From the IMG/VR virus record IMGVR_UViG_2703718837_000002: DNA of 38,688 nt. The stretch is one strand, 5' to 3'. The position numbers were made by a program, and so were the translations under genes. The notes below the pieces were generated by a model. That model saw only the letters and a program-made list of their open reading frames with translations. It ran no database searches and was not told the origin of the DNA. Shown here one piece after another: positions 1 through 38,688 of this stretch. The DNA comes from a virus (lineage: Duplodnaviria > Heunggongvirae > Uroviricota > Caudoviricetes). Each line of letters opens with the position of its first letter. The stretch's first letter is position 1.

Positions 1-292
1 AGCAATAAAGTAAAAGTATCCGGAAAGATAATAATCATGTGTTTTTATTTTTTTAGCTTAATTTGTATTTTTCGGAATTTTATTTATTAATGGGTGTTTT
101 TGGTGCAATAAAAAACCGCTCTGAAGGAGCGGTGAAGCGAATAGTCTAAAAATGAGATGCTATATGATTTTTTATCTATGCTACTTGTATCTTTTAGATA
201 ATAAAAGGTTTCTGTTCTTTTTTAAGAGTTTTAATGATTAGAGTGGGGTGGTTGATGTTTCTGTATGCATGAAGGGATAGTGTGTTATGCAT

Positions 293-321
293 AAAAAAAA
301 TCCCGCACTGATTTGGCGGGA
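293..321 (-). terminator. Intrinsic terminator-like hairpin, reads on the minus strand as stem TCCCGC/GCGGGA followed by T8
   Basis: A8 run 293-300 then inverted repeat 301-306/316-321; T-run lies on the minus-strand side. A weaker similar hairpin at 115-133. Confidence 0.35.
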
Positions 322-552
322 GAGCATGTATATAATAGGAGACTTGTACTTACATTATTTTATTAATGATAGAAGAAATATGCTCTGTTGTGAAGTGATA
401 GGGTTTGTTTACAGACTTTTATTCTTTTATTAGATGCCCGCAAGGGAAAATATGAAATTCTGTTCAGGGTATTAAGAGCATGGGAATCAAGGTCGACCGT
501 TTGAGAAGTTACTTTGCATACCATTACCTCCTGACAACGTAGGAGGGAACTT

Positions 553-882
553 GTGCTTGACACACAGGAATTAGCTCCAGTTGCTATTGCGCTCCTGCTT
601 TCAGTAATTGGTGGGATAGGCACGTTCCTGATGGATGTCCGAGATGGTCGCCAGTCTGGCAATTTGTTGGGATTGGTTACGGAGATCTTTGTTGCAGTGA
701 CAGCTGGCGCGGTGGCGTACCTATTGGGGCAACACGAGGGCTGGGAGTTATCAATTACGTACTTAATGGTAACGATAGCCAGCAATAACGGTCATGAGGT
801 GATTTCAGGGATGAAACGAGTGAATATCGATAGCATTCTGAATGTTCTTACAAGTTTGGTGAAAAAGGGAGGCGGGAAATGA
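553..882 (+). CDS. lydA: LydA-like holin (109 aa), first gene of the lyd-dar late operon
   Basis: GTG start preceded by AGGAGG at 541-546; three hydrophobic helices; 4-nt ATGA overlap with the next gene; position and size as in P1. Confidence 0.75.
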   Translation: MLDTQELAPVAIALLLSVIGGIGTFLMDVRDGRQSGNLLGLVTEIFVAVTAGAVAYLLGQHEGWELSITYLMVTIASNNGHEVISGMKRVNIDSILNVLTSLVKKGGGK

Positions 883-1322
883 TTGGCTGGGGTGTATGCG
901 CTCTTGCGTTAGCCTTAGCCGATCGCTATTTGCTAAAACGCAAGGACATCACGCATTTAGAACTTGGTGATGTGGAAATTAAACAGGGCTTCATCCGGGT
1001 GCCGTTCAAATACCGGTCTAAATTCCCGTTTTTGCGCGGCGCAACGGTCAGATATTGGATCCGGGATGTTCAGAAGCCGACGACAGTGATTGAAGGCGAA
1101 CAACGTTGTCTGACGTCGGCTGAACAGGGCGAAAACAGTGAATGGTTGTACATACCCACTGAATATATGGGTAAAGGAGAACGGCTGTGGCATTTCAACG
1201 TCATGGTTACGCATGGTGACTCGTTCATTAACCCGTTGTATCGGATTTTCCCTGTTACTCAGCAAATCCGCAGAAGTTACGTAATAAATCTCGCACAGGA
1301 TGTGTCAGATGACGAAAAATAA
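879..1322 (+). CDS. lydB: LydB-like antiholin (147 aa)
   Basis: Translationally coupled to lydA; size and position match P1 lydB. Confidence 0.7.
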   Translation: MIGWGVCALALALADRYLLKRKDITHLELGDVEIKQGFIRVPFKYRSKFPFLRGATVRYWIRDVQKPTTVIEGEQRCLTSAEQGENSEWLYIPTEYMGKGERLWHFNVMVTHGDSFINPLYRIFPVTQQIRRSYVINLAQDVSDDEK

Positions 1323-1911
1323 GTATGCAACGGTCGATTTTGACCAGGTTAATGAAAAGGGGCTGAAATCCCTTATCGCGGCGATCAATAAAACCGGTGT
1401 TACGGTAATTGAGGTTGACTCCAACAACCGCGCAACAACGAAAGATGGCGTTAAAGTTAAATCCGCAAAGCTGGTTCTTAACGACGGACAAATTCTTGCC
1501 ATACAGGTAAACGATACTGGCGATATATCGTCTGTGAGGCTGAATGGAAAAGCTATTCCTAACGCTCAGTCGCCGGATATCAAGACGCTTGGTACCGTCA
1601 TGGGGCAAGCGGCCCGCAAAAACTCCGCAAAATTCCAGAAATCACTGATCGCCAAAGCGAAGCGTGTTGCCAATCCGGTAGACAAGAAACCGGCAGTAAA
1701 ATCCAACTTTCAGCGCCTGCAAGAAGCAAAACAGCGGAATGCTCAGGTGGTTGCCGCTTATAAGTCCGCGCAGAATTCGGTGTCTTTCAATCAACAGCAG
1801 ATCACAGATTTGCGGGCGAAGTTGGATAAGGAGACGGGCCGACTCAATAACGAAAAGGCACGGAATGGCGAACTCAAACGCCGTCTTAAGCAACTGAAAG
1901 CAGGAAATTAA
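1300..1911 (+). CDS. hdf: Hdf-like protein (homolog of DarA fragment), about 200 aa
   Basis: Shares the KNSAKFQ motif, an LxDGQ-type segment and a following coiled-coil with the middle of the downstream DarA; alternative start at 1309. Confidence 0.6.
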   Translation: MCQMTKNKYATVDFDQVNEKGLKSLIAAINKTGVTVIEVDSNNRATTKDGVKVKSAKLVLNDGQILAIQVNDTGDISSVRLNGKAIPNAQSPDIKTLGTVMGQAARKNSAKFQKSLIAKAKRVANPVDKKPAVKSNFQRLQEAKQRNAQVVAAYKSAQNSVSFNQQQITDLRAKLDKETGRLNNEKARNGELKRRLKQLKAGN

Positions 1912-1912
1912 C

Positions 1913-3832
1913 ATGGAACAGTTCAATATCAATAAAGGGGTGACGATTAAGCCGGGGCTTGACGTGCTTCCCCCGCCGGTGACTGATGATGAATATCGCG
2001 CATTAATGGCTGGTGAGGACCGCTATCTGATGACGGAATCCAACACCCTGGAGGAAATCGAGGCTACGTTCTTCTATGACACGCCGATCCACTGGTGTGC
2101 TACGGATTTACTGGAGGCGATTAGTTCTACTCGTTTGCAGTTACACCGGATCATGCAGGCATTTGTCCGGGCATTGAACCAGAAGCTGAATGGTACCGGA
2201 ATCTCTGCGGGGAGTGATAAAACGGGCGATGTGGCCCAGAGCGGCGCGCGCGCGATCGGCGGCGCTGAAATTGGTCGGGCACGTAACGTTAACGGGCTGC
2301 CGGTCCTGCCAGCCATTATTCCGCTCAGTGATGGTCAGACTATCAGCATTCTGTTTCATAGCCCGACAGCGGAAAACCGGATCACTAATAGCGATACGCT
2401 GGTTGCTTTCCAGTTCTTACTGAATAAAAAAGACGTTACTCACACCGTTGCTCCGATGAGTGGACGTGATATGACGCTGGCGCAGGTCACCATGAAACTT
2501 GCCAACCTTGCAGAGAAAAACTCGGCAAAATTCCAGCGTGCGCAGAAGAAGAAAAAAGCCCTAGTTGATGAAATAACCCAACTACAGGCTGACAGTGACC
2601 AGAAAGAGGATGCCATGAGCGACCTCGCGGATCAGGTGGCAGCGGTAGAAGGCCAGAAGGCAGATCTGGAGCAGAAAATTAACGCGGTTGCTTCGGAAGC
2701 GGATTCTCTTTATCAAGAAAATGAGCGTTTGCAGGCGGAGATTGATCAGCTCAATCGCACTGGTGGGCGCGATACCATTGCTCCAGCGGGGATGACTGGT
2801 GGGCACTCTCGCGCGCTGACGGATCGCCTTGCCAGTATCAAAAATCGTATGCATATGGACGGGGAAACAACGCTCAGTAATGGTGCATCAATGAAGCAAT
2901 TCATTGGGGACGGCGAAGGGTATATCCAGTTAACCGATCCGGATGGCAGCGTGTACATGATCAAGGCTAAATCCATACAGGGTGTGGACATGGCAGATGC
3001 GATCGGCAAGCTGTTTAAAGCCTATAAAGCGGGTAATGTATCGGAATATCTGGTCCTGCCAGAAGAACATAAACCGGAAAACGTCGAACCTGAACCGGCG
3101 GAGGATACCGGTAGCTCTTCGCCTGAACCAGAAGTCTCTGTAGGTGCATATCGATATGCCCTGCAAATGCGTCCGGCGGCCCCTGGCGCGATACCTGAAG
3201 GTAACAAAGCAATTCTGCCGCGCCCTGATGAAGGTGACCCGTATTATGAATATGCACGCTACGGCATTGCTACTTACGATACCCCGCTTTCTGATCAGCA
3301 AATGAGTGAGTACGATCTGAAGTTATTGCCTCGCGAGGATTCTTTCGACTTTCTGGCGAAGACACTTACTAATGGTCCGTTTGGCAAATATGCACAAAAA
3401 GCTCTGGAGCTGGCCACCAGCTCACCAGACGAGTTCCGCGTAATGCTGAAGACTCAGTTTCAAAAAACTTTCCCCAATATTGCGTTTCCGGGTGGCGTTG
3501 GCACCGAGAAAATGGTGCAGAGCATGATCAATGCATTGCAGGCCGAAGTCGGTGAGATTACTCAGCCAGAACCGGCCCCGGCACAGCCTGATGAAACGGT
3601 TAGCGAGGCAGATGCAGAGGCTAATAAAGCCATTGAATATCTCAATAACGTGATGGATATGCAAAGCACTGACATGGCGGAGATCCGTAACGCCCGGGGT
3701 AATGTCCGGGAAGCGATTGCAGCCCTTCAGGCTGCCGGGCGTTTTGAGGAAAACGAAGAGCTGGTTAATGGCGCAGCTCGCCACCTGGCTGATCTGCTGG
3801 TAGCAATCCAGAAAGCGGGGGTAGCGGCATGA
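1913..3832 (+). CDS. darA: DarA, virion-packaged defence-against-restriction protein (639 aa)
   Basis: 639-aa ORF starting 2 nt after the hdf stop; coiled-coil Q/E-rich centre; size and operon context as in P1 darA. Confidence 0.8.
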   Translation: MEQFNINKGVTIKPGLDVLPPPVTDDEYRALMAGEDRYLMTESNTLEEIEATFFYDTPIHWCATDLLEAISSTRLQLHRIMQAFVRALNQKLNGTGISAGSDKTGDVAQSGARAIGGAEIGRARNVNGLPVLPAIIPLSDGQTISILFHSPTAENRITNSDTLVAFQFLLNKKDVTHTVAPMSGRDMTLAQVTMKLANLAEKNSAKFQRAQKKKKALVDEITQLQADSDQKEDAMSDLADQVAAVEGQKADLEQKINAVASEADSLYQENERLQAEIDQLNRTGGRDTIAPAGMTGGHSRALTDRLASIKNRMHMDGETTLSNGASMKQFIGDGEGYIQLTDPDGSVYMIKAKSIQGVDMADAIGKLFKAYKAGNVSEYLVLPEEHKPENVEPEPAEDTGSSSPEPEVSVGAYRYALQMRPAAPGAIPEGNKAILPRPDEGDPYYEYARYGIATYDTPLSDQQMSEYDLKLLPREDSFDFLAKTLTNGPFGKYAQKALELATSSPDEFRVMLKTQFQKTFPNIAFPGGVGTEKMVQSMINALQAEVGEITQPEPAPAQPDETVSEADAEANKAIEYLNNVMDMQSTDMAEIRNARGNVREAIAALQAAGRFEENEELVNGAARHLADLLVAIQKAGVAA

Positions 3833-4194
3833 CACTATCAGCTATTGAGTTAATGGACCTCAGCGATAAGTTGGATGCTCTGATGTCCAAAGCGGCTACC
3901 GCGAGTGGCATGGAGTTGCTGGATATCAGCGATGAAATTGACCAGATCATGCAACAGATGGGGTACGGCGCGTCCGGCGGCAGTAGTGGCGAGGAAAAAC
4001 AACCTTCGGTACATGATGGTGTGCCAAAACTGGTTGCTGATTTCCTAGCTGATAAATTCGTCGATCAGAGCACAGATGCATTTATCGGTACGTTACAGGA
4101 CTTGAGTCAATATGTTGGCACATACATCGACCTGGACCAGGTTAAACAGCACACGGCGGCATGGATAGCCGCCAATATTCAAGAGGCAGCATAA
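3829..4194 (+). CDS. ddrA: DdrA-like small protein (121 aa)
   Basis: ATGA overlap with the darA stop; assigned by size and position in the dar operon. Confidence 0.55.
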   Translation: MTLSAIELMDLSDKLDALMSKAATASGMELLDISDEIDQIMQQMGYGASGGSSGEEKQPSVHDGVPKLVADFLADKFVDQSTDAFIGTLQDLSQYVGTYIDLDQVKQHTAAWIAANIQEAA

Positions 4195-4206
4195 GGCGTA
4201 ACAGGG

Positions 4207-7194
4207 ATGAGCTTAAGCGATCAGGTGGTAATGGCCACCAGCATAGAAACGCTGATCGAGCTGCTAAAAAACCTGCCCGATTTCGGGCGGGTTTCGTATG
4301 TGGTGACAGCGAAGGGTGACGAGGTAAAAACAGCGTTTGATATCGTCGATGCCTCGGCTCTTTTGGTATCCAATACTCTGGACGGGAAAATTAACCCTGA
4401 CTATCCCCAGGAACTTCAGCCGCGCGACCGGACCCGCGCATCCAGCCTTCTTCAGGTTAACCAGATATCCAAGGATTTGCGGCCAGCTCAGCTTACCGAT
4501 TCCGGTTTATCCAGCCATGGCGCGCCGATAATTGGCGAGGACAATGCCGTTGAGTCAGGTAATGGGCGGACCATGGGGATCATTAAAGCCTATCAGGACG
4601 GTAATGCGGATCGGTATCGGGAGTACCTGATTGAACATGCGACCGAATTCGGCATACGGCCTGAAAAGGTTGAATCAATGACGGCTCCGGTACTGGTGCG
4701 CCGCCGGTTAACTAAGGTTGACCGCGTTCAGTTTGCCAAGGACTCAAATATTTCTGATCTTCAGGAAATGGCAGCCAGTGAAAAGGCTTTTGTTGATGCC
4801 GACAGCATAACACCGGCGATGATGGCGTTGTTTAACCCGTCAGAAAGCGGAGATCTGCTTAGCCGCAGTAATGACGCGTTTATTCGCGGATTCATGACGC
4901 AAGTTGGTGCCACACAGGCTGCTGGCCTTGTAACGGAAGATGGGCGACCAACACGGCAACTTGTAGACCGTATACAAAACGCGATCTTTGCCAAGGCATA
5001 TAAGGATGCGCGCCTGGTAAGGATGGTTGCAGAAGAACCTGATCCGGATATGCGTAATGTTCTGACGGCGCTTAATGCGGCGGCCAATGATTTTGTCCAG
5101 ATGCAGGCTTTATCAGGAGAAGCGCACAAGCAGGCTGTGACAACTATCGTTGATGGTATTGAAACAGCGGATAGCCTCGATAAAAAGGCGCTGGCGGCAT
5201 TGAAAGATGCGGTAGACCTGGTAAGGCAATCGAAGGAGTCAGGCCAACATATTACCGATGTTATTGCTCAGGGGGATATGTTCAGCGAAACAGCCCCGGA
5301 AGTGAAAGCTCTCGCGTTGTTCATCGTCGCGAATAACCGTAGCGCGAAGCGTATGGCCACCGCCTTTAAATTGATGGCTCAACGTATCAATGATGAGTTA
5401 CAGCACCAGGGCCAGGCGCTCGGGGATATGTTTGGCGGCGGCGATGTGTCGTTACAGGATATCCTTCGCCAGGTATCTCAGGAACTGGAAAACGAAGGTA
5501 TGCAAGGGATATCTGGCGGTCTTTTCGAGTCAGCTTCCGGCGGTAGTTACAACGGTGTTGCTCCATATACCAGCTTGCTATTACATCGGGCATCCGGCAT
5601 CAAAGACATTATTCATCTGATCAGGCTGCTATCCCGTACAGATCCCCAGGATGAACAGCTTGTTCAAGTGCTTGCGCATTTTGTTCGAATGCCTGTTGCC
5701 GACGTGAAAAAATGGTGCCGATTATTCGGTATCAGCAATTCGTTACTTCGCGGCTTGTTAAATCACGCATCCTCCCTTGGGCGCGATGGCTTTGACGAGA
5801 TAGCGCAGGCTATAAAAAACGGAGATATGCCACCAGCTATTGACTGGTTTTCCATTCGCCCAACCAGGGTGAAAGCATTCCTTAGCGCGGCGCATTCGGC
5901 ATCACCATTGGCAGAAATGGTTCAGAGGTTGTCGCTCATATTCACAGACCATACCGCGTTGGGTGATCTGACTCTGGACGAGATGAAAGAAGCCTCCATT
6001 CAGTGGTCCGATCAACAAAATGAGGTTAACTCTGACTTCTTGCCAGCATTCAGGAAGGCCGTTAGTAAAGCGGATGATGCCCGTGGAATTCTGAAGGCAT
6101 TTAAGGCATTGCAAAGTCGGGTTAATAAACATGTCGGTGATATCGATGGGGTAACGGCGGAAGGCAGGGATATCCTTAAAGAGCACGGCATAACGCCAGA
6201 GTTTATTGATGAGATCAGGACGGATATGCAGCGTGAGGTCGTATCGTCCCTGCAAATTGTAGCCAGAGCGTTGGCGGATGCTAATCCGAAGAGTGCGGCC
6301 ATTGTTAACCGGGTTATTGGTGATATTGAAGCATCGGAGGGCATGGGGGCGCTGAAACTCTTCCTTTCGCGAGCGTTTAATCCTAACGGCAATATTCTCC
6401 CTGGCATTATTGGTGAGGCTAAAAGGTATGTCAGTGAAGAAGAACTTGAGCAGCTTGACCAACTACTTAAGCGATTCTCATATAACCCGCAGACACGCTG
6501 GCAAATGAATCAGCGAAGTATGGGTTCGGTTCACGAGAAAGTGTTATCTGCCATGAACAGTGCGATCGCAAACTCATCCGTATCTGAAGAAAAAGCTCTT
6601 GAGTGGGCCGACTCTTTTATCACGGAAGAAGTGGAAGAAGCCCGCGCTGGACAGAATGGTGGGATAGACCTGCGCAAGGAACTTGCTGATATTTATCGCC
6701 TGACCGGCGGTAAAATTTCGACCTTATCAAAGGTGGTTCACCACCAGGGAAGGGCATATGCAAATCTTAATGGTGTTGTTGCTGTCAATTTGAACGATGA
6801 AAATGCAAGTGCACTGTGGCACGAGCTGGGTCATCATCTTGAGTACAGTAACCCTGGTTTGTTAGAGAAAGCCCGGTCATTCCTGAAGGCCAATGTTGAA
6901 GGGGATAAGCCATCTTTCGTCAATATCGGTGGGCGTGGCAAGCCTGAATGGTGCTTCAGATCTCGATTGAGTAATATTTATATGGCGAAGGTATACCCGC
7001 CAGCCTCAGTAAGTAACACCGGGAAAATTCGGCAGAAATCACCGACTATTTCCAAAACGTCAGCAACGGAAGTATTCTCTATGGCTCTTCAGTTGTATCA
7101 TGACAAAGAGGCCGCTGCCGCATCACTGATGAATGGTGACGGATTGCTGGAACTGTTATTAGGTGTGGCAAAGGAGCTAAATAATGCAGATTAA
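4207..7194 (+). CDS. ddrB: DdrB-like large protein (995 aa); carries a C-terminal HELGH (HExxH) motif
   Basis: Long ORF in the dar operon; HELGH encoded at 6820-6834; assigned by size and position. Confidence 0.6.
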   Translation: MSLSDQVVMATSIETLIELLKNLPDFGRVSYVVTAKGDEVKTAFDIVDASALLVSNTLDGKINPDYPQELQPRDRTRASSLLQVNQISKDLRPAQLTDSGLSSHGAPIIGEDNAVESGNGRTMGIIKAYQDGNADRYREYLIEHATEFGIRPEKVESMTAPVLVRRRLTKVDRVQFAKDSNISDLQEMAASEKAFVDADSITPAMMALFNPSESGDLLSRSNDAFIRGFMTQVGATQAAGLVTEDGRPTRQLVDRIQNAIFAKAYKDARLVRMVAEEPDPDMRNVLTALNAAANDFVQMQALSGEAHKQAVTTIVDGIETADSLDKKALAALKDAVDLVRQSKESGQHITDVIAQGDMFSETAPEVKALALFIVANNRSAKRMATAFKLMAQRINDELQHQGQALGDMFGGGDVSLQDILRQVSQELENEGMQGISGGLFESASGGSYNGVAPYTSLLLHRASGIKDIIHLIRLLSRTDPQDEQLVQVLAHFVRMPVADVKKWCRLFGISNSLLRGLLNHASSLGRDGFDEIAQAIKNGDMPPAIDWFSIRPTRVKAFLSAAHSASPLAEMVQRLSLIFTDHTALGDLTLDEMKEASIQWSDQQNEVNSDFLPAFRKAVSKADDARGILKAFKALQSRVNKHVGDIDGVTAEGRDILKEHGITPEFIDEIRTDMQREVVSSLQIVARALADANPKSAAIVNRVIGDIEASEGMGALKLFLSRAFNPNGNILPGIIGEAKRYVSEEELEQLDQLLKRFSYNPQTRWQMNQRSMGSVHEKVLSAMNSAIANSSVSEEKALEWADSFITEEVEEARAGQNGGIDLRKELADIYRLTGGKISTLSKVVHHQGRAYANLNGVVAVNLNDENASALWHELGHHLEYSNPGLLEKARSFLKANVEGDKPSFVNIGGRGKPEWCFRSRLSNIYMAKVYPPASVSNTGKIRQKSPTISKTSATEVFSMALQLYHDKEAAAASLMNGDGLLELLLGVAKELNNAD

Positions 7195-7492
7195 AATCGC
7201 AGCGCCATTAGGTGGAGATGCCATTATCGAATTTGATGATAATGAAGAAGTTTCCGGGCGTTTAAGCATTATCTCCGGTGACATTACCGAGGACATGATC
7301 GCTGAAGCCATAGCTGGGGCAAATCCCAATAGCTATATGGGATTCGTTAACACCCTTGATGCTCCCGCAAGTGATGTTCTCCGAACGCTGCATCTTTACG
7401 CTGGCTGGTTTGTTGATTGGCCAGCAGTAGATGGTGGCGATGAGGACGACGACGATGATTTTGGTGATCATGTAGACCAGATCGTATATTGA
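7184..7492 (+). CDS. Small acidic protein (102 aa) at the end of the dar operon (P1 hxr position)
   Basis: Overlaps the ddrB end by 11 nt; D/E-rich C-terminus (DGGDEDDDDDFGD); followed directly by a terminator. Confidence 0.5.
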   Translation: MQIKIAAPLGGDAIIEFDDNEEVSGRLSIISGDITEDMIAEAIAGANPNSYMGFVNTLDAPASDVLRTLHLYAGWFVDWPAVDGGDEDDDDDFGDHVDQIVY

Positions 7493-7496
7493 AGAA

Positions 7497-7523
7497 ATCC
7501 CGCCAATCGGCGGGATTTTTTTT
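7497..7523. terminator. Intrinsic terminator between convergent operons
   Basis: Stem ATCCCGCC/GGCGGGAT with 4-nt loop followed by T8 (7516-7523); sits between the + strand dar operon and the minus-strand ssb operon. Confidence 0.7.
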
Positions 7524-8304
7524 AATCGCTTTCCACTTCTTCCGTGGTGTTTTCTTGCAGTTCTGTTAATGCAGCACGACATAGGTTCCGGGCATTGGCT
7601 ATAGCCACACTTTTGACTTCATCCGTCATCGTGCAGGTAATGTACTGATCGAGTTCTTCAGCGCGGATGATGCTTTTGCCAATCAGAAACTGTATTTGCC
7701 ATAGCAGATCGGCATCCATAATCAGAATTTCTGCCGGGCCTTCAGGGCCAGCCGGGAAGGAAACATAAGACTGTTTGCCCAGGCCGACAACTCGACAACT
7801 TGCTTCAAGAATTGCGCGCTTGAGGTCTGACTTTATAACGGAAACAGGTTGATTTTCACCAGTGATTACGCCGTTGACATGGAAAGGCATGTAGCTTGAA
7901 ATACGCTCCACTTTCCACACGCCAGCAAGCGATCCTTCATGCAGCACAATGGGGGTAACCGCGAGTTTCATCTCACCATATAACTGCTGGCAGATAGCTG
8001 GATTGCTGAATACATCTAAAGGCTCACATTCAAACAGCGGCGCAATCTGCATGAGGTCCATCATGGTCATCCCTGGGGTACGAGCAGTAATGAATTTGCG
8101 CATACCAGTATCCATTGCGCTCCAGATTGCTACACCATGCTTTTTGCTCACTTCTTCAGTAAAGCCAAGGTGGCACATGATGGTTTTTTCGATAGCCAGA
8201 GCAGAGATAGAAACCTTTTCGCCAGGTACTCCATCATTATTGATGGTCACTTCGACACTCTGGCCATTACGCAGGCGGTATTGAATTGCTTTAGTATTTT
8301 CCAC
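7522..8304 (-). CDS. Hypothetical protein (260 aa), last gene of the ssb operon
   Basis: Clean ORF, 6-nt gap to the upstream gene; no motif I can assign; acidic C-terminal tail. Confidence 0.55.
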   Translation of the reverse strand: MENTKAIQYRLRNGQSVEVTINNDGVPGEKVSISALAIEKTIMCHLGFTEEVSKKHGVAIWSAMDTGMRKFITARTPGMTMMDLMQIAPLFECEPLDVFSNPAICQQLYGEMKLAVTPIVLHEGSLAGVWKVERISSYMPFHVNGVITGENQPVSVIKSDLKRAILEASCRVVGLGKQSYVSFPAGPEGPAEILIMDADLLWQIQFLIGKSIIRAEELDQYITCTMTDEVKSVAIANARNLCRAALTELQENTTEEVESD

Positions 8305-8310
8305 GTTAAA

Positions 8311-8988
8311 TCACTCCACTACAAACCAGTCACATGCCAGTAAGTCGCCTACAGAAGGAACCCACGGAACAACTACACCTTGTGCATTTTTTAAGGCGAA
8401 ATAAGCACCATACGGAACGAGGTCGCCGGGGAAATATCCCTTAATGGCTTCCATTCGTGCCGGGTACTGTCCTTCAGGAACCAGCCAGCAGAATTGGTTT
8501 TCGCCGTTCCACCCGCGTCGAGCAACTTTCTTGCCATCCTTCAGCCACATCAGCGCGTCAGAAAAGTCGGCTGCTTCAAGGTCGATTTCTTCTTGTAGAG
8601 TAGCGATACCGCCAGCAGAAATAGTTACGTCCCTGGCTGTAATGAATGTCACCCCATTGTGACCTTCAATGCTGAGCGATACCCCATTTTCGAAGAAGTC
8701 GTTAGTCCGACTAAAGCCTTCTTCAAATGTTTTTTCTGGTGAATAGGACAGAGATCCGTCCTCATAAGCGACCAGATATCCGCCAATTTCTGGTCGGTGT
8801 TTTTGCAAAAACATTTTATCAACATGGACTTTTACCCCTTCTGGCTCAACGACTTCGATGTTGCAAAGAAGGACCACATCCATTAGGGCGATAATTTCGA
8901 TATCTTTGATTTTTGAGGCACGAACTGTTTTATGGCTTTTGTATTTTGGAAGTGCCGTCAAAAGCTCTTTCGTTGTCATGTTATTCAT
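8311..8988 (-). CDS. Two-domain protein (225 aa): unknown N-terminal domain plus C-terminal DUF2829/Tad2-like domain
   Basis: C-terminal about 85 aa contains FSDALMWLKDGKKVARRGWNGENQFCWLV ... PWVPSVGDLLACDWFVV, which matches my recollection of the DUF2829 consensus; not verified by HMM. Confidence 0.55.
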   Translation of the reverse strand: MNNMTTKELLTALPKYKSHKTVRASKIKDIEIIALMDVVLLCNIEVVEPEGVKVHVDKMFLQKHRPEIGGYLVAYEDGSLSYSPEKTFEEGFSRTNDFFENGVSLSIEGHNGVTFITARDVTISAGGIATLQEEIDLEAADFSDALMWLKDGKKVARRGWNGENQFCWLVPEGQYPARMEAIKGYFPGDLVPYGAYFALKNAQGVVVPWVPSVGDLLACDWFVVE

Positions 8989-9002
8989 AGTCTTTCCTCT
9001 GC

Positions 9003-9185
9003 TTAAAACCTGATGTATTGCGCCTTCAGGTGGGTCAGGAATGTTTTCCCACCAGCGAAAGCAATATCTCGGGGTGTTCTATTCGTTAAAAGCGCGTGCC
9101 ATTGCCAACTTTGGCGTTTTTTAGCGAGTTCGTGCTTTTGTTGGCGTCTGGACCACCGCTTTTCTTTCAGTCGTTTTTTACTCAT
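9003..9185 (-). CDS. Small basic ORF (60 aa) between ssb and the 225-aa gene
   Basis: Fills the gap between ssb and the 225-aa gene with 5-nt and 14-nt spacers; K/R-rich; coding status uncertain. Confidence 0.3.
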   Translation of the reverse strand: MSKKRLKEKRWSRRQQKHELAKKRQSWQWHALLTNRTPRDIAFAGGKTFLTHLKAQYIRF

Positions 9186-9190
9186 AAACT

Positions 9191-9679
9191 CTAAAACGGA
9201 ATATCGTCGTCAAAGTCCATTGGAGGTTCGTTATTGGCGTTGCTCTGAGGTTTGCCGCCACCGCTGTATTGCTGGTGGTTTTGAGGTTGGTTTGATTGCC
9301 CCCAGCCATTTGAGGACTGTGAATCGTCACGGCGAGCGCCGATCATTTGCATGGTGCCGCCCTGGCTGACGATAATTTCCGTCGTGTAACGTTCTACACC
9401 GGCGTCATCTGTCCACTTACGGGTTTTAAGTTTCCCTTCGATGTAGACCTGAGAACCTTTTCGTAAATACTCACTCGCAATTTCAGCAAGTTTTCCGAAC
9501 AAAACGACTTTATGCCATTCTGTTTGCTCTTTCTGTTGGCCCGTTTGCTTGTCGCGCCATGATTCATTCGTTGCGATGCTGAGTCCTCCGACCGCTCCGC
9601 CATTTGGTATATACCTGATCTCCGGGTCTTGCCCCAGGGTACCAATCAGGATGACTTTGTTTACACCGCGTTGTGCCAC
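9191..9679 (-). CDS. ssb: Single-stranded DNA-binding protein (162 aa)
   Basis: N-terminal OB-fold signature [23 protein letters not shown], Gly/Gln-rich linker and acidic tail DFDDDIPF. Confidence 0.92.
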
Positions 9680-9698
9680 TTATCTTACCTAATAAAAT

Positions 9699-9715
9699 AA
9701 ATTAATTAGAGCAAT
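9699..9715 (-). promoter_or_regulatory. C1 operator-like site upstream of ssb
   Basis: AAATTAATTAGAGCAAT, one mismatch to the reverse complement of ATTGCTCTAATAAATTT. Confidence 0.5.
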
Positions 9716-9848
9716 AATGTATATCTTTGAAACGTGGCTAACAAGTGATTTGCATTATCCTGTGCCTTCTAAAGGGATCGAGTCAGTCGGTATTGGCTGT
9801 GAATGGGTGTTTGTCCTGGAGCGTAAAAAATTCGCTTATGAGGTCTTT

Positions 9849-10406
9849 ATGAAGGGAAAAACAGCCGCAGGAGGCGGTGCAATTTGCGCTATCGCGATGA
9901 TGATTACCATCGTGATGGGTAATGGCAATGTGCGAACCAACCAGGCGGGGCTTGAGCTTATCGGAAACGCTGAAGGTTGCCGACGTGATCCATACAAGTG
10001 CCCGGCGGGTGTATGGACTGACGGGATCGGTAATACACACGGGGTAACGCCGGGTGTGCGAAAAACAGACCAGCAAATCGCCGCTGATTGGGAAAAGAAT
10101 ATCCTGATCGCTGAACGCTGTATTAATCAGCACTTCCGGGGCAAAGACATGCCCGATAATGCCTTCAGTGCAATGACAAGCGCGGCATTCAATATGGGAT
10201 GCAATAGCTTACGGACCTACTACAGCAAAGCGCGAGGCATGCGAGTAGAAACGTCCATCCACAAGTGGGCGCAGAAAGGGGAATGGGTGAATATGTGTAA
10301 CCATCTCCCTGATTTCGTGAACAGTAACGGCGTCCCCCTGCCCGGGTTAAAGATTCGCCGTGAAAAAGAACGCCAGCTTTGCCTGACGGGGCTGATCAAT
10401 GAATAA
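9849..10406 (+). CDS. lyz: SAR endolysin Lyz (185 aa)
   Basis: Starts MKGKTAAGGGAICAIAMMITIVMGNG (signal-arrest-release segment) with a GAGG RBS; near-identical to my memory of P1 Lyz; the ORF track's upstream start at 9717 is rejected. Confidence 0.85.
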   Translation: MKGKTAAGGGAICAIAMMITIVMGNGNVRTNQAGLELIGNAEGCRRDPYKCPAGVWTDGIGNTHGVTPGVRKTDQQIAADWEKNILIAERCINQHFRGKDMPDNAFSAMTSAAFNMGCNSLRTYYSKARGMRVETSIHKWAQKGEWVNMCNHLPDFVNSNGVPLPGLKIRREKERQLCLTGLINE

Positions 10407-10650
10407 ACTCCGGCAGCTCCGCCGACTTTCGACAATGAAGTTATCGCTGGCGGCGATAGTTTTCGACTCGATTTTCATGGCGGTATATGTGCTCAATGAG
10501 ACGTGGCCACTGGAACCGCTATTGTATGCCGGGCTTCGGCTGTGCCTGACATTTTTGAGCATGGCTGCGAGATTGATGCAACAGAAAGAAACCGCTTCAG
10601 ATTGTCCACGCCGCGCGGTGCGCAAATATATGGCACGCAGGCGAAGATGA
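10399..10650 (+). CDS. Small two-helix membrane protein (83 aa) coupled to lyz
   Basis: ATG overlaps the lyz stop region; two hydrophobic segments followed by an Arg-rich tail. Confidence 0.4.
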   Translation: MNKLRQLRRLSTMKLSLAAIVFDSIFMAVYVLNETWPLEPLLYAGLRLCLTFLSMAARLMQQKETASDCPRRAVRKYMARRRR

Positions 10651-10660
10651 TTTAACCATT

Positions 10661-10693
10661 ATTGCTCTAATAAATTTGATTTATTAGAGCAAA
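10661..10693 (+). promoter_or_regulatory. C1 operator, perfect 17-mer with an overlapping inverted partial copy
   Basis: ATTGCTCTAATAAATTT at 10661-10677, then TGATTTATTAGAGCAAA at 10677-10693. Confidence 0.75.
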
Positions 10694-10861
10694 TAACCTA
10701 CCATCGAACACGGCTCTATTGATCTCATCGTCGTTCAGGCTTATAGTTCCACCGTCGTAGCAAATTCTGCGACCAGGTTTGACAGCCTGAATACGAATGC
10801 GGACAACCGCAGATTTCCGATATTGCGGTATTTTTGTGTCCGTAAACCACGTTACGCCCGA

Positions 10862-10944
10862 ATTATGGTGGGGCGTGATGGGGAGGCTTCGGCCTGCTGG
10901 TTTCATTCGTGCCAGTCTGTCAACCCTGTCACGTCCTGCCACCT
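10862..10944 (+). ncRNA. c4-like antisense RNA (module A); boundaries approximate
   Basis: UUCG-capped hairpin at 10883-10896, then CATTCGT (10904-10910) and CTGTCAA (10917-10923), exactly complementary to ACGAATG and TTGACAG at the icd-like RBS (10946-10985) and at an upstream site (10778-10799). Confidence 0.5.
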
Positions 10945-10993
10945 GTTTGACAGCGGGTCGCAGGTTGTTAAACCTACGAATGAGGCCGTAACT

Positions 10994-11215
10994 ATGGTTA
11001 ATGCCAATCCTTGCGCACGCCCTGAATTTATCTGGCGCTTTTACTCCTGCCAGAAACGTCACTATCACTTCGTAATTGCACCGACAGAAGATGAGGCCCG
11101 CTCTCTGCTTCCTGACGCTCCCTGCATTTTCTCTGCCCGCTTTTCCACTGATTCGCGCAACTCTCTCAGTTACTGGTGCCTCCCTGTTAACGCTTCTGCT
11201 CAGGAGGGACTATGA
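10994..11215 (+). CDS. Icd-like small protein (73 aa)
   Basis: ATG at 10994 preceded by GAGG; ATGA overlap with the Ant-like gene; FIWRF...EDEAR..L...C.F.AR pattern resembles Icd-like proteins; the ORF track's longer 10823 start is rejected. Confidence 0.6.
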   Translation: MVNANPCARPEFIWRFYSCQKRHYHFVIAPTEDEARSLLPDAPCIFSARFSTDSRNSLSYWCLPVNASAQEGL

Positions 11216-12303
11216 GAACGTCATTAGTCACCCGTGAAGAAATGATTGAGGCAATTGAACAGCACACATCCTGTATCAGTACCAGGGATATACCGGGTGT
11301 TATTGCCAACTACTTCATGATCACCAAACAACTTTACCGGAGAAAGGACAAGAACGCGGTTCACCGCATTCTGTTGTCTGATATCCGCGAATACCTGCTC
11401 GAACAGGGTCGTCTTGATTATGCAACCGTAACCGCCGAAGCACGCAAGGAGGCACACAGGATGAAAGCAACTAATGTTAAATCAGAAAAAATTACCCTGC
11501 CTTCAGTTCAGGAATCCGAGCTGGTGGTTGTTCAGAATCAGTCTGATGAAATTCCCGTTCTGGAATGGCTGGGAGTGCGTGTCGTAACGACCGAAACTCT
11601 TGCTAGAGGGTATGGTACCGATGAAGCCAATATTCGTAAAAATTTGTCTCGCAACTCCGATCGCTTTGAAGAAGGCAAGCATTACTATCTCTTAACCGGT
11701 TCAAAGTTAAAGGAATTTAAAAGGCTAGTGACTATTAGTCACTTGGTTAGCAAATATACAAGTCAGGTAATTCTCTGGACAGAGCGCGGCGCTGCACGCA
11801 TGTCTAAGATCGTGGACACAAATGAAGCATGGGCATTCTTTGAAAAACTGGAAGACAGCTACTTCCGACAAAAAGAACAGCAACCGGTCTCAATTCCCCA
11901 GACGCTTCCAGAAGCTCTGCGCCTGGCTGCCGAGTTGGCAGAACAGAAAATGCAACTGGAACAACAGCTGGTGGCCGCAGCCCCTAAAGTCGATTTTGCC
12001 GACCGGGTATCAGTGGCTAAGGGGATCCTGATTGGAAATTTTGCAAAGGTTGTTGGACTTAAGCAAAACGCGCTGTTTGCCTGGTTACGGGAGAACGGCA
12101 TCCTGATTGCGTCCGGCGGACGTAAAAATGTACCGTTTCAGCAGTACATAAACGCCGGGTATTTCACGGTGAAAGAAGTGGTGCTGGATGATGAAGATGG
12201 CTACCAGATACGGTTGACGCCCCAGCTAACGGGGAAAGGCCAGCAGTGGCTGACGCGTAAACTGCTCGATGCAGGTTTATTAAAGCCTGTAGCGGCTGAG
12301 TGA
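11212..12303 (+). CDS. Ant-like antirepressor paralog A (363 aa), Bro-N/ORF6N-like centre and KilA-C/Ant-like C-terminus
   Basis: Translationally coupled to the icd-like ORF as in P1 immI; about 90 percent identical to paralogs B and C outside a divergent central patch. Confidence 0.7.
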   Translation: MRTSLVTREEMIEAIEQHTSCISTRDIPGVIANYFMITKQLYRRKDKNAVHRILLSDIREYLLEQGRLDYATVTAEARKEAHRMKATNVKSEKITLPSVQESELVVVQNQSDEIPVLEWLGVRVVTTETLARGYGTDEANIRKNLSRNSDRFEEGKHYYLLTGSKLKEFKRLVTISHLVSKYTSQVILWTERGAARMSKIVDTNEAWAFFEKLEDSYFRQKEQQPVSIPQTLPEALRLAAELAEQKMQLEQQLVAAAPKVDFADRVSVAKGILIGNFAKVVGLKQNALFAWLRENGILIASGGRKNVPFQQYINAGYFTVKEVVLDDEDGYQIRLTPQLTGKGQQWLTRKLLDAGLLKPVAAE

Positions 12304-12315
12304 TTAAATTAAAAA

Positions 12316-12333
12316 GGCGGCCTTTCGGCCGCC
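12316..12333. terminator. Hairpin GGCGGCC-TTTC-GGCCGCC (also present after Ant B at 25815-25832)
   Basis: Perfect 7-bp stem; A-run upstream gives a T-run on the minus strand, so it may terminate the convergent pro transcript. Confidence 0.45.
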
Positions 12334-12347
12334 AGTGATTTCAGATA

Positions 12348-12373
12348 CCCCGGCAGCCGCCGGGGTTATTTTT
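12348..12373 (+). terminator. Intrinsic terminator after Ant A
   Basis: Stem CCCCGGC/GCCGGGG followed by TTATTTTT. Confidence 0.6.
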
Positions 12374-12378
12374 GGTGG

Positions 12379-15109
<2,731 letters not shown>

Positions 15110-15175
15110 TTAATTAGAATAATTCACATCGTGTTTGAACGGAATTTAACACTAGTCACTTGTTAAGGATTACCA

Positions 15176-18100
15176 ATGAACAAGCTATCTATGGGGGTGT
15201 TTCGCTGTTCAAGTGTCAGCGAAATATTGAAATATATTAGGGCAATAACATTTCGCCGAGCGCCGATTAAATACGGCGTGGAAAAGGTGGAAGGCAAAAG
15301 CTATGACCGACTGCGCCGGGAGGCGAATCAGAAGGCGATAGATTTGCTTAATTCGCTGGTGGACGGCGCGACACTGACAGATGAACAGCGCCAGATCCTG
15401 GCTGGGTACACCGGTGAAGGCGGCATTGGCGGGTCCGTCTCCGAATATTACACACCAAAGCCGATCGCTGAAGGTGTCTGGGAGATCATGAAGCTCTACG
15501 GCGCGGACGTAGGTAACACTCTGGAACCATCGGCGGGAACCGGCGTTTTTAATGAGACAAAACCGGTTGGTACGGTGATGACCGCGACTGAGATCAGCAG
15601 TGTTTCCGGTCGTATAAACCAGTTGTTACACCCGGAAGACAGCGTACAGATTTCCCCGTTCGAACAGCTGGCTATAAGCACCCCTAACGATTCATTCGAC
15701 CATGTTGTGGGTAACGTTCCGTTCGGCGGTCGTGATAACACACGCAACATCGATAAGCCTTACGCAGAAGAAACGGACATGGGTTCTTACTTCATGCTCC
15801 GCATGCTGGACAAGATAAAGCCTGGCGGATTCATGTGTGTGATTGTGCCGCCGTCAATTGTTTCAGGTTCAAACATGAAGCGGTTACGCCTGCGCCTATC
15901 CCGTAAAGCTGAATTTCTTGGCGCTCACCGCTTGCCTACCGGTACTTTTGACGCAAACGGGACCAGTACAGTCGTTGATGTGGTGCTGATGCGCAAACAT
16001 CCGGCAGAGATGGCTGAGAAAATCCCCCTGGTGGATGAAAGCACTCTTGAATCGGCAAATGTGCTTTGGCCAACGTTTATTTCTGGCAAGTGGTTTGAAA
16101 AGGACGGCCGCCGGTTTGTTCATGGTACCCAGGAAAAGGGCTTCCAGGGGCGTATTGAGGTTCGTGCCGACGGGCAGATTGATAACCAGGCTCTTAAAGC
16201 GAAGCTGATTCATCGTTTCGAAAGTCGTATCGACTGGTCTTTGCTCGATATGGCTGAACCGTCACCGACCGCAGATGTTGTTGATGAAGGGGAAATGCGC
16301 CTGATTAATGGCGTATGGCAAAAATATGCTGGTGGTCGCTGGATTGAAGCTGATGCTGGTAAGGAGCTTAAGATTGATGCTGCCAGTTATGGCGCGGATA
16401 GCTGGGAGGCTCTTCAGCGTAACCTGACTACAACAGAAGGCCGTCTCGGTATGACATTTACCCAGATGGCAAATGTCCGCGATAAGTACACCACATCAAT
16501 CAGCGACGATATGGTGCAGCTGGTGGACTGGATTAACAGCCAGCCTGAAAAATACCGTGAACGCTTGTATCGCGGGGCGATGATTGGCCGGATGTTAATT
16601 GAATATCAGGATATGAAGGCCGCTGGGCATAGTGCTGAACAAATCGAACAGCAGCGCCTTTCTCTGGTGTCCCGTTTGCAGGCAGAGATTGACCGTTTTG
16701 GTAACCCCGGTCGCGGTCCGATAGCTAAATTATCGGGAAGCGGTGCGCGCGCCTGGTTTGCTTTCCGTGGTGCAATTAAGCTGGATGGCACTATTTCTGA
16801 CGAGCTGACAGGAAAGCTGGTTACGCATGATTCCAGCGCCAGTTATGACTCCACCAGCTATCAGGACACCCTGCGTTATCTCTATAGCGATCTTACCCGC
16901 GATCCAATCCAGCTCGATGATTTCCGCCTTGCGTTTACCGGCGAACTGCCAGCCAGTGATGAAGAGTTGCTTAATTTATTGGCCAGCACCCCTGGTATTG
17001 CGGTTTCACCGTATGGCGGGATTGTTCCGTTCGCCCGCGCCACCAGCGGCGACATTAACGAGATAGTGGCTCCAAAACAGGAATTCCTTGCCACACTCCC
17101 CGACGGTCCAGTAAAGAACAACGTCCTTAATCAGCTGGCAGCGATCGAAGAGAAGCGCATCAAGACGCCAGCAGAGAATATCCGCTTTAAGCTCAATAGC
17201 CGTTGGTTCGACCGCTCCGTCATTCTGGAGTTTTTGCAGGAAAACGGCTATCCGGATCTGCGCTATGTGCAGTCAGTGCAGCTGGAAGGCGACGAAATGG
17301 TTTCTGACACCTATCACGGTGGTGATGGTCTGTTCGTCGGACACCGATACGGTGTCGTCCAGCGCAAGGATAAAGAAACAGGAGAGATCCGCTACGAGTG
17401 GGACCGTAAATCAGGTGAAAACGCGACCGGGTTCCCGGCACAGCTGGAAAAGTATCTCAATGGTGCGCGTATCGGTGGCAAAGATAGCGCGACGGCGAAC
17501 GGCTACCGCGAGCAGATGGCACTGCTTGAGGACCAGTTCAATAAGTGGATCAAGACGCACGATCGCTACGATGAGCTGGTTGCCAAATACAACGATGTGT
17601 TCAATAGCAATATCCCGTATGAACACTCTGGCGATCCGCTTGGGTTGAAGGGATTAAGCGGTAAGCGCCAGCCATTTGATTACCAGAATAGCGAGGTGCG
17701 CCGACTGTCCGAAGATGGGCGCGGCATCCTGGGCTTCGGTACCGGGCTGGGTAAAACCACGACCGCGCTGGCGCTTGAGGCGTTCAACTATGAGAACGGT
17801 CGCTCCACCCGTACTGCTTATGTAGTGCCTAAATCAGTGCTGGAAAACTGGTATTACGAAGCAAAAGAGTTCCTGAGTGAAGAAGCCTTCAGTAACTACT
17901 TGTTCGTTGGACTGGATGTACTAATGGACGGCGATCAGATTCGCCAGGTTCCGGTGCTCGATGAGAACGGTAAACCTGTCCTTGGTGCTGATGGCACTCC
18001 ACTTATGCGCGATGCCCTTAAACTGGCAGATGAAGCCACTATCACGGCGCGTATGAACGCGATCCCGCACTCAAATTACCGTGCAGTCGTGTTTACCAAA

Positions 18101-21100
18101 GAACAATACGCCCGCATTCCGCTACGTGATGACACCGTAGATGAGCATGCACAGGATATGCTTTATGACTTCGTTGCTGCCGGGCGCGTAGCCAGCGCAA
18201 TGGACTCCGACTCCCACCGCAAAGAGGCCGCGCGTCGCCGGGTATTGTCGGAGTATTCAGATACCGGTACCGAAAAAGCAGAGAAGTATCCGTACTTTGA
18301 GGATATGGGCTTCGACAGCGTGATTGCTGACGAAGGCCACAACTACCGCAATAGCTATAAAAATGGTCGCGAAGCGTCACAGCTGGCCTATCTGCCCACC
18401 AGCGCGGTGGCGCAATCGGCGCGAGATATGGCAATCAAAAACGCGTACCTGATGAAAAAGAATGGTGGGCGTGGACCGGTTCTCCTGACTGCAACGCCAG
18501 TCGTTAACACCCCGATCGATGCATACAACATGCTTTCTCATGTTCTGCCGAAGGAATACTGGCAGAAGATGGGGATCTACGGTCCTGATGACTTCGTTAA
18601 ATTCTTCGGCAAGACCAGGCTGGAAACGGTACAGAAAATTAGCGGTGAAGTTGAAGAAAAAATGGCGCTGGTGGGCTTTGAAAACCTTGATGCGCTGCGC
18701 GGTATATTCCATCGCTGGGTAACGCTTAAAACGGCGGAAGACGTTAAGGATACCGTGGAGATCCCGGAGCTGGACGAACACCAGCAGGATGCACCACTTA
18801 CTGAAGAACAACTGGCGGCGTATGAAGAATTGCGTCAGCAGGCGGAAGCGGCGGCCAAAGCCAACAATGGCGTAACGACCTCGGTCAATGAAGACGGCGT
18901 GATTGAGCACGAGAAAGCCCGTCCGATCTTCTCAATAATCAGGGATATGGACCGCGTATGTACTGACATGGACCTGTACTATCGCCGGATCACCTATCGT
19001 TTCCTGCCGGAGTATGCCGATGCGGTGCAGCAGCTGGCGGACAGTTTGCCTAAACAAGCCACCAGCGAAGACGACGACAGTGATGATTCAATCACGCAGC
19101 AATCGCAATACTCCCTGATAGATAAGGGCGAGTTTATTCAGTTGCAGGTTCCGGAAGCGTTCGAGCAGGAAGTGAATAAGCGCCTGGCCAGGTTTGGCAT
19201 TGACGAACAGACCGTAACTCACCCCGTTACGCCCAAATACGCGAAGCTGATTGCCACGCTGAAGGAGTTTTTCCCGGAAGGTAAGCAAATCATCTTCACG
19301 GACGAAAAAACGCAGCACCAGAAGCTCAAGCGCATTATCTGCAATGCTCTTAACCTTGAACCTTCAAAGGTGGGGATCCTGAATGCTCAGACGGTTGCCG
19401 AGGCAGGTAAAACCGGTAAGAAACTGAAAGCGGTTAAACCGCCGAAAGAGTTACCGGATGAACCAACAGATGCACAGATAGCGAAATACAACGAGCAAAT
19501 GGCTCTGTATGACGCCTATATCGCGCAGCAAAATGAAATGTCGTTGGGCGGTCTGGAAAAGATTGCAGCCGACTTCCAGGAGGGCCGGACTCCGATCATC
19601 ATCTGCAACAAAAAGGCAGAGGTGGGTATCAACCTGCATCGAGGAACGACTGACATCCATCATCTGACGTTGCCGTGGACTCCAGCCAGTATCGCACAAC
19701 GTAACGGTCGCGGTGCCCGAGTTGGCTCCAACCGTGCAAGCGTTCGCGTTCACTACTACTGCGGCAAGGGTTCTTTCGATGAATACCGACTGAAGACGCT
19801 GAAGCGTAAAGCAGGCTGGATCTCCGATATCCTCCGTTCAGATAAGTCAGAAATGGAGAACGCCGACGCCAACGATATGATCGAAATGCAGATGTATACC
19901 GCTAAGGATGATGGCGAACGTCTGGCAATGATGCAGGTTCAAATGGATAAGGCGAAAGCCGCGCAACGCGCTCGCCAGAAAGAACAGGCTACTATCGACC
20001 TTCAGAACTACATCAAGGCGCAGCACGCAGCTGGCGAGGATGTGGAGGTACTTACCGCTGAATTAGAGCGAAGCAAAGCGGAACTTGAAAAGACCACCGC
20101 CGACGTCGACAAATTCAAACAAGCAGCAATGGCCAAAGCAGCTGATAACGCAGACTGGAAGGCACGTTGGGGGAGTGTCCATAACGCTGACCGTATGTTG
20201 TTAGCTCGATATCGCGCTTCGTTAAAAAATGCTATTCAACAGAAGGCTAATATCTCTCAAGCCATCTCCCGCTATGAGAAATTATTGAACCGTACCCAGA
20301 AGGCCGCGACGGATATCAAACGCCTGCGCCCGCTGGTGGAGGATGCAATAAATAAAGGCATTCTGGATGTTGATCCTGACCTGGTTAACCATGCGAGTGA
20401 GTTCCTTGTTATCGGCGATCGCTCATGGCGTGTAGGCCAATACTATGATTGTGCCGGTGATATCGTCCGCATTAAGTCTCTGGACTTCGACAGCCAGCGC
20501 GCAGACGTGGAGATCATCTTTACCTTCAAAGGCACAAAATCTGGTAACTGGGATGTGAAGACGCTGGATAAACAGGTGGATGTAACTCCCGATGAAGATG
20601 CTGTTATGCAGAAAATCAGTGGTGGCGTCTCCATCGCCGGGATTAACGACATCATTTCCTGTGACGATTTCTACCGTTTCCAGCAGCGCGGCATGATCAA
20701 AATCACTGACTCGTACGGCGTTCAGACTACAGAGTCAGGCTATAGCATTGATTTTGTTGGTACCTATACGGACCCACTGAAGCATGCGGTTTACCCGGAT
20801 CGCCGTGACGGCGCGCTGAAGTCGTCAATTGCAAAATGGGTGCTTGGTATGATGTCTGAAGGGAATAACCGCCAGGTCCGTTTGGCAGAAGTATTCCTGA
20901 CTGAACTGTTTGGCTCCAATTATGGCGATGTAATCGCGTCATATGGAGATACGCTATCCCCTGAAGCAATTCAGGAGAAAATAGCGGATGCGATCGCCAG
21001 AATGCCGGAGAAAACAAGCCAGGGGGCTACTCGTAACGGGGATTCTGAACTTGAGGTCACCAATGCCATTTTCGGTACCCATGAGTTCCGGGCGTCAGAT

Positions 21101-21943
21101 TATGAGATCACCACAGCACAGTTTGGCACCATTGGCATTTACAGCAATAAAGACGAGATCAAGCAGGCAATGGACGCAGCAAGCGCGCGCATCGCAGCAG
21201 AACGGGAAGCCAATCTGAATCATGCAGTCGCCGCGCTGACTCAATCGTGGGTAACAGCAATCAGGGAGGCCGCCACCACAGGGAAAATCACACCGGCAAT
21301 TGCGGATGTCGTAAACGACGGCTCTAAATTTATGGATGCCTATCAAATGGATGCGGTGCAGTTGCCATCAGCCTATGGCCAACTCAGCTATCGCATGACC
21401 TACAATCTGGTATCAATGTTTTCCGACCTTGCCATCCTTGGGCTGGTGGACCTTAACGAGGTTACGCCGGAATTGCTCAGCATTCGCAATAATCATGTGG
21501 AGATATTGCACAGAATTAACACGGTACTTGCCGGGCGCACCGATGAAGAAAAACAGGCAGACGCTGATCGGATAAACCTGGCCCTAGGCAACATCACGGA
21601 GGAAGAAATTGCCGCCAGAAACGAGAAACAAGAAGAGTTATCATCAATACAGGGTGATGCCACCAGCATAGCTCAGTCTCTTGGTCTGAATTATCGCGTA
21701 TCCACCGCCGACCTGAAGATGATGTACGCACCAAAATTCGCCGCTGGCGAGGTATTTGGGCTTCAGGAGGCGTCCGGCATGAAAGGCATTCTTTTCCGTG
21801 CGAAAGACGCAATCAAGGAAAAATTCGGCGCTCGCTGGCTGCCAGCGAAGGCGAAGAACAGCGATTTCCCAGGCAACTGGTGGATTATCGAGACAAAACA
21901 CAACGTGGCGGACGTTCTGGCCGTCATCCAACAATACGCATAA
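15176..21943 (+). CDS. darB: DarB, giant anti-restriction protein (2255 aa): N6-adenine methyltransferase-like N-terminus plus SF2 helicase core
   Basis: NVPF (NPPF-type motif IV) at 15713-15724; Walker A GTGLGKTT near 17748-17771; DEGH motif II at 18329-18340; length matches P1 DarB. Confidence 0.85.
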   Translation: MNKLSMGVFRCSSVSEILKYIRAITFRRAPIKYGVEKVEGKSYDRLRREANQKAIDLLNSLVDGATLTDEQRQILAGYTGEGGIGGSVSEYYTPKPIAEGVWEIMKLYGADVGNTLEPSAGTGVFNETKPVGTVMTATEISSVSGRINQLLHPEDSVQISPFEQLAISTPNDSFDHVVGNVPFGGRDNTRNIDKPYAEETDMGSYFMLRMLDKIKPGGFMCVIVPPSIVSGSNMKRLRLRLSRKAEFLGAHRLPTGTFDANGTSTVVDVVLMRKHPAEMAEKIPLVDESTLESANVLWPTFISGKWFEKDGRRFVHGTQEKGFQGRIEVRADGQIDNQALKAKLIHRFESRIDWSLLDMAEPSPTADVVDEGEMRLINGVWQKYAGGRWIEADAGKELKIDAASYGADSWEALQRNLTTTEGRLGMTFTQMANVRDKYTTSISDDMVQLVDWINSQPEKYRERLYRGAMIGRMLIEYQDMKAAGHSAEQIEQQRLSLVSRLQAEIDRFGNPGRGPIAKLSGSGARAWFAFRGAIKLDGTISDELTGKLVTHDSSASYDSTSYQDTLRYLYSDLTRDPIQLDDFRLAFTGELPASDEELLNLLASTPGIAVSPYGGIVPFARATSGDINEIVAPKQEFLATLPDGPVKNNVLNQLAAIEEKRIKTPAENIRFKLNSRWFDRSVILEFLQENGYPDLRYVQSVQLEGDEMVSDTYHGGDGLFVGHRYGVVQRKDKETGEIRYEWDRKSGENATGFPAQLEKYLNGARIGGKDSATANGYREQMALLEDQFNKWIKTHDRYDELVAKYNDVFNSNIPYEHSGDPLGLKGLSGKRQPFDYQNSEVRRLSEDGRGILGFGTGLGKTTTALALEAFNYENGRSTRTAYVVPKSVLENWYYEAKEFLSEEAFSNYLFVGLDVLMDGDQIRQVPVLDENGKPVLGADGTPLMRDALKLADEATITARMNAIPHSNYRAVVFTKEQYARIPLRDDTVDEHAQDMLYDFVAAGRVASAMDSDSHRKEAARRRVLSEYSDTGTEKAEKYPYFEDMGFDSVIADEGHNYRNSYKNGREASQLAYLPTSAVAQSARDMAIKNAYLMKKNGGRGPVLLTATPVVNTPIDAYNMLSHVLPKEYWQKMGIYGPDDFVKFFGKTRLETVQKISGEVEEKMALVGFENLDALRGIFHRWVTLKTAEDVKDTVEIPELDEHQQDAPLTEEQLAAYEELRQQAEAAAKANNGVTTSVNEDGVIEHEKARPIFSIIRDMDRVCTDMDLYYRRITYRFLPEYADAVQQLADSLPKQATSEDDDSDDSITQQSQYSLIDKGEFIQLQVPEAFEQEVNKRLARFGIDEQTVTHPVTPKYAKLIATLKEFFPEGKQIIFTDEKTQHQKLKRIICNALNLEPSKVGILNAQTVAEAGKTGKKLKAVKPPKELPDEPTDAQIAKYNEQMALYDAYIAQQNEMSLGGLEKIAADFQEGRTPIIICNKKAEVGINLHRGTTDIHHLTLPWTPASIAQRNGRGARVGSNRASVRVHYYCGKGSFDEYRLKTLKRKAGWISDILRSDKSEMENADANDMIEMQMYTAKDDGERLAMMQVQMDKAKAAQRARQKEQATIDLQNYIKAQHAAGEDVEVLTAELERSKAELEKTTADVDKFKQAAMAKAADNADWKARWGSVHNADRMLLARYRASLKNAIQQKANISQAISRYEKLLNRTQKAATDIKRLRPLVEDAINKGILDVDPDLVNHASEFLVIGDRSWRVGQYYDCAGDIVRIKSLDFDSQRADVEIIFTFKGTKSGNWDVKTLDKQVDVTPDEDAVMQKISGGVSIAGINDIISCDDFYRFQQRGMIKITDSYGVQTTESGYSIDFVGTYTDPLKHAVYPDRRDGALKSSIAKWVLGMMSEGNNRQVRLAEVFLTELFGSNYGDVIASYGDTLSPEAIQEKIADAIARMPEKTSQGATRNGDSELEVTNAIFGTHEFRASDYEITTAQFGTIGIYSNKDEIKQAMDAASARIAAEREANLNHAVAALTQSWVTAIREAATTGKITPAIADVVNDGSKFMDAYQMDAVQLPSAYGQLSYRMTYNLVSMFSDLAILGLVDLNEVTPELLSIRNNHVEILHRINTVLAGRTDEEKQADADRINLALGNITEEEIAARNEKQEELSSIQGDATSIAQSLGLNYRVSTADLKMMYAPKFAAGEVFGLQEASGMKGILFRAKDAIKEKFGARWLPAKAKNSDFPGNWWIIETKHNVADVLAVIQQYA

Positions 21944-21976
21944 CAGGAGCGCCCGGTTCGCCGGGCGTCGCATAAT

Positions 21977-22417
21977 ATGGCCACACTATCTGATACAATA
22001 AAACCGAATAAAACATATCTTGAGGCGGTACTCCGTACAGCGTTGTTAGGAAAGACAGAAGACGAATACGTTGATTTCTTCCTGTCAGGGCTACGCGGGC
22101 GATTACTGAAAAATCCCCGCCTGTACCGCAGCTATGGTCCATACTGGCCGGAAATTAAAAAATTATTACTGGAGCGCGGTTATGGTAATTTCGGTCGTCT
22201 CGTTGACCGTGACGTTCGCAAAATTTATCGTTATGACCGCCCGGCGCTAACACTCATAGCCGCGACGCTCTACAGCCAGGAGCGTTTTGATAATGGTCAG
22301 ATATACTCAGCCTGGCATTTACTGCCAGTGCCTGAAGAAGTTGACGACCAGGACTATGAGTTTGAGTCTTACGATTTGGAAGTTGAAGCCTTGGCACAGG
22401 CTGGAGAGAAAACTTGA
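21977..22417 (+). CDS. ulx: Ulx-like protein (146 aa)
   Basis: Immediately downstream of darB; by position. Confidence 0.5.
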   Translation: MATLSDTIKPNKTYLEAVLRTALLGKTEDEYVDFFLSGLRGRLLKNPRLYRSYGPYWPEIKKLLLERGYGNFGRLVDRDVRKIYRYDRPALTLIAATLYSQERFDNGQIYSAWHLLPVPEEVDDQDYEFESYDLEVEALAQAGEKT

Positions 22418-22662
22418 AAAAGCGATACTACACAGTAAAGCATGGGACGCTACGAGCATTACAAGAGTTTGCTGACAAGCATAACGTTGAGGTGCGCAGG
22501 GAAGGGGGAAGTAAAGCTCTGCGCATGTACCGTCCGGACGGGAAATGGCGTACGGTCGTCGATTTCAAAACTAACAGTGTTCCCCAAGGCGTCCGCGATC
22601 GGGCATTCGAAGAATGGGAGCAGATCATCATAGATAACGCATTGCTCCTTAATGCTGATTAA
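22414..22662 (+). CDS. lxc: Lxc-like small protein (82 aa)
   Basis: ATGA overlap with ulx; by position and size. Confidence 0.45.
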   Translation: MKKRYYTVKHGTLRALQEFADKHNVEVRREGGSKALRMYRPDGKWRTVVDFKTNSVPQGVRDRAFEEWEQIIIDNALLLNAD

Positions 22663-22670
22663 TGGTTTTG

Positions 22671-22710
22671 TTTCCCGGTATCGTATTATACCGGGAAATA
22701 TCTTTTTATA
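22671..22710 (+). terminator. Intrinsic terminator closing darB-ulx-lxc
   Basis: Stem TTTCCCGGTAT/ATACCGGGAAA with 6-nt loop followed by TATCTTTTTATA. Confidence 0.65.
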
Positions 22711-23109
22711 TTAACCCGCGGCTGCAATTAGTGCCGACCCAACCGCCAGTGTGGTGACAAGGCCTATAATGACGACTGTAGCTGTTACCCCACCTGCAAC
22801 AGCTGCTCCAGTCTTTGTTTTGGATAACTCTTTCTTTTCTAGAGAAATGATTTCACCCATAGGAATAGACTGGTTGTTAATACCATTGATATATTGTGGG
22901 GTAACGTTCGATACTGTCATTTCACCTTCGCTACCTGATTTTAACTTGTATTTAATTAGGTCACCAGCATATATCGGTGGCTCTGTTAAATAATAGGTAC
23001 TTCTTTCAAGGTTTTTTTGCTTTATGTTAACTCCTTGATAAGACTGACATCCACATAACACAAGTGATAAAATTAGCGTCATCAGTAAATTTCTTTTATT
23101 TTTTATCAT
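22711..23109 (-). CDS. Small envelope protein (about 132 aa): signal peptide with LCGC lipobox-like motif, C-terminal Gly/Ala-rich membrane anchor
   Basis: Strong AAGGAGAAGGAG RBS 8 nt before ATG at 23109 (the track's GTG start at 23118 is less likely); low GC; ends on the lxc terminator. A TTGACA with an imperfect -10 lies upstream. Confidence 0.6.
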   Translation of the reverse strand: MIKNKRNLLMTLILSLVLCGCQSYQGVNIKQKNLERSTYYLTEPPIYAGDLIKYKLKSGSEGEMTVSNVTPQYINGINNQSIPMGEIISLEKKELSKTKTGAAVAGGVTATVVIIGLVTTLAVGSALIAAAG

Positions 23110-23243
23110 TGTCTGCACTCCTTCTCCTTTTCTTTGTATAGCTAAAACAAATCATTTATTCTTGTCAAATAGTTTTTAGTTTGAGAGTGAGGTTTACGTG
23201 ACGATGCTCTAAAAGTTGCAGATAGCGGTAAAGATAATTTTAT

Positions 23244-23912
23244 TTACAATATGTTACCTTTTCCGGTAAGTATACCTTGCGGTACTTTTCTTTCCCCCAT
23301 AAGTTGAGTGGCATGAATGATATTAATAAATGACATTAGTTGTGATGAACTCTGATTCACATTTATCTTTCCAGCCATTGCCCTGATGTAGTCAGCGCTG
23401 GCAACGTTGTTGTATTCCGTTGCGAAGCAGCATAACAACGTCAGAACGTGCTCTGTCGTTATTTCACTCCAGTTGATGTTGAAAAATTCATCGCCTTTTT
23501 TGTCGTGTTCGGAATCGAAGATGCTTTGGTGGAGGATATATTTGCCGGATTCCTTGCGCGGTAACTTTATCGCTTTCTGGCGTTCCAATTCCTTGTAAAT
23601 CTGCATTGCTTCAATCAGTACCGGTCTGCCGTTCATGAAGGGATCACGCAACCTTACACGCTGGCCAACTCGACCGGTAATAAAGCTGTTTTCCTCTTCC
23701 ACCAGCACGATAAAACCCTTTTCCTCTTTTTCTCGCAATTCGCGCAGCAGCTGGAGTTCCATATCGCGGCGGCGCTCAGGGTAGCTGGTCCGCTCAGCCA
23801 TTATCAGCTCATTGTTGATCCATGCAGCAGTCATTGACGCCGGTTTGCCGACGCTCATTGAAACAACGCATATTTTCTTATCCATAGCGCCCCTACAAAA
23901 AAGAAAAGCCAC
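23244..23912 (-). CDS. Hypothetical protein (213-222 aa) with a charged coiled-coil-like segment
   Basis: Maximal ORF; more likely start is MDKKICVV at 23885; no assignable domain; low GC. Confidence 0.5.
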   Translation of the reverse strand: MAFLFCRGAMDKKICVVSMSVGKPASMTAAWINNELIMAERTSYPERRRDMELQLLRELREKEEKGFIVLVEEENSFITGRVGQRVRLRDPFMNGRPVLIEAMQIYKELERQKAIKLPRKESGKYILHQSIFDSEHDKKGDEFFNINWSEITTEHVLTLLCCFATEYNNVASADYIRAMAGKINVNQSSSQLMSFINIIHATQLMGERKVPQGILTGKGNIL

Positions 23913-24144
23913 CAGCGGCGGCTTAGCAAAACAACTGAAGGTAGCGCCCGGTACTCAGACTGTGCCGTCCATGGAATATTTGAAAAGGGATCCATCCGTA
24001 CCGGGCGTGTGATGATTCTGACTCAAGTCACTTGTCAGTTGTCAATTATTTCAGATTAAAAATAATATATTTATTAGTGCATACAATTAAAACAATAAGT
24101 GTGCACATTGCAACCTCGGAGAGGAAACATTCAACCAGATTGTT

Positions 24145-24161
24145 ATTGCTCTAATAAATTT
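24145..24161 (+). promoter_or_regulatory. C1 operator (perfect 17-mer)
   Basis: ATTGCTCTAATAAATTT. Confidence 0.75.
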
Positions 24162-24346
24162 GATTTATTGAAACAAATAAACTACTATTGGACGCCAGAC
24201 TATTGATCTTCCTGTTGTTCAGGCTTATAGTTCCTACGTCATAGCAAATTCTGCGACCGGGTTTAGCAGCCTGAATGTACATGCGGACAACCGCAGATTT
24301 CCGATATTGCGGTATTTTTATGTCCGTAAAACCGCGTTACGCCCGA

Positions 24347-24429
24347 ATTATGGTGGGGCGTGATGGGGAGGCTTCGGCCTGCTGGTTTCATGTACGCCAG
24401 TCTGCTAACCCCGTCACGTCCTGCCACCT
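24347..24429 (+). ncRNA. c4-like antisense RNA (module B); boundaries approximate
   Basis: Same scaffold as A, but core elements CATGTAC (24389-24395) and CTGCTAA (24403-24409) complement GTACATG and TTAGCAG at the B target sites (24262-24283 and 24431-24470). Confidence 0.5.
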
Positions 24430-24478
24430 GTTTAGCAGCGGGTAGCAGGTTGTTAAACCTGTACATGAGGCCGTAACT

Positions 24479-24700
24479 ATGGTTAATGCCAATCCTTGCG
24501 CACGCCCTGAATTTATCTGGCGCTTCTATTCTTGTCAAAAACGTCACTATCACTTCGTTATCGCACCAACAGAAGATGAGGCACGTTCTCAGCTTCCGGA
24601 TGCTCCCTGCATTTTCTCCGCCCGCTTTTCTACCGATTCGCGCAATTCTCTCAGTTACTGGTGCCTCCCTGTTAACGCTTCGGCTCAGGAGGGGCTATGA
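24479..24700 (+). CDS. Icd-like small protein (73 aa)
   Basis: Paralog of the module A icd-like ORF; GAGG RBS overlapped by the antisense target. Confidence 0.6.
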   Translation: MVNANPCARPEFIWRFYSCQKRHYHFVIAPTEDEARSQLPDAPCIFSARFSTDSRNSLSYWCLPVNASAQEGL

Positions 24701-25809
24701 GAACGTCATTAGTCACCCGTGAAGAGATGATCGAGGCAATTGAACAGCACACTGCCTGTATCAGTACCAGGGATATACCAGGTGTTATTGCCAACTACTT
24801 CATGATCACCAAACAACTTTACCGGAGAAAGGACAAGAACGCGGTTCACCGCATTCTGCTAACCGATATCCGTGAATACCTGCTCGAACAGGGTCATCTG
24901 AATTATGCAACCGTCGCAGCCGAAGCACGCAAGGAGGCACACAGAATGAAAGCAACTAACGTTAAATCAGAAAAAATTCATGCACCTTCAGTTCAGGAAT
25001 CAGAGCTGGTGGTTGTTCAGAATCAGCCTGATGAAATTCCCGTTCTGGAATGGCAGGGAGTACGTGTCGTGACAACCGAAACTCTTGCTAGAGGGTATGG
25101 GACCGAAACTAATAACATCAAAGTTAACTATACGCGTAATGCTGATCGCTTTGAGGAAGGTAAACATTACTTTCTACTAACTGGTTCAAAATTAAAAGAA
25201 TTGAAGGACAAGGTTACTCAAAGTAACTTAGTCGCACCGCGAGCAAAGCACCTCACTCTCTGGACGGAACGCGGCGCAGCCCGCCACGCTAAAATGATCG
25301 AAACCGATCAGGCATGGGCATTCTTTGAAAAACTGGAAGACAGCTACTTCCGACAAAAAGAACAGCAACCGGTTGCAATCCCCCAGACGCTTCCAGAAGC
25401 CCTGCGCCTGGCTGCCGAACTGGCTGAACAAAAGCAACTTCTGGAACAGAAAGCCCACCAGCTAAATCAGCAGCTGGTGGCCGCAGCCCCCAAAGTCGAT
25501 TTTGCCGACCGGGTATCAGTGGCCAAGGGGATCCTGATTGGGAATTTTGCAAAGGTTGTTGGACTTAAGCAAAACGCGCTGTTTGCCTGGTTACGGGAGA
25601 ACGGCATCCTGATAGCGTCCGGCGGACGTAAAAATGTGCCGTTCCAGCAATACATCAACGCCGGGTATTTTTCTGTGAAAGAAGTGGTGCTGGATGATGA
25701 AGATGGCTATCAGATACGACTGACGCCCCAGTTAACGGGGAAAGGCCAGCAGTGGTTGACGCGTAAACTGCTCGATGCTGGCTTGTTAAAACCGGTGGCG
25801 GCTGAGTGA
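24697..25809 (+). CDS. Ant-like antirepressor paralog B (370 aa)
   Basis: ATGA-coupled to the icd-like ORF; Bro-N/KilA-C-like architecture. Confidence 0.7.
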   Translation: MRTSLVTREEMIEAIEQHTACISTRDIPGVIANYFMITKQLYRRKDKNAVHRILLTDIREYLLEQGHLNYATVAAEARKEAHRMKATNVKSEKIHAPSVQESELVVVQNQPDEIPVLEWQGVRVVTTETLARGYGTETNNIKVNYTRNADRFEEGKHYFLLTGSKLKELKDKVTQSNLVAPRAKHLTLWTERGAARHAKMIETDQAWAFFEKLEDSYFRQKEQQPVAIPQTLPEALRLAAELAEQKQLLEQKAHQLNQQLVAAAPKVDFADRVSVAKGILIGNFAKVVGLKQNALFAWLRENGILIASGGRKNVPFQQYINAGYFSVKEVVLDDEDGYQIRLTPQLTGKGQQWLTRKLLDAGLLKPVAAE

Positions 25810-25956
25810 TTAAAAAAGGCGGCCTTTCGGCCGCCAATGATGTCACGGAGTCTGTAATAGCAATGTCTTTGTAGTTGACTAATTATATAAATAAATTATA
25901 GCAATTATATGTGGTTTGCTTATCGGGAATCACATTTCCTCACTTCAGTACCTATG

Positions 25957-26043
25957 TGCTATACTCCTTTTTGATTGATTGATTGGATGCGGAACACAAA
26001 CCCGCTCTTTTGTGCAGCCTGGCTCCTTGCCAGGCTTTTTTTA
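25957..26043 (+). ncRNA. Candidate small RNA: extended -10 promoter to intrinsic terminator, about 70 nt
   Basis: TGcTATACT at 25957-25965; terminator stem GCCTGGC/GCCAGGC (26017-26035) plus T7; contains a TTGA x3 tract; 3' end overlaps the convergent 103-aa ORF stop. Confidence 0.3.
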
Positions 26044-26352
26044 TTTCATCATGGAAGCTGTTAACGCTTTGGACCTTGCTGAACTGATTGAAAGGACATT
26101 GTTAACCTTACCCAAGAGTTCGCCAAACTCAGACATCACTTTAGCAAAACCACGCCGTGCTTCTTCCTCGGTGGCATTCATCACGAAATGTTCAGCACTA
26201 CGCATACTTTTGACAGGGAACGCAACGGATATTGAGTCAATATCAGGCATTCTATCGCTCAGCTTTACAGTGACAATGACGGCTGGCGACTGAATATTAG
26301 TGCTTACAGACAGCACTACATATTTTACGTCGATGTTGAAATCCTTTCTCAT
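26041..26352 (-). CDS. Small protein (103 aa) downstream of cre
   Basis: ORF preceded by a C1 operator-like site; function unknown. Confidence 0.45.
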   Translation of the reverse strand: MRKDFNIDVKYVVLSVSTNIQSPAVIVTVKLSDRMPDIDSISVAFPVKSMRSAEHFVMNATEEEARRGFAKVMSEFGELLGKVNNVLSISSARSKALTASMMK

Positions 26353-26368
26353 ATGTCACCATAAATAT

Positions 26369-26385
26369 CAAATAATTAGAGCAAT
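26369..26385 (-). promoter_or_regulatory. C1 operator-like site (3 mismatches)
   Basis: CAAATAATTAGAGCAAT between the cre stop and the 103-aa ORF start. Confidence 0.35.
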
Positions 26386-26402
26386 CATTTGCACGTTAAA
26401 GG

Positions 26403-27434
26403 CTAATCGCCATCTTCCAGCAGGCGCACCATTGCCCCTGTTTCACTATCCAGGTTACGGATATAGTTCATGACAATATTTACGTTGGTCCAGCCACCAG
26501 CTTGCATGATCTCCGGTATTGAAACTCCGGCGCGGGCCATATCTCGCGCGGCTCCGACACGGGCACTGTGTCCAGACCAGGCCAGGTACCTCTGGCCAGA
26601 GTCATCCTTAGCCCCGTAAATCAATCGGTGAATTGCTTCAAAAATCCCTTCCAGGGCGCGAGTTGATAGCTGGCTGGTGGATGATGGCGCGGCAACACCA
26701 TTTTTTCTGACCCGGCAAAACAGGTAGTTATTCGGATCATCAGCTACACCAGAGACAGAAATCCATCGCTCGACCAGTTTAGTTACCCCCAGGCTAAGTG
26801 CCTTCTCTACACCTGCGGTGCTAACCAGCGTTTTCGTTCTGCCAATATGGATTAACATTCTCCCACCGTCAGTACGTGAGATATCTTTAACCCTGATCCT
26901 GGAAATTTCGGCTATACGTAACAGGGTGTTATAAGCAATCCCCAGAAATGCCAGATTACGTATATCCTGGCAGCGATCGCTATTTTCCATGAGTGAACGA
27001 ACCTGGTCGAAATCAGTGCGTTCGAACGCTAGTGCCTGTTTTGCACGTTCACCGGCATCAACGTTTTCTTTTCGGATCCGCCGCATGACCAGTGAAACAG
27101 CATTGCTGTCACTTGGTCGTGGCAGCCCGGACCGACGATGAAGCATGTTTAGCTGGCCCAAATGTTGCTGGATAGTTTTCACAGCCAGACCACGCGCCTG
27201 AAGATATAGAAGGTAATCGCGAACATCTTCAGGTTCTGCGGGAAACCATTTCCGGTTATTCAACTTGCACCATGCCGCCCACGACCGGCAAACGGACAGA
27301 AGCATTTTCCAGGTATGCTCAGAAAACGCCTGGCGATCCCTGAACATGTCCATCAGATTCTTGCGAGCCTCATCACTCGTTGCATCGACCGGTAATGCAG
27401 GCAAATTTTGGTGTACGGTCAGTAAATTGGACAT
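26403..27434 (-). CDS. cre: Cre site-specific tyrosine recombinase (343 aa)
   Basis: Near-identical over full length to Cre as I recall it, with about four substitutions; catalytic region ...RYLAWSGHSARVGAARDMARAG...; loxP 415 bp upstream. Confidence 0.97.
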   Translation of the reverse strand: MSNLLTVHQNLPALPVDATSDEARKNLMDMFRDRQAFSEHTWKMLLSVCRSWAAWCKLNNRKWFPAEPEDVRDYLLYLQARGLAVKTIQQHLGQLNMLHRRSGLPRPSDSNAVSLVMRRIRKENVDAGERAKQALAFERTDFDQVRSLMENSDRCQDIRNLAFLGIAYNTLLRIAEISRIRVKDISRTDGGRMLIHIGRTKTLVSTAGVEKALSLGVTKLVERWISVSGVADDPNNYLFCRVRKNGVAAPSSTSQLSTRALEGIFEAIHRLIYGAKDDSGQRYLAWSGHSARVGAARDMARAGVSIPEIMQAGGWTNVNIVMNYIRNLDSETGAMVRLLEDGD

Positions 27435-27441
27435 TTAACAC

Positions 27442-27663
27442 TCAGATAATGGTTTTAAGTAAAGTGTACAGGATCGGCTCTGCCTTTACCTGTTTATGGT
27501 TCTCGTCATAGAAACGCCAGCGACCGCGCGTGCGTTCTATTTTCTCTTCACCGCGCGATAATGACAGTTGACAACTATCACGATCAAACCCTTTTGCCCG
27601 CCAGTAACCACGGTTTTTCTCAAGCTCAATATGAGTGGACACTTTAGCAGCTGAATATCCCAT
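27442..27663 (-). CDS. Small ORF (73 aa) between loxP and cre; coding status uncertain
   Basis: Same strand as cre and immediately upstream; no recognisable motif. Confidence 0.25.
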   Translation of the reverse strand: MGYSAAKVSTHIELEKNRGYWRAKGFDRDSCQLSLSRGEEKIERTRGRWRFYDENHKQVKAEPILYTLLKTII

Positions 27664-27852
27664 TTTTCACCTCTGATTGATTGGTGGTGCTAAGTGCGCT
27701 ACGCGAAATCTGGAGCACTAACACTGCCAACATTTCGCAGATTTTACGTAGCGCAACCTTGATCAAATGATCAAGTGATCACTATTTGAGCTGATAAGGT
27801 ATTGAACTGTATGGATTTACAGGTAAATTAATTATGTTCAATAACCCTTAAT

Positions 27853-27886
27853 ATAACTTCGTATAATGTATGCTATACGAAGTTAT
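27853..27886. other. loxP: loxP recombination site
   Basis: Exact ATAACTTCGTATA-ATGTATGC-TATACGAAGTTAT. Confidence 0.98.
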
Positions 27887-27929
27887 TAGGTCTGAAGAGG
27901 AGTTTACGTCCAGCTGCGCATAAAAATCA

Positions 27930-27946
27930 AGAATTATTAGAGCAAT
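27930..27946 (-). promoter_or_regulatory. C1 operator-like site (2 mismatches)
   Basis: AGAATTATTAGAGCAAT. Confidence 0.45.
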
Positions 27947-28005
27947 AAATTTTGAGAGAAAAATCCCACTCCACCAGCCAAAAACTGGATTGTTTTTCAT
28001 AGTTG

Positions 28006-28034
28006 TTTGACAATTGCTCTAATAAATTATAGTT
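28006..28034 (+). promoter_or_regulatory. Sigma70-type promoter with embedded C1 operator (P99-like), reading toward coi-c1
   Basis: TTGACA (28006-28011), 17-nt spacer containing ATTGCTCTAATAAATTA (28013-28029), then TATAGT (28029-28034). Confidence 0.65.
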
Positions 28035-28267
28035 TTGCCGCCGTTTCGTAATACGACTTTGGATTCACTATTTAATGTGTCTTCAGCGTTGTAGAGCGGC
28101 TCAGAAGGAAATGAGCAAACAGGGAAACCTTATACAACGGCATTACAGCTATGCATTGCTCATCTTACACACAGCGCAATGTTGTTAGATTACCCCAGCA
28201 TGGATCATGGGTGAAACAGTAGGTCAGAGCTTCAGGCTCTGTGTTGTCAATACAGTGAGGCATAATT

Positions 28268-28477
28268 ATGGCTTTCATTCCACCAACCATCGACGACGTT
28301 AGACATTGCTCTAACGCTTTATCTGTAGACCCCGCCGAAACCGACGCTGCCCGCGCCATTGCTGAACACTACTCAAAGATATCCAATCAGGAGTACCGCA
28401 TCACCCAAGACGACCTGGATGATCTCACTGACACAATCGAATATCTCATGGCCACTAACCAGCCAGACTCACAATAA
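28268..28477 (+). CDS. coi: Coi-like C1 inactivator (69 aa)
   Basis: 69-aa ORF immediately upstream of c1 on the same strand, as in P1 immC. Confidence 0.65.
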   Translation: MAFIPPTIDDVRHCSNALSVDPAETDAARAIAEHYSKISNQEYRITQDDLDDLTDTIEYLMATNQPDSQ

Positions 28478-28523
28478 ATGCACTAATAAATCTATTATTT
28501 TCGTTGGATCCTTCTATAATGGT

Positions 28524-28564
28524 GGCCAACAACTCCCAGTGTAATCCGCTGTGAGTTGTTGGCC
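28524..28564 (+). promoter_or_regulatory. Perfect 12-bp inverted repeat in the coi-c1 spacer
   Basis: GGCCAACAACTC-N17-GAGTTGTTGGCC; TATAAT at 28515-28520 just upstream; GGAGGAGG RBS of c1 just downstream. Confidence 0.4.
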
Positions 28565-28587
28565 ATGTCAATTCTGGAGGAGGATCA

Positions 28588-29439
28588 ATGATAAATTATG
28601 TCTACGGCGAACAACTGTACCAGGAGTTCGTCAGCTTCAGGGATCTCTTTCTAAAAAAAGCTGTTGCACGCGCCCAACACGTTGATGCCGCCAGCGACGG
28701 TCGTCCTGTTCGCCCGGTTGTCGTTCTGCCGTTCAAAGAAACGGACAGCATTCAGGCTGAAATTGATAAATGGACTTTAATGGCGCGGGAACTGGAACAG
28801 TACCCAGACCTCAATATCCCAAAGACTATTTTATATCCAGTGCCTAACATCCTTCGCGGTGTGCGTAAGGTTACAACTTATCAGACAGAAGCTGTGAACA
28901 GCGTCAACATGACCGCTGGCCGCATTATTCATCTGATTGATAAGGACATTCGCATCCAGAAAAGCGCGGGGATCAATGAGCACAGTGCGAAATACATAGA
29001 GAACCTGGAAGCAACAAAAGAGCTAATGAAGCAGTACCCGGAGGATGAAAAATTCCGTATGCGTGTACACGGCTTTAGCGAAACAATGCTGCGCGTCCAT
29101 TACATTTCCAGTAGCCCTAACTACAATGATGGTAAATCAGTTAGTTACCATGTGCCGCTGTGTGGTGTGTTTATCTGCGATGAAACTCTCCGTGATGGAA
29201 TCATCATCAACGGTGAATTCGAGAAAGCAAAATTTAGCCTTTATGACTCTATAGAACCGATCATCTGCGACCGCTGGCCGCAGGCAAAAATATATCGCCT
29301 GGCAGATATTGAAAATGTAAAAAAACAAATTGCCATCACTCGCGAAGAGAAAAAGGTCAAATCAGCCGCATCAGTTACGCGCAGCCGTAAAACCAAGAAG
29401 GGGCAGCCAGTAAACGACAACCCCGAAAGCGCGCAATAA
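28588..29439 (+). CDS. c1: C1 repressor of lytic functions (283 aa)
   Basis: Starts MINYVYGEQLYQEFVSFRDLF, 283 aa, matching P1 C1; its operators are scattered across the window. Confidence 0.93.
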   Translation: MINYVYGEQLYQEFVSFRDLFLKKAVARAQHVDAASDGRPVRPVVVLPFKETDSIQAEIDKWTLMARELEQYPDLNIPKTILYPVPNILRGVRKVTTYQTEAVNSVNMTAGRIIHLIDKDIRIQKSAGINEHSAKYIENLEATKELMKQYPEDEKFRMRVHGFSETMLRVHYISSSPNYNDGKSVSYHVPLCGVFICDETLRDGIIINGEFEKAKFSLYDSIEPIICDRWPQAKIYRLADIENVKKQIAITREEKKVKSAASVTRSRKTKKGQPVNDNPESAQ

Positions 29440-29443
29440 ATTA

Positions 29444-29470
29444 TGCCCGGCATCAACCGGGCATTCTTCC
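29444..29470 (+). terminator. Intrinsic terminator after c1
   Basis: Stem TGCCCGG/CCGGGCA with 6-nt loop followed by a T-rich tract. Confidence 0.5.
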
Positions 29471-29471
29471 A

Positions 29472-30584
29472 TTATTCAGCCGCCACCGGTTTTAACAAGC
29501 CAGCATCGAGCAGTTTACGCGTCAACCACTGCTGGCCTTTACCCGTTAATTGGGGCGTCAGCCGTATCTGGTAGCCATTTTCATCATCCAGCACCACTTC
29601 TTTCACCGTGAAATACCCCGCGTTGATGTACTGCTGGAACGGCACATTTTTACGTCCACCGGACGCTATCAGGATGCCGTTCTCCCGTAACCAGACAAAC
29701 AGCGCGTTTTGCTTAAGTCCAACAACCTTTGCAAAATTCCCAATCAGGATCCCTTTAGCTACTGATACCCGGTCGGCAAAATCGACTTTAGGAGCGGCGG
29801 CCACCAGCTGCTGATTTAGCTGGTGGGCTTTCTGTTCCAGAAGTTGCTTTTGTTCAGCCAGCTCGGCAGCCAGACGCAGGGCTTCTGGAAGCGTCTGGGG
29901 GATTGCGATCGGTTGCTGTTCTTTTTGTCGGAAGTAGTTGTCTTCCAGTTTTTCAAAGAATGCCCATGCTTCATTTGTGTCCACGATCTTAGACATGCGT
30001 GCAGCGCCGCGCTCTGTCCAGAGTGTAAGGCTTCTGGCGTTCTTACCAACAGAGTAACTTCCGGTTACTCTGTTCTTAAATTCTCTTAATTTTAAACCAG
30101 TTAGAAGAAAGTAATGCTTACCTTCTTCAAAGCGGTCAAGGTTGCGAGACAAATTGTTGCGAATATTGGCTTCATCGACCCCATACCCTCTAGCAAGAGT
30201 TTCGGTTGTCACGACACGTACTCCCTGCCATTCCAGAACGGGAATTTCATCCGGCTGATTCTGAACAACCACCAGCTCTGATTCCTGAACTGAAGGTGCA
30301 TAAATTTTTTCTGATTTAACGTTAGTTGCTTTCATTCTGTGTGCCTCCTTGCGTGCTTCGGCTGCGACGGTTGCGTAATTCAGATGACCCTGTTCGAGCA
30401 GGTATTCACGGATATCGGTTAGCAGAATGCGGTGAACCGCGTGTTTGTCCTTTCTCCGGTAAAGTTGTTTGGTGATCATGAAGTAGTTGGCAATAACGCC
30501 CGGTATATCCTTGGTACTGATACAGGCAGTGTGCTGTTCAATTGCCTCGATCATCTCTTCACGGGTGACTAATGACGTTCTCAT
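29472..30584 (-). CDS. Ant-like antirepressor paralog C (370 aa)
   Basis: ATGA-coupled to the icd-like ORF; full-length paralog of A and B. Confidence 0.7.
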   Translation of the reverse strand: MRTSLVTREEMIEAIEQHTACISTKDIPGVIANYFMITKQLYRRKDKHAVHRILLTDIREYLLEQGHLNYATVAAEARKEAHRMKATNVKSEKIYAPSVQESELVVVQNQPDEIPVLEWQGVRVVTTETLARGYGVDEANIRNNLSRNLDRFEEGKHYFLLTGLKLREFKNRVTGSYSVGKNARSLTLWTERGAARMSKIVDTNEAWAFFEKLEDNYFRQKEQQPIAIPQTLPEALRLAAELAEQKQLLEQKAHQLNQQLVAAAPKVDFADRVSVAKGILIGNFAKVVGLKQNALFVWLRENGILIASGGRKNVPFQQYINAGYFTVKEVVLDDENGYQIRLTPQLTGKGQQWLTRKLLDAGLLKPVAAE

Positions 30585-30802
30585 AGTCCCTCCTGAGCAG
30601 AAGCGTTAACAGGGAGGCACCAGTAACTGAGAGAGTTGCGCGAATCAGTGGAAAAGCGGGCAGAGAAAATGCAGGGAGCGTCAGGAAGCTGAGAACGGGC
30701 CTCATCTTCTGTCGGTGCAATAACGAAGTGATAGTGACGTTTCTGGCAGGAATAGAAGCGCCAGATGAATTCAGGATGAGTTGGGGTAGGGACAGTAGCC
30801 AT
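30581..30802 (-). CDS. Icd-like small protein (73 aa) with a distinct N-terminus (MATVPTPTHPEFIW...)
   Basis: AAAGGAGG RBS; first nine residues differ from A and B, the rest is conserved. Confidence 0.6.
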   Translation of the reverse strand: MATVPTPTHPEFIWRFYSCQKRHYHFVIAPTEDEARSQLPDAPCIFSARFSTDSRNSLSYWCLPVNASAQEGL

Positions 30803-30857
30803 AATGGCAGCCTCCTTTGACTAAGTTAAGGAGCTACCGCGTGAGGTCTCAATCTCA

Positions 30858-30930
30858 ATGGCGGTAGCACTGACTGGGTTGAGACTACCGGCGTCAAAGG
30901 GAACCGGCCTGCCTTTCGGCAGCCCAGCCA
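30858..30930 (-). ncRNA. c4-like antisense RNA (module C); boundaries approximate
   Basis: Minus-strand GAAA-capped hairpin (30908-30925), then CCCTTTGAC (30893-30901) and GTCTCAA (30879-30885), complementary to GTCAAAGG(AGG) at the RBS (30811-30821) and TTGAGAC (within 30845-30859); the same two target motifs recur upstream at 31018-31044. Confidence 0.4.
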
Positions 30931-31142
30931 GCACTACCATTGATTTCGGAGCTAAACGCTACGTATGGCTGTGCGATGGCATGACACAAAAAAAAGACGC
31001 TTTCGGCGTCTGTGTCGCCTTTGACATTATTCGGGGTCTCAATCCCGGCACCCGTTTTAATGAGGTGCCTGATAAGCATAAACCGAAAATGCCTCAAGGC
31101 GCAAGAGGTCAGGTTCAATGTAACATCGGCAGTTAAAAAACA

Positions 31143-31160
31143 CAATTTATTAGAGCAAAT
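31143..31160 (-). promoter_or_regulatory. C1 operator-like site at the 5' edge of module C
   Basis: Minus strand reads ATTTGCTCTAATAAATTG. Confidence 0.55.
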
Positions 31161-31162
31161 AT

Positions 31163-32647
31163 TCATTCATTAAGCCATGCCAGAGCTTCATCAACCTGCG
31201 CTTCGTCTTCGACGCTAAGCACTTCATCCTGGGGAACATAATCCGCCAGCATAGCGAAACAATATGTATCCCAATGGTCTGGTGAGTGCAGGTTGAGTTT
31301 TTTCTTCATATCCTCCTTACTCATCACCTTCCATTGACCTGCGGAGTTAATCCCTACAGGGATTTTCGACGCTTCCTCAATAGTTTCATTACCCTTATCC
31401 AGTCTCATACGACCAGATTTTACGGCCTCTGCGGCTTGAACGTTGGCATAAGCACGTTTATCAAAGTACAGGCTCTTATCTTCACGGCTATGCATCTTTT
31501 TACCCCAGCGTATGCGCTGTACGGTAATACCATAATACTCGTACATCAGATCCGCCGTTGCTTTACCCAGGCCATCGCCGTCTATCGCTATGGTGATATT
31601 TGGGAATCGCTCAGGATTACATTCTGCGAAAATTTTGGCGGCAAGCTGCGTTTCTGTAACGTCTGTGTATTCCAGCATTCGATAGTTGATTACACGGCGT
31701 TTATTTCGCTGGCCGGACACCATCATGATATTGATAACGGACTTATCCCGTCCCGTACCACCAGCAACGTCCACACATGCAAGCCAGCCCCATCCTTTTG
31801 CAATCTTGACTTTCCGCCGCGTTGCACGTTCAACCTCATCACGTCCAAGAAGGAAGCCATCCTGTGATTTAGGGAATAGGCCGCGTACCTTAATCATGTA
31901 CATAGGGTTATCACGCCCGCCGTACTCCGCCAGCTTCATTTTGATAAATGCTGGCGTTACCAACGGTGATTCCTCACTGTTAAGCGTGATCGCCGTATAA
32001 ACGCCATCAGGGTTACCAGGACGCTTGGCCAGTTTATGGTGTGTATCGTAGAAATAGCCGCTTGGGCGTGTAGGCTGTGACAGCAATAAGATGCGGTTAT
32101 CCTGTCCGGTAAGAGCACCGGTGATGATACCGAAAGCTCTATCACTGACACCGGAGGCTTCATCGATAATATACAGAAGATGATCTGCGTGTTCACCGGC
32201 GAGAGCTTCTTCACTTCCCAGACGAAAGCCCTTCGGTACTACAGTCCATACACCTTTACCAGTAACCTCATAGAAAGCGGTTTCTGTCAGAACAAAATAA
32301 TCAGCAAGCCATGGAAAACGGCTGGTGGCAGTAGCCCAGTTTATCTTGATGTACTTGAATATACCGGTCATTACCTGCTGAATTTTGTTCGCAACGATAA
32401 TGGCGCGGGCACCGGGATACATGATTATGAACAACATGATCATGATAGAAGTCATGTCTGATTTCCCGGTACCGTGACCAGACGAAACAGATGTCTTGCT
32501 ACCCTGTTCCTGCACAGACTCAATAATCAGATCCTGCTGCCAGGTAGGTGTTTTGCCGAACAAAACATCAGCGGCCGCAATCCAGTCATAACGATATAGC
32601 GCCACCAGCTCGCGCCAACGTGGGTCCGTTACGCAACTTCTGGCCAT
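31163..32647 (-). CDS. pacB: PacB, terminase large subunit (494 aa)
   Basis: 494-aa ORF overlapping the pacA stop; size and position as in P1. Confidence 0.75.
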
Positions 32648-33840
32648 TAATCATCATCCCCGTACAGTTTGCGGGTAACTTCTTCGTCTTCCTCCTCGTC
32701 TTCGTCCAGATCCTGTTCAAGCCATGCTTCGTTTGATATGCCTTCCGCATCGACATCACCATAACCACCTGTATCGACGATATCGGCAATTTCTTCTCTA
32801 CGATGCTCAATCCACAATGCGGCATCAGCGCGGCGGCTGGCGGCCCGTTCTCGCGCGATTTTATCCAGATCTTCAAGTGATGGAGCGCCAGATGCTGTTT
32901 GGTTTTCCTCATCATCGGTATTGGTCTTAGGAGCACGCAGATCGGCTTTGATTTGCTCCAGCATCAGGGGCGGCACTTTCCCTCCATGCGCCTCGATGAA
33001 TTCAGCCGCTTCCAGAACTGACCAGTTATTTTCACGCTTTCGTTCGTATGCCAACTTAACAATGCCAGCTTGCCCCATAGATAAAGCGTGCTTTTCCGCC
33101 TCCCGGCTTTCTTTTCGATAGTTATTCCGGATGCTGTAAATGGTGTTGATCAGGCTGCTTATCTGCGCGGAACAGCTGTTTAGCATGCTCGCGATACGGT
33201 ATTCAGGCGGAGTACCTTCATCATCGTCTTTTTTCTGATCGCGCATTTCCTGCACCAGGCGAATACACGTATCCCTGGCGTTCTCCAGCATAAGGAGATG
33301 AGAAAGAGACTTTTCAAGAAGAGTTGTTTCCAGAACATCGGCCCCGGACCGACGCAACATAGCGCGCGCGGCCTTCCGCGCTTCAACGTTATCTATCAGG
33401 TAATCGCCAGCTTCGAATTCAAAGCGTTCACCATCATCATCCAGGGTGTCGCGTTCCAGGCGATCACGTAAGGTCCGGTGGGCGCGGGTGATCACGTCAT
33501 GATCATCAGAACGATCATTTATGCGCTTATTTTGGCGCTTCGCATTCTCGACTGCGGCACTGACAACGGCATTAACTCTCTGTTTTTCCGCTATTTCAGC
33601 CGCAATATGATCACCTGCATGTTGATCATTAGAGTGATCAATGATCATGCTTTTTAGTGGCTTCCTGACTGGCTTATTTGGCTTGCGGCTGTCCGCAGTC
33701 CTGGTGTCTTCTTTGAAGGCACGGAGATAACGACGTGCGGTATTAGGGTTAAGATTAAACTCGGCGGCATACTGTGCGATGGTGTAACCACCATCTCGCG
33801 CCAGGCGAGCAAAATTCTTCTTGTGATCGTCCCAGGTCAC
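32647..33840 (-). CDS. pacA: PacA, terminase small subunit / pac-recognition protein (397 aa)
   Basis: 397-aa ORF containing the pac hexamer clusters near its 5' end. Confidence 0.8.
33490..33646. other. pac: pac packaging site: two clusters of GATC-containing hexamers inside pacA
   Basis: TGATCA/TGATCG-type elements at 33490, 33501, 33513 (three) and 33609, 33624, 33636, 33643 (four), i.e. the 3 + 4 arrangement of P1 pac. Confidence 0.75.
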
Positions 33841-33926
33841 TTATGCTTCCTTTCGTATAAAACTCTTTTTGACGCGAGGGTAACGAAAGTCACATGTCAA
33901 AAGGCCCGGAACGGGCAAGCAATCAA

Positions 33927-34379
33927 TCAGATACGTGCGGATGTGGCATTACCGTAATGACGGTGCTGACGGGCCACCTTATTGAAAAGTTGACGCGCCA
34001 TTACCCAAGGCTGATGCTCCCGGCGTTCCTTTTCGTCCTGCGTCATATAGAGTTCGTTCTGGAGTTTTTCATCAAACCGGCGCGGCGCGCGGCTGCGGCG
34101 AAAGAATTCAGGATTCAGAGAGTGGATCTGAAATCTACGTGGGCGTGTACTGTCATCAATCAAAACAGACGAATACTTAGACACAGCGATAGCCTTTAAG
34201 CGCAGATAAACGTCGCGCTTATCGACATCCAGATGCGGGTATTCCTTTTCAAGGATTGCTGCGAGTTCTTTCGCTGATAGAAGAGACTTAGTGCGGATCA
34301 TGTAATCCGCAATCTCATACGATGTTATTCGTGAGTGATTTATTTCCATGAAGTGGCGTCCCTGCCAGTTAAGTAACAT
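33927..34379 (-). CDS. lpa: Lpa-like late promoter activator (about 140-150 aa)
   Basis: Position between pdcB and pacA with a C1 operator-like site upstream; true start may be the internal MEINHS. Confidence 0.55.
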   Translation of the reverse strand: MLLNWQGRHFMEINHSRITSYEIADYMIRTKSLLSAKELAAILEKEYPHLDVDKRDVYLRLKAIAVSKYSSVLIDDSTRPRRFQIHSLNPEFFRRSRAPRRFDEKLQNELYMTQDEKERREHQPWVMARQLFNKVARQHRHYGNATSARI

Positions 34380-34449
34380 CCTGTCACCTACTGATTAGCC
34401 CATGTCAACTAATCAACGTGGAATATAATACCATCGATTAAAGAAATAG

Positions 34450-34466
34450 CAATACATTAGAGCAAT
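34450..34466 (-). promoter_or_regulatory. C1 operator-like site upstream of lpa
   Basis: CAATACATTAGAGCAAT, 3 mismatches; P1 lpa is C1-controlled. Confidence 0.4.
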
Positions 34467-34467
34467 T

Positions 34468-35511
34468 TTATCTAACGCTCGACGAGCGACTTGTGATAGC
34501 GCCGACTCCAAGCGCGTAATCAAAGAACAATCGTTGATGCATCGCCAGCCTACCGTGCGTCTTCTCCCAATTATCGCGGTCACGCTCAATATCACGCTGG
34601 CATGACTGGCACAGAGGAATTGCGTAAATGTCATGCGCGCATAATCGACTATGACGAACGATATAAGGCGTAATGTGAGCGCCAGCTCCCGCAGCTCCAC
34701 ACCCACAGCATGGACGGGAAGCAACAAAGTCCATGTACTCAGGCAATTTTAGCGATTGCAGTTTTGGTATTTTGAAATGCGCCATGCCAGGGTCGGAGTC
34801 AACATCCACAGGGCATACTTTTGCACGCATCGGCGCGGCGCGTTCTTCCATCATCTGAACATATGCTGTAGCGCGATCGTCATACGGGCGAATATCCGCC
34901 TCTTTCAGAGGTCCGCTATCCTGCGTTGCGGCTTTCATCTTATTTATTGATATACGGCAAACTTCTTCCGGCATCAGGTGCATCATGTTGCGCATGAAAG
35001 CCCACCAGCACAGTTCCTGAATACTTAAATCATGGCCATCTGAAAGCCCCATTTCCTGACGGGCGACATCCAGTATCCAGTTAACGCGATTATTATGCAG
35101 CGTTTCTTTCAGCTCATTAAAACCACGCATCCGGTAATGGTTATCGTGATGCCAGCACAACAACACCGCGCTATTGTCTCGTTCAGCGTGGACAATATGG
35201 TTGTCACACCAACTACGATCTGCGGCCTGGCATTGCCCCTCTTTCCTGCGCAACCACGCCACCAGCGAGTCAATTCCACCAATACGGCGAAACAGTTCAT
35301 CGCTGTTAAAAAACGGCTGCAACGCCTCATTTGTTGCCATGGTTTGCTCGGTAACAACGAGGCCGTCTTCCATGTGCTCGATTAACTCACGCGGCACCGG
35401 CTCCATAATAAATTTACGGCCAGCCTCCACCAGCTTTCTGACCTCCTGATCCACTTTGAACGTGGCGAGGCCAAGCTCTTTCTGTACAAAGGGAGTAATT
35501 ACGGCTTTCAC
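34468..35511 (-). CDS. pdcB: PdcB-like protein (347 aa), Cys/His-rich
   Basis: Several Cys/His clusters ([18 protein letters not shown]); by position downstream of doc. Confidence 0.5.
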
Positions 35512-35538
35512 ATCACACCTTTCATCACTGATTGGGCT

Positions 35539-35739
35539 TTATCTGCTGCCCGGCATTCTCTGTTTAAGCACAACCATTTCCTGACGGCATAACACAGCAA
35601 TAGCGGTCCTGGCACCAATTTGCTTACCAACCAGGTATTGCTTTACCTCGCGGCGACTCACGCCATCAAGAAGCATCTTTAACGCTTCACGGGACAATTT
35701 GTTGTATTTGCGTGCCATTAATCTACTCCGCAGAACCAT
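35539..35739 (-). CDS. pdcA: PdcA-like small protein (66 aa)
   Basis: Small ORF overlapping the doc 3' end; by position. Confidence 0.4.
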
Positions 35740-36103
35740 ACAATCTACGTAACGTGTCGGCGACAGAAGATACAGATATCTCGCCAGTCGCAGCGCCTAC
35801 AGTAAGGTCTGCCAGTTCAGGTGAATCAAATACCTGCACCCCGTTACGGCGTAGAAATAACAGCGCACTGTTTAGCGCGGTACGCTTATTGGCATCATTG
35901 AATATATGCCCTCTCGCTGTAGCCACCAGGTAGGTGGCAGAGACTTCGAAAAGGTCGGTGATCTCTTCGTAGGCAACTCTGGCCTGAACTCTCCCGATAA
36001 TGGCCTCTGCCCTACCCTGATCTGACATTCCCGGCAGGCCGCCGTAGCGGTTTATATTCGCATCATGAAGCGCAATAAGTTCTTCCGGTGATATATGCCT
36101 CAT
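35723..36103 (-). CDS. doc: Doc toxin (Fic-fold kinase) of the Phd-Doc addiction module (126 aa)
   Basis: [25 protein letters not shown]...[14 protein letters not shown]; overlaps the phd stop. Confidence 0.93.
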
Positions 36104-36324
36104 TATCGGTTAACCAGTTCCTTGTTGGTGGAGTCCAGGGTGTCAAACAGGGATGCAAATTCAGCATCCAGCGCCGCTTTTTTGTAGGCTTCAAAAGTAG
36201 CCTTGCTGACAATTACTGCTGGCTCACGGCCTCTGCGGGTGATTTCAACCTCTTCCCCAGCTTCAACATTGTTGAGCACTTCAGAAAGGTTGCCACGCGC
36301 GGTACGGAAGTTAATGGATTGCAT
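36103..36324 (-). CDS. phd: Phd antitoxin (73 aa)
   Basis: [49 protein letters not shown]..., matching P1 Phd; the track's 2-codon upstream extension is rejected. Confidence 0.92.
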
Positions 36325-36396
36325 AAACATCTCGTGTACTCGTTATGTGTACACAATTATAAACTTCACAGGCATAAAGCACCAGCACTTTGTAGC

Positions 36397-36696
36397 TTAA
36401 ATCACCGGACAATCATCAAATTCCCCACTTCGGGCATCATTGATGACATGAGTGATCACACCCAAAACAGCATTACTACCCGTGTAACCATCGTCATCTA
36501 CTGGTAACGCCTCTTTCTTCCCGGTGCTTAAATCCTCCAGGTGCTGGCGCGGATACTTTCGGTATCTCTTTATGCGATATTCACCCTCCATAGCGCAGAC
36601 AAGCAGCGAACCATCAACCGGAGTAAGCGAGGAATCAACCACCAGCAAAGCACCCTGCAATATTCCCTCACGGTGATGGCTGTCTGCCACCCGCAT
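36397..36696 (-). CDS. humD: HumD, UmuD'-like protein (99 aa)
   Basis: UmuD-like C-terminal fold sequence; LexA box upstream. Confidence 0.7.
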   Translation of the reverse strand: MRVADSHHREGILQGALLVVDSSLTPVDGSLLVCAMEGEYRIKRYRKYPRQHLEDLSTGKKEALPVDDDGYTGSNAVLGVITHVINDARSGEFDDCPVI

Positions 36697-36804
36697 GAAG
36701 TAGGTCGCTGATGGATGCCTGATTAGTTGCTGATCAAGAGAAATTCTGCTTTCAACATAATCCGCCGCAGGAGAAGGGAAGCCATAGCGTTTTCACCTCA
36801 ACAA

Positions 36805-36824
36805 TACTGTTCATTTATACAGTA
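36805..36824. promoter_or_regulatory. LexA (SOS) box
   Basis: TACTGTTCATTTATACAGTA, perfect CTGT-N8-ACAG; lies between divergent humD and the 190-aa gene. Confidence 0.75.
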
Positions 36825-36959
36825 TACATTAAAGAGACACCTTTGGTGCAAACGCGTTATGTACATCAACCACCGCAGATGATTTTGTGCGCTTTGCTAC
36901 TATTCATCACCAACGGATCAGCGTAACCTCGTTGCCAATCAGTTAATAAGGAATTAGCT

Positions 36960-37532
36960 ATGCCTAATCGCATTCCTCTCGATCCTGTATTGCCCAAAAA
37001 TTTTGACTGCACTCCTAACGAGAAACGCTCTAAAGCTCAGCTGGACGCCTGGTGGGACCATCCCTATGGGGTTACAGAACATGACGGGAAAATTGTTGTT
37101 TATTGTCTGAATGGTGGCGCGTGGGACCGTCCATCCGTGCTTGGTTTGGCAAATAACTATGATGAAGCCTGTGAACTTGCCGAAAGACAGCAGGCTAGAT
37201 GGGTGAAAACACGTTCTGAACCGACATTCATGTTTTCAAAAGAACCGCCATTTATACTGGCGAGGATGCCGCAGCGACCGGATCATCAACAAGAAATTGT
37301 TGCTGAATTTTCCTCAAGGGATGAGATGAATATCTTCTCATTAAAGCAGGAAGAAAGGGATCGCGTCGAAGTGTCTCCAACTCTCGACCACAACCGGATG
37401 AACCTGGCCCAACTCGCCTGGTACAGCAAAGAATTAGAGATGTCTATTGCCCGGCTTGAGAACGAAAAAGCCGCTATCCAGGCCCAGCATGACGTAGTTC
37501 TGAACCGGATTAGAGAAATGCAAAACCGATAA
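36960..37532 (+). CDS. Hypothetical protein (190 aa) with a C-terminal coiled-coil
   Basis: AAGGAA RBS; no assignable domain; about 135 nt downstream of the LexA box. Confidence 0.5.
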   Translation: MPNRIPLDPVLPKNFDCTPNEKRSKAQLDAWWDHPYGVTEHDGKIVVYCLNGGAWDRPSVLGLANNYDEACELAERQQARWVKTRSEPTFMFSKEPPFILARMPQRPDHQQEIVAEFSSRDEMNIFSLKQEERDRVEVSPTLDHNRMNLAQLAWYSKELEMSIARLENEKAAIQAQHDVVLNRIREMQNR

Positions 37533-37580
37533 TAGGAAATAGGTGATAGGATGTTTTTATAAAAAACTATAAATATAAAG

Positions 37581-37610
37581 TACCTAGTGATCATATAAAA
37601 CCACTAGGTA
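37581..37610. promoter_or_regulatory. 9-bp inverted repeat TACCTAGTG-N12-CACTAGGTA between convergent genes
   Basis: Perfect arms in an AT-rich spacer; no flanking T-run on either strand. Confidence 0.3.
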
Positions 37611-37639
37611 CAAGTTATTAACAACCAGTATTCAGTACA

Positions 37640-38688
37640 TTATCTCCATGCAGCACAGAATACAGGGAAAAGAAATTGAGCATGAACGGCACTAGTATCA
37701 GTTGATGGTCCCTGATACTTATCTGGTTTCACACTCGTTCCATTAGGCCAATTGAAGTTTCTATATGCCTCTATAGCATAATTGTAGACGATATTTCTGC
37801 CGTTATAAGCTGTCCCAAGCAAACCATCAACTAACTGTCCTCCATATTTACCAGCATTCGTACCCACTCCATGTTTATCCTTTTTACATTGCACCCTTGA
37901 GAGGCCCACTGCAAAATTTGCAGTACCCCCTGTTGTATTATCATCACTATGCCACCAAATATCTGAACAGCCACCTCCTGATGCAGAGTTCCATACTCGA
38001 TTAACAACCCAGTTAGTACTTGAAGTCTTCTCAGTTAACCAGCCAGTTGAATCAATAGAAAAAATACGTCCACTCCCCCCATCATAACGTGATGACGACG
38101 GGTTTGGACCAGCAGAGTCTGCATGCGCATATATCCAACCAGGGCCTACCCAAGCCGCAGATGTGATTGTTGCTGCGTTTGAAGAAAAAGCATTAGCCCA
38201 TACAGCAGTTCCGAGACTTCTCGCATTACCTTTAGTTCCACTTATCAGGACAATTCCTGTTCCGGAAACACTTCCCATATTGTTTCCTGCTGTCAGGATC
38301 CGCGAATTATAAGATGCGGCGGTAACAGGCGACATCAATCCATCTGCAAGATTCGTTAAACTGACGCCTCGTGCCGCAGCCTGCTTCAGCGCAGAGGTTG
38401 CCCACTGAACGTCCTGCATATTGCCAGCATTACAGCTCATTCCGCTAACCATTGGCGCTGTAAACGTTGTCTCTCCTTTGACATTATTGATGCTGTTTTC
38501 CTTAAATGACGTCAAGCCCCGAGGAGTAGTTACGGTCAGCGTTTTTCCTGTGCTCTGGTTGGTGAATGTAAATGTTTTTGGCCACTCTTTATTGATGCGA
38601 GGCGTAGCAGCCCAGGTTGTGGTGGTACTCCATGTTTTTAAATCGCCACTTACACCATTATCCTTATAGTTCGAAATATTAGAATTAT
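37640..38688 (-). CDS. Tail-fibre-like protein, C-terminal part (5' end lies beyond the window)
   Basis: Reading frame is open to the window edge upstream of the track's TTG start; G/S/T/N/W-rich composition typical of receptor-binding tips; AT-rich. Confidence 0.4.
   Translation of the reverse strand, partial: NSNISNYKDNGVSGDLKTWSTTTTWAATPRINKEWPKTFTFTNQSTGKTLTVTTPRGLTSFKENSINNVKGETTFTAPMVSGMSCNAGNMQDVQWATSALKQAAARGVSLTNLADGLMSPVTAASYNSRILTAGNNMGSVSGTGIVLISGTKGNARSLGTAVWANAFSSNAATITSAAWVGPGWIYAHADSAGPNPSSSRYDGGSGRIFSIDSTGWLTEKTSSTNWVVNRVWNSASGGGCSDIWWHSDDNTTGGTANFAVGLSRVQCKKDKHGVGTNAGKYGGQLVDGLLGTAYNGRNIVYNYAIEAYRNFNWPNGTSVKPDKYQGPSTDTSAVHAQFLFPVFCAAWR

Follow-up and report, generated by a model that had tools for sequence, protein, structure and literature searches.

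A conserved gluzincin-type peptidase domain predicted at the C-terminus of the P1 Dar component DdrB, its candidate active site and its possible roles

The window analysed here, a stretch of 38,688 nucleotides from a virus of the Caudoviricetes (IMG/VR record IMGVR_UViG_2703718837_000002), carries on its plus strand an open reading frame at 4207..7194 that encodes a protein of 995 aa (108.7 kDa). Over its full length, this frame shares 98.0-98.4% DNA identity with P1 ddrB and P7 prt, the P1 gene order hdf-darA-ddrA-ddrB-hxr is kept, and a PHROG scan places phrog_2299 over the whole protein. By orthology and synteny, the product is DdrB, which belongs to the Dar anti-restriction system of P1, the classic case of anti-restriction proteins injected from the phage head. 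An N-terminal effector-type module, the ddrB-ParB domain, occupies aa 36-167 (4312..4707; Pfam PF18763, E 1.7e-39). The protein encoded upstream of DdrB contains the Pfam domains DarA_N and DarA_C, and the window also encodes darB and, on the minus strand at 12379..13398, the prohead protease gene pro, whose product is 99% identical to P1 Pro. All other features described below lie on the plus strand.

The sequence-only reading of this DNA had drawn attention to a zincin-type HExxH motif near the DdrB C-terminus, within the heptapeptide WHELGHH at 6817-6837, and these positions indeed read tgg cac gag ctg ggt cat cat in frame with ddrB. The HELGH motif itself (aa 872-876; 6820-6834) ends about 120 residues short of the C-terminus. 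Is it more than a coincidence in a big protein? For the motif taken alone, the earlier estimate that it is only weakly unexpected by chance is apt: the composition of DdrB predicts 0.026 occurrences, at least one HExxH arises in 2.6% of 20,000 shuffles of the protein, and the 24 long ORFs of the window hold one against 0.29 expected.

The relatives of the domain give a different answer. An exhaustive phmmer search with aa 740-995 as the query (E<=1e-3) yielded 390 cluster representatives, while a word-indexed homolog search reached close relatives only and the more distant ones came from the exhaustive search. Identity to DdrB was mostly 22-41% in a 41-sequence subset. When the 154 domain copies that extend across the motif are aligned with MAFFT, H872, E873, H876, E955 and Y925 are identical in every copy, R849 and E879 in 153 each, Y930 in 152 and E914 in 151, and S958 is kept in 144 of the 154 (94%). 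The only matches without HExxH were fragments ending short of the motif or weak secondary matches. Because the two histidines and the glutamate of the motif are identical in all aligned copies, the motif is non-random; this invariance, the conservation of E955, Y925 and Y930 alongside it and the confident zincin-like model described below rule out a chance origin, to which we assign a practically negligible probability in spite of the shuffling figures. The conservation of the motif among DdrB homologs, on which the zincin proposal had been made to depend, is in this way complete for its H, E and H residues.

Which fold carries the motif? For aa 775-995 (6529..7191), AlphaFold2 with a 41-sequence alignment returned a confident zincin-like model (pLDDT 91.9, pTM 0.89), in which N-terminal helices are followed by beta-strands, the HExxH helix and a later helix starting right after E955. 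A mixed beta-sheet, which contains the near-invariant R849 (6751..6753), precedes the active-site helix at aa 864-881 (6796..6849; assigned by DSSP as helix 94-107 in the domain model and 864-881 in the full-length model), and the predicted overall fold resembles solved zincins. E879 (6841..6843) stands three residues past H876 on the same helix face (HExxHxxE), and the conserved acidic residue E914 (6946..6948) belongs to the lower subdomain. By comparison, the full-length AF2 model, built on 8 sequences, was poor (pLDDT 62, pTM 0.38) and was used just for flagging the low-confidence linkers 431-452 and 542-644.

Based on the sequence conservation and the model, we assign H872, H876 and E955 as predicted zinc ligands and E873 as the predicted general base. 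The third ligand, whose presence had been proposed as a check of the zincin idea, would be E955, at the N-terminus of the helix spanning 956-965. It opens the glutamate helix at aa 955-965 (7069..7101; TEVFSMALQ), where E955-V-F-S958 agrees with the pattern (E,H)xx(A,F,T,S,G) that PMC7213743 gives for the glutamate helix of gluzincins, S958 completing ExxS. Between the two helices lies the segment Y925...Y930 (6979..6996; family consensus PYxGKxY), and, by analogy, Y930 or Y925 is probably the tyrosine that stabilises the transition state. In enzymes of the lethal-factor/MtfA type, the catalytic tyrosine stands about 7 residues ahead of the glutamate ligand, and we take Y930 (consensus KVYxxGSTE) to be its likely counterpart. 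The spacing from this tyrosine to the glutamate is 5 or 6 residues in the family consensus, whereas P1 DdrB, in contrast to lethal factor (LF), the Pro-Pro-endopeptidases (PPEP) and MtfA, has 24 residues there through an inserted loop of about 20 aa (aa 931-951; 6997..7059). This loop, the part of the peptidase domain with the lowest pLDDT, is shared by P1 DdrB and the relatives that align most closely with it, and among the displayed alignment rows its long form occurs in the window sequence and closest relatives only.

The invariance, the model and the structural neighbours all support a zincin-type reading of the motif. We consider it likely that DdrB ends in a zinc metallopeptidase domain of gluzincin type, made up of its C-terminal ~220 residues (aa 775-995), and very likely that the domain is a genuine zincin that would bind metal and catalyse, since the general base and all putative ligands are retained, which speaks for a working enzyme and against a relic.

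Curated family models did not recognise this domain. When DdrB and 41 family members were scanned with Pfam, NCBIfam and PHROG, no peptidase family was significant, HExxH-driven matches to Peptidase_M91, Reprolysin, Zincin_1 and ATLF staying below threshold, and the C-terminal part of DdrB matched no Pfam or NCBIfam model significantly. ATLF was hit by one of the 41 family members (E 0.034), and DdrB itself had no Pfam match there at E<=1 to 10. A Foldseek search against the PDB gave no match, phmmer and profile searches of PDB sequences returned nothing significant (among peptidase-like matches, a botulinum-like toxin with E 0.31 came first, followed by ADAM8 with E 2), and LF, PPEP and MtfA were absent from the profile matches. 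The nearest folds are nevertheless those of the LF/PPEP/MtfA group, at 12-15% sequence identity; the neighbours also include BoNT and a type III secretion protease, and the closest folds extend to Certhrax and the edema-factor N-terminal domain. Families M34 ('ATLF-like' LF/PPEP) and M90 (MtfA) are therefore the closest structural neighbours of DdrB, yet no family profile of theirs matches it significantly. The zinc ligands of lethal factor are His686, His690 and Glu735 and its base is Glu687, and MtfA has the same site (PMC5668564). These proteins are secreted toxins or, for MtfA, a cytoplasmic regulator, whereas DdrB is a capsid-internal phage protein.

The precedent that the sequence-only reading had invoked, the metalloprotease domain of anti-restriction proteins of the ArdC type, holds in part. 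ArdC of plasmid R388 is also a gluzincin (H201, H205, E229), it carries the DNA-binding domain ArdC-N, its nearest folds are Spartan and IrrE, and its E229A mutant was normal in conjugation (PMC7213743). In both ArdC and DdrB, an HExxH+E gluzincin domain is attached to an N-terminal module related to nucleic acids, and both proteins travel with the invading DNA and act against type I restriction. However, the ssDNA-binding ArdC-N domain is absent from DdrB, where ddrB-ParB is the sole Pfam domain found, and the fold of DdrB lies nearer the lethal-factor/PPEP/MtfA group than the Spartan/IrrE-like one. We therefore reject membership of DdrB in the ArdC type while retaining the likeness at the level of the gluzincin class.

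The closest match is in fact the same protein. Iyer, Burroughs, Anand, de Souza and Aravind (2017; PMC5512222) described a zincin-like MPTase domain at the C-terminus of P1 DdrB, with zinc bound via the HExxH helix and a Glu of the next conserved helix, and named P1 DdrB as an example of phage 'polyvalent proteins'; between their domain and ours nothing differs in kind, from the HExxH on the first C-terminal helix and the Glu on the second to the ddrB-ParB fusion. In relatives, the peptidase domain stands behind ddrB-ParB, MuF or InPase modules; the matches in a viral structure library were mostly phage proteins. The DdrB peptidase belongs with the 'polyvalent-protein' peptidases of phages, fused to head-carried cargo modules. 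Annotation had pointed the same way, as P1 RefSeq notes a "possible metallopeptidase" for ddrB, the P7 ortholog (gene prt) is annotated "Prt, putative protease" and phage JL22 has a "putative metallopeptidase". The domain was already known, then, and the present computational observation refines what the publications of 2004 and 2017 gave. What we add are the invariance counts over 154 copies, the high-confidence model, the nearest solved folds, the assignment of E955 and Y930 and a candidate Pro cleavage site at E441. A literature search found no biochemical or genetic test of the DdrB HExxH motif.

What would such a peptidase do in the phage head? Iyer et al. proposed that the MPTase domain autoproteolyses DdrB before packaging. 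[quoted passage not shown] Self-processing fits the 76-kDa processed form of DdrB that Iyer et al. cite, because aa 1-700 have a computed mass of 76.3 kDa. We favour self-processing as the main role of the domain, but tentatively, and rate it at somewhat less than an even chance, as three observations weaken it: the phage has a dedicated protease, Pro; DdrB contains a Pro-like site at E441; and the coverage of DdrB by virion peptides is high. Virion LC-MS/MS by Gonzales et al. (2022) covered 59.5% of DdrB, which, if it came from a 700-residue fragment, would amount to ~85% coverage of that fragment, above every other listed P1 protein. The virion coverage suggests that more of DdrB than 700 residues is packaged. 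Cuts at the [LI]xE sites E659 (71.9 kDa), E669 (73.0 kDa) or E737 (80.2 kDa) would leave N-terminal fragments not far from 76 kDa; we set them aside as cut sites, the surrounding stretches being poorly conserved among orthologs.

Pro is the rival candidate for the processing of DdrB. Like the DdrB domain it is a protease from the same window, and it acts on head-internal proteins including DarA; its fold and catalytic class, with T4 gp21 and HK97 gp4 as HHpred relatives, are unrelated and lack HExxH. Pro is considered to cleave the major capsid protein (MCP) at E120|S121, a site mapped by Edman sequencing as AMLE|SVAA, and to remove the DarA N-terminus. DdrB contains the motif L-F-E|S-A at aa 439-443 (5521..5535; E441 at 5527-5529), and its aa 437-446, GGLFE|SASGG, resemble this MCP site (MLE|SV), so that Pro rather than the HExxH domain could process DdrB. 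F440 and E441 do not vary among 7 orthologs (39-46% identity) in which the flanks are variable and gap-rich, P1-like variants read LFE|SV at this site, and the loop around it has a pLDDT below 50 in the full-length AF2 model. DarA has LLE|A at E68, in agreement with residue 70 as the first one ordered in cryo-EM; the Pro sequence contains four Pro-like sites and the portal one, near its C-terminus; and in the metagenomic relative P0024 a Pro-like domain is linked to a ParB domain via IFE|SA. The peptide coverage of 59.5%, moreover, exceeds either side of residue 441 alone (44% and 56%). Against these points, a cut at E441 would give products with computed masses of 47.9 and 60.8 kDa and would miss the 76 kDa that Iyer et al. 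cite, and the motif is short: hydrophobic-hydrophobic-E-[SA] occurs 10 times in the 9,929 residues encoded in the window, with none in the head proteins DarB, Hdf and DdrA. Given this shortness, E441 may be a Pro site and is a lead only.

If Pro cut at E441|S442, the packaged 60.8-kDa zincin fragment could be ejected with the DNA as a putative effector protease, a scenario that we consider rather unlikely, although it is the most serious competitor of self-processing. Its targets would be a host restriction or defence protein or the co-injected Dar proteins, which is again doubtful, and that an injected DdrB effector would cut a host protein is, taken separately, slightly less probable still. 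The effector part draws on the nearest folds, which are those of secreted or injected proteases (LF, PPEP, BoNT and the type III secretion protease); yet no host target is known, and ArdC warns that a conserved peptidase site may be dispensable in a given assay, as it was in the one used there. The full chain, in which DdrB is not self-processing and a Pro cut at E441 releases an injected, LF/PPEP-like protease fragment of ~61 kDa that cleaves a host defence protein, is accordingly one to which we give only a small chance; if true, DdrB would be a capsid-delivered anti-defence protease. An improbable alternative is that the domain acts as the maturation protease of other Dar cargo, for example so that DarB and Ulx enter the head correctly. 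In the list of Gonzales et al., the entry for DdrB reads 'Aids DarB addition to capsid', and Dar proteins are incorporated in order, with DdrB ahead of DarB and Ulx, but a literature search found no report of DarB or Ulx processing, the processing of DarA is ascribed to Pro, and the same domain occurs in relatives with MuF or InPase cargo, in architectures unlike that of P1 DdrB. Finally, the domain might bind metal but be mainly non-catalytic, serving in protein binding or as a structural element, with proteolysis irrelevant to Dar function. MtfA acts largely through partner binding, by titrating Mlc, and the closest folds include zincin relics without catalytic activity, namely Certhrax and the edema-factor N-terminal domain. 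Such relics usually lack HExxH, however, and the identity of E873 and of every putative ligand across all the divergent sequences argues for selection on catalysis, so we hold this reading to be the least probable of the four. Our ranking of the roles is thus self-processing ahead of an injected effector, then other Dar cargo, then a mainly non-catalytic function.

In summary, the DdrB domain is of little interest as a discovery but of moderate interest as a target for experiments. The activity of most Dar parts is biochemically obscure, and a proven DdrB protease with its substrate would supply the system with a defined mechanism and put to the test the idea that polyvalent-protein peptidases release their own cargo. 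The family is large, with its 390 cluster representatives, and it has neither a matching curated Pfam or NCBIfam model nor a solved structure. Characterising a single member would therefore allow many phage proteins to be annotated.

The conservation of DdrB, the 995-residue Dar anti-restriction component, was unevenly distributed among its orthologs: residues 1-480 and 775-995, the latter comprising the predicted zincin domain, were conserved, whereas the middle of the protein (residues ~480-770) was poorly so. Within this middle region, residues 542-644 (window 5830-6138) were modelled with a pLDDT below 50 in the full-length prediction, and the region may represent a variable linker or a specificity region. 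An antisense ORF within ddrB (4761-5129, minus strand) lies where P1 has the gene annotated as iddB, which a published CRISPRi screen reported to be non-essential.

Upstream of ddrB, hdf (1300-1911, plus strand) encodes a DarA_N domain (Pfam E 5.9e-21), so this N-terminal module is common to Hdf and DarA. Downstream of hxr lies a variable spot, which in P1 carries isaB and IS1 and in P7 and JL22 a porin gene, whereas here it houses a 225-residue ORF (8311-8988, minus strand) with a C-terminal Tad2-like domain (Thoeris anti-defence 2, DUF2829; Pfam E 1.6e-22). Salmonella phage SJ46 has this arrangement as well (98.6% identity). The adjoining 260-residue ORF (7522-8304, minus strand) gave no match in a Pfam search; in SJ46 and RCS47, the corresponding region carries the annotation isaA or insertion-associated protein.

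Could DdrB be processed by Pro, the prohead protease, rather than by its own zincin domain? A conserved L/M-F-E-S/A-A/S motif at residues 439-443 (5521-5535; E441 at 5527-5529) stands out in a DdrB loop that is variable elsewhere and modelled with low confidence, and it resembles the Edman-mapped maturation site of the major capsid protein, AMLE|SVAA. We consider this motif a candidate Pro cleavage site, and a cut there is predicted to yield fragments of 47.9 and 60.8 kDa. The simplified pattern hydrophobic-hydrophobic-E-[S/A] occurs 10 times in the 9,929 residues encoded by the window ORFs, and four of these occurrences lie in Pro itself (pro, 12379-13428, minus strand). Single occurrences were found in the portal protein (prt, 13391-15100, minus strand), 10 residues from the C-terminus, in DdrB at E441, and in DarA (darA, 1913-3832, plus strand) at E68, which adjoins the first ordered residue of the published cryo-EM structure. 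By the same count, the pattern is absent from DarB, Hdf and DdrA.

A metagenomic DdrB relative of 851 residues, P0024, starts with a Pro-like part. Homology to the N-terminal half of Pro from P1 extends over its first ~150 residues (37% identity, E 8e-21, in comparison with window 12379-13428, minus strand), and this Pro-like part is followed by the sequence IFE|SAPEE and then by the ddrB-ParB and zincin domains. P0024 is a prohead-protease/DdrB fusion, or possibly two neighbouring genes called as one.

Follow-up and report, generated by a model that had tools for sequence, protein, structure and literature searches.

A Tad2-family gene beside isaA in the predicted C1-controlled ssb operon of a P1-like phage-plasmid

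The interval between ssb and hxr is a known variable region among P1-like elements, designated 'RD-2' (PMC6906374), and in P1 it carries IS1 and its flanking ORFs. The present locus raises the question of which genes occupy this interval when IS1 is absent, and whether the 225- and 260-amino-acid proteins encoded there act together. The analysis was performed on a stretch of 38,688 nucleotides (referred to as the window throughout); the features identified are listed in Table 1.

Gene content and boundaries of the ssb-hxr interval

ORF coordinates were checked and four minus-strand ORFs (ssb, orf60, tad2L and isaA) were found to account for the whole interval. The gaps between them, from ORF coordinates and sequence, are 5, 14 and 6 nt, respectively, which bears out the tight packing downstream of an operator described in an earlier, sequence-only reading of the locus. 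Conserved homologues were identified for all four ORFs, which are therefore taken to be genes and not chance ORFs. The ssb product is 98-99% identical to the Ssb proteins of P1 and SJ46. A GAGG Shine-Dalgarno sequence precedes the tad2L start codon, while the GGAG Shine-Dalgarno sequence of isaA sits within the last codons of tad2L.

Table 1. Coordinates of features in and around the ssb-hxr interval of the window
Feature	Position	Strand	Details
C1 repressor operator (P1 Op21/Ossb)	9699-9715	-	ATTGCTCTAATTAATTT (read from 9715 to 9699)
Predicted promoter matching P1 P2ssb (Pr21)	9716-9744	-	TTGTTA, 17 nt, TACATT; abuts operator; putative position, taken from P1 annotation
ssb	9191-9679	-	162 aa; PF00436, E 4.5e-39
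orf60	9003-9185	-	60 codons; product very basic, pI 11.8
tad2L	8311-8988	-	225 aa; two-part protein; ATG start
Tad2L N-terminal Dec-like region	8584-8988	-	aa 1-135; profile match to phage L Dec
Tad2L C-terminal Tad2 domain	8314-8580	-	aa 137-225; PF11195
Mosaic exchange block	8262-8633	-	Tad2-domain cassette and first 14 isaA codons; 97% DNA identity to phage D6
isaA	7522-8304	-	260 aa; GTG start
Predicted bidirectional intrinsic terminator, convergent isaA/hxr	7495-7526	both	hairpin 7495-7518 and A/T tract

In P1 (NC_005856) a protein_bind feature labelled 'monovalent C1-controlled operator Ossb/Op21' was found by alignment to have, base for base, the sequence of this operator. With this 17-nt Op21 identical to the P1 site and ssb as the first gene, the block has the apparent make-up of the P1 C1-controlled ssb operon, and the interval would represent the distal part of a C1-repressed ssb operon in a P1-like (SJ46-type) phage-plasmid. 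At the opposite end, the terminator hairpin has a G+C-rich stem of 10 bp. Its folding energy is -17.1 kcal/mol (z -3.1) on the isaA (minus) strand; on the hxr (plus) strand, where eight U residues follow the stem, it reaches -21 kcal/mol (z -5.4). The hairpin is also kept in SJ46. The bounds first proposed for the block, an operator-like site on one side and a terminator on the other, were thus confirmed. The predicted Pr21 promoter was not called by a simple sigma-70 scan, nor was the hairpin called by a simple terminator pattern scan. Pr21, lying beside Op21, would become active once C1 repression is absent (after infection or on induction), and the transcript would run from ssb through orf60 and tad2L to isaA, ending at the hairpin that would also serve hxr, which converges on isaA. 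Co-transcription and early timing of the four genes are suggested by the P1 annotation and by the tight spacing.

The orf60 gene is not annotated in P1 or SJ46. An uninterrupted reading frame of 60 codons is kept in 81 of the 83 copies of the locus (24 distinct DNA variants), while the overlapping frame, from which N-terminal extensions are annotated in both P1 and SJ46, contains stop codons in 41 of the 83 copies, the window included. Substitutions in orf60 (10 synonymous and 19 non-synonymous sites) were not decisive, and it is on frame integrity, not on substitution counts, that the case for orf60 as a gene is made. In the P1 record IsaA is given as 320 aa, of which the first 58 are read from a GTG in the other frame, overlapping orf60. 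On this comparison of frames the true length of P1 IsaA is about 260-264 aa, and both the 320-aa P1 IsaA and the 281-aa SJ46 gp048 are frame artefacts; two database annotations are corrected accordingly. Scans of IsaA, orf60 and Hxr against Pfam, NCBIfam and PADLOC returned no match.

The Tad2 domain and N-terminal region of Tad2L

The 225-aa product had initially been described as DUF2829-like, and this was upheld by a match to PF11195 over aa 141-224 (E 1.6e-22; 80.3 bits, the Pfam gathering cut-off being 25; profile positions 2-73 of 73); DUF2829 is now named 'Tad2-like' in Pfam, while the PGAP label for the product is 'DUF2829 domain-containing protein'. Matches were also obtained to MoTad2 (9eib/8v3e; E 6e-20), with 40 of 89 residues identical (45%) and a 1-residue gap, and to four further Tad2 proteins of solved structure, among them HgmTad2, which is AcrIIA7 (8kbi; E 4e-10), SPO1 Tad2 (8sme; E 7e-9) and SptTad2 (8wjd; E 5e-8). 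By these profile and pairwise matches Tad2L is a member of the known Tad2 sponge family (PF11195, formerly DUF2829); a full-length Tad2 domain is common to SPO1 Tad2 (gp34.65), MoTad2, HgmTad2, SptTad2 and the C-terminal 89 aa of Tad2L. Likeness to the family would extend to gene context, as tad2L is phage-encoded and lies in what appears to be a repressor-controlled early operon.

Tad2 proteins are proven sponges with a wide ligand range, which includes His-ADPR and cUMP/cCMP for MoTad2 (bioRxiv 10.1101/2025.08.24.671296). Alignment of Tad2L with close relatives showed a hypervariable central loop in the Tad2 domain, and ligand specificity is therefore not transferable from MoTad2. Family membership suggests that Tad2L binds a ligand of this general kind, its C-terminal domain most likely sequestering a nucleotide-derived immune signal. 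Candidates are the cADPR isomers or His-ADPR of Thoeris, the cCMP/cUMP of Pycsar and the cyclic oligonucleotides of CBASS; sequestration of the signal would keep the host abortive-infection effector silent. No experimental test of any P1/D6-type Tad2 was found in the literature searched.

Characterised Tad2 proteins are single-domain tetramers of about 90-105 aa, whereas Tad2L carries an additional N-terminal Dec-like extension of 135 aa. In a Tad2 tetramer the ligand pockets are expected at the interfaces between protomers. A profile of this region matched the Dec protein of phage L (6e3c; E 5.4e-6) over 72 residues only (aa 52-123 against Dec 52-122), with the first 50 or so residues of Tad2L outside the match, and the corresponding single-sequence match had an E value of 0.37. 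Residues 52-122 of Dec comprise the end of the OB-fold and the trimerising spike (domain limits from PMC11398494). Phage L Dec is a capsid decoration protein, but there was no sign of capsid binding for Tad2L, in which the Dec-like module is, unlike in phage L, fused to a cytoplasmic sponge domain. The Dec-like part, with its putative OB-fold end and trimer-forming spike, probably serves as an oligomerisation scaffold, and a trimer-type module at the N-terminus could change the oligomeric state of Tad2L. Near-identical Tad2 domains were identified elsewhere fused to a dUTPase or to a tail-fibre repeat. Both the dUTPase and the tail-fibre repeat are trimeric modules.

The same window contains Dar/Ddr anti-restriction genes (darA at 1913-3832, ddrB at 4207-7194 and darB at 15176-21943), so counter-defence genes cluster in this region. 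The Dar/Ddr system of P1 (darA, ddrA, ddrB, hdf, darB, ulx) is a neighbouring counter-defence locus, and neither Tad2L nor IsaA has homology to it. The late Dar proteins are packaged in the capsid and directed against restriction, whereas a sponge would be cytoplasmic and directed against signalling systems.

IsaA and the comparison with P1

The 260-aa protein had been considered unannotatable, which proved incorrect. It matched phrog_2326 over aa 1-260 (E 8e-149) and in tblastn was 94% identical to P1 IsaA (P1_gp017, NC_005856) and 99% identical to SJ46 IsaA, the homology to both being full-length. P1 IsaA is encoded at the corresponding place between ssb and hxr, and on these grounds a replacement of P1 genes by the gene for the 260-aa protein was ruled out. 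Of the proposal that accessory genes lie here at the site where P1 carries IS1 and its flanking ORFs, what stands is an accessory block in a variable ssb-hxr interval; the part that does not is the 260-aa gene, which is P1 isaA in its usual place.

When aligned with the window, P1 was seen to lack exactly the tad2L gene, a clean absence, and the P1 junction reads ...GACTATG/ACAGCAC/AAAATACTAAA. A 7-nt microhomology (AAAATAC) at this junction could in principle mark a deletion, but was set aside as too short to weigh. In P1 isaA comes directly after orf60 and is followed by IS1 and isaB, whereas in the window only the terminator lies downstream of isaA. In P1, a variant devoid of tad2L, isaA would use the ribosome-binding site and ATG of tad2L.

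Searches with P1 InsB and P1 IsaB by tblastn gave no match anywhere in the window and so no indication of an IS1 remnant, in agreement with the initial statement that the interval holds no IS element. The names of the P1 'insertion-sequence-associated' genes derive from their position by IS1 alone, and this, together with the recorded variability of the interval (PMC6906374), could suggest that the ORFs are no more than meaningless debris left where IS1 once inserted. Such a reading is refuted by the conservation data and retains next to no probability, as only 2 of the 58 P1-type loci have IS1 here and only 3 have isaB, the frames are all intact across hundreds of plasmids, tad2L carries a curated Pfam domain, and isaA belongs to a family with a confident predicted fold that is conserved down to approximately 20% identity.

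An exhaustive search with profiles brought out this wider IsaA family, and its conserved motifs in the family alignment are G-x-L-x-G-x-W-x-V-E-R, G-x-G-K-x-A-Y and A-P-E-L-D-x-Y. No further relatives were found in genome-contig scans, and distant relatives in the viral-contig scan were confined to one contig. An AlphaFold run with a shallow alignment of 5 sequences was unusable (pLDDT 39) and was superseded by an AF2 model from 19 aligned sequences (pLDDT 88.4, pTM 0.83). A sequence-profile search of the PDB with IsaA gave only noise (E values of at least 0.35), while Foldseek with the model found nothing below E 0.1 in the PDB and only P1's own fragment in BFVD. Remote homology and structure prediction, the checks suggested for this protein from the outset, thus yielded the IsaA family and a confident model, but no convincing structural analogue. 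Judged by homology and position, isaA is an ordinary P1 gene, and the conserved last gene of the cassette region in P1-type, D6-type and more distant phage-plasmids.

The location of isaA in one operon with ssb in P1-type phages, and near cre and the RecA-dependent nuclease gene ref in distant phage-plasmids, would fit a nucleic-acid-handling accessory factor which acts beside SSB in early phage DNA metabolism, for instance as a protein that binds structured or double-stranded nucleic acid, with the Tad2 gene being an unrelated insertion. We regard this as very unlikely, given that isaA is not beside ssb in D6-type and more distant elements, that matches to the dsRBD are weak (best Foldseek E 0.1) and the family-conserved residues differ from the dsRBD RNA-binding motifs, that the protein is acidic (pI 5.0, 29 kDa), and that P1 can grow lytically without isaA (PMC10695390).

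Linkage and reassortment of tad2L and isaA

An isaA-family gene was found after Tad2L in 58 of 59 clade relatives, on the same strand and mostly within about 30 nt, the loci being closely related and perhaps amounting to only four independent lineages. A Tad2 gene is present at 23 of 58 P1-type isaA loci and lies directly upstream of isaA in all 22 D6-type loci, the genome context of which differs from the P1 type; these counts were deemed to agree with the detection by DefenseFinder of Tad2 in 56% of phage-plasmids of the P1 type and 93% of those of the D6 type (2025 preprint, bioRxiv 10.1101/2025.09.12.675607). Conversely, P1, the other 35 P1-type loci and more distant phage-plasmids (L168, L165-L167) have isaA but no Tad2, and complete E. 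coli genomes with a P1-type isaA number 378 compared to 213 with tad2L. The pattern supports a one-way linkage, in which the Tad2 clade would imply isaA but not the reverse.

In phage D6 the genes orf115-orf114-orf113 (dUTPase, DUF2829 and isaA-like) include a Tad2-isaA pair in the same order and with the same spacing as in the window, although the D6 pair is cre-proximal and not in an ssb operon. The D6 IsaA is only 48% identical to that of the window, and the D6 Tad2 protein (146 aa), encoded after the dUTPase, has only a small part of the N-terminal region. Shared DNA ends at isaA codon 14, D6-type plasmids matching nt 1-43 of the gene only. The same Tad2 domain allele (98-100% protein identity) was observed to pair with IsaA types that are only 48% identical to one another, and N-terminal alleles shuffle too; alleles of tad2L and isaA reassort freely.

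The 260-aa protein had also been put forward as a partner of the DUF2829-like protein. In the fullest form of this idea Tad2L and IsaA would be a two-component counter-defence module whose genes travel together from mutual need, with IsaA a cofactor, chaperone or second inhibitor, for example one that binds the effector of a defence system or a further signal. If Tad2L depended on IsaA for its function, the succession seen in 58 of 59 relatives would be expected too, and the pair recurs in two genome contexts (the P1-type ssb operon and the D6-type cre-proximal operon) and in two more distant lineages (L141, L170); in addition, the position of the isaA Shine-Dalgarno sequence inside the end of tad2L suggests coupled translation, and both proteins are acidic, like many anti-defence proteins. 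Mutual need nevertheless appears unlikely, because isaA is so common without Tad2, because the shuffling of alleles argues against a co-evolving interface, because characterised Tad2 proteins work alone, and because the one Rosetta-stone fusion observed joins Tad2 to a dUTPase and not to IsaA. Co-occurrence of the two genes elsewhere (all 22 D6-type loci, 58 of 59 relatives) thus stands, while obligate partnership is unsupported. The sequence-only reading had named, as evidence against itself, clear homology to routine P1 isaA/isaB-type ORFs combined with a failure of the two genes to co-occur elsewhere; the homology was found for isaA, and the failure to co-occur was not.

Exchange of cargo at a fixed site is the account preferred here. 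The gene directly upstream of isaA relatives may be tad2L, a dUTPase alone (L168), a dUTPase::Tad2 fusion (L170), a gene for a winged-helix-like protein of 173 aa (L165-L167), or tad2L together with a 228-aa ORF (L141). The site would be a slot in which cargo (tad2L, dUTPase, the dUTPase::Tad2 fusion, the 228-aa ORF) is gained, lost and swapped, presumably by homologous recombination with the conserved 5' end of isaA as one recombination arm; the comparison of loci points to such a slot. Taken as a whole, a C1-repressed operon bearing a Tad2 sponge in a cargo slot upstream of isaA is, in our estimation, a fairly probable explanation of the locus. A bolder proposal, that P1/D6-type phage-plasmids encode a new two-gene counter-defence module, is quite doubtful; in it IsaA would be an unrecognised anti-defence protein with a fold lacking a characterised analogue, and the Tad2 sponge would be mounted on a trimeric scaffold that can be exchanged (Dec-like spike, dUTPase or tail-fibre repeat), the outcome being a higher-order assembly with altered capacity or specificity.

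On the preferred account, and as far as homology goes, tad2L adds a further member to a family already known for anti-defence, adjoining the conserved gene isaA, for which a wider family is now defined with a confident predicted fold. P1 is used very widely in the laboratory, also for testing signalling defence such as Pycsar, and it proves to be a variant without the predicted sponge gene that is present in roughly half of its natural relatives. P1 without tad2L offers a ready isogenic test, in which adding tad2L back should reveal the E. coli immune signal targeted by this sponge clade. In phage-plasmids that are common in the clinic, cassettes of counter-defence cargo may be exchanged at the position upstream of isaA.

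The ssb operon and other features of the window

The window derives from a P1-like phage-plasmid, and its 7400-9800 region has 98.4% identity to Salmonella phage SJ46 and, in part, approximately 95% identity to P1. The sequence-only reading had described a packed block of ssb, a 60-codon ORF (orf60) and genes for a 225-aa (tad2L) and a 260-aa protein between an operator-like site and a terminator, and this was confirmed: the four minus-strand ORFs lie head to tail with spacings of 5, 14 and 6 nt, the operator matches P1 Op21 and folding gave a hairpin beyond the last gene. The hairpin was not picked up by a simple terminator pattern scan; on the hxr strand its stem is followed by eight U. The interval was also found to be free of IS elements as claimed, with no IS1 or IsaB sequence anywhere in the window.

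Features of the window
Feature	Position	Strand	Description
hxr	7184-7492	+	
10-bp hairpin	7495-7518		-17.1 kcal/mol (isaA strand); -21 kcal/mol (hxr strand)
isaA	7522-8304	-	ORF, 260 aa
tad2L	8311-8988	-	ORF, 225 aa
orf60	9003-9185	-	ORF, 60 codons, basic
ssb	9191-9679	-	PF00436
C1 operator	9715 to 9699		reads ATTGCTCTAATTAATTT; same sequence as annotated P1 Op21/Ossb
Promoter P2ssb of P1	9716-9744		placed by position from P1
lyz	9717-10406	+	longest lyz ORF
Antirepressor-domain paralogue	11212-12303	+	
ulx	21977-22417		
Antirepressor-domain paralogue	24697-25809	+	
cre	26403-27434		
Antirepressor-domain paralogue	29472-30584	-	

The 260-aa protein, previously considered unannotatable, is IsaA, with protein identities of 94% to P1 and 99% to SJ46. 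Alignment of the window, SJ46 and P1 revealed that P1 is without exactly the 225-aa gene; at the P1 junction the tad2L ribosome-binding site and ATG are followed by a 7-nt sequence, ACAGCAC, and then by isaA codon 3. Downstream of isaA, P1 carries IS1 and isaB, and the window and SJ46 have the terminator only. As isaB was present in 3 and IS1 in 2 of 58 P1-type loci in IMG/VR, both are peculiarities of P1 and not features of the group. The idea that the ORFs are IS1 debris was refuted.

The isaA gene of P1 (NC_005856; L002 4001-4963) is annotated as 320 aa and SJ46 gp048 (L001 4915-5760) as 281 aa, both starting at GTG/ATG in a frame overlapping orf60. This frame is interrupted by a stop, at codon 11 or 25, in 41 of 83 copies of the locus, the window being one, and the orf60 frame holds 60 codons in 81 of the 83 (24 DNA variants), which argues that the long N-terminal extensions are likely to be annotation artefacts and that orf60 is probably a real small gene, substitution patterns by themselves being no proof. 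The orf60 product is very basic (pI 11.8) and is annotated in neither P1 nor SJ46; in P1 the stop codon of ssb and the ATG of orf60 adjoin without a gap (TGAATG). Neither the absence of tad2L from P1 nor the annotation artefacts were found described in the searchable literature.

The lyz ORF (229 aa) begins at the ssb operator; Lyz of P1, with 185 aa, begins MKGKTAAGGG (about 9849 in the window), and the additional N-terminal codons are probably not translated. For Hxr, the P1 annotation suggests a possible repressor of the Xre type. The protein had no HTH match in Pfam and is extremely acidic (pI 4.05, 23 D+E in 102 aa, with an aspartate run at the end); it resembles a DNA mimic or an acidic anti-defence protein more closely than a repressor. 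Three paralogues of 363-370 aa each combine ORF6N with KilAC/ANT antirepressor domains; one is an insertion between pro and the lysis genes, and nothing similar is present at that place in P1. Between ulx and cre (~22400-26400) no ORFs as large as the P1 type III res/mod genes were found; the region, which appears to be variable region RD-1 of P1-like elements, contains an ANT-like gene and short ORFs lacking annotation.

The Tad2 domain and N-terminal module of Tad2L

Residues 141-224 of Tad2L match Pfam PF11195 'Tad2-like' (E 1.6e-22), formerly DUF2829, in agreement with the earlier DUF2829-like description; the PGAP label is 'DUF2829 domain-containing protein'. The best match among solved structures was MoTad2 (9EIB/8V3E; E 6e-20, 40/89 residues identical), followed by HgmTad2/AcrIIA7, SPO1 Tad2 and SptTad2. 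According to one preprint (bioRxiv 10.1101/2025.08.24.671296), Tad2 proteins are phage sponges which sequester immune signalling nucleotides, the family includes inhibitors of Thoeris types I, II and IV, Pycsar and CBASS, and MoTad2 binds both His-ADPR and cUMP/cCMP. Automated tools have detected Tad2 in 56% of P1-type and 93% of D6-type phage-plasmids (bioRxiv 10.1101/2025.09.12.675607); the predicted Tad2L sponge would be a further member of an established family already reported in these elements.

At least four sharply different versions of the domain's central loop (window aa ~170-195, about 8400-8480) occur among P1/D6 proteins that are near-identical elsewhere, which suggests diversification of the ligand pocket; the ligand of Tad2L is therefore not readable from MoTad2. 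In one plasmid (L111/L033, IMGVR_UViG_2695420521_000002) the Tad2 domain is interrupted by a ~1.3-kb insertion, probably an IS element inactivating tad2L.

Residues 1-135 had no match in Pfam. A profile of the N-terminal part matched phage L decoration protein Dec (6E3C; E 5.4e-6), with residues 52-123 aligned to Dec 52-122. Dec consists of an OB fold (residues 12-89) and a trimer-forming spike (residues 99-134) (PMC11398494), and the matching stretch covers the end of the OB fold plus the spike. In related plasmids, near-identical Tad2 domains are fused to dUTPase, or occur with a tail-fibre repeat (PF03406), in place of the Dec-like part, and a C-terminal crAss001_48 domain (PF21825) is a further fusion partner. 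The proteins with these various partners are P0076, L170 4064-4978, P0043 and P0081-P0095. Both dUTPase and the tail-fibre repeat are trimeric modules. Given the similarity to Dec and these trimeric alternatives, the N-terminal part looks like an exchangeable oligomerisation scaffold. A functional connection between dUTPase and Tad2 is hinted at by their fusion. No description of the Dec-like module was found in the searchable literature.

The IsaA family

A word-based search with IsaA returned close relatives only, plus one group at 49% identity; an exhaustive profile search returned 36 cluster representatives with identities as low as ~20%. Three motifs are conserved across 19 aligned sequences (G-x-L-x-G-x-W-x-V-E-R, G-x-G-K-x-A-Y and A-P-E-L-D-x-Y), and the C-terminal tails are variable and either acidic or of low complexity. 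IsaA itself is acidic (pI 5.0) and had no match in Pfam, NCBIfam, PADLOC or PDB sequences. An AlphaFold2 model built from the alignment was confident (pLDDT 88.4, pTM 0.83), and Foldseek against PDB and BFVD gave no functional analogue; this wider family with its predicted fold was not found described in the searchable literature. It is improbable that IsaA handles nucleic acid alongside SSB. P1 lytic growth does not need isaA (PMC10695390). IsaA was present in 16 phage records and 477 PLSDB plasmids, mostly ~90-kb non-mobilisable elements of Escherichia and Salmonella; a few are from Klebsiella, Pantoea, Enterobacter and Serratia.

Association of tad2L with isaA

Co-occurrence was counted from both ends, in 80 IMG/VR loci with IsaA as query and 78 with Tad2L, these being closely related elements with few independent events, perhaps four lineages. 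Directly upstream of P1-type isaA, tad2L was found in 23 of 58 loci, the remaining 35 having a P1-like junction without it. The co-occurrence check proposed in the sequence-only reading showed that the genes are also paired in D6-type loci (IsaA 47-49% identical), where a Tad2 gene was directly upstream in 22/22, in a different genome context adjoining cre as in phage D6 (dUTPase, DUF2829, isaA). Among Tad2L relatives of at least 41% identity, an isaA-family gene followed on the same strand in 58 of 59, mostly within ~30 nt, the lone exception being L143, a Klebsiella-phage-like contig of 61.6 kb. There was no isaA in distant loci where the match was confined to the Tad2 domain. P1-type isaA was present in 378 and tad2L in 213 of 5,426 complete E. 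coli genomes.

More distant IsaA relatives were all located in P1/D6-like phage-plasmids. Their genes follow a C1-type repressor, a cre-like recombinase and 1-2 small ORFs, and the gene directly upstream encoded a dUTPase (L168), a dUTPase::Tad2 fusion (L170) or a 173-aa protein resembling winged-helix proteins (L165-L167). Another distant phage-plasmid has, between Tad2L and the isaA-like gene, a 228-aa ORF (L141 4115-4801, +) that had no match in Pfam and would be an additional cargo gene at the position upstream of isaA.

One Tad2-domain allele (98-100% protein identity) pairs with IsaA types just 48% identical to one another, and Tad2L N-terminal alleles also shuffle independently. A DNA block common with D6 (97% identical; window 8262-8633) runs from mid-tad2L to isaA codon 14, and D6-type plasmids match the window isaA over nt 1-43 only; because the shared DNA ends early in isaA, its conserved 5' end looks like a recombination arm for cassette swaps.

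The one-way rule, by which Tad2L implies isaA downstream and not the reverse, fits a cargo slot and also a Tad2L that needs IsaA. The latter is unlikely, since alleles reassort freely, isaA is widespread by itself and characterised Tad2 proteins work alone. For the proposed partnership between the 260-aa and DUF2829-like proteins, gene order supported a one-way linkage, and isaA without tad2L in most P1-type loci, together with reassortment, spoke against it.

A cassette slot anchored on isaA was not found described in the searchable literature. The best reading of these comparisons is a C1-controlled early operon with a predicted Tad2-family sponge as exchangeable counter-defence cargo, which would occupy the slot directly upstream of conserved isaA; P1 is a natural variant without tad2L.

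What the first reader, a model, noticed from the sequence alone, without database searches (positions are those of the whole stretch)
8311..8988. ssb-operon protein with a C-terminal DUF2829/Tad2-like domain: candidate anti-defence sponge
The C-terminal third of the 225-aa protein carries motifs I associate with DUF2829 (ALxxLKxGKKVxRxGWNG near its start, DLLAxDW near its end). The family includes Tad2, a phage protein reported to sequester Thoeris and related immune signalling nucleotides. Here it is fused to an unknown 135-aa N-terminal domain and co-transcribed with ssb from a C1-operator-bearing promoter, i.e. expressed early on derepression.
Basis: partly seen in the sequence, partly recalled or inferred. 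Interest (0 to 1): 0.7.

Follow-up and report, generated by a model that had tools for sequence, protein, structure and literature searches.

The report
Dec-like/Tad2 fusion anti-defence protein in P1-like phage
A P1-like phage carries, just after its ssb gene, a 225-residue protein that joins a capsid-decoration-like OB domain to a genuine Tad2 "sponge" domain, so it most likely soaks up bacterial immune alarm molecules early in infection, and its front half belongs to a large uncharacterised family that keeps turning up fused to such sponges.

Summary

The "unknown" N-terminal 135 residues are not unknown. They are homologous over their whole length to the phage L decoration protein Dec, meaning its OB fold plus beta-rich stalk (profile E 1.2e-8).

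The window is a P1-like phage. The gene lies between ssb and an isaA homologue, behind an exact copy of P1's C1 operator Op21, and no late-promoter box precedes it. P1 itself lacks the gene. About 229 of 500 ssb-bearing plasmid records in PLSDB carry it.

The best explanation is an early-expressed immune-signal sponge; the ligand is undetermined.

The new lead concerns the Dec-like OB domain. It defines a family of about 2,571 clusters. In two independent samples, its only Pfam fusion partners were four families that all carry sponge domains: Tad2, Acb4, Sequestin and the Acb2/Tad1 hairpin.

A published Tad2 survey deliberately excluded Dec-fused proteins, so this architecture is untested in the literature I could search.

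The parts
8311..8988 (-). Coding sequence of the 225-aa Dec-like/Tad2 fusion protein (stop codon at 8311-8313).
   Evidence: The ORF is listed. Homologues of 99% identity are named 'DUF2829 domain-containing protein' by their sources. The upstream extension used in SJ46 is broken by two stop codons here.
8993..8999 (-). Shine-Dalgarno-like GAGGAAA, 4 nt upstream of the ATG.
   Evidence: Read directly from the sequence. P1 uses the same leader and ATG context for isaA.
8698..8961 (-). Residues 10-97: Dec-like OB-fold domain carrying the family motif YKSHK...KHRPEIGGYLVAYEDGSLSYSPEKTFEEGF.
8581..8697 (-). Residues 98-136: beta-rich linker or stalk that aligns with the Dec C-terminal spike region.
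   Evidence: pLDDT is below 50 in the monomer model, as expected for a segment that is disordered in monomeric Dec. The profile alignment extends to Dec residue 130. This segment varies among homologues.
8314..8580 (-). Residues 137-225: Tad2 (PF11195) domain with pocket residues W160, N161, G162, W209, S212 and D215.
   Evidence: Supported. Residue roles come from the SPO1 Tad2 and HgmTad2 papers.
9191..9679 (-). ssb, the first gene of the presumed operon.
   Evidence: Pfam SSB E 4.5e-39. It is 95-98% identical to ssb of P1 and SJ46.
9699..9715 (-). C1 repressor operator (Ossb/Op21), overlapping the sigma-70 promoters of ssb.
   Evidence: Exact match to the operator annotated in P1. The window holds 10 operator-like sites against 0.08 expected by chance.
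9003..9185 (-). A 60-aa basic ORF in the ssb-to-gene leader; a possible small gene.
   Evidence: The ORF is intact in the window, P1 and SJ46. In P1 and SJ46 its ATG abuts the ssb stop codon as TGAATG. Coding status is not established.
7522..8304 (-). IsaA-like gene (260 aa), 6 bp downstream; the last gene of the presumed operon.
   Evidence: phrog_2326 E 7.7e-149, function unknown. It is the homologue of the body of P1 IsaA. A 48%-identical copy follows a dUTPase-Tad2 fusion at a different locus in another P1-like element.
7497..7520 (.). GC-rich hairpin between the convergent hxr-like and isaA-like genes; probably a bidirectional terminator.
   Evidence: Sequence. RNA fold energy is -17.1 kcal/mol, z-score -3.3.

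Best explanation
The gene encodes an accessory anti-defence protein of a P1-like phage-plasmid.

Shown:
- The C-terminal 89 residues are a bona fide Tad2 domain with the ligand-pocket core intact.
- The N-terminal 135 residues are a Dec-like OB fold plus linker.
- The gene lies downstream of ssb, and ssb is preceded by an exact copy of the C1 operator.

Inferred:
- On infection or induction, C1 repression is absent and the ssb operon is transcribed from its sigma-70 promoters.
- The Tad2 domains assemble into the usual homotetramer, whose inter-subunit pockets sequester a nucleotide-derived immune signal. The effector of a signalling defence system (Thoeris, Pycsar or CBASS) is therefore never activated.
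- By nearest characterised relative (ModTad2, 46% identity, central insertion within one residue of the same length), His-ADPR from type II Thoeris and cUMP/cCMP from Pycsar are the leading ligand candidates. Specificity cannot be read from sequence.
- The Dec-like OB domain is a second module of the same counter-defence toolkit. It may bind a further ligand or target, or it may help the sponge in some other way. I do not think it is a capsid anchor.
For: Tad2 membership:
- Pfam E 1.6e-22 over the full model.
- PDB sequence hits to five solved Tad2 proteins.

Pocket residues:
- SPO1 W25/N26/W73/S76/D79 and HgmTad2 W21/N22/G23/W87/S90/D93 align with W160/N161/G162/W209/S212/D215.
- Of these, W160, W209 and D215 are invariant across 42 homologues.

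Expression:
- The operator is identical to P1 Op21.
- No Lpa late-promoter box lies on the minus strand upstream. The only nearby one is LPlyz on the other strand.
- No terminator-like site on the minus strand separates ssb from the gene.

Accessory, mosaic character, typical of counter-defence genes:
- The gene is absent from P1 and present in about 229 of 500 ssb-bearing plasmid records in PLSDB.
- Modules are shuffled among alleles, with four types of central insertion.
- Sister alleles fuse the same Tad2 domain to Sequestin, a proven sponge.
- The Klebsiella phage SopranoGao homologue sits in the early region next to the divergent regulators.

OB domain:
- In the library sample, the only Pfam partners among 60 long family members were Acb4, Sequestin, Tad2 and the Acb2/Tad1 hairpin.
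- In an independent IMG/VR sample, the partners were Tad2, Sequestin and the Acb2/Tad1 hairpin.
- The Acb2/Tad1 hairpin is the most frequent neighbouring family.
- One protein is a triple OB-Acb4-Sequestin fusion.
Against: - There is no experiment on this protein or on any Dec-Tad2 fusion. Such fusions were removed from the 18 Tad2 proteins tested by Hadary et al..
- Tetramer formation with a 135-residue N-terminal extension, and with a stalk that is trimeric in Dec, was not modelled.
- Peripheral pocket positions differ from every characterised Tad2: N201, Q203, V207 and G214. The ModTad2 contacts to His-ADPR were not available to me.
- Tad2 specificity is known to vary unpredictably.
- Some OB-domain genes sit beside terminase or portal genes, which also fits a structural role.
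Confidence: 0.65

Rival explanations
1. It is a capsid decoration protein. The Dec-like OB domain binds the P1-type capsid, the stalk trimerises, and the Tad2-like domain is displayed at the tip as an adhesin or as a ligand-binding head outside the cell.
For: - The N-terminal region is homologous to Dec over both the OB fold and the stalk.
- The secondary-structure order matches Dec.
- The stalk segment is disordered in the monomer model, as in Dec.
- The Dec authors speculate that Dec may bind carbohydrate.
- Some family members lie next to packaging or head genes.
- One allele carries a tail-fibre repeat.
Against: - The gene sits in the C1-controlled early ssb operon with no late-promoter box.
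- P1 assembles capsids without the gene.
- Homologues in SopranoGao/SJM3 and in Dolphis lie among early or small accessory genes.
- The solved GP4 capsid uses a different cement protein, even though the phage encodes an OB homologue.
- Dec has lost several of the family's invariant polar residues: YKDADG in place of YKCHK, and SQYGELLYMSK in place of YEDGYxSYSP.
- The stalk is not conserved across the family.
- Fusion partners are intracellular sponges.
Confidence: 0.1
2. The Tad2 domain sequesters a housekeeping second messenger such as c-di-GMP, as HgmTad2 does with picomolar affinity. The effect would be to rewire host physiology rather than to block a defence system.
For: HgmTad2 and SptTad2 co-purify with c-di-GMP through the insertion-domain pocket. 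The window protein has a 29-residue insertion in the equivalent place.
Against: - The insertion is of the ModTad2 type, not the longer 35-41-residue HgmTad2 type.
- The operon is repressed by C1 in lysogens, so it is poorly placed for long-term host manipulation.
- The fusion and neighbour pattern points to defence signals.
Confidence: 0.07
3. The Tad2-like domain is an inert or repurposed oligomerisation module. The real activity lies in the variable partner: the Dec-like OB domain here, dUTPase or Sequestin in sister alleles.
For: The same junction and Tad2 domain (98% identity) is attached to a dUTPase in another P1-like element. N-terminal modules are swapped freely.
Against: The pocket residues, not only the interface helix, are invariant or nearly so across 42 homologues. 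Such conservation would not be expected in a mere scaffold. Four insertion types at the second pocket suggest selection on ligand binding.
Confidence: 0.1
4. It is an anti-CRISPR protein of the AcrIIA7 type.
For: AcrIIA7 belongs to the same Pfam family and is a PDB hit.
Against: Li et al. could not reproduce Cas9 inhibition by HgmTad2/AcrIIA7 in vitro or in vivo. To my knowledge, E. coli and Salmonella lack type II-A CRISPR systems.
Confidence: 0.02

Closest known systems
ModTad2 (Myroides odoratus prophage Tad2; PDB 9EIB and 8V3E)
   Different: ModTad2 is a stand-alone protein of about 89 aa; here the domain is the C-terminal third of a 225-aa fusion. Peripheral pocket residues differ: T/D/A/S in ModTad2 against N201/Q203/V207/G214 here. 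The ligand of the window protein is unknown.
SPO1 Tad2 and HgmTad2/AcrIIA7 (PDB 8SME-G, 8KBI-M)
   Same: The fold is the same, and so are the residues shown by mutagenesis or crystal contacts to bind gcADPR: W25/N26/W73/D79 in SPO1 Tad2 and W21/N22/S90/D93 in HgmTad2.
   Different: Identity is only 33-40%. HgmTad2 has a longer insertion that binds cyclic dinucleotides, and SPO1 Tad2 has a different short insertion.
Phage L decoration protein Dec (PDB 6E3C)
   Same: Residues 13-129 align with Dec residues 14-130 (E 1.2e-8). The order of elements is the same: beta0, OB fold, helix, then a beta-rich tail that is disordered in the monomer.
   Different: Dec is a 134-aa stand-alone protein encoded just upstream of the terminase gene. 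It binds capsids as a trimer. The window protein is in an early operon, carries a Tad2 domain, and keeps family-invariant polar residues that Dec has lost.
Multi-sponge fusion proteins (Acb4-Tad2 of Pasteurella phage Pm86; Tad2-Sequestin; Sequestin-Acb4)
   Same: These also join a Tad2 domain to another small module in one polypeptide. Sister alleles in P1-like elements are themselves Tad2-Sequestin fusions.
   Different: In the published cases both halves are proven sponges. Here the partner, the Dec-like OB domain, has no demonstrated ligand.

Membership tests
Tad2 (PF11195, Thoeris anti-defense 2) | Sequence match to the family model above the curated threshold, over the whole domain. | tested here: met
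   80.3 bits against a cut-off of 25, model positions 2-73 of 73. Five solved Tad2 proteins are hit at E 6e-20 to 5e-8.
Tad2 (PF11195, Thoeris anti-defense 2) | [quoted passage not shown] | tested here: met
Tad2 (PF11195, Thoeris anti-defense 2) | Conserved ADPR-pocket residues: the W-N-G loop and the W...S..D segment. | tested here: met
   W160, N161, G162, W209, S212 and D215 align with the contact residues listed for SPO1 Tad2 and HgmTad2.
Tad2 (PF11195, Thoeris anti-defense 2) | Homotetramer with pockets formed between protomers. | not testable with these tools
   Only monomer prediction was available. Helix alpha1 residues F142, A145 and L146 are invariant in the family.
Tad2 (PF11195, Thoeris anti-defense 2) | Binds and sequesters an immune signalling nucleotide and thereby relieves defence. 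| not testable with these tools
   This needs binding and plaque assays. Dec-fused members were excluded from the published screen.
Tad2 (PF11195, Thoeris anti-defense 2) | Short stand-alone protein of about 90-100 aa (typical of the family, not strictly defining). | tested here: not met
   The protein is 225 aa and the Tad2 domain occupies residues 137-225.
ModTad2 clade (His-ADPR and cUMP binders) | The residues that contact His-ADPR, and those of the cUMP pocket. | tested here: inconclusive
   The window protein is 46% identical to ModTad2, with an insertion within one residue of the same length. The contact lists for 9EIB and for the cUMP model appear only in figures I could not read.
Phage L Dec-type capsid decoration protein | Dec-like OB fold followed by a beta-rich C-terminal stalk. 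| tested here: met
Phage L Dec-type capsid decoration protein | Late expression alongside the virion genes. | tested here: not met
   The gene is downstream of ssb and the C1 operator. No Lpa late-promoter box lies on its strand upstream.
Phage L Dec-type capsid decoration protein | Binds the capsid lattice and trimerises there. | not testable with these tools
   This needs virion proteomics or cryo-EM. P1 builds capsids without the gene.
Sponge-associated Dec-like OB domain family (unnamed; about 2,571 clusters) | Family motif YK(C/S)HK ... KHxPxxGGYxVxYEDGYxSYSPxxFEEGY. | tested here: met
   The window protein has YKSHK ... KHRPEIGGYLVAYEDGSLSYSPEKTFEEGF. It differs from the consensus at two Tyr positions.
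AcrIIA7 anti-CRISPR | Inhibits Cas9. | not testable with these tools
   It belongs to the same Pfam family. The published anti-CRISPR activity was not reproduced by Li et al..

The most novel reading that the evidence does not exclude
The Dec-like OB domain is itself a new, very widespread counter-defence module. It would be either a seventh-plus family of immune-signal sponges or a binder of a defence protein. Phage L Dec would then be a divergent member exapted for capsid binding, and the window protein would be a two-headed inhibitor aimed at two different signals or targets.
Probability: 0.35. Interest if true: 0.8.

Novelty: new variant of a known kind. Interest (0 to 1): 0.6.

Why it matters
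If the protein is an active sponge, then many natural P1-like phage-plasmids of E. coli, Salmonella and Shigella carry a countermeasure against signalling immunity that the laboratory archetype P1 lacks. These elements also spread resistance genes. That bears on how P1 host-range and defence-screen results should be read, because P1vir would under-report what wild relatives can overcome.

The broader point concerns the Dec-like OB domain. The same guilt-by-fusion logic that uncovered Sequestin singles out this domain, which spans thousands of clusters and is mostly found as stand-alone proteins of about 90 aa. That makes it an untested candidate counter-defence family. The hypothesis can be tested directly with existing Thoeris, CBASS and Pycsar assay panels.

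Tried and rejected
1. The SJ46-style 281-aa reading and P1's long IsaA start were rejected. That frame has two stop codons in the window.
2. I searched for a late (Lpa) promoter using the box derived from P1 LPlyz and LPpro. None lies on the gene's strand upstream.
3. NCBIfam gave no hit for the protein or its neighbours.
4. The IsaA-like neighbour led nowhere. Its family is narrow and the AlphaFold2 model reached only pLDDT 49.8, so no fold search was run on it.
5. The afdb50 fold library was unavailable. The BFVD search showed only further Tad2-like or unnamed viral proteins.
6. I checked whether the OB domain is one of the recently described sponge families:
   - Lockin is a curved beta-rich hexamer absent from INPHARED.
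   - TadIV-1 is helical.
   - Sequestin is helical.
   None of them matches.
7. The first search for related loci attempt, using the broad N-region alignment, failed for lack of a conserved stretch. A tighter alignment worked.
8. The residue lists for the ModTad2 His-ADPR and cUMP pockets could not be extracted from the text of the papers held.
9. The built-in terminator scan missed the hairpin at 7497-7520. It was confirmed by folding.

Full report
**What the window is and where the gene sits**

The region is 98% identical to Salmonella phage SJ46 and 95% identical to Escherichia phage P1, so the window comes from a P1-like phage-plasmid. On the minus strand the order is:
- the C1 operator and sigma-70 promoters;
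- ssb (9191-9679);
- a leader of about 200 nt that contains a 60-aa ORF (9003-9185);
- the finding's ORF (8311-8988);
- after a 6-bp gap, a 260-aa IsaA-like gene (7522-8304);
- a GC-rich hairpin shared with the convergent hxr-like gene (7497-7520).

The operator ATTGCTCTAATTAATTT at 9699-9715 is identical to the site annotated in P1 as Ossb/Op21, the binding site of the C1 repressor.

The late-promoter box shared by P1 LPlyz and LPpro is AACAAGTGA. Near this region it occurs exactly only at 9740-9748 on the plus strand, where it serves lyz (the other exact copy, at 15156-15164, lies far away). No copy lies upstream of ssb or the gene on their own strand. No terminator-like or promoter-like site was found on the minus strand between ssb and the gene. 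Early, C1-controlled co-transcription with ssb is therefore the most economical reading. It remains an inference.

**Checking the observation**

The ORF, its length and both quoted motifs are as described. SJ46 annotates a 281-aa product that starts further upstream. In this window that frame carries two stop codons, so the ATG at 8988, preceded by GAGGAAA, is the start.

- Pfam places a full-length Tad2-like domain (PF11195) at residues 141-224, with E 1.6e-22 and 80.3 bits against a cut-off of 25.
- A sequence search of the PDB finds every solved Tad2. The best hits are ModTad2 (9EIB, 8V3E; E about 1e-20). HgmTad2/AcrIIA7, SPO1 Tad2 and SptTad2 follow.
- An AlphaFold2 model built on 42 homologues has a confident C-terminal domain.

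**Ligand pocket**

Crystal contacts and mutagenesis identify the residues that hold gcADPR. In SPO1 Tad2 they are W25, N26, W73, S76 and D79. In HgmTad2 they are W21, N22, G23, W87, S90 and D93. In the pairwise alignments these correspond to W160, N161, G162, W209, S212 and D215 of the window protein.

W160, W209 and D215 are invariant across 42 homologues, as are helix alpha1 residues F142, A145 and L146. Peripheral positions differ from all characterised members: N201, Q203, V207 and G214.

The central insertion forms the second pocket in HgmTad2, which binds cyclic dinucleotides, and in the AF3 model of MoTad2, which binds cUMP. In the window protein it is within one residue of the ModTad2 length. 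ModTad2 inhibits type II Thoeris by binding His-ADPR. It also inhibits Pycsar, including an E. coli system, by binding cUMP and cCMP. These are therefore the leading ligand candidates. The family's specificities are diverse and cannot be predicted from sequence.

**The N-terminal region is a Dec homologue**

The model's residues 10-97 are confident and residues 98-136 are not. Four lines of evidence tie this region to the phage L decoration protein Dec (PDB 6E3C):
- Foldseek E 7.8e-4, 28% identity over 83 columns;
- a profile of 23 N-terminal regions hits Dec and nothing else significant in the PDB, at E 1.2e-8, aligning positions 13-129 with Dec residues 14-130;
- hhalign gives 95% probability.

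The order of secondary-structure elements is beta0, three strands, a helix, two strands, a helix, then a beta-rich tail that is disordered in the monomer. This matches the description of Dec. The shared core is visible by eye: Dec has FKPEVGGYLFRSQYGELLYMSKTAFEANY and the window protein has HRPEIGGYLVAYEDGSLSYSPEKTFEEGF.

Hadary et al. state in their Methods that Tad2 homologues carrying PF21825 or a PDB 6E3C-like domain were removed before they chose 18 Tad2 proteins for testing. The Dec-Tad2 architecture is thus known to exist, but I found no functional data on it in the library searched.

**What the Dec-like domain is likely to be**

A search with residues 1-136 against 1.84 billion cluster representatives found 2,571 relatives at E up to 0.001. 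The matches cover the OB core (residues about 10-97). The proteins range from 83 aa to more than 300 aa, and the domain can sit at either end.

- *Library sample.* Of 60 longer members, 16 domain hits fell in just four Pfam families: PF13876 (5), PF21825 (5), PF11195 (4) and PF24729 (2). PF13876 is Acb4 and PF21825 is Sequestin. PF11195 is Tad2, and PF24729 is the hairpin domain of Acb2 and Tad1. All four carry immune-signal sponge domains. Examples include a triple OB-Acb4-Sequestin protein and a Tad2-OB protein in the reverse order.
- *Independent sample.* I drew 78 OB-domain genes from IMG/VR viral contigs. Fifty-eight are stand-alone at 73-118 aa. Among the 20 longer ones the only partner families were again Tad2 (3), Sequestin (2) and the Acb2/Tad1 hairpin (1).
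- *Neighbours.* Among 119 immediate same-strand neighbours the most frequent single family was the Acb2/Tad1 hairpin (4). Portal and terminase families together accounted for 9. By my rough estimate, the portal and terminase count is near chance expectation for a phage gene. The sponge adjacency is roughly tenfold above chance. This is an inference, not a computed statistic.

The family keeps invariant polar and aromatic residues (H, K, H, Y, D, Y, S, E, Y). Dec has partly lost them. That pattern fits a ligand-binding or target-binding site better than a co-evolving capsid interface.

Tal et al. used exactly this fusion argument to discover Sequestin. The known sponge families listed as of April 2026 are Tad1, Tad2, Acb2, Acb4, Sequestin, Lockin and TadIV-1. 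None of them has this fold.

**Context in other phages**

- The SopranoGao homologue (OB-Tad2, 198 aa) and the 291-aa SJM3 allele are the second gene of the early rightward operon, next to the divergent regulators.
- The Dolphis OB protein, annotated as a 'capsid decoration protein', lies in a run of small unknown genes.
- dec in phage L and the Bas106 OB gene lie in the accessory slot between the lysis genes and the terminase.
- Ralstonia phage GP4 encodes an OB homologue between its portal and capsid genes. Its 3.7 A capsid structure shows a different, Ig-like cement protein.

**An accessory, mosaic gene**

P1 itself lacks the gene. The P1 protein annotated as IsaA consists of the same leader joined to the homologue of the window's 260-aa protein. 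P1's isaA begins ATGACAGCACAAAATACT. This resembles the fusion gene's internal ATGACAACGAAA joined to isaA's GAAAATACT, which suggests a deletion in the P1 lineage. That is an inference.

In PLSDB, the ssb gene is found in 500 plasmid records and the fusion gene in 229. Almost all are non-mobilizable plasmids of about 90-100 kb from Escherichia, Salmonella and Shigella.

Among homologues the OB domain, linker, alpha1-beta2 segment, central insertion and C-terminal segment recombine independently. The insertion comes in four lengths (14, 20, 29 and 37 residues). The 20-residue class also changes pocket residue N161 to K.

The same Tad2 domain is fused to other partners elsewhere:
- a dUTPase, at a cre-proximal locus in another P1-like element, again followed by an IsaA-like gene of 48% identity;
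- a C-terminal Sequestin domain;
- other unknown modules.

**Verdict**

The C-terminal domain passes every Tad2 membership test I could run. Oligomeric state and ligand binding remain untested.

The best explanation is an early-expressed immune-signal sponge (confidence 0.65) with an undetermined ligand. The main rival, a Dec-type capsid decoration protein that displays a Tad2 head, is disfavoured by four observations (confidence 0.1):
- the early operon;
- the gene's absence from P1;
- the early-region context of homologues in other phages;
- the sponge-only fusion partners.

The gene itself is a new variant of a known kind. The more interesting lead is that the Dec-like OB domain may be an unrecognised counter-defence family.

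Noticed in passing
window 9003-9185 (-): A 60-aa, very basic ORF lies in the leader between ssb and the fusion gene. It is intact in the window, P1 and SJ46. In P1 and SJ46 its ATG directly abuts the ssb stop codon (TGAATG), which suggests translational coupling. No record examined annotates it. Most substitutions between the three copies change the amino acid, so its coding status is open.
   Followed up: partly
window 8989-9156 (-); L001 4001-4963; L002 3415-4260: The N-terminal extensions annotated for P1 IsaA (320 aa, GTG start) and SJ46 gp048 (281 aa) are probably mis-annotations. The same frame has two stop codons in this window, and a good ribosome-binding site plus ATG lies downstream.
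   Followed up: yes
window 7522-8304 (-); L006 4733-5500: An IsaA-like protein of unknown function (phrog_2326) follows a Tad2 fusion gene at two different loci of P1-like elements: downstream of ssb, and near cre. The two copies are 48% identical, share an identical N-terminus (MENTKAIQYRLRNG) and have the same 6-bp spacing. It may be a functional partner or a recombination junction. Structure prediction failed at pLDDT 49.8.
   Followed up: partly
L006 4001-4726 (protein P0056): A dUTPase is fused to a 98%-identical copy of the same Tad2 domain through the same EIDLEAADFSDAL junction. The gene lies in the cre/c1-proximal variable region of another P1-like element.
   Followed up: partly
homologues P0021, P0028, P0031, P0047, P0050, P0051, P0055 and others (alignment A2): One allele class of the fusion gene in P1-like plasmids has a 20-residue central insertion. 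It also changes pocket residues (N161 to K, G214 to D or A, V207 to S or N) while keeping similar flanking modules. This suggests diversification of ligand specificity by recombination.
   Followed up: partly
protein P0272 (300 aa) and P0286 (210 aa), from the representative library: P0272 is a triple fusion of the Dec-like OB domain, Acb4 and Sequestin. P0286 carries Tad2 followed by the OB domain, the reverse of the window protein's order.
   Followed up: yes
protein P0196 (2,604 aa), from the representative library: A giant protein matches the C-terminal half of the OB domain (query residues 51-101) in eight separate stretches. The GGY...YEDGY...SP..FE unit therefore also exists as a tandem repeat in a very large protein.
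   Followed up: no
protein P0023 (306 aa): One E. coli homologue carries a phage tail-fibre repeat (PF03406) ahead of the Dec-like/Tad2 body. It may be a recombinant with a tail-fibre gene or a gene-calling artefact.
   Followed up: no
window 9699-9715, 10661-10677, 24145-24161, 25889-25905, 26369-26385, 28013-28029 and others: Ten C1-operator-like sites (up to 3 mismatches) are scattered through the window, against 0.08 expected by chance. This is consistent with the dispersed C1 regulon of P1.
   Followed up: no
window 7497-7520: A 10-bp GC-rich hairpin lies between the convergent hxr-like and isaA-like genes. It has a U-run on the plus-strand side and a weaker UUUCUUC on the minus-strand side. 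The built-in terminator scan missed it.
   Followed up: yes
window 8986-8988 versus L001 (P1 isaA start): P1's isaA start (ATGACAGCACAAAATACT) looks like a join between the fusion gene's internal ATGACAACGAAA and isaA's GAAAATACT. This suggests the P1 lineage lost the fusion gene by deletion rather than the window's lineage gaining it.
   Followed up: partly

Follow-up and report, generated by a model that had tools for sequence, protein, structure and literature searches.

Heteroimmunity between the phages P1 and P7 is a textbook case in which the specificity of immunity comes from a few bases of an antisense RNA. P1-like phage-plasmids also often carry resistance genes in E. coli, Salmonella and E. 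albertii. The immI operon of P1 and P7 comprises, in order, Op51/Oc4, P51a/b, the sites a1 and b1, the c4 RNA, the sites a2 and b2, icd and ant1/ant2, and the heteroimmunity of the two phages is attributed to the specificity of the c4 RNA (PMC12197685; PMC6906374). Extra insertions of ant or icd-ant have been mentioned for the P1-like plasmids RCS47, pTZ20_1P and pSvP1 (Venturini et al. 2019, PMC6906374), and a second c4-icd is present in the D6-like pYU39_89 (PMC6799933). Our literature search for multiple immI specificities returned no report, although Gilcrease & Casjens 2018 may treat immI diversity. The individual components are familiar, and other deposited plasmids also have additional copies, but as far as we found the stacking of several non-cross-reacting codes in one genome has not been analysed before.

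We analysed a window of 38,688 nucleotides of viral DNA whose backbone, by BLAST, is syntenic with P1 and 96-99% identical to it; the best complete E. coli genome records match the window at ~96% identity over 91-97% of the query. The P1-syntenic DNA is interrupted by three clean insertions of ~1.7 kb, which we call cassettes A (10647-12346, + strand), B (24083-25811, +) and C (29439-31164, -). Each contains an Rfam C4 match with icd and ant ORFs beside it, and so the three c4-icd-ant units recognized in the initial annotation are indeed present. They had been placed between lyz and pro, in the res/mod slot, and between c1 and pacB. The BLAST junctions against P1 confirm the first and last of these sites, but the middle unit replaces ref, and the res/mod slot holds a separate 707-bp replacement (22663-23369) that is distinct from cassette B. 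The actual positions are the lydD/pro junction, the ref slot and the c1/pacB spacer. As had also been pointed out, the immI of P1 is single and is sited elsewhere. It adjoins sim, kilA and repL, and none of the three window cassettes lies at this canonical position between sim and kilA-repL. The count of three refers to the window, beyond which the canonical immI lies.

Alignment with the annotated P1 immI placed the Oc4 operator, the P1c4 promoter, a1, b1, c4, a2, b2, icd and ant in every cassette. All three have the element order of the P1/P7 operon: C1 operator, promoter, a1/b1, C4 RNA, a2/b2 at the icd ribosome-binding site, icd (73 aa) and ant (363-370 aa). Over most of their length the cassettes are 82-96% identical to one another in a repeat comparison. 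Each has a C1 operator at its 5' edge, a 17-mer with 0, 0 and 2 mismatches in A, B and C, and the window as a whole has 12 C1 operator sites against 0.22 expected. The C4 RNAs match the Rfam family C4 (RF01695) with 69.8-75.4 bits (gathering score 45), have c4-a1b1 or isrK leaders alongside, and are predicted to adopt the fold of the P1 and P7 C4 RNAs.

Cassette A, a complete immI-type unit with junctions at 10646/10647 and 12346/12347 (BLAST against P1), replaces 19 bp of P1 at the end of lydD, inside lydE and just upstream of the 3' end of pro. Its C1 operator (10661-10693) consists of a perfect 17-mer on the + strand (10661-10677) and an inverted half-site on the - strand (10677-10693), with 0 and 3 mismatches, respectively, to the consensus ATTGCTCTAATAAATTT. 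The promoter (10719-10747, +; TTGATC, 17-nt spacer, TATAGT), found by promoter scan and P1 immI alignment, aligns with P1c4/P51b of P1. The sites a1 (TTGACAG, 10779-10785, +) and b1 (ACGAATG, 10793-10799, +), which fall at an Rfam c4-a1b1 match (10741-10793), are complementary to the a' and b' loops of the antisense RNA C4-A (77 nt, 10867-10943, +; b' at 10904-10910, a' at 10917-10923), which scores 69.8 bits in Rfam (match 10861-10946). The targets a2 (10947-10953, +) and b2 (10976-10982, +) follow, with b2 overlapping the Shine-Dalgarno sequence of icd-A (10994-11215, +; 73 aa, 81% identical to P1 Icd), which in turn overlaps the start of ant-A by 4 nt (ATGA). According to Pfam and the P1 Ant1 alignment, ant-A (11212-12303, +; 363 aa) encodes a P1-Ant-like N terminus that keeps Met84 of Ant2, an ORF6N middle and a KilAC/ANT C terminus. 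A GC hairpin at the 3' end of the cassette (12316-12333) matches the backbone terminator flanking the ref-slot site, the P1 copy of which differs in the loop; from this match, a cassette in the ref slot appears to be the source from which cassette A was copied. In E. albertii plasmids the junctions of cassette A are 99% identical, and the crane plasmids of this species match at 99% in cassette A only.

Cassette B, also a complete immI-type unit, takes the place of ref between mat and c8, as judged from BLAST junctions against P1. It carries a C1 operator without mismatches (24145-24161, +), a promoter (24203-24231, +; TTGATC ... TATAGT) and, within 24263-24283 (+), the sites a1 (TTAGCAG) and b1 (GTACATG), alongside an Rfam c4-a1b1 match at 24225-24277. 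The antisense RNA C4-B (77 nt, 24352-24428, +; Rfam 70.8 bits, match 24346-24431) has b' at 24389-24395 and a' at 24402-24408, and its targets are a2 (24432-24438, +) and b2 (24461-24467, +). They are followed by icd-B (24479-24700, +; 73 aa) and ant-B (24697-25809, +; 370 aa), whose product has ORF6N and ANT domains (Pfam, P1 Ant1 alignment).

Cassette C lies on the - strand between the stop codons of c1 and pacB, where it replaces the 27-bp spacer of P1 (BLAST junctions), and differs in having an IsrK-type leader. Its C1 operator (31143-31159, -) has 2 mismatches. The IsrK-like leader RNA (30990-31068, -; Rfam RF01394, 59.8 bits, gathering score 50) includes a1 (TTGAGAC, 31036-31042), b1 (GTCAAAGG, 31018-31025) and, in a terminator scan, an intrinsic terminator formed by a hairpin (30995-31011) and a T-run. 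The antisense RNA C4-C (79 nt, 30860-30938, -; Rfam 75.4 bits, match 30857-30944) has b' at 30893-30900 and a' at 30879-30885. Its targets a2 (30846-30852, -) and b2 (30814-30821, -) precede icd-C (30581-30802, -; 73 aa), which has a different N terminus, consistent with its different b2/RBS region, and ant-C (29472-30584, -; 370 aa; ORF6N and ANT). The terminator scan places a terminator-like hairpin (29443-29464, -) 3' of ant-C.

The idea that the three units have different antisense specificities is borne out in their sequences. The a'/b' loops read CTGTCAA/CACTAAC in P1, CTGCTAA/CACAATC in P7, CTGTCAA/CATTCGT in cassette A, CTGCTAA/CATGTAC in cassette B and GTCTCAA/CCTTTGAC in cassette C, so that the codes of A, B and C differ from one another and from those of P1 and P7. 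Each cassette has exact 7-8-nt complementarity to its own loops at a1, a2, b1 and b2, and these four targets co-vary with the loops. Cassette A has its a' loop in common with P1, and cassette B with P7; the codes of A, B and C would not be fully independent if one site alone sufficed for repression.

We extended the comparison to a survey set of 90 cassettes, made up of those in the window, P1, P7, three plasmids and 79 IMG/VR loci. All 90 are self-complementary at all four sites and represent 14 a' x b' types, a lower bound from a small and biased sample. Only 2 of the 182 ordered cross-pairs between types match at both a2 and b2. Variation is concentrated where recognition takes place: across 17 distinct P1-type leaders, the six recognition elements have 21 variable columns out of 42, compared with 32 of 238 elsewhere (Fisher p = 5e-7). 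Because the elements are interleaved in the order a1, b1, b', a', a2, b2, three coordinated changes per site class would be required for each new type, which would imply that novel codes are under strong selection. When C4 loop regions were paired with targets in RNAduplex, the cognate pair was favoured in every row, but these energies are inflated by stem sequences and we did not count them as evidence of orthogonality; a lenient count of 7-mers in any register was likewise too permissive. Co-resident cassettes are all of different type in 11 of 12 genomes, which is not decisive as evidence that identical codes are avoided, being near the expectation from chance (random pairs differ in ~83% of cases) and from the confounding lineage of sites. 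The sole exception, locus L051, consists of a tandem repeat of 100% identity at the end of a contig and could be an assembly artefact.

We conclude, with a probability of roughly 0.7, that the window has three complete extra immI-type operons, apparently functional, with mutually non-matching two-part codes, and that these cassettes should consequently act as independent locks. This reading builds on their anatomy, orthogonal complementarity, intact ORFs and recurrence in other elements. By analogy with P1 and P7, each C4 RNA would be cut from its own transcript, and its a' and b' loops would pair with a2 and b2 at the icd ribosome-binding site to block translation of icd and, via translational coupling and polarity, expression of ant. 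We infer that whenever an incoming P1-like phage shares a code with a lysogen, the lysogen would silence the antirepressor of that phage, giving broader immunity. On entry into a foreign P1-type lysogen, a cassette whose code is absent from the resident would make Ant, which would inactivate the shared C1 repressor and enable the phage to overcome more lysogens. The window has only one c1 gene (28588-29439, +; 98.8% DNA identity to P1), and C1 is presumed to be the common target of all three Ants. Binding of Ant to C1 is an assumption here because the ORF6N middle domain of all three Ants is missing from P1 and P7 Ant1.

Multiple immunity by itself leaves the intact icd-ant genes unexplained, since defence would need only the c4 genes. 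The Icd proteins are 74-82% identical to P1 Icd, and the 4-nt ATGA overlap of icd with ant and the Ant2 Met84 are conserved in all three cassettes. All three Ants match Pfam ANT/KilAC and are 60-62% identical to P1 Ant1, with the N- and C-terminal parts conserved. In the C-terminal domain, synonymous codon differences between the Ants far outnumber non-synonymous ones (31 to 4, 33 to 7 and 17 to 5), which indicates purifying selection. The presence in every cassette of intact icd and ant genes under such selection suggests that the antirepressor half of the unit is as important as the RNA half.

The same proteins raise the alternative that the Ant variants use their ORF6N middles to act on different repressors, either other P1-like C1 variants or unrelated prophage repressors, with the C4 differences merely keeping the switches separate. 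In the three Ants, the N- and C-terminal thirds are 91-97% identical. The middle is the most divergent part (73-83%), and in it non-synonymous codon changes equal or exceed synonymous ones (31 to 28, 20 to 16 and 29 to 22); its complete absence from P1 and P7 Ant1 would also fit a distinct role. However, such an excess could reflect mosaic recombination or relaxed constraint, the parts in common with P1 Ant1 are nearly invariant, and the window offers only the one c1. We regard different Ant targets as unlikely.

Somewhat less probable still is that the cassettes are selfish or hitch-hiking units, spread by recombination at a few permissive hot spots and retained because loss of C4 frees toxic Icd and Ant, with no benefit in immunity range. 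Clean ~1.7-kb cassettes occur at five or more sites across plasmids, the piece of ref-slot flank in cassette A speaks for copying from cassette to site, and Icd inhibits cell division by targeting FtsZ (PMC11897509). Against this, deletion of a whole cassette would remove toxin and antidote together, making for weak addiction, and selection acting on which cassettes repress one another accounts better for the strict upkeep of many distinct codes. We also found no target-site duplications, terminal inverted repeats or flanking repeats at the junctions of any of the three cassettes, and no transposase or recombinase ORF within them, which rules out a transposon-like or IS-borne insertion.

The same three junctions recur in independent complete plasmids. 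Among ~800 P1-like plasmids in PLSDB, the c1-pacB site is filled in 259 (about a third), the ref site in 56 and the lyz-pro site in 11, with up to 99% identity; the c1-pacB site is also filled in phage vB_EcoM-673R5. In the E. albertii plasmid pEA50_2 all three sites and the canonical one are filled, by four cassettes of four different types. The arrangement is thus uncommon but not unique, an assembly artefact is disfavoured, and the novelty of position suggested in the initial annotation is weakened, the c1-pacB insertion being frequent and already noted in print (PMC6906374). Despite the high identity of the copies, it is highly improbable that they are redundant recent duplicates of one immI or mis-assembled repeats, given this recurrence, the coordinated differences in loops and all targets, and a divergence too great for an assembler to collapse or duplicate them.

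Overall, the locus is a real, stacked variant of a known system. For the group as a whole we tentatively propose, at somewhat less than even odds, that P1-like phage-plasmids use a combinatorial a' x b' RNA code with up to four or five orthogonal cassettes stacked, each of which would widen both the immunity and the range of breakable lysogens, amounting to an RNA-based multi-allelic arms race within one phage family. P1/P7 heteroimmunity has so far been treated as a two-allele curiosity; our results suggest that many such alleles exist among natural P1-like phage-plasmids, which often have several at once. Should the codes prove orthogonal in vivo, coexistence, exclusion and mutual induction of phage-plasmids would depend largely on them, with effects on the spread of these elements and their cargo. 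The cassettes would also serve as ready-made orthogonal RNA repressor/target pairs for synthetic biology.

Compared with described systems, the window cassettes are closest to P1/P7 immI, with which they share a C4 RNA of family RF01695, an Icd homologue, the N- and C-terminal thirds of Ant, the Ant2 start and the upstream C1 operator; as in the P1/P7 heteroimmune pair, specificity is set in two short loops. They differ from it in being present as three copies at non-canonical sites, none adjoining sim or kilA/repL, in their new a'/b' codes, in the ORF6N middle of Ant and in an extra inverted operator half-site in cassettes A and B. RCS47 and pTZ20_1P have the same pacB-c1 insertion site as cassette C, and pSvP1 has icd-ant homologues in its res-mod region, but the reports on these plasmids and pYU39_89 mention the insertions in passing, without analysis of C4 RNA or specificity, whereas in the window three co-occur and their codes differ.

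Cassette C also resembles isrK-orf45-anrP of the Salmonella prophage Gifsy-1 in its layout, with an isrK-family leader that ends in an intrinsic terminator and, after it, a C4/STnc1160-like RNA, a small ORF and a translationally coupled antirepressor. In Gifsy-1 itself, the short RNA from the leader acts in trans and turns on translation of the read-through transcript (Hershko-Shalev et al. 2016, PMC4825925). Trans-activation by the leader has been demonstrated for Gifsy-1 only, and cassette C differs from it in having P1-type icd and ant downstream, a P1 C1 operator upstream and no antQ nearby. A more distant parallel is the CI RNA of satellite phage P4, cited as a structural relative (PMC4825925). 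With seqA and seqC, it likewise represents a processed small RNA that pairs with sites up- and downstream in its own transcript and shuts off downstream genes, but in P4 a single copy controls replication genes through transcription termination and no antirepressor is involved.

A repeat search of the window recovers three related repeats of about 1.7 kb, two direct and one inverted and 82-96% alike. Together with Rfam and Pfam matches and BLAST against P1, they confirm the proposal of the initial annotation that three c4-icd-ant units, here cassettes A, B and C, lie in otherwise P1-syntenic DNA. The backbone is P1-like phage-plasmid DNA, reversed in orientation relative to the P1 reference and running from the darA/ddrB region through lyz, pro, prt, darB, lxc, mat, c8, cre, c1, pacB and pacA to phd/doc. 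P1, P7, SJ46, RCS47 and many others match the window at 96-98% identity (megablast), and aligned directly to P1 by BLAST it falls into collinear blocks broken at a few places, all of 94-99% identity except at the 3' end of pacB. P1 has, as had been stated, a single immI elsewhere, between sim and kilA/repL. A stretch of about 680 bp without a P1 counterpart (8301-8984), between an isaA-like ORF and ssb, holds a 225-aa ORF (8311-8988, minus strand) with a Tad2-like (Thoeris anti-defence 2-like) C-terminal domain (PF11195, E = 1.6e-22), which may be an anti-defence cargo gene.

Cassette edges were set by BLAST comparison with P1, and two of the three insertion points originally proposed are retained. 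Cassette A (10647-12346, plus strand) lies between lyz and pro, where it replaces 19 bp of P1 at the lydD end, inside predicted lydE; lydD (10399-10650) is intact despite the cassette, and the frame equivalent to P1 lydE, a predicted antiholin (10503-10700), has its 3' end cut by the insertion. Cassette C (29439-31164, minus strand) takes the place of the 27 bp that separate the stop codons of c1 and pacB in P1. The adjoining 3' end of pacB (31165-31569) is 86% identical to P1, against 96-99% for the surrounding backbone, which suggests that cassette C arrived together with some flanking DNA. Cassette B (24083-25811, plus strand) had been placed in the res/mod slot, but is an exact replacement of ref in the mat-c8 interval. 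The res/mod-equivalent slot (22663-23369) has 707 bp in place of the 6.4-kb mod-IS5-res region of P1; this replacement changes the 3' end of mat and encodes a 135-aa ORF (22711-23118, minus strand) for which a Pfam search gave no match.

Each cassette contains a C4 antisense RNA (A, 10861-10946, plus; B, 24346-24431, plus; C, 30857-30944, minus) scoring 70-75 bits against an Rfam gathering score of 45, adjoined by a 73-aa icd ORF and a 363-370-aa ant ORF with ORF6N and ANT/KilAC domains. When the 5' regions were aligned to the fully annotated P1 immI, all annotated elements had a counterpart in each cassette. A C1 operator stands at the head, with 0, 0 and 2 mismatches to ATTGCTCTAATAAATTT in A, B and C, respectively (12 operator sites were found in the window against 0.22 expected), together with a promoter that aligns with P1c4/P51b. 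The leader targets a1 and b1 precede the C4 RNA, and a2 and b2 follow it, with b2 extending into the icd Shine-Dalgarno sequence. The icd/ant overlap is ATGA, and the internal Met84, the Ant2 start in P1, is kept. In cassettes A and B an inverted half-site directly follows the perfect operator (10661-10693 and 24145-24180), giving sites that look bivalent or palindromic; the annotation of P1 Oc4 describes a monovalent site. Rfam assigns two of the leaders to c4-a1b1 and one as isrK-like. The latter belongs to cassette C, which differs upstream of icd in this IsrK-type leader and in a strong intrinsic terminator that separates a1/b1 from C4, and whose C4 is a more distant family member.

C4 recognises these targets through its loops a' and b' in P1 and P7, and the small number of differences between these phages accounts for their heteroimmunity (PMC12197685, PMC6906374). 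The loops are CTGTCAA and CACTAAC (a' and b') in P1, CTGCTAA and CACAATC in P7, CTGTCAA and CATTCGT in cassette A, CTGCTAA and CATGTAC in cassette B, and GTCTCAA and CCTTTGAC in cassette C. Within each cassette the exact complement of a' stands at a1 and a2, and that of b' at b1 and b2. The a' loop of cassette A is identical to that of P1 and the a' loop of cassette B to that of P7, so that partial cross-talk is possible.

Variation among 17 distinct P1-type leaders (window, P1, P7 and IMG/VR) clusters in the six recognition elements, where 21 of 42 columns vary, compared with 32 of 238 elsewhere (Fisher p = 5e-7). We extended the comparison to 90 cassettes with full flanks, comprising those of the window, P1, P7, three plasmids and 79 IMG/VR loci retrieved by Icd protein search. 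All 90 are self-complementary at all four sites. They comprise 14 a' x b' combinations, and only 2 of 182 ordered cross-pairs between types match at both a2 and b2. The loops have been shuffled: five different b' loops, for example, combine with the P7-type a'. The sites interleave on the transcript (a1, b1, b', a', a2, b2), and a new self-consistent type is therefore out of reach of one crossover. These data are strong comparative evidence that the predicted pairings are real and that selection holds each cassette self-recognising while types diverge. The covariation of loops and targets thus supports the suggestion that the window encodes antisense RNAs of three specificities.

Two further loci carry paired cassettes. 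In E. coli pMTY1886 (NZ_CP128972.1; 11525-16156), cassettes in the true res/mod slot, a fifth cassette site, and in the ref slot flank mat in opposite orientation. They share b' CGTAAGT and differ only in a' (CTGCTAA and CTGTCAA), a naturally occurring pair on which to ask whether a' suffices to separate specificities. In IMGVR_UViG_2698536372_000019 (2092-3957), a contig end holds two 100%-identical starts of c1-pacB-type cassettes at a spacing of 1566 nt. This is the sole case of identical codes within one genome, and it reflects either duplication in tandem or misassembly.

The icd and ant ORFs are intact in all three cassettes, and synonymous codon differences greatly exceed non-synonymous ones in the Ant C-terminal domain (31 to 4, 33 to 7 and 17 to 5). 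The cassette antirepressors are thus, by their codon patterns, under selection. The ORF6N middle domain, with 73-83% identity, shows at least as many non-synonymous as synonymous changes; P1 and P7 Ant1 are without this domain. The Ant middle domain is, as read from these alignments, variable and of a different type from that of P1. This is compatible with the three Ant variants targeting different repressors, as was also proposed, an explanation that we consider improbable.

The cassettes and junctions lack target duplications, terminal repeats and recombinase genes. Because the 3' end of cassette A holds a GC-rich hairpin that in P1 is backbone beside ref, this cassette seems to be a copy of one from the ref slot, taken along with a piece of the flank there. 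The simplest inference is that cassettes spread by recombination among co-infecting relatives.

The departure from P1 in module number and location has parallels among other P1-like records. In PLSDB, queried with each cassette plus about 750 bp of flank per side, the c1-pacB site is occupied in at least 259 of 804 matching records, the ref site in 56 of 826 and the lyz-pro site in 11 of 780. The conserved Ant C-terminus matches 1015 places in 667 records; judging from an evenly spaced sample, most records have one copy or two, and about 5% have three. All three window sites are occupied in E. albertii pEA50_2 (NZ_CP117572.1), which also has a canonical P7-type immI; its four cassettes have four different codes, and its c1-pacB code differs from that of the window. 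Phage vB_EcoM-673R5 carries a c1-pacB cassette. Assembly artefact, the other explanation raised, is ruled out for practical purposes because identical junctions recur in independent complete assemblies.

In summary, the analysis shows three units that are, at the level of sequence, self-contained: their RNAs and targets match orthogonally, each is headed by a C1 operator, and the ORFs are maintained. By analogy with P1/P7, the C4 of each would be processed out of its own transcript and pair with a2/b2, blocking icd translation and hence ant expression; in cassette C the terminated leader may be a small RNA in its own right and modulate the switch, like IsrK of Gifsy-1 (PMC4825925). A lysogen could then silence Ant of incoming relatives using any resident code, and an infecting phage would make whichever Ant the resident prophage cannot silence. 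Assuming that ORF6N-type Ants bind C1, unsilenced Ant would inactivate the shared C1. Such help to the infecting phage would explain the retention of whole cassettes, beyond c4 genes alone.

Venturini et al. 2019 (PMC6906374) mention that RCS47 and pTZ20_1P have an ant between pacB and c1 and that the res-mod region of pSvP1 carries icd-ant homologues, and a second c4-icd has been noted in a D6-like plasmid (PMC6799933); a non-exhaustive literature search found no analysis of immI RNA codes or cassette stacking. The combinatorial code and the stacking merit a focused experimental test. The components are those of a well-known system, extra copies of which are already in many public records, and the window is a stacked variant of that system and not a new kind.

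What the first reader, a model, noticed from the sequence alone, without database searches (positions are those of the whole stretch)
10776..10985. Modules A and B carry matched compensatory substitutions in antisense and target sites: two c4-like immunity specificities
In module A the motifs TTTGACAG and ACGAATG occur in sense at an upstream site (10778-10799) and again over the icd-like RBS (10946-10985, ACGAATGAGG covering the Shine-Dalgarno), while their exact complements CATTCGT and CTGTCAA sit together in a structured region between them (10904-10923). In module B every one of these elements is changed in concert: TTTAGCAG and GTACATG at 24262-24283 and 24431-24470, with complements CATGTAC and CTGCTAA at 24389-24409. 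The surrounding scaffold is nearly identical. Substitutions that preserve complementarity at three sites are the signature of a functional antisense RNA-target pair, as described for c4 RNA and the icd-ant operon of P1 and P7. Two specificities in one genome is unusual.
Basis: partly seen in the sequence, partly recalled or inferred. Interest (0 to 1): 0.85.

Follow-up and report, generated by a model that had tools for sequence, protein, structure and literature searches.

The report
Three orthogonal c4 antisense immunity cassettes
A P1-like phage-plasmid carries three complete copies of the known c4 antisense-RNA/icd/antirepressor immunity module, each with its own matching RNA "lock and key", which is a new set of alleles and an under-described stacking of a well-known system rather than a new kind of system.

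Summary
Modules A (10661-12303) and B (24145-25809) are collinear with the annotated P1 immI operon: C1 operator, promoter, a1/b1, 77-nt c4 RNA, a2/b2 over the icd ribosome site, icd, ant. Of the 26 substitutions in their 253-nt leaders, 18 fall in the 42 nt of the six pairing sites (p=1.6e-10). All 18 keep complementarity. Rfam finds C4 and c4-a1b1 in both modules. This one has an isrK-type leader and a third specificity.

In 34 distinct natural leaders, c4/target pairing holds in 99.8-100% of cells, and 7 of 14 pairs change on both sides. The a site (2 alleles) and the b site (5 alleles) occur in 9 combinations. P1 is GA-GTTAG, P7 is AG-GATTG, module A is GA-ACGAA and module B is AG-GTACA.

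Carrying more than one module is not rare. P1-like plasmids average about 1.5 modules per plasmid, and close relatives of this window carry four. Co-resident modules never share a specificity (28 pairs, permutation p=0.013).

Verdict: real, functional-looking new members of a known family. The stacking of orthogonal cassettes is the interesting part, and its function is only inferred.

The parts
10661..10677 (+). Module A: C1 repressor operator (perfect ATTGCTCTAATAAATTT), equivalent to P1 Oc4/Op51
   Evidence: 0 mismatches; 7 sites in the window against 0.01 expected; position relative to a1 matches the P1 annotation
10719..10747 (+). Module A: sigma-70-like promoter TTGATC-17-TATAGT, equivalent to P1c4 (former P51b)
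   Evidence: same offset from a1 as the annotated P1c4
10741..10800 (+). Module A: c4-a1b1 leader with a1 TTGACAG (10779-10785) and b1 ACGAATG (10793-10799)
   Evidence: Rfam RF03163 57.1 bits at 10741-10793; covariation with a'/b'
10861..10946 (+). Module A: c4 antisense RNA (77-nt mature form predicted at 10867-10943); b' CATTCGT 10904-10910 in the hairpin loop, a' CTGTCAA 10917-10923 in the junction
   Evidence: Rfam RF01695 69.8 bits; fold -43.3 kcal/mol, z -5.2; offsets from the P1 annotation
10947..10985 (+). Module A: targets a2 TTGACAG (10947-10953) and b2 ACGAATGA (10976-10983), which run into the icd Shine-Dalgarno GAGG (10982-10985)
   Evidence: covariation
10994..11215 (+). Module A: icd-like gene (73 aa, 81% identical to P7 Icd); its stop overlaps the ant start (ATGA)
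11212..12303 (+). Module A: antirepressor (363 aa) with a central ORF6N domain and a C-terminal KilAC domain
24145..24161 (+). Module B: C1 operator (perfect consensus)
24225..24284 (+). Module B: c4-a1b1 leader with a1 TTAGCAG (24263-24269) and b1 GTACATG (24277-24283)
   Evidence: Rfam RF03163 47.5 bits
24346..24431 (+). Module B: c4 antisense RNA; b' CATGTAC 24389-24395, a' CTGCTAA 24402-24408
   Evidence: Rfam RF01695 70.8 bits; fold z -5.4
24432..24470 (+). Module B: targets a2 TTAGCAG (24432-24438) and b2 GTACATGA (24461-24468) over the icd ribosome binding site
24479..24700 (+). Module B: icd-like gene (73 aa)
24697..25809 (+). Module B: antirepressor (370 aa, ORF6N + KilAC). The whole cassette 24083-25811 replaces the P1 ref gene
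31143..31159 (-). Module C: C1 operator-like site (2 mismatches)
30990..31068 (-). Module C: isrK-type leader with a1 TTGAGAC (31036-31042) in a hairpin loop, b1 GTCAAAGG (31018-31025), and an intrinsic terminator (30995-31011 plus a U run)
   Evidence: Rfam RF01394 59.8 bits
30857..30944 (-). Module C: c4 antisense RNA of a different scaffold; b' CCTTTGAC 30893-30900, a' GTCTCAA 30879-30885
   Evidence: Rfam RF01695 75.4 bits; fold z -5.4
30811..30852 (-). Module C: targets a2 TTGAGAC (30846-30852) and b2 GTCAAAGG (30814-30821) overlapping the SD GGAGG (30811-30815)
30581..30802 (-). Module C: icd-like gene (73 aa)
29472..30584 (-). Module C: antirepressor (370 aa, ORF6N + KilAC), between pacB and c1
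28588..29439 (+). c1 repressor gene (283 aa), the presumed target of the Ant proteins and the regulator of the three operators
   Evidence: annotated as phage repressor protein C1 at the equivalent position in pEA50_2 and pEA18_2

Best explanation
Each of the three modules is a self-contained immI-type immunity cassette of a P1-like phage-plasmid. A promoter next to a C1 operator transcribes one RNA. That RNA carries, in order, decoy sites a1/b1, the c4 antisense RNA, target sites a2/b2 over the icd ribosome binding site, icd, and a translationally coupled antirepressor gene (ATGA overlap). The folded c4 RNA presents b' in a hairpin loop and a' in a single-stranded junction. By pairing with b2 and a2 it occludes the icd Shine-Dalgarno sequence. 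That blocks icd translation and, through coupling, Ant synthesis, so the C1 repressor stays active and the prophage stays quiescent. The variable cores of a (2 nt) and b (5 nt) set the specificity. Module A (GA-ACGAA), module B (AG-GTACA) and module C (a different scaffold, TTGAGAC / GTCAAAGG) are predicted to be mutually orthogonal and orthogonal to P1 and P7. What the sequence shows: the anatomy, family membership, three-site complementarity, population-wide covariation, intact ORFs, and the fact that co-resident modules never share a specificity. What is inferred from P1/P7 work: processing to a 77-nt RNA, action in trans, and Ant binding C1. My own inference, untested: stacking orthogonal cassettes gives a lysogen several 'locks', which silence the Ant of several types of incoming relatives, and gives an infecting genome several 'keys', because any Ant the resident cannot silence inactivates the resident C1.
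For: Rfam finds C4 three times and c4-a1b1 twice, plus one isrK hit, all above gathering scores. Spacing of a1, b1, c4, a2, b2 and icd is identical to the annotated P1 immI features (with coordinates). Substitutions concentrate in the pairing sites (18 of 26, p=1.6e-10). The alignment with P1 and P7 shows the same scaffold with allelic a and b cores. In 103 natural modules of this scaffold, 97 of 98 with all three sites scored by the pattern match are fully concordant. The formal pair count on 34 distinct leaders gives 99.8% (c4 with a2/b2) and 100% (c4 with a1/b1) of cells paired. Seven of 14 pairs change on both sides, no shuffle of 500 reaches the observed covariation score, and the signal collapses when the register is slid. 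The isrK-type scaffold shows the same three-site concordance for each of its 7 allele combinations. Folds put b' and a' in unpaired regions. Predicted duplexes are -25 to -28 kcal/mol for cognate pairs and -11 to -22 for non-cognate pairs. Perfect C1 operators lie upstream of A and B, and a 2-mismatch site lies upstream of C. The icd and ant ORFs are intact with ATGA overlaps, and the Ants carry KilAC domains. No specificity is duplicated among 28 co-resident pairs in 10 genomes (permutation p=0.013). The known mechanism and P1/P7 heteroimmunity are taken from the GenBank annotations and from reviews PMC12197685 and PMC8198154.
Against: There are no expression, processing or repression data for these modules. 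The Ant proteins differ from P1/P7 Ant1 in their central third (ORF6N domain, 61% identity overall), so their target might not be C1. Duplex energies ignore c4's own structure, and some non-cognate values reach -22 kcal/mol. Modules A and B each share one half-site with P1 or P7, so partial cross-talk is possible. A-type b' can pair with a P1-type b target through three G.U wobbles and one mismatch. The non-redundancy test rests on only 10 genomes that are not phylogenetically independent. The lock-and-key advantage of stacking is my inference and has no direct evidence.
Confidence: 0.75

Rival explanations
1. The c4-like element works mainly in cis as an mRNA structural switch, and the upstream a1/b1 segment is the active trans-regulator. 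In this reading a short terminated leader RNA carrying a1/b1 binds a'/b' and activates icd-ant translation, as shown for IsrK in Salmonella Gifsy-1. Specificity would then govern cross-activation rather than cross-repression.
For: The leader of module C is an Rfam isrK hit and ends in an intrinsic terminator before c4. In A and B, b1 is followed by a hairpin and a U run. a1/b1 covary with a'/b' as strictly as a2/b2 do, so pairing between a1/b1 and c4 is itself under selection. PMC4825925 shows experimentally that short IsrK acts in trans on the isrK-orf45-anrP mRNA to open the orf45 ribosome site, with translational coupling through an AUGA overlap, and that a processed RNA arises from the c4-equivalent region.
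Against: For the P1/P7 scaffold, which A and B share at about 90% identity, c4 is annotated and reviewed as a processed 77-nt trans-acting repressor that determines heteroimmunity. The two modes do not exclude each other. The A/B hairpin did not meet the terminator scan's criteria.
Confidence: 0.2
2. The extra cassettes are passive recombination passengers: duplicated immI fragments that landed at hot spots and have no current function.
For: They sit at known variable sites of P1-like plasmids. These are the ref position, the pacB-c1 gap and the lyz-pro gap, noted as regions of difference in PMC6906374. Module A at its site is rare, in about 11 of 782 records.
Against: All ORFs are intact and the C1 operators are perfect. 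Three-site complementarity is kept in 97 of 98 modules. Co-resident modules are never redundant. The cassettes are clean 1.7-kb units with complete regulatory anatomy.
Confidence: 0.05
3. The extra Ant proteins (ORF6N type) are not aimed at the phage's own C1 class. They would be weapons against other repressors or host and defence factors, with c4 serving only to keep each one silent during lysogeny.
For: The central third of Ant A/B/C is an ORF6N domain absent from P1/P7 Ant1. This is also the most divergent part among A, B and C. c4 type and Ant type reassort in natural modules.
Against: The N-terminal ~100 aa and the C-terminal KilAC domain are shared with P7 Ant1. Each cassette is under a C1 operator like canonical immI. 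There are no data on targets.
Confidence: 0.15

Closest known systems
c4 antisense RNA / immI operon (c4-icd-ant1/2) of phages P1 and P7 (Rfam RF01695 and RF03163; Citron & Schuster 1990 as cited)
   Same: Modules A and B have the same order and nucleotide spacing of operator, promoter, a1, b1, c4, a2, b2, icd and ant. The RNA fold is the same. Specificity follows the same principle: P1 and P7 themselves differ by the a core (GA/AG) and the b core (GTTAG/GATTG) at all three sites.
   Different: The b alleles (ACGAA, GTACA) are new relative to P1 and P7. The cassettes lie outside the canonical immI locus (lyz-pro gap, ref position, pacB-c1 gap) and lack kilA-repL downstream. Their Ant has an ORF6N central domain. 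Several cassettes sit in one genome, against one each in P1 and P7.
IsrK - orf45 - AnrP locus of Salmonella Gifsy-1 (Rfam RF01394; PMC4825925)
   Same: Module C has an isrK-family leader with a terminator. It is followed by a c4-like structured RNA, a small ORF and an AUGA-coupled antirepressor.
   Different: Module C lies in a P1-like plasmid prophage under a C1 operator-like site. Its small ORF is an Icd homologue (88% identical to module A Icd). The IsrK paper describes activation by the short leader RNA, not c4-type repression.
Extra icd/ant homologues noted in P1-like and D6-like plasmids (pSvP1, pTZ20_1P, RCS47 in PMC6906374; pYU39_89 in PMC6799933)
   Same: The insertion sites are the same (pacB-c1, and the region beside mat), and so is the gene content.
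   Different: Those papers record extra icd/ant, and in one case a second antisense RNA, without analysing c4 specificity, three-site complementarity or non-redundancy. I could not read Gilcrease & Casjens 2018, which may say more.
P4 CI RNA with seqA/seqC
   Same: A processed antisense RNA flanked by upstream and downstream complementary sites. PMC4825925 names it as a structural analogue.
   Different: P4 CI causes transcription termination of replication genes, and no icd/ant is involved. This comparison was not tested here.

Membership tests
C4 antisense RNA (Rfam RF01695) | Covariance-model score above the gathering threshold (45 bits) | tested here: met
   69.8 (A), 70.8 (B) and 75.4 (C) bits, all full length 1-87
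C4 antisense RNA (Rfam RF01695) | Long closing stem enclosing two hairpins, with b' in the second hairpin loop and a' in the single-stranded junction | tested here: met
   The MFE is the centroid structure for all three; z is -5.2 to -5.4; agrees with the Rfam structure line
P1/P7 immI operon | Target sites a2 and b2 complementary to a' and b', with b2 covering the ribosome binding site of icd | tested here: met
   Exact 7-8 nt complements in A, B and C; b2 runs into GAGG/GGAGG 8-11 nt before the ATG; 99.8% pairing across 34 variants
P1/P7 immI operon | Second copy of the targets (a1, b1) upstream of c4 in the same transcript | tested here: met
   RF03163 hits in A and B; for C the sites lie in the isrK-type leader; 100% pairing
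P1/P7 immI operon | C1-controlled operator at the promoter (Oc4/Op51) | tested here: met
   Perfect 17-mers at 10661 and 24145, and a 2-mismatch site at 31143-31159; binding itself was not tested
P1/P7 immI operon | icd followed by translationally coupled ant; Ant with a KilAC domain | tested here: met
   4-nt ATGA overlaps; Icd 81-88% identical to P7 and module A Icd; PF03374 E about 1e-31. The central ORF6N domain is a difference
P1/P7 immI operon | Location between sim and kilA-repL | tested here: not met
   A lies between lydD and pro, B replaces ref, and C lies between pacB and c1. In the relative pEA50_2 the canonical immI is a fourth, separate copy
P1/P7 immI operon | c4 processed to a 77-nt RNA that represses ant in trans and sets heteroimmunity | not testable with these tools
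   Needs Northern blots or RNA-seq, reporter fusions and superinfection assays
isrK (Rfam RF01394), module C leader only | Covariance-model score above gathering (50 bits), with a terminal intrinsic terminator | tested here: met
   59.8 bits, full length; terminator 30995-31011 plus a U run

The most novel reading that the evidence does not exclude
P1-like phage-plasmids use a combinatorial two-site RNA code (a x b: at least 9 types on the P1 scaffold and at least 7 on the isrK scaffold). They stack up to four or five mutually orthogonal c4-icd-ant cassettes per genome, never duplicating a type. This would be a multi-lock, multi-key system in an immunity arms race between related plasmid prophages. 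A lysogen would silence the antirepressors of several incoming types, and an infecting genome would need only one unmatched antirepressor to break the resident's C1 repression. The fact that some co-resident cassettes differ only in the 2-nt a core implies that both sites must pair for repression (AND logic).
Probability: 0.4. Interest if true: 0.65.

Novelty: new member of a known kind. Interest (0 to 1): 0.45.

Why it matters
c4 is a classic example of antisense-RNA immunity, but it has been treated as one locus with two alleles (P1 and P7). This window and its relatives show a larger natural set of orthogonal RNA/target pairs on a nearly invariant scaffold, deployed several per genome. If the stacking has the inferred function, it is a simple RNA-based way to broaden both superinfection immunity and the means of escaping it among competing plasmid prophages. 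Many of these plasmids carry resistance genes. It would also offer a ready-made set of orthogonal translational repressors for synthetic biology. For annotation, none of the public plasmid tables I examined list these RNAs, although the PLSDB tables carry no RNA genes at all.

Tried and rejected
1. A gapped pairwise alignment of the A and B leaders introduced false indels in the b sites and undercounted in-site substitutions. I replaced it with an ungapped comparison around the single real indel.
2. My first regular expressions missed a2/b2 in modules with trivial scaffold variants such as CCCGTTT or AATTCA. After relaxing the patterns only one true discordant module remained, L066. The two GA-ACTTG modules still escaped the b2 pattern, but they are concordant by eye.
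3. I tried to tell canonical immI from extra cassettes by a tblastn hit to KilA downstream. This failed because KilA shares the KilAC domain with Ant, so I dropped that column.
I therefore do not claim a terminator there.
5. Gilcrease & Casjens 2018, Riedel et al. 1993 and Lobocka et al. 2004 are not held in the library. Prior description of multiple c4 types in those papers cannot be excluded.
6. I considered that the window is plasmid pEA18_2 itself, which is 100% identical over module A. I rejected this because that plasmid has a type III restriction-modification system where the window has a 2255-aa darB-like ORF.
7. I did not run protein database searches, structure prediction, or metagenome and genome-collection scans, because the question was settled at the RNA/DNA level.

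Full report
**What the window is.** The window is part of a P1-like plasmid prophage. It matches P1, P7 and relatives at 93-99% over lyz, pro, mat, c8 and cre. It has ORFs matching, from my own knowledge of P1, the sizes of DarB (2255 aa), Cre (343 aa), C1 (283 aa), PacB (494 aa) and PacA (397 aa). Its closest complete relatives in PLSDB are Escherichia albertii plasmids from cranes (pEA50_2, pEA18_2) and a few E. coli plasmids.

**Checking the observation.** The two modules align without trouble from the C1 operator into ant.

- In the 253-nt leader (10741-10993 versus 24225-24478) there are 26 substitutions and one indel.
- Eighteen substitutions fall in the 42 nt that make up the six 7-nt sites, and eight fall in the other 211 nt (Fisher p=1.6e-10).
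- All 18 are matched. GA becomes AG in a1 and a2 while TC becomes CT in a'. ACGA becomes GTAC in b1 and b2 while TCGT becomes GTAC in b'.

It is not true that every difference is in a pairing site, but the enrichment is overwhelming.

**What it is.** Rfam finds C4 antisense RNA (RF01695) at 10861-10946 and 24346-24431, and the c4-a1b1 motif (RF03163) at 10741-10793 and 24225-24277, all above gathering scores.

The P1 RefSeq record annotates Oc4, two promoters, a1, b1, the 77-nt c4 RNA, a2, b2, icd and ant1/2. Modules A and B reproduce these distances to the nucleotide. Measured from a1, b1 is at +14, c4 at +88, a2 at +168, b2 at +197 and icd at +215.

The other parts of the anatomy also match:

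- **Operator.** Each module starts with a perfect 17-bp C1 operator.
- **Promoter.** Module A has a promoter-like TTGATC-17-TATAGT at the position of P1c4, and module B has the same two hexamers at the equivalent offset.
- **Fold.** Each RNA forms a long stem enclosing two hairpins, with b' in a 9-nt loop and a' in a 7-nt junction (z about -5.3).
- **Target.** b2 runs into the icd Shine-Dalgarno sequence.
- **Coupling.** icd (73 aa, 81% identical to P7 Icd) overlaps ant by ATGA.

**Relation to P1 and P7.** Aligned with P1 and P7, the scaffold is nearly invariant and only the cores change.

| Element | a core | b core |
|---|---|---|
| P1 | GA | GTTAG |
| P7 | AG | GATTG |
| Module A | GA | ACGAA |
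| Module B | AG | GTACA |

So A and B reuse the two known a alleles and carry two b alleles that neither P1 nor P7 has.

Rfam also finds a C4 at 30857-30944 on the minus strand, preceded by an isrK-family element at 30990-31068. This is a complete third cassette with these parts:

- an operator-like site at 31143-31159;
- a1 TTGAGAC in a hairpin loop and b1 GTCAAAGG in the leader;
- an intrinsic terminator;
- c4 with b' CCTTTGAC and a' GTCTCAA;
- a2 and b2 over the SD GGAGG;
- icd (30581-30802) and ant (29472-30584).

It uses a different scaffold but the same logic and has a third specificity.

**Insertion sites.** Compared with P1, module A (window 10647-12346) replaces 19 bp between lydD/lydE and pro. 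Module B (24083-25811) replaces ref exactly. Module C lies between pacB and c1. None is at the canonical immI position. In pEA50_2 the same three cassettes sit at the same three sites, and a fourth, canonical immI (icd-ant-kilA-repL, P7 type) lies elsewhere. Rfam finds four C4 RNAs in that plasmid. The part of this genome outside the window probably holds a fourth module as well.

**Evidence from natural variation.**

- *P1-type scaffold.* A pattern scan of IMG/VR with the c4 scaffold, leaving the cores free, returned 97 stretches of DNA. Together with the window and reference loci this gives 103 modules and nine a x b combinations. Of the 98 modules in which all three sites were scored by pattern matching, 97 are fully concordant.
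- *Formal pair count.* On 34 distinct leaders, 99.8% of cells pair for c4 with a2/b2 and 100% pair for c4 with a1/b1. Seven of 14 pairs show changes on both sides. No shuffle of 500 reaches the observed covariation score. Pairing drops to 25-52% when the register is slid.
- *isrK-type scaffold.* A similar scan returned 77 modules (window included) and seven combinations, again concordant at all three sites in each example read.
- *Caveat.* The sequences are related, so the shuffle control overstates independence. Even so, several alleles on an otherwise nearly constant scaffold, found in all combinations, is strong evidence that the pairing is selected.

**How common stacking is.** A leader-plus-icd query hits 680 PLSDB records at 1038 places. 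In an even sample of 60 records, about a third have two or more places and a few have three or four. IMG/VR contigs carry up to four P1-scaffold modules, or three plus a C-type module. In ten genomes with two to four P1-scaffold modules (28 pairs), no type is repeated, and a label permutation gives 1.3%. Some co-residents differ only in the a core (GA-GTACA with AG-GTACA), which suggests that the 2-nt a core is enough to separate two specificities.

**Mechanism.** The steps from pairing to ribosome-site occlusion to loss of icd translation and ant expression come from the P1/P7 literature, as summarised in the GenBank notes and in PMC12197685 and PMC8198154. They are not shown here. Predicted duplexes favour cognate pairs (-25 to -28 kcal/mol) over non-cognate pairs (-11 to -22). 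The strict covariation of a1/b1 with c4 means that this upstream pairing matters too. For the isrK-type leader there is experimental evidence that a short terminated leader RNA acts in trans to open the downstream ribosome site (PMC4825925). I keep that as a serious, non-exclusive rival for how these cassettes switch on.

**The antirepressors.** Ant A, B and C are 88-90% identical to each other and 61% identical to P7 Ant1. They share its N-terminal ~100 aa and its C-terminal KilAC domain, but they have a central ORF6N domain that P1/P7 Ant1 lacks. c4 type and Ant type reassort among natural modules. Whether these Ants target the same C1 is unknown.

**Comparison with what is known, and novelty.** The system is the c4-icd-ant immI module, and on every sequence-level criterion A, B and C are members. 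Only genomic position departs from the type (see the membership table).

- Extra icd/ant copies at these sites have been noted in passing for pSvP1, pTZ20_1P and RCS47 (PMC6906374).
- A second antisense RNA plus icd was noted for a D6-like plasmid (PMC6799933).
- In the searchable library I found no analysis of c4 specificity types, their combinatorial a x b make-up, or non-redundant stacking.
- The key subscription papers could not be read.

I therefore rate the finding as new members of a known kind. The stacking and code aspect is the most novel reading, and it is neither excluded nor proven.

**Verdict.** The finding is real and correctly interpreted. It is moderately interesting: the biology is a known paradigm, but the window shows it in an expanded, multi-cassette form that invites a direct orthogonality experiment.

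Noticed in passing
window 29472-31159 (minus strand): A third complete c4-icd-ant cassette that was not in the finding. It has an isrK-family leader with an intrinsic terminator in place of the c4-a1b1 leader, and its own specificity (a TTGAGAC, b GTCAAAGG).
   Followed up: yes
L066:4678-4923 (IMG/VR 2565956613_000015): The only discordant natural module. Its b1 and b' are ACGAA type but its b2 is GTTAG (P1) type, which looks like a single-crossover recombinant. The mismatched pair can still form 3 G.U wobbles with 1 mismatch. An A-type c4, including window module A (which also shares P1's a core), might therefore partly repress P1-type targets, but not the reverse.
   Followed up: partly
alignment A5 and loci L004-L179: The a and b alleles occur in nearly all combinations. 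Each allele must be present at three sites, interleaved as a1 b1 .. b' a' .. a2 b2, so simple crossover would need three exchanges. How the combinations arise is unexplained.
   Followed up: no
window 11212-12303, 24697-25809, 29472-30584: The three antirepressors carry a central ORF6N domain (PF10543) that P1/P7 Ant1 and the canonical Ant of pEA50_2 lack. This central region is also where the three differ most from one another.
   Followed up: partly
window 24083-25811 versus P1 2077-2637: Module B replaces the ref gene exactly, and the left junction abuts the Omat C1 operator. C1 operators may act as recombination landmarks for cassette exchange.
   Followed up: partly
window 9699-9715, 15230-15246, 27930-27946, 28013-28029: Four further C1 operator-like 17-mers with 1-2 mismatches, besides the three at the cassettes. 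One matches the position of P1 Ossb. Two lie between cre and c1. One lies just inside the start of the 2255-aa ORF.
   Followed up: no
window 30846-30858 (minus strand): In module C the a2 core TTGAGAC is preceded by a conserved scaffold copy of TTGAGA. With this allele there are therefore two adjacent potential a' binding registers. With other alleles (for example TTGGAAC) only one matches.
   Followed up: no
window 15176-21943 versus L001 and L180: The window has a 2255-aa darB-like ORF where the otherwise closest plasmids (pEA50_2, pEA18_2) carry a type III restriction-modification system, an HTH regulator and an EAL-domain gene. The window therefore comes from a different mosaic of the same lineage.
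   Followed up: no
L102:9125-9298 and L102:28156-28399 (pEA50_2): The relative plasmid also carries a sok antitoxin RNA hit and a cluster of three tRNA genes. These lie outside the region homologous to the window.
   Followed up: no

Follow-up and report, generated by a model that had tools for sequence, protein, structure and literature searches.

The window, by which we mean the whole 38,688 nt stretch of DNA that was analysed, is a phage-plasmid of the P1-like kind that carries three c4-icd-ant modules. At ~96% identity over 24 kb it matched P1-like phage-plasmids from E. coli and E. albertii, the darB, cre and C1 repressor genes were all present (with c1 called by the NCBIfam model NF041318), and pacA- and pacB-sized ORFs stand where P1 has pacA and pacB. 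Three complete immI-like modules were found, with module A in the slot between lydE and pro, module B between darB and cre, and module C between c1 and pacB. Extra ant genes at the positions of modules B and C, in the res-mod region and at the pacB-c1 slot, were mentioned in passing in a previous study (PMC6906374), which contained no analysis of the extra ant alleles or of any palindrome.

Each module contains a c4 antisense RNA matching Rfam family RF01695 at 69.8–75.4 bits, compared to a gathering score of 45. The c4 RNA of module A (10861..10946, plus strand, 69.8 bits) carries the antisense elements a′ TCATTCGT and b′ CTGTCAA, that of module B (24346..24431, plus strand, 70.8 bits) carries a′ TCATGTAC and b′ CTGCTAA, and that of module C (30857..30944, minus strand, 75.4 bits) carries a′ CCTTTGAC and b′ GTCTCAA. 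These loop elements have paired complementary targets (a1/b1 and a2/b2) of 7–8 nt upstream and downstream of c4, located solely within their own module, and the Rfam c4-a1b1 element matched in modules A and B only. In module A, the icd gene (10994..11215, plus strand, 73 aa) was identified from the ORF listing and by NCBIfam NF033153 (E 7e-13), with its stop codon overlapping the ATG of ant; when aligned, the upstream regions of modules B and C are near-identical to that of module A, the module in which icd was confirmed by profile.

The ant gene of module A (11212..12303, plus strand, 363 aa) was assigned by its Pfam ORF6N and ANT domains and by alignment to P1 Ant1/Ant2, and encodes an Ant1 N-terminus (aa 1–86), an ORF6N domain (aa ~116–218) and a KilAC domain (aa 250–352). 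M84, which has a ribosome-binding site (AAGGAGG), provides an internal in-frame start for Ant2 and lines up with the ant2 start annotated in P1. The other two ant genes both encode 370 aa, with ant B (24697..25809, plus strand) between darB and cre, and ant C (29472..30584, minus strand) between c1 (28588-29439) and pacB. All three Ant proteins matched Pfam ORF6N (PF10543) at 64.7–73.2 bits versus a gathering cut-off of 27.8, and KilAC/ANT (PF03374) at 106.7–111.6 bits versus a cut-off of 25.3. The modules thus share with the immI region of P1/P7 the c4 RNA, the paired a/b targets flanking c4, the icd gene overlapping the ant start, the 86 N-terminal residues of Ant1 with the internal Ant2 start and its ribosome-binding site, and a linker and KilAC C-terminus near-identical to P1. 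They differ in their central domain, which is ORF6N here, whereas that of P1 Ant1 is unrelated and has no Pfam match, and in the presence of three modules in one window, at the non-canonical slots listed above.

Allelic variation within the ORF6N domain

The overall protein identity among Ant A, B and C was 88.4%, 90.1% and 90.0%, with the differences concentrated at nucleotides 403–615 of the coding sequence (codons 135–205), inside Pfam ORF6N. This variable patch is located at 11614..11826 in ant A (plus strand, allele type A), at 25099..25311 in ant B (plus strand, allele type B) and at 29970..30182 in ant C (minus strand, allele type C). DNA mismatch in the patch was far above that in the rest of the gene for all three pairs: 38.5% versus 7.6% for A/B (Fisher p 3e-26), 21.6% versus 8.8% for A/C (p 8e-7) and 35.2% versus 3.7% for B/C (p 3e-34), while protein identity in the patch was 59%, 75% and 59%, respectively. 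Viral contigs yielded 60 unique homologous genes, which show the same localised variation, with a column entropy of ~1 bit over codons 131–205 versus ~0.05–0.15 over most other codons. A sequence-only reading of the window had reported three near-identical Ant paralogs with a localised divergent patch, which is confirmed here both in the window and population-wide. Of the limits it had given (codons 135 to 193 or 199), the left edge stands, but the right edge falls slightly short, as B is divergent up to codon 205, whereas A equals C from ~11767 onwards. The AT-richness reported for the patch is real but modest, with a GC content of 0.42–0.45 versus 0.47 upstream and 0.51–0.53 downstream, and 0.31–0.41 in the patch core (nt 490–560). 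The domain, which had been labelled as Bro-N-like, is Pfam ORF6N and not Bro-N in the strict sense.

A model of the ORF6N domain was obtained with AF2 using 148 diverse homologs (pLDDT 84.4); a full-length model based on 123 near-identical homologs reached a pLDDT of only 44.6, and the domain model was used instead. The predicted order of elements is beta1, beta2, alpha1, turn, alpha2, beta3, alpha3, long loop, beta4, alpha4 and alpha5, and in this model the patch runs from the turn that precedes alpha2 into alpha4. Structure prediction had been suggested as a check on whether the patch forms a surface loop, and rather than a single loop it is predicted to span alpha2, beta3, alpha3, the loop, beta4 and alpha4, with variable positions making up 8/10 of alpha2, 8/10 of alpha3 and 11/12 of the loop (aa 173–184). 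Residues conserved throughout the ORF6N family were all kept in each of the seven alleles described below, and the positions that vary between alleles are those that vary in the family (mean entropy 2.09 versus 0.58, p = 1e-8). Matches of the model to known folds were modest and a PDB sequence search gave spurious L9 matches only; the model may represent a winged-helix fold, with alpha2 as the putative recognition helix. The predicted alpha2 of Ant A (aa 138–147, supported by the domain model and by the palindrome covariation described below) is encoded at 11623..11652 (plus strand), that of Ant B at 25108-25137 (plus strand) and that of Ant C at 30144-30173 (minus strand). Residues 139, 142, 143, 146 and 147, which are A, R, K, S and R in Ant A, N, K, V, T and R in Ant B, and A, R, N, S and R in Ant C, fall by helical periodicity on one face of the predicted alpha2, with the conserved I141, N144, L145 and N148 on the opposite face.

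Approximately seven discrete patch alleles were present in the population. Within an allele type, nucleotide divergence was 0.8% in the patch and 3% in the flanks, versus 33.5% and 5%, respectively, between allele types. The boundaries of the exchanged segment are sharp, as in a comparison of the C copy of the window with that of L032, where the edges of the replacement are ~240 bp apart with >1 kb of near-identical flank on each side: the backbone flanking the module showed mostly 0–1 mismatches per 50 nt, the c4-icd and N-terminal ant region up to 7, and ant nt 400–636 between 14 and 31. The pacB-c1 slot hosts all seven allele types, and the same type was also found in different slots, with patch and flank pairwise distances only weakly correlated (rho 0.17–0.30) and the patch allele loosely linked to c4 specificity. 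The left, middle and right sub-blocks of the patch reassort, and sub-blocks are common to AU5Stx1 Ant, phage 2851 AntB and SPN3UB gp22, proteins which have different C-terminal regions. The discrete alleles, sharp edges, slot sharing and sub-block reassortment therefore show that the population consists of a few old, discrete alleles moved by homologous recombination between slots, plasmids and the antirepressors of lambdoid phages, and bear out the cassette exchange that had been proposed for the patch. Recombination takes place in the conserved flanks and in islands of conserved motifs (RFxEGKHY and LWTERGAAR).

An intragenic palindrome and its covariation with alpha2

The AT-rich core of the patch was checked for a hidden DNA element, and during this check a palindrome surfaced. 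Every allele contains an inverted repeat whose centre falls on nucleotide 2 of codon 175: AGTGACTA-T-TAGTCACT in ant A (11727..11743, centre 11735), GGTTACT-CAA-AGTAACT in ant B (25212..25228, centre 25220) and AACAGAGTAAC-CGGAA-GTTACTCTGTT in ant C (30048..30074, centre 30061). With the residues at positions 139, 142, 143, 146 and 147 written as a signature, the pairs of signature and half-site are ARKSR with GTGACT (A), NKVTR with GTTACT (B) and ARNSR with GTAAC[CT] (C). The palindrome was present in all seven alleles and in four lambdoid genes, each with its own arm sequences, and across genes the arms measured 6–16 nt and the central loop 1–11 nt. Within the 38.7 kb window, no further copies of the three palindromes were found at ≤3 mismatches, and a search of the patch for the IHF consensus found none.

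The palindrome was the best of the whole gene in 42/52 unique ORF6N genes from viral contigs, and in 54/69 ORF6N genes from a set with one genome per species, which covered Enterobacterales, Acinetobacter, Chromatiaceae, Burkholderiaceae, Clostridia and Bacteroidota. Its score averaged 7.85, versus a mean of 3.68 when synonymous codons were resampled with preservation of the protein (Wilcoxon p = 5e-10). When 39 distinct sequences were aligned, 84% of the cells were paired versus 28–38% with slid partner columns, 9/10 palindrome pairs had changes on both sides, and the covariation score of 0.49 (0.19 when shuffled) was reached in 0/500 shuffles. The centre was taken as the best-scoring position in a window of 9–12 codons, a selection bias which the controls lessen but do not abolish; the gene-wide, resampling and slid controls agree on the palindrome. 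We conclude that the palindrome is kept by compensatory substitutions, some of them synonymous, within the part of the gene coding for a surface loop. In this loop, residues come in pairs whose codons mirror each other, V pairing with H/Y/N, A/P with G, T with S and N/D with I, a pattern explicable only by a constraint on the nucleic acid and not by one on the protein. Complementarity spans nearly all positions k = 2–13, and G.U-type mismatches showed no excess on either strand (20 sense, 27 antisense, 48 other).

We subsequently compared the identity of the inner arms (k = 2–7) with that of other segments of the gene in 77 non-redundant genes. The inner arms followed alpha2 (aa 136–148) with a Spearman rho of 0.64, a value reached in 0/2000 Mantel permutations, versus 0.04 for the intervening aa 151–169, 0.035 for the adjacent outer arms and 0.14 for the downstream segment. 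At individual positions, R or K at residue 142 occurs with G at base k7 and Q with C (75/77 genes for the left arm and 76/77 for the right arm), R at residue 147 with C at base k3 and N with A, K at residue 139 with C at base k6, and at residue 143 K occurs with G, N with A, D with C and V with T at base k5. The inner arms thus co-vary, position by position in the aligned genes, with residues 139, 142, 143, 146 and 147 of the predicted helix, and the correspondence between residues and bases comes close to a code. The observed pairings agree with the usual protein-DNA preferences of Arg and Lys for G, Asn for A and Asp for C, and the co-varying bases of the two arms are 10 bp apart. The outer arms (k = 8–15) are complementary as well, without tracking alpha2; this complementarity is unexplained by a simple dimer-operator model and would suit a hairpin.

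Gly177 has the synonymous codons GGC in genes with R142 and GGG in genes with Q142, and in one gene (L230) the CCATCT arms are read in another frame, so that the loop is LTILKMV and not RPSLRGS, with an alpha2 of the same type as in L233 and L234 despite the shifted frame. The Gly177 codons, this frame shift and the absence of a G.U excess together indicate that the coupling is to the DNA and not to the loop peptide, with the frame-shifted cases that separate the two consisting of only one clear and one partial example.

A putative specificity cassette and the alternatives to it

In our judgement the patch is probably the specificity cassette of a winged-helix ORF6N domain that reads a palindromic operator in its own gene, a reading which builds on sequence covariation. 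In P1-type antirepressors the cassette would be flanked by the conserved N-terminal part of Ant1 on one side and by the KilAC C-terminus, likewise conserved, on the other; the left edge of the patch would contribute the reader (alpha2), and the patch core, 30 codons downstream, the site. Judging from the covariation, an ORF6N dimer may bind a two-fold symmetric site of ~15 bp in double-stranded DNA, with its two half-sites 10 bp apart from centre to centre. As the putative operator lies inside the gene itself, helix and site would be inherited together, and recombination between the two would produce a mismatched gene, which would keep the patch as one unit and the alleles distinct. Such a reader-site cassette would account for the deep, discrete alleles, the low diversity within alleles and the sharp edges in conserved flanks. 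The target-recognition surface that had been suggested for the patch is thereby retained in changed form, as a predicted recognition helix together with its probable DNA target.

For the paralogs in the window, the predicted readout is GTGACT for K143, GTTACT for V143 and GTAAC[CT] for N143, and since the three alleles differ mainly at one base per half-site, cross-binding is likely. Binding might serve in autoregulation, as a transcriptional roadblock or in cis anchoring, and it is speculative that autoregulation or cis anchoring would be module-specific, in parallel to the mutually exclusive c4 specificities of the three modules. P1 Ant is a C1-binding protein, and we know of no report of DNA binding by P1 Ant. 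We give an even chance to the wider proposal that ORF6N domains are sequence-specific readers of an operator in the coding sequence of their own surface loop, following a simple code at residues 139, 142, 143 and 147, with several self-recognising antirepressor modules, each also under its own c4 antisense RNA, then being stacked in P1-like phage-plasmids as regulatory units without mutual interference.

Alternatively, the palindrome may form a stem-loop in the ant mRNA or in single-stranded DNA, with a function for example in processing, pausing or recombination; in that case the pairing of the arms would be all that counts, and the link to alpha2 would have another cause. The complementarity at nearly all positions, including the outer arms that do not track alpha2, and the variable lengths of arms and central loop are consistent with this, as is the RNA fold of the C allele (z = -4.7), but folding is weak for the hairpins of A (z = -1.7) and B (z = -2.1), and the lack of G.U enrichment on both strands speaks against it. 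A stem-loop also predicts neither the near-deterministic links between residues and bases nor the fixed 10-bp spacing of the co-varying positions, and we consider this explanation unlikely.

Recent positive selection by point mutation on a protein-protein surface, for instance for repressor binding or evasion of an inhibitor, may likewise cause localised variation, and diversifying selection had been raised in the sequence-only reading as the alternative to cassette exchange. The pN/pS ratio was indeed 0.44 in the patch versus 0.05–0.14 in the flanks, the variable positions also vary across the whole ORF6N family, and within-genome copies differed in 23/24 pairs, but this difference is not significant, since ~20/24 differing pairs are expected by chance. 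The core of the C type was present at 100 places in 100 records, with 43 places in 42 records for the A-type core and 159 places in 155 records for the t1 core; megablast with a conserved probe under-counts the copies per plasmid. Against such selection, dN/dS was well under 1 (0.12–0.24), with synonymous divergence near saturation (pS 0.44–0.73, dS 0.7–2.9), and the alleles are discrete and conserved internally, with the low divergence within types given above. Furthermore, the patch allele showed no linkage to the allele of the neighbouring c1, C1 itself is highly conserved, and the mirrored codons of the core loop determine its residues, which is a constraint on the nucleic acid. Based on dN/dS and pS, recent positive selection in its simple form is excluded for the patch, diversification by recent point mutation is not supported, and an explanation along these lines is improbable.

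The palindrome may also be a functionless, self-perpetuating quasi-palindrome that is maintained by template switching during replication, with the alleles being old xenologous segments. In E. coli, quasi-palindromes are known to be corrected by template switching, a mutational process that yields concerted changes in both arms, and the encoded loop has the lowest model confidence of the folded core (115–219), which may mean that it tolerates substitutions. However, in Proteobacteria, Firmicutes and Bacteroidota alike the palindrome stays at one codon and in one phase, comparable palindromes are lacking elsewhere in the gene, and coupling to alpha2 residues located 25–39 codons away is unexpected from a local mutational process, making this explanation very unlikely. 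Finally, the localised variation in otherwise conserved repeats is reminiscent of hypermutation by a diversity-generating retroelement or of relaxed constraint on redundant paralogs, but targeted hypermutation was rejected on the lack of adenine bias (A fraction of mismatches 0.22–0.37), the presence of indels, the lack of a template repeat besides the paralogs themselves and the within-allele diversity of 0.8%, and the three ORFs of the window and the 60 genes are full-length with all conserved ORF6N residues kept, which leaves hardly any room for either process.

If the patch is indeed a specificity cassette, this would give a widespread phage domain, with 2251 representative ORF6N clusters at E ≤ 0.001 and no functional study found in the searched literature, a DNA-binding function, a site and a residue-base code. 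A reader and site that are 30 codons apart and co-inherited may explain how deep, discrete alleles occur within near-identical paralogs, and part of the apparent hypervariability of the protein (aa 171–180) would stem from a DNA palindrome rather than from selection at the protein level. Annotated antirepressors may have an action on DNA as well, which calls into question the working of the extra Ant copies in P1-like phage-plasmids, which are common carriers of resistance genes. Should the code hold, the alleles would represent a natural source of DNA-binding parts of differing specificity.

Comparison with other antirepressors and co-encoded sites

The antirepressors of lambdoid, Stx and Salmonella phages (Ant/AntB of AU5Stx1, 2851 and TL-2011c, and gp22 of SPN3UB) share with the Ant proteins described here the ORF6N domain, the sub-blocks of the patch (up to 68–71% patch identity, with identical short stretches) and the intragenic palindrome at the equal codon. 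In these proteins, however, ORF6N is N-terminal and fused to P22_AR_C or to C-terminal regions without Pfam match rather than to KilAC, and both the Ant1 extension and the c4 control are absent.

A KilAC C-terminus combined with alternating N-domains is also found in the AriS family of Listeria and in Roi of HK022 and 2851, with AntA/AntB, Bro-N or pRha as N-domain in AriS and pRha in Roi, versus ORF6N in the Ant proteins of the window. The Roi protein of HK022 reportedly binds a site inside its own gene, in work ascribed to Clerget and Boccard in 1996, and the Roi gene of phage 2851 (pRha and KilAC) had no comparable palindrome in its N-domain. For AriS/Roi-type proteins, the searched literature contained no description of a palindrome in the coding sequence in covariation with a recognition helix. 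The AriS family has a conserved ANT/KilAC C-terminus and a swappable, predicted DNA-binding N-proximal domain, with phage-specific activity (PMC9043618).

Some phage replication initiators have their binding sites in their own gene, such as lambda O with ori-lambda and P1 RepL with oriL. In these systems protein and site are co-encoded in one stretch of DNA, so that a specificity type is passed on or exchanged as a whole. Their sites are iteron arrays for replication, and nothing points to a replication role for Ant, for which just one two-fold site is proposed, within the DNA that codes for a loop of the putative winged-helix domain of a regulator.

Palindromes within the Ant coding sequences

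The central domain of canonical P1-type Ant1 is unrelated to ORF6N, and the best palindrome in the whole of these ant genes lies within it at one fixed codon, codon 157 (nt ~470), as was seen among the homologous genes L070, L073/L076, L087 and L088 and in P1 itself (X15639, L081). P1-type Ant1 genes resemble the ORF6N ant genes in having the best palindrome of the gene at a fixed codon. The outer arms of the codon-157 palindrome change in a compensatory manner between alleles, which carry ACCTACAC..GTGTAGGT, TACTACGAAA..TTTCGTAGTG, ACGGTTACAC..GTGCAACCGT or ATTTTACAC..GTGCAAAAT.

Two families account for most outer arms of the ORF6N palindrome (arm positions k = 8-15, for example in the ORF6N genes L097 and L131). 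One is AACAGAG...CTCTGTT; the other is ATTTGCGAG...C[GT]CACAAAT, in which two internal mismatches are conserved. The outer arms are complementary, yet do not track the predicted recognition helix alpha2. A perfect palindrome, TTTCAC-N-GTGAAA, is located further downstream (nt ~950-965 of ant A, window ~12161-12176), where it encodes the conserved YF[TS]VKE motif of the KilAC domain. The KilAC domains of Ant and P1 Ant1 share it with that of phage 2851 Roi (L084), and it may be a mere consequence of the conserved peptide.

Chi sites, linker length and synonymous diversity

The window contains 39 copies of Chi (GCTGGTGG), versus 1.0 expected, with copies at 11520 and 11967 in ant A, at 25005, 25455(-) and 25473 in ant B, and at 29801(-), 29819(+) and 30269(-) in ant C. 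Every ant has one coding-strand Chi ~95 nt 5′ of the variable patch and a second ~140-160 nt 3′ of it, while ant B and ant C have an additional opposite-strand Chi inside a 21-nt linker insertion. The orientation of the Chi pair with an opposite-strand member in ant B and C is that expected for breaks starting inside the patch. Since the background density of Chi in the window is high, this arrangement may be coincidental.

The linker itself (aa 247-253; ~11950-11961 in A, 25437-25457 in B) differs in length by 7 residues (QKM-QLEQQ versus QKQLLEQKAHQLNQQ), with the short form of Ant A shared by canonical P1 Ant1 and L076, and this difference is a further marker of mosaic ancestry. Codons 61-100 (~11392-11511 in A), which surround the internal Ant2 ribosome-binding site and M84 start, have a very low synonymous diversity (piS 0.03-0.10, versus 0.15-0.3 in other parts), suggesting extra nucleotide-level constraint.

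c4 specificities and upstream RNAs

The antisense elements of c4 RNA differ among the three modules, being TCATTCGT/CTGTCAA in module A (10861-10946, + strand), TCATGTAC/CTGCTAA in module B (24346-24431, + strand) and CCTTTGAC/GTCTCAA in module C (30857-30944, - strand). Complementary target pairs for each c4 were found both upstream and downstream of it, in its own module only, so that three mutually exclusive immI specificities are present on a single phage-plasmid. Upstream of c4, module C alone has an isrK-like Hfq-binding RNA (30990-31068, - strand; RF01394, 59.8 bits), in place of which modules A and B have a c4-a1b1 element (RF03163).

What the first reader, a model, noticed from the sequence alone, without database searches (positions are those of the whole stretch)
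24139..31160. Long inverted and direct repeats flank key loci and predict recombination-driven rearrangement
Modules B (+) and C (-) are inverted repeats of about 1.3 kb bracketing the 3.6-kb cre-loxP-coi-c1 segment, so homologous recombination would invert immC and the lox site relative to the rest of the genome. Modules A and B are direct repeats about 13.5 kb apart bracketing pro-prt-darB-ulx-lxc and the cargo genes, so recombination would delete or circularise that block.
Basis: inference. Interest (0 to 1): 0.55.

Follow-up and report, generated by a model that had tools for sequence, protein, structure and literature searches.

The report
Three paralogous antirepressor immunity modules
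The long repeats are real, but they are three functional copies of the phage P1 "immI" antirepressor switch, each with its own antisense-RNA specificity, and none of the predicted inversions or deletions is seen in hundreds of related complete plasmids.

Summary
The window is a P1-like phage-plasmid. The repeats exist as described: A 10647-12346 (+), B 24143-25845 (+) and C 29461-31159 (-). B and C are inverted around a 3.6-kb c8-cre-cra-loxP-coi-c1 segment. A and B are direct repeats 13.5 kb apart. They are not inert repeats. Each is a complete immI-type operon: C1 operator, a1/b1 leader, C4 antisense RNA, a2/b2 targets, icd, and nested ant1/ant2. All ORFs are intact and under purifying selection. 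Each C4 matches only its own targets, so the three modules carry three distinct seed specificities, more different from one another than P1 is from P7. The copies are old paralogues (86-89% identity, longest perfect runs 75-134 bp). The predicted rearrangements are not found. Synthetic junction queries gave 0 of ~700 P1-like records with the B×C inversion, against 43 plasmids and 30 E. coli genomes that carry both modules in the parental order. The A×B deletion and A×C inversion junctions also gave 0. There is no within-genome homogenisation, only patchy historical exchange of segments between copies. Rare isomers within a population cannot be excluded. The finding is structurally correct, but its significance lies in stacked immunity modules rather than in rearrangement.

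The parts
10647..12346 (+). Module A: a complete immI-type cassette inserted between the lysis genes (lyz/lydD-like) and pro. It replaces 19 bp of the empty site.
   Evidence: Filled versus empty site comparison with three relatives; repeat families D1-D5; alignment A1. Present at this position in only 11 of 780 plasmid records.
10661..10677 (+). C1 operator, a perfect ATTGCTCTAATAAATTT match, at the head of module A. A second operator-like site overlaps it in inverted orientation at 10677-10693 (-).
   Evidence: 12 operator-like sites in the window against 0.22 expected. It aligns with the annotated P1 operator Oc4/Op51.
10741..10799 (+). Module A leader with the a1 (10779-10785, TTGACAG) and b1 (10793-10799, ACGAATG) target copies.
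   Evidence: Rfam c4-a1b1 RF03163, 57.1 bits against a gathering score of 46.7; motif positions.
10861..10946 (+). C4 antisense RNA of module A. Its seeds are the complements of TTGACAG and ACGAATG.
   Evidence: Rfam RF01695, 69.8 bits against a gathering score of 45; exact complements lie inside C4.
10947..10982 (+). Module A targets a2 (10947-10953) and b2 (10976-10982). b2 abuts the icd Shine-Dalgarno sequence.
   Evidence: positions correspond to the a2/b2 sites annotated in P1.
10994..11215 (+). icd-like ORF of module A (73 aa). Its stop codon overlaps the ant1 start codon (ATGA).
   Evidence: annotated 'Icd-like' in orthologues.
11212..12303 (+). ant1-like gene of module A (363 aa, ORF6N + KilAC). 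An in-frame ant2-like start at 11461 is preceded by AAGGAGG.
   Evidence: Pfam PF10543 and PF03374; internal start; dN/dS 0.15-0.18 against the paralogues.
12379..23885 (.). Block between A and B: pro (12379-13428 -), prt (13391-15100 -), darB (15176-21943 +), ulx (21977-22417 +), lxc (22414-22662 +), a hypothetical ORF (22711-23118 -) and mat (23244-23885 -).
   Evidence: ORF list; annotation of collinear relatives; tblastn.
24143..25845 (+). Module B: a complete immI-type cassette between mat and c8, in the place where P1 has ref.
   Evidence: It is ~79% identical to the canonical P1/P7 c4-icd-ant1/2.
24145..24161 (+). C1 operator (perfect consensus) at the head of module B.
24225..24283 (+). 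Module B leader with a1 (24263-24269, TTAGCAG) and b1 (24277-24283, GTACATG).
   Evidence: Rfam RF03163, 47.5 bits against a gathering score of 46.7.
24346..24431 (+). C4 antisense RNA of module B, followed by a2 (24432-24438) and b2 (24461-24467).
   Evidence: Rfam RF01695, 70.8 bits.
24479..24700 (+). icd-like ORF of module B (73 aa).
24697..25809 (+). ant1-like gene of module B (370 aa, ORF6N + KilAC), with an ant2-like start at 24946.
25846..29460 (.). Segment between the inverted arms: c8 (26041-26352 -), cre (26403-27434 -), cra (27442-27663 -), loxP (27853-27886), C1 operators (27930-27946 and 28013-28029), coi (28268-28477 +) and c1 (28588-29439 +).
29472..30584 (-). ant1-like gene of module C (370 aa, ORF6N + KilAC), with an ant2-like start at 30335. 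Its stop codon lies 33 nt from the c1 stop codon (convergent genes).
30581..30802 (-). icd-like ORF of module C (73 aa), with a different N-terminus (MATVPTPTHPEF...).
30857..30944 (-). C4 antisense RNA of module C, a variant whose seeds complement TTGAGAC and GTCAAAG. a2 lies at 30852-30846 and b2 at 30821-30815.
   Evidence: Rfam RF01695, 75.4 bits.
30990..31068 (-). isrK-like leader RNA of module C. It carries module C's own a1 (31042-31036) and b1 (31025-31019) copies and ends in an intrinsic-terminator-like hairpin followed by a T run.
   Evidence: Rfam RF01394, 59.8 bits against a gathering score of 50.
31143..31159 (-). C1 operator-like site (TTTGCTCTAATAAATTG, 2 mismatches) at the head of module C, next to the pacB end at 31163.

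Best explanation
The repeats are three paralogous, functional copies of the P1/P7 immI antirepressor operon, sitting at three variable spots of a P1-like phage-plasmid: lyz|pro, mat|c8 (the ref position) and c1|pacB.

Shown here: each copy has a C1 operator at its head and conserved promoter hexamers. It has a leader with a1/b1 sites and a C4 antisense RNA whose two seeds are exactly complementary to that copy's own a1/b1 and a2/b2 sites, with b2 abutting the icd ribosome-binding site. It also has an icd ORF whose stop overlaps the ant1 start, and an ant1 gene with a nested ant2 start.

Inferred by analogy with P1: in a lysogen, C1 and the cognate C4 RNA keep icd and ant silent. In a cell that lacks the cognate C4, Ant is made and inactivates C1. 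Because the three copies have three different seed pairs, they should act as three independent locks and keys of heteroimmunity.

The DNA repetition is therefore a by-product of gene paralogy, not a rearrangement device. The copies are old (dS 0.25-0.46), diverged (86-89% identity) and individually maintained by selection. Crossovers between them that would invert cre-lox-c1 or delete pro-prt-darB are rare enough, or harmful enough, that no such isomer is fixed in any sequenced relative. Only short, patchy exchanges between family members are visible.
For: Identity of the modules:
- Pfam ORF6N + KilAC in all three ant genes.
- Rfam C4 hits of 69.8-75.4 bits against a gathering score of 45, plus c4-a1b1 and isrK hits.
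- ~79% nucleotide identity to canonical P1/P7 c4-icd-ant1/2, and a feature-by-feature match to the curated P1 annotation.
- Perfect C1 operators.

Seed specificity:
- In each module, each target heptamer occurs exactly twice and its exact complement occurs once, inside C4.
- In register, cognate pairs are 7+7 Watson-Crick. Non-cognate pairs within the window reach 3-4 of 7 at the b site, against 5 of 7 for the heteroimmune pair P1/P7.

Function:
- All ORFs are intact. dN/dS is 0.07-0.26 for ant and 0.01-0.34 for icd. The nested ant2 start with its Shine-Dalgarno sequence is conserved.

Stability:
- No rearrangement junction was found in ~700 plasmid records or 699 E. coli genomes, against 43 and 30 at-risk parental records. 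The positive control gave 550 of 704.
- Every fetched relative that carries modules at these positions keeps them in the same orientation.
- Copies group by position (93-95% against 87-89%), with no within-genome homogenisation (permutation p 0.38-0.82).

Prevalence:
- 708 of 5,426 complete E. coli genomes carry at least one module, up to 7 places per genome. pO26_98E11_1 has four.
- Extra icd-ant copies in RD-1 and between pacB and c1 have been noted in passing in the literature (PMC6906374).
Against: No experiment was possible. Expression, processing of C4, Ant-C1 binding and the orthogonality of the three C4 RNAs are inferred from sequence and from P1/P7 precedent.

The a seeds of A (P1 type) and B (P7 type) differ by only two bases, one of which can still form a G-U pair, so some cross-talk at the a site is possible.

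The middle (ORF6N) domain of these Ant proteins is absent from P1 Ant1, so their target could differ from C1.

Consensus assemblies cannot reveal minority isomers. The at-risk records are not phylogenetically independent. Only 11 or fewer records carry the A-position copy, so the test for the A×B deletion has little power.
Confidence: 0.75

Rival explanations
1. One reading: the repeats are active recombination substrates. The prophage population would then contain substantial fractions of an isomer with cre-loxP-coi-c1 inverted (B×C) and of a deletion or circle that removes pro-prt-darB-ulx-lxc (A×B).
For: Arms of 1.3-1.7 kb with perfect runs of 75-134 bp exceed the minimal processing segment for RecA-dependent recombination (established knowledge). 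Mosaic similarity and the low B-C dS in the ant N-terminal part show that copies have exchanged sequence at some time. IS-mediated inversions of P1-like backbones are documented (PMC6906374).
Against: There were 0 inversion junctions against 43 (plasmids) and 30 (E. coli genomes) parental records that carry both modules. There were 0 deletion and 0 A×C junctions. Divergence of 6-14% strongly depresses homologous recombination in mismatch-repair-proficient E. coli (established knowledge). There is no within-genome homogenisation. The A×B deletion would remove portal and protease, so it could persist only as a defective plasmid.
Confidence: 0.1
2. The modules are recent copies of a mobile cassette (transposon-like, or a site-specifically inserted 'moron'), and the repeats reflect recent transposition within this genome.
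For: A and B share the same cassette ends: about 10 nt before the operator on the left, and just after the terminator hairpin on the right. Family members occupy at least five different positions in P1-like elements.
Against: There is no transposase or integrase in the cassette, no terminal inverted repeats and no target-site duplication. At position A the cassette replaces 19 bp of the empty site. The copies differ by dS 0.25-0.46 and have different seeds, so they are not recent intragenomic duplicates. Positional orthologues in other plasmids are 93-100% identical.
Confidence: 0.1
3. The repeats are an assembly artefact: one antirepressor locus has been collapsed, duplicated or misplaced.
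For: None specific.
Against: The three copies differ at 11-14% of positions and each has its own covarying C4/target set. Unique flanks join seamlessly to conserved P1 genes. Independent complete assemblies from other laboratories show the same layout, with A-position orthologues 99-100% identical.
Confidence: 0.01

Closest known systems
immI operon of phages P1 and P7 (Oc4/Op51, P51a/b, c4, icd, ant1/ant2)
   Same: The order and type of every element are the same: C1 operator over the upstream promoter, a1/b1 leader, C4 RNA (Rfam RF01695), a2/b2 with b2 at the icd ribosome-binding site, icd overlapping ant1, a nested ant2, and a C-terminal KilAC domain. Nucleotide identity is ~79%.
   Different: The modules lie at non-canonical positions rather than between sim and kilA-repL. 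There are three copies in 21 kb. The b seeds are new (ACGAATG, GTACATG, GTCAAAG) and C also has a new a seed. The middle of Ant is an ORF6N domain that P1 Ant1 lacks. Module C uses an isrK-type leader.
Extra icd-ant / ant insertions reported in P1-like plasmids (pSvP1 RD-1; pTZ20_1P and RCS47 between pacB and c1)
   Same: The positions are the same as modules B (RD-1, next to c8/mat) and C (c1|pacB). RCS47 ant is ~90% identical to module B's core.
   Different: Those reports list the genes as regions of difference. They do not analyse C4 specificity, copy number or repeat-mediated rearrangement. The A-position copy (lyz|pro) is rare (11 of 780 records).
Gifsy-1 IsrK-orf45-AnrP antirepressor control (Salmonella)
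   Same: Module C's leader matches Rfam isrK above its gathering score and precedes a small ORF that is translationally coupled to an antirepressor gene, as described for IsrK/orf45/anrP.
   Different: Here the isrK-like RNA is followed by a bona fide C4 RNA and carries copies of that C4's targets. This suggests it acts as the a1/b1 element of a C4 circuit. The link to AntQ described in Gifsy-1 is absent.
Inverted-repeat flip-flop genomes and programmed invertible segments (P1 Cin/cix C segment, Mu Gin, yeast 2-micron FLP)
   Same: A unique segment is bracketed by inverted repeats.
   Different: No recombinase acts on these repeats and the arms are only 89% identical. Only one orientation is seen in all sequenced relatives.

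Membership tests
P1/P7 immI (c4-icd-ant) operon family | C1 operator overlapping the upstream promoter of the operon | tested here: met
   Perfect 17-mer at 10661-10677 and 24145-24161, and a 2-mismatch site at 31143-31159. These align with the annotated P1 Oc4.
P1/P7 immI (c4-icd-ant) operon family | C4 antisense RNA with the family's secondary structure | tested here: met
   Rfam RF01695 full-length hits of 69.8, 70.8 and 75.4 bits against a gathering score of 45.
P1/P7 immI (c4-icd-ant) operon family | Two C4 seeds complementary to a1/b1 upstream and a2/b2 downstream, with b2 at the icd ribosome-binding site | tested here: met
   Exact complements in all three modules, with three-way covariation between modules.
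P1/P7 immI (c4-icd-ant) operon family | icd ORF translationally coupled to ant1, and ant2 nested in frame | tested here: met
   icd of 73 aa whose stop overlaps the ant1 ATG (ATGA). In-frame ATG 83 codons downstream, preceded by AAGGAGG, in all three copies. This is sequence-level evidence only.
P1/P7 immI (c4-icd-ant) operon family | Ant protein homologous to P1 Ant1 over its whole length | tested here: not met
   The N-terminal ~150 codons and the KilAC C-terminus are homologous. The middle is an ORF6N domain that is not detected in P1 Ant1.
P1/P7 immI (c4-icd-ant) operon family | Ant1/Ant2 bind and inactivate the C1 repressor, and C4 represses in trans | not testable with these tools
   Needs pull-down, reporter or superinfection assays.
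P1/P7 immI (c4-icd-ant) operon family | Canonical genomic position between sim and kilA-repL | tested here: not met
   The modules lie at lyz|pro, mat|c8 and c1|pacB. The canonical locus lies outside the window.
Programmed or equilibrium DNA inversion systems | Both orientations of the bracketed segment occur among sequenced relatives | tested here: not met
   0 inverted against 43 (plasmids) and 30 (E. coli genomes) parental records.
Programmed or equilibrium DNA inversion systems | A dedicated recombinase with crossover sites at the repeat boundaries | tested here: not met
   The only recombinase in the segment is Cre, with a single loxP at 27853-27886. There is no recombinase gene in the modules.
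Transposable element copies | Transposase gene, terminal inverted repeats and target-site duplication | tested here: not met
   The cassette encodes only C4, icd and ant. At the A site 19 bp are replaced, with no duplication.
Rfam isrK (RF01394) | Score at or above the gathering threshold over the full model | tested here: met
   59.8 bits against a gathering score of 50, model positions 1-77, at 31068-30990 (-).

The most novel reading that the evidence does not exclude
P1-like phage-plasmids stack several immI cassettes whose C4 seeds are mutually orthogonal and combinatorially reassorted (P1-type or P7-type a seed combined with new b seeds; alleles of the Ant middle domain swapped between positions). 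Together these form a multi-lock heteroimmunity 'barcode'. A superinfecting element would escape a resident's immunity unless the resident supplies every cognate C4. Recombination between the repeated cassettes would be the engine that creates new specificities, not a source of genome isomers.
Probability: 0.35. Interest if true: 0.6.

Novelty: new member of a known kind. Interest (0 to 1): 0.33.

Why it matters
For the finding as written, the result is mostly deflationary. The repeats do not appear to drive genome isomerisation, so cre-lox-c1 orientation and the pro-darB block can be treated as stable in this lineage.

What the repeats are is of moderate interest. Immunity between P1-type phage-plasmids, which spread resistance and virulence genes in Enterobacteriaceae, may be set by a variable number (1 to about 7 matching places per genome) of antisense-controlled antirepressor cassettes with distinct specificities. 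That would bear on which elements can coexist with, displace or induce one another. It also gives a directly testable 3x3 orthogonality prediction. Finally, it suggests that the Salmonella IsrK RNA family belongs to the same regulatory design as the a1/b1 leader of C4 systems.

Tried and rejected
1. Whole-region coverage as a count of plasmids with all three modules was rejected. The place-joining lets one module of the record satisfy several module parts of the query. Four '96-99% covered' relatives in fact lack the A copy.

2. A C4/target complementarity matrix using the best register anywhere in C4 with G-U pairs allowed (second part) was rejected as uninformative, because 5-7 of 7 arise by chance. 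It was replaced by the in-register matrix.

3. Concerted evolution (within-genome gene conversion) was tested by permuting genome labels within position classes. No signal was found.

4. The transposon-like mobility idea was tested at the A site and rejected.

5. The assembly-artefact idea was rejected on copy-specific covariation and independent assemblies.

6. Attempts to read Gilcrease & Casjens 2018 and Lobocka et al. 2004 failed because neither is held. Prior description of multi-immI genomes in those papers therefore could not be checked.

7. Two paper searches and one in-paper term search failed because terms were shorter than 3 characters.

Full report
**1. What the window is**

The region matches P1-group phages and phage-plasmids (Punavirus). 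cre, c1, pacA/pacB, darB and others are 91-97% identical to P1, P7, SJ46, RCS47 and many Escherichia, Shigella and Salmonella plasmids. The closest relatives for the rarest part are Escherichia albertii plasmids from cranes, at 99% identity.

**2.

The repeat finder finds direct families linking 10659-12343 to 24143-25845 with a spacing of ~13.5 kb. It also finds inverted pairs linking both of these to 29461-30775. A three-way alignment and a column-wise analysis give the following.
- A and B are alignable over ~1.7 kb.
- B and C are alignable over 1.34 kb (24479-25820 against 30802-29461), with 3,640 nt between the arms.
- Core identity is 86-89% overall. It is 91-94% in icd plus the ant N-terminal part, 62-76% in a 185-nt patch, and 87-92% in the ant C-terminal part.
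- The longest perfect runs are 78 nt (A/B), 134 nt (A/C) and 75 nt (B/C).

The bracketed 3.6-kb segment contains c8, cre, cra, an exact loxP (27853-27886), coi and c1. The A-B interval contains pro, prt, darB, ulx, lxc, one hypothetical ORF and mat.

**3. What the repeats are**

Each module encodes a 363-370 aa protein with ORF6N and KilAC antirepressor domains. Rfam finds a full-length C4 antisense RNA in each module, at 69.8-75.4 bits against a gathering score of 45. It also finds the c4-a1b1 leader in A and B, and an isrK-type RNA in C.

Module B is ~79% identical to the canonical c4-icd-ant1/2 operon of P1 and P7. I aligned the modules against the curated P1 record, and every annotated element has a counterpart:
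- the C1 operator: perfect consensus at 10661-10677 and 24145-24161, and two mismatches at 31143-31159 (12 operator-like sites in the window against 0.22 expected);
- the constitutive promoter hexamers;
- the a1/b1 sites, C4 and the a2/b2 sites;
- a 73-aa icd whose stop codon overlaps the ant1 start codon;
- an in-frame ant2-like start 83 codons into ant1, preceded by AAGGAGG.

**4. The three modules have three specificities**

In each module the two target heptamers occur exactly twice (a1/a2 and b1/b2), and their exact complements occur once, inside that module's C4.

| Source | a target | b target |
|---|---|---|
| Module A | TTGACAG | ACGAATG |
| Module B | TTAGCAG | GTACATG |
| Module C | TTGAGAC | GTCAAAG |
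| P1 | TTGACAG | GTTAGTG |
| P7 | TTAGCAG | GATTGTG |

In register, cognate pairs are 7+7 Watson-Crick. Non-cognate pairs within the window reach only 3-4 of 7 at the b site, whereas the classical heteroimmune pair P1/P7 reaches 5 of 7.

This three-way covariation is strong evidence that each copy is a self-contained, working antisense circuit. In C, the a1/b1 copies lie inside the isrK hit.

**5. The copies are old and selected**

dN/dS is 0.07-0.26 for ant and 0.01-0.34 for icd. dS between paralogues is 0.25-0.46 overall. They are therefore neither recent duplications nor decaying pseudogenes.

P1 Ant1 lacks the ORF6N middle domain. The variable patch (Ant residues ~134-200) lies in that domain.

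**6. Test of the predicted rearrangements**

I built ~3-kb synthetic queries whose two halves are co-oriented and within 2 kb of each other only in the predicted recombinant.

| Query | Collection | Records with the junction |
|---|---|---|
| B×C inversion (reverse-complemented cre + pacB) | plasmids | 0 of 703 |
| B×C inversion (same query) | E. coli genomes | 0 of 703 records / 699 genomes |
| Parental control (c1 + pacB, same geometry) | plasmids | 550 of 704, including records with a 1.7-kb module between the halves |
| A×B deletion | plasmids | 0 of 702 |
| A×C inversion | plasmids | 0 of 623 |

Records that carry both the B and C modules around cre-c1 in the parental order number 43 in the plasmid collection and 30 among E. 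coli genomes. The two sets overlap and are not phylogenetically independent.

The A-position copy exists in only 11 of 780 records, so the A×B and A×C tests have a small at-risk set. Every relative I fetched that carries modules at these positions keeps them in the same orientation despite different cargo between them.

If inversion were frequent and neutral, both orientations should be common. They are not.

**7. Do the copies recombine at all?**

I extracted 27 module copies from 12 elements and aligned them.
- Similarity follows position. Copies at the same position in different genomes are 93-95% identical, against 87-89% for different positions.
- Paralogues in the same genome are no more alike than paralogues from different genomes (permutation p 0.38-0.82). 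So there is no ongoing concerted evolution.
- The family is nevertheless mosaic. The variable-patch allele of win_A is found at position C in a Shigella plasmid, that of win_C at position A in p06-3542, and that of win_B at an lxc-proximal position in pMTY1886.
- In this window the B and C ant N-terminal segments are 98% identical, with dS 0.056 against 0.24-0.28 for A-B and A-C. This indicates one comparatively recent patch exchange.

These are conversion-like events without exchange of flanks.

**8. How the cassettes got there**

At position A the filled site differs from three empty sites by a clean 1,700-bp insertion (10647-12346) that replaces 19 bp. There is no target-site duplication and there are no terminal inverted repeats.

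A and B share the same cassette ends, from about 10 nt upstream of the operator to just after the terminator hairpin. The mechanism of placement is unexplained.

Family members occupy at least five positions in P1-like elements: canonical, lyz|pro, the RD-1/ref area (sometimes two copies), c1|pacB, and upstream of ban. Among 5,426 complete E. coli genomes, 708 carry at least one module (median 1, maximum 7 places per genome).

**9. Mechanism proposed**

Shown here: the anatomy, the covarying seeds, the intact and selected ORFs, and the stable arrangement.

Inferred from P1/P7 (GenBank annotation; reviews):
- C1 represses the upstream promoter.
- C4, made from the constitutive promoter, pairs with a2/b2, blocks icd translation and thereby blocks ant expression.
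- Without cognate C4, Ant1/Ant2 inactivate C1.

Further inference: with three seed types, this element carries three independent heteroimmunity determinants.

From established knowledge: 6-14% divergence strongly reduces RecA-dependent crossovers in mismatch-repair-proficient E. coli, which fits the absence of isomers. The A×B deletion would also remove the portal and the head protease.

**10. Comparison with what is known**

The immI operon, C4 antisense control and P1/P7 heteroimmunity are classical. Extra icd-ant genes in RD-1 and an ant gene between pacB and c1 have been listed as regions of difference (PMC6906374). A second c4-icd region was noted in a D6-like plasmid (PMC6799933).

I therefore rate this a new member, or set of members, of a known kind.

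**11. Verdict**

- The real significance is stacked, specificity-diverged antirepressor immunity cassettes.
- Interest is modest (0.33). The most novel reading that the evidence does not exclude is a combinatorial multi-lock heteroimmunity system diversified by exchange between cassettes. I give it a probability of about 0.35.

Noticed in passing
window 30990-31068 (-): The Rfam isrK hit inside module C carries exact copies of module C's own C4 target heptamers (TTGAGAC and GTCAAAG) and ends in a terminator hairpin. The isrK family may therefore be the a1/b1-type leader of a C4-variant circuit, parallel to Gifsy-1 IsrK-orf45-AnrP. Rfam does not place isrK in the C4 clan.
   Followed up: partly
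window 8311-8988 (-): A 225-aa ORF with a Tad2-like (Thoeris anti-defence 2) domain, Pfam E-value 1.6e-22. It is annotated DUF2829 in relatives and sits in the variable spot next to ssb.
   Followed up: no
window 10661-10693: Module A has two overlapping, inverted C1 operator-like sites (10661-10677 + and 10677-10693 -), possibly a bivalent operator. Module B keeps only the first. A similar operator-rich 40-nt sequence lies at 9680-9719 between ssb and lyz (inverted repeat I6).
   Followed up: partly
window 11618-11803, 25103-25288, 29993-30178: A 185-nt variable patch in the ORF6N domain of Ant (residues ~134-200) is only 62-76% identical between copies. Its alleles are 99-100% identical to copies at other positions in other plasmids, so it behaves like a swappable specificity cassette.
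   Followed up: partly
window 10647-12346 versus L006:1675-2005, L007:1490-1825 and L008:1680-2010: The A-position cassette is a clean 1,700-bp insertion that replaces 19 bp (GCGATAATAGTTAACGAGA) of the empty site, with no target duplication. A and B share the same cassette ends. The insertion mechanism is unexplained.
   Followed up: partly
L009 (NZ_CP128972.1) 12325-16956: pMTY1886 carries two immI-type modules in inverted orientation flanking mat in the RD-1 area, plus the C-position copy. This is another natural inverted-repeat configuration that could be checked for isomers.
   Followed up: no
L004/L005 (NZ_AP027182.1) 13640-14904, 53485-54815, 58486-59816, 85229-86481: pO26_98E11_1 has four icd-ant modules: canonical, B position, C position and upstream of dnaB/ban. 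Their seed pairs are reassorted: P1-a with P7-b, P7-a with GTACATG, a new pair, and P1-a with GTACATG.
   Followed up: partly
L012 (NZ_CP034163.1) about 10120-10260: The B-position module of p06-3542 has an internal deletion in icd while ant is intact. This is a possible natural test of the icd-ant coupling.
   Followed up: no
window 23885-26041: ref (recombination enhancement function) is absent, and module B occupies its place between mat and c8. res and mod are also absent between lxc and mat.
   Followed up: partly
window 12301-12343 and 25803-25845: The conserved GC hairpin at the 3' end of modules A and B (AAAAAGGCGGCCTTTCGGCCGCC) has its T run on the opposite strand. It would therefore also terminate the convergent pro transcript (module A) and the c8/cre transcript (module B).
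   Followed up: no
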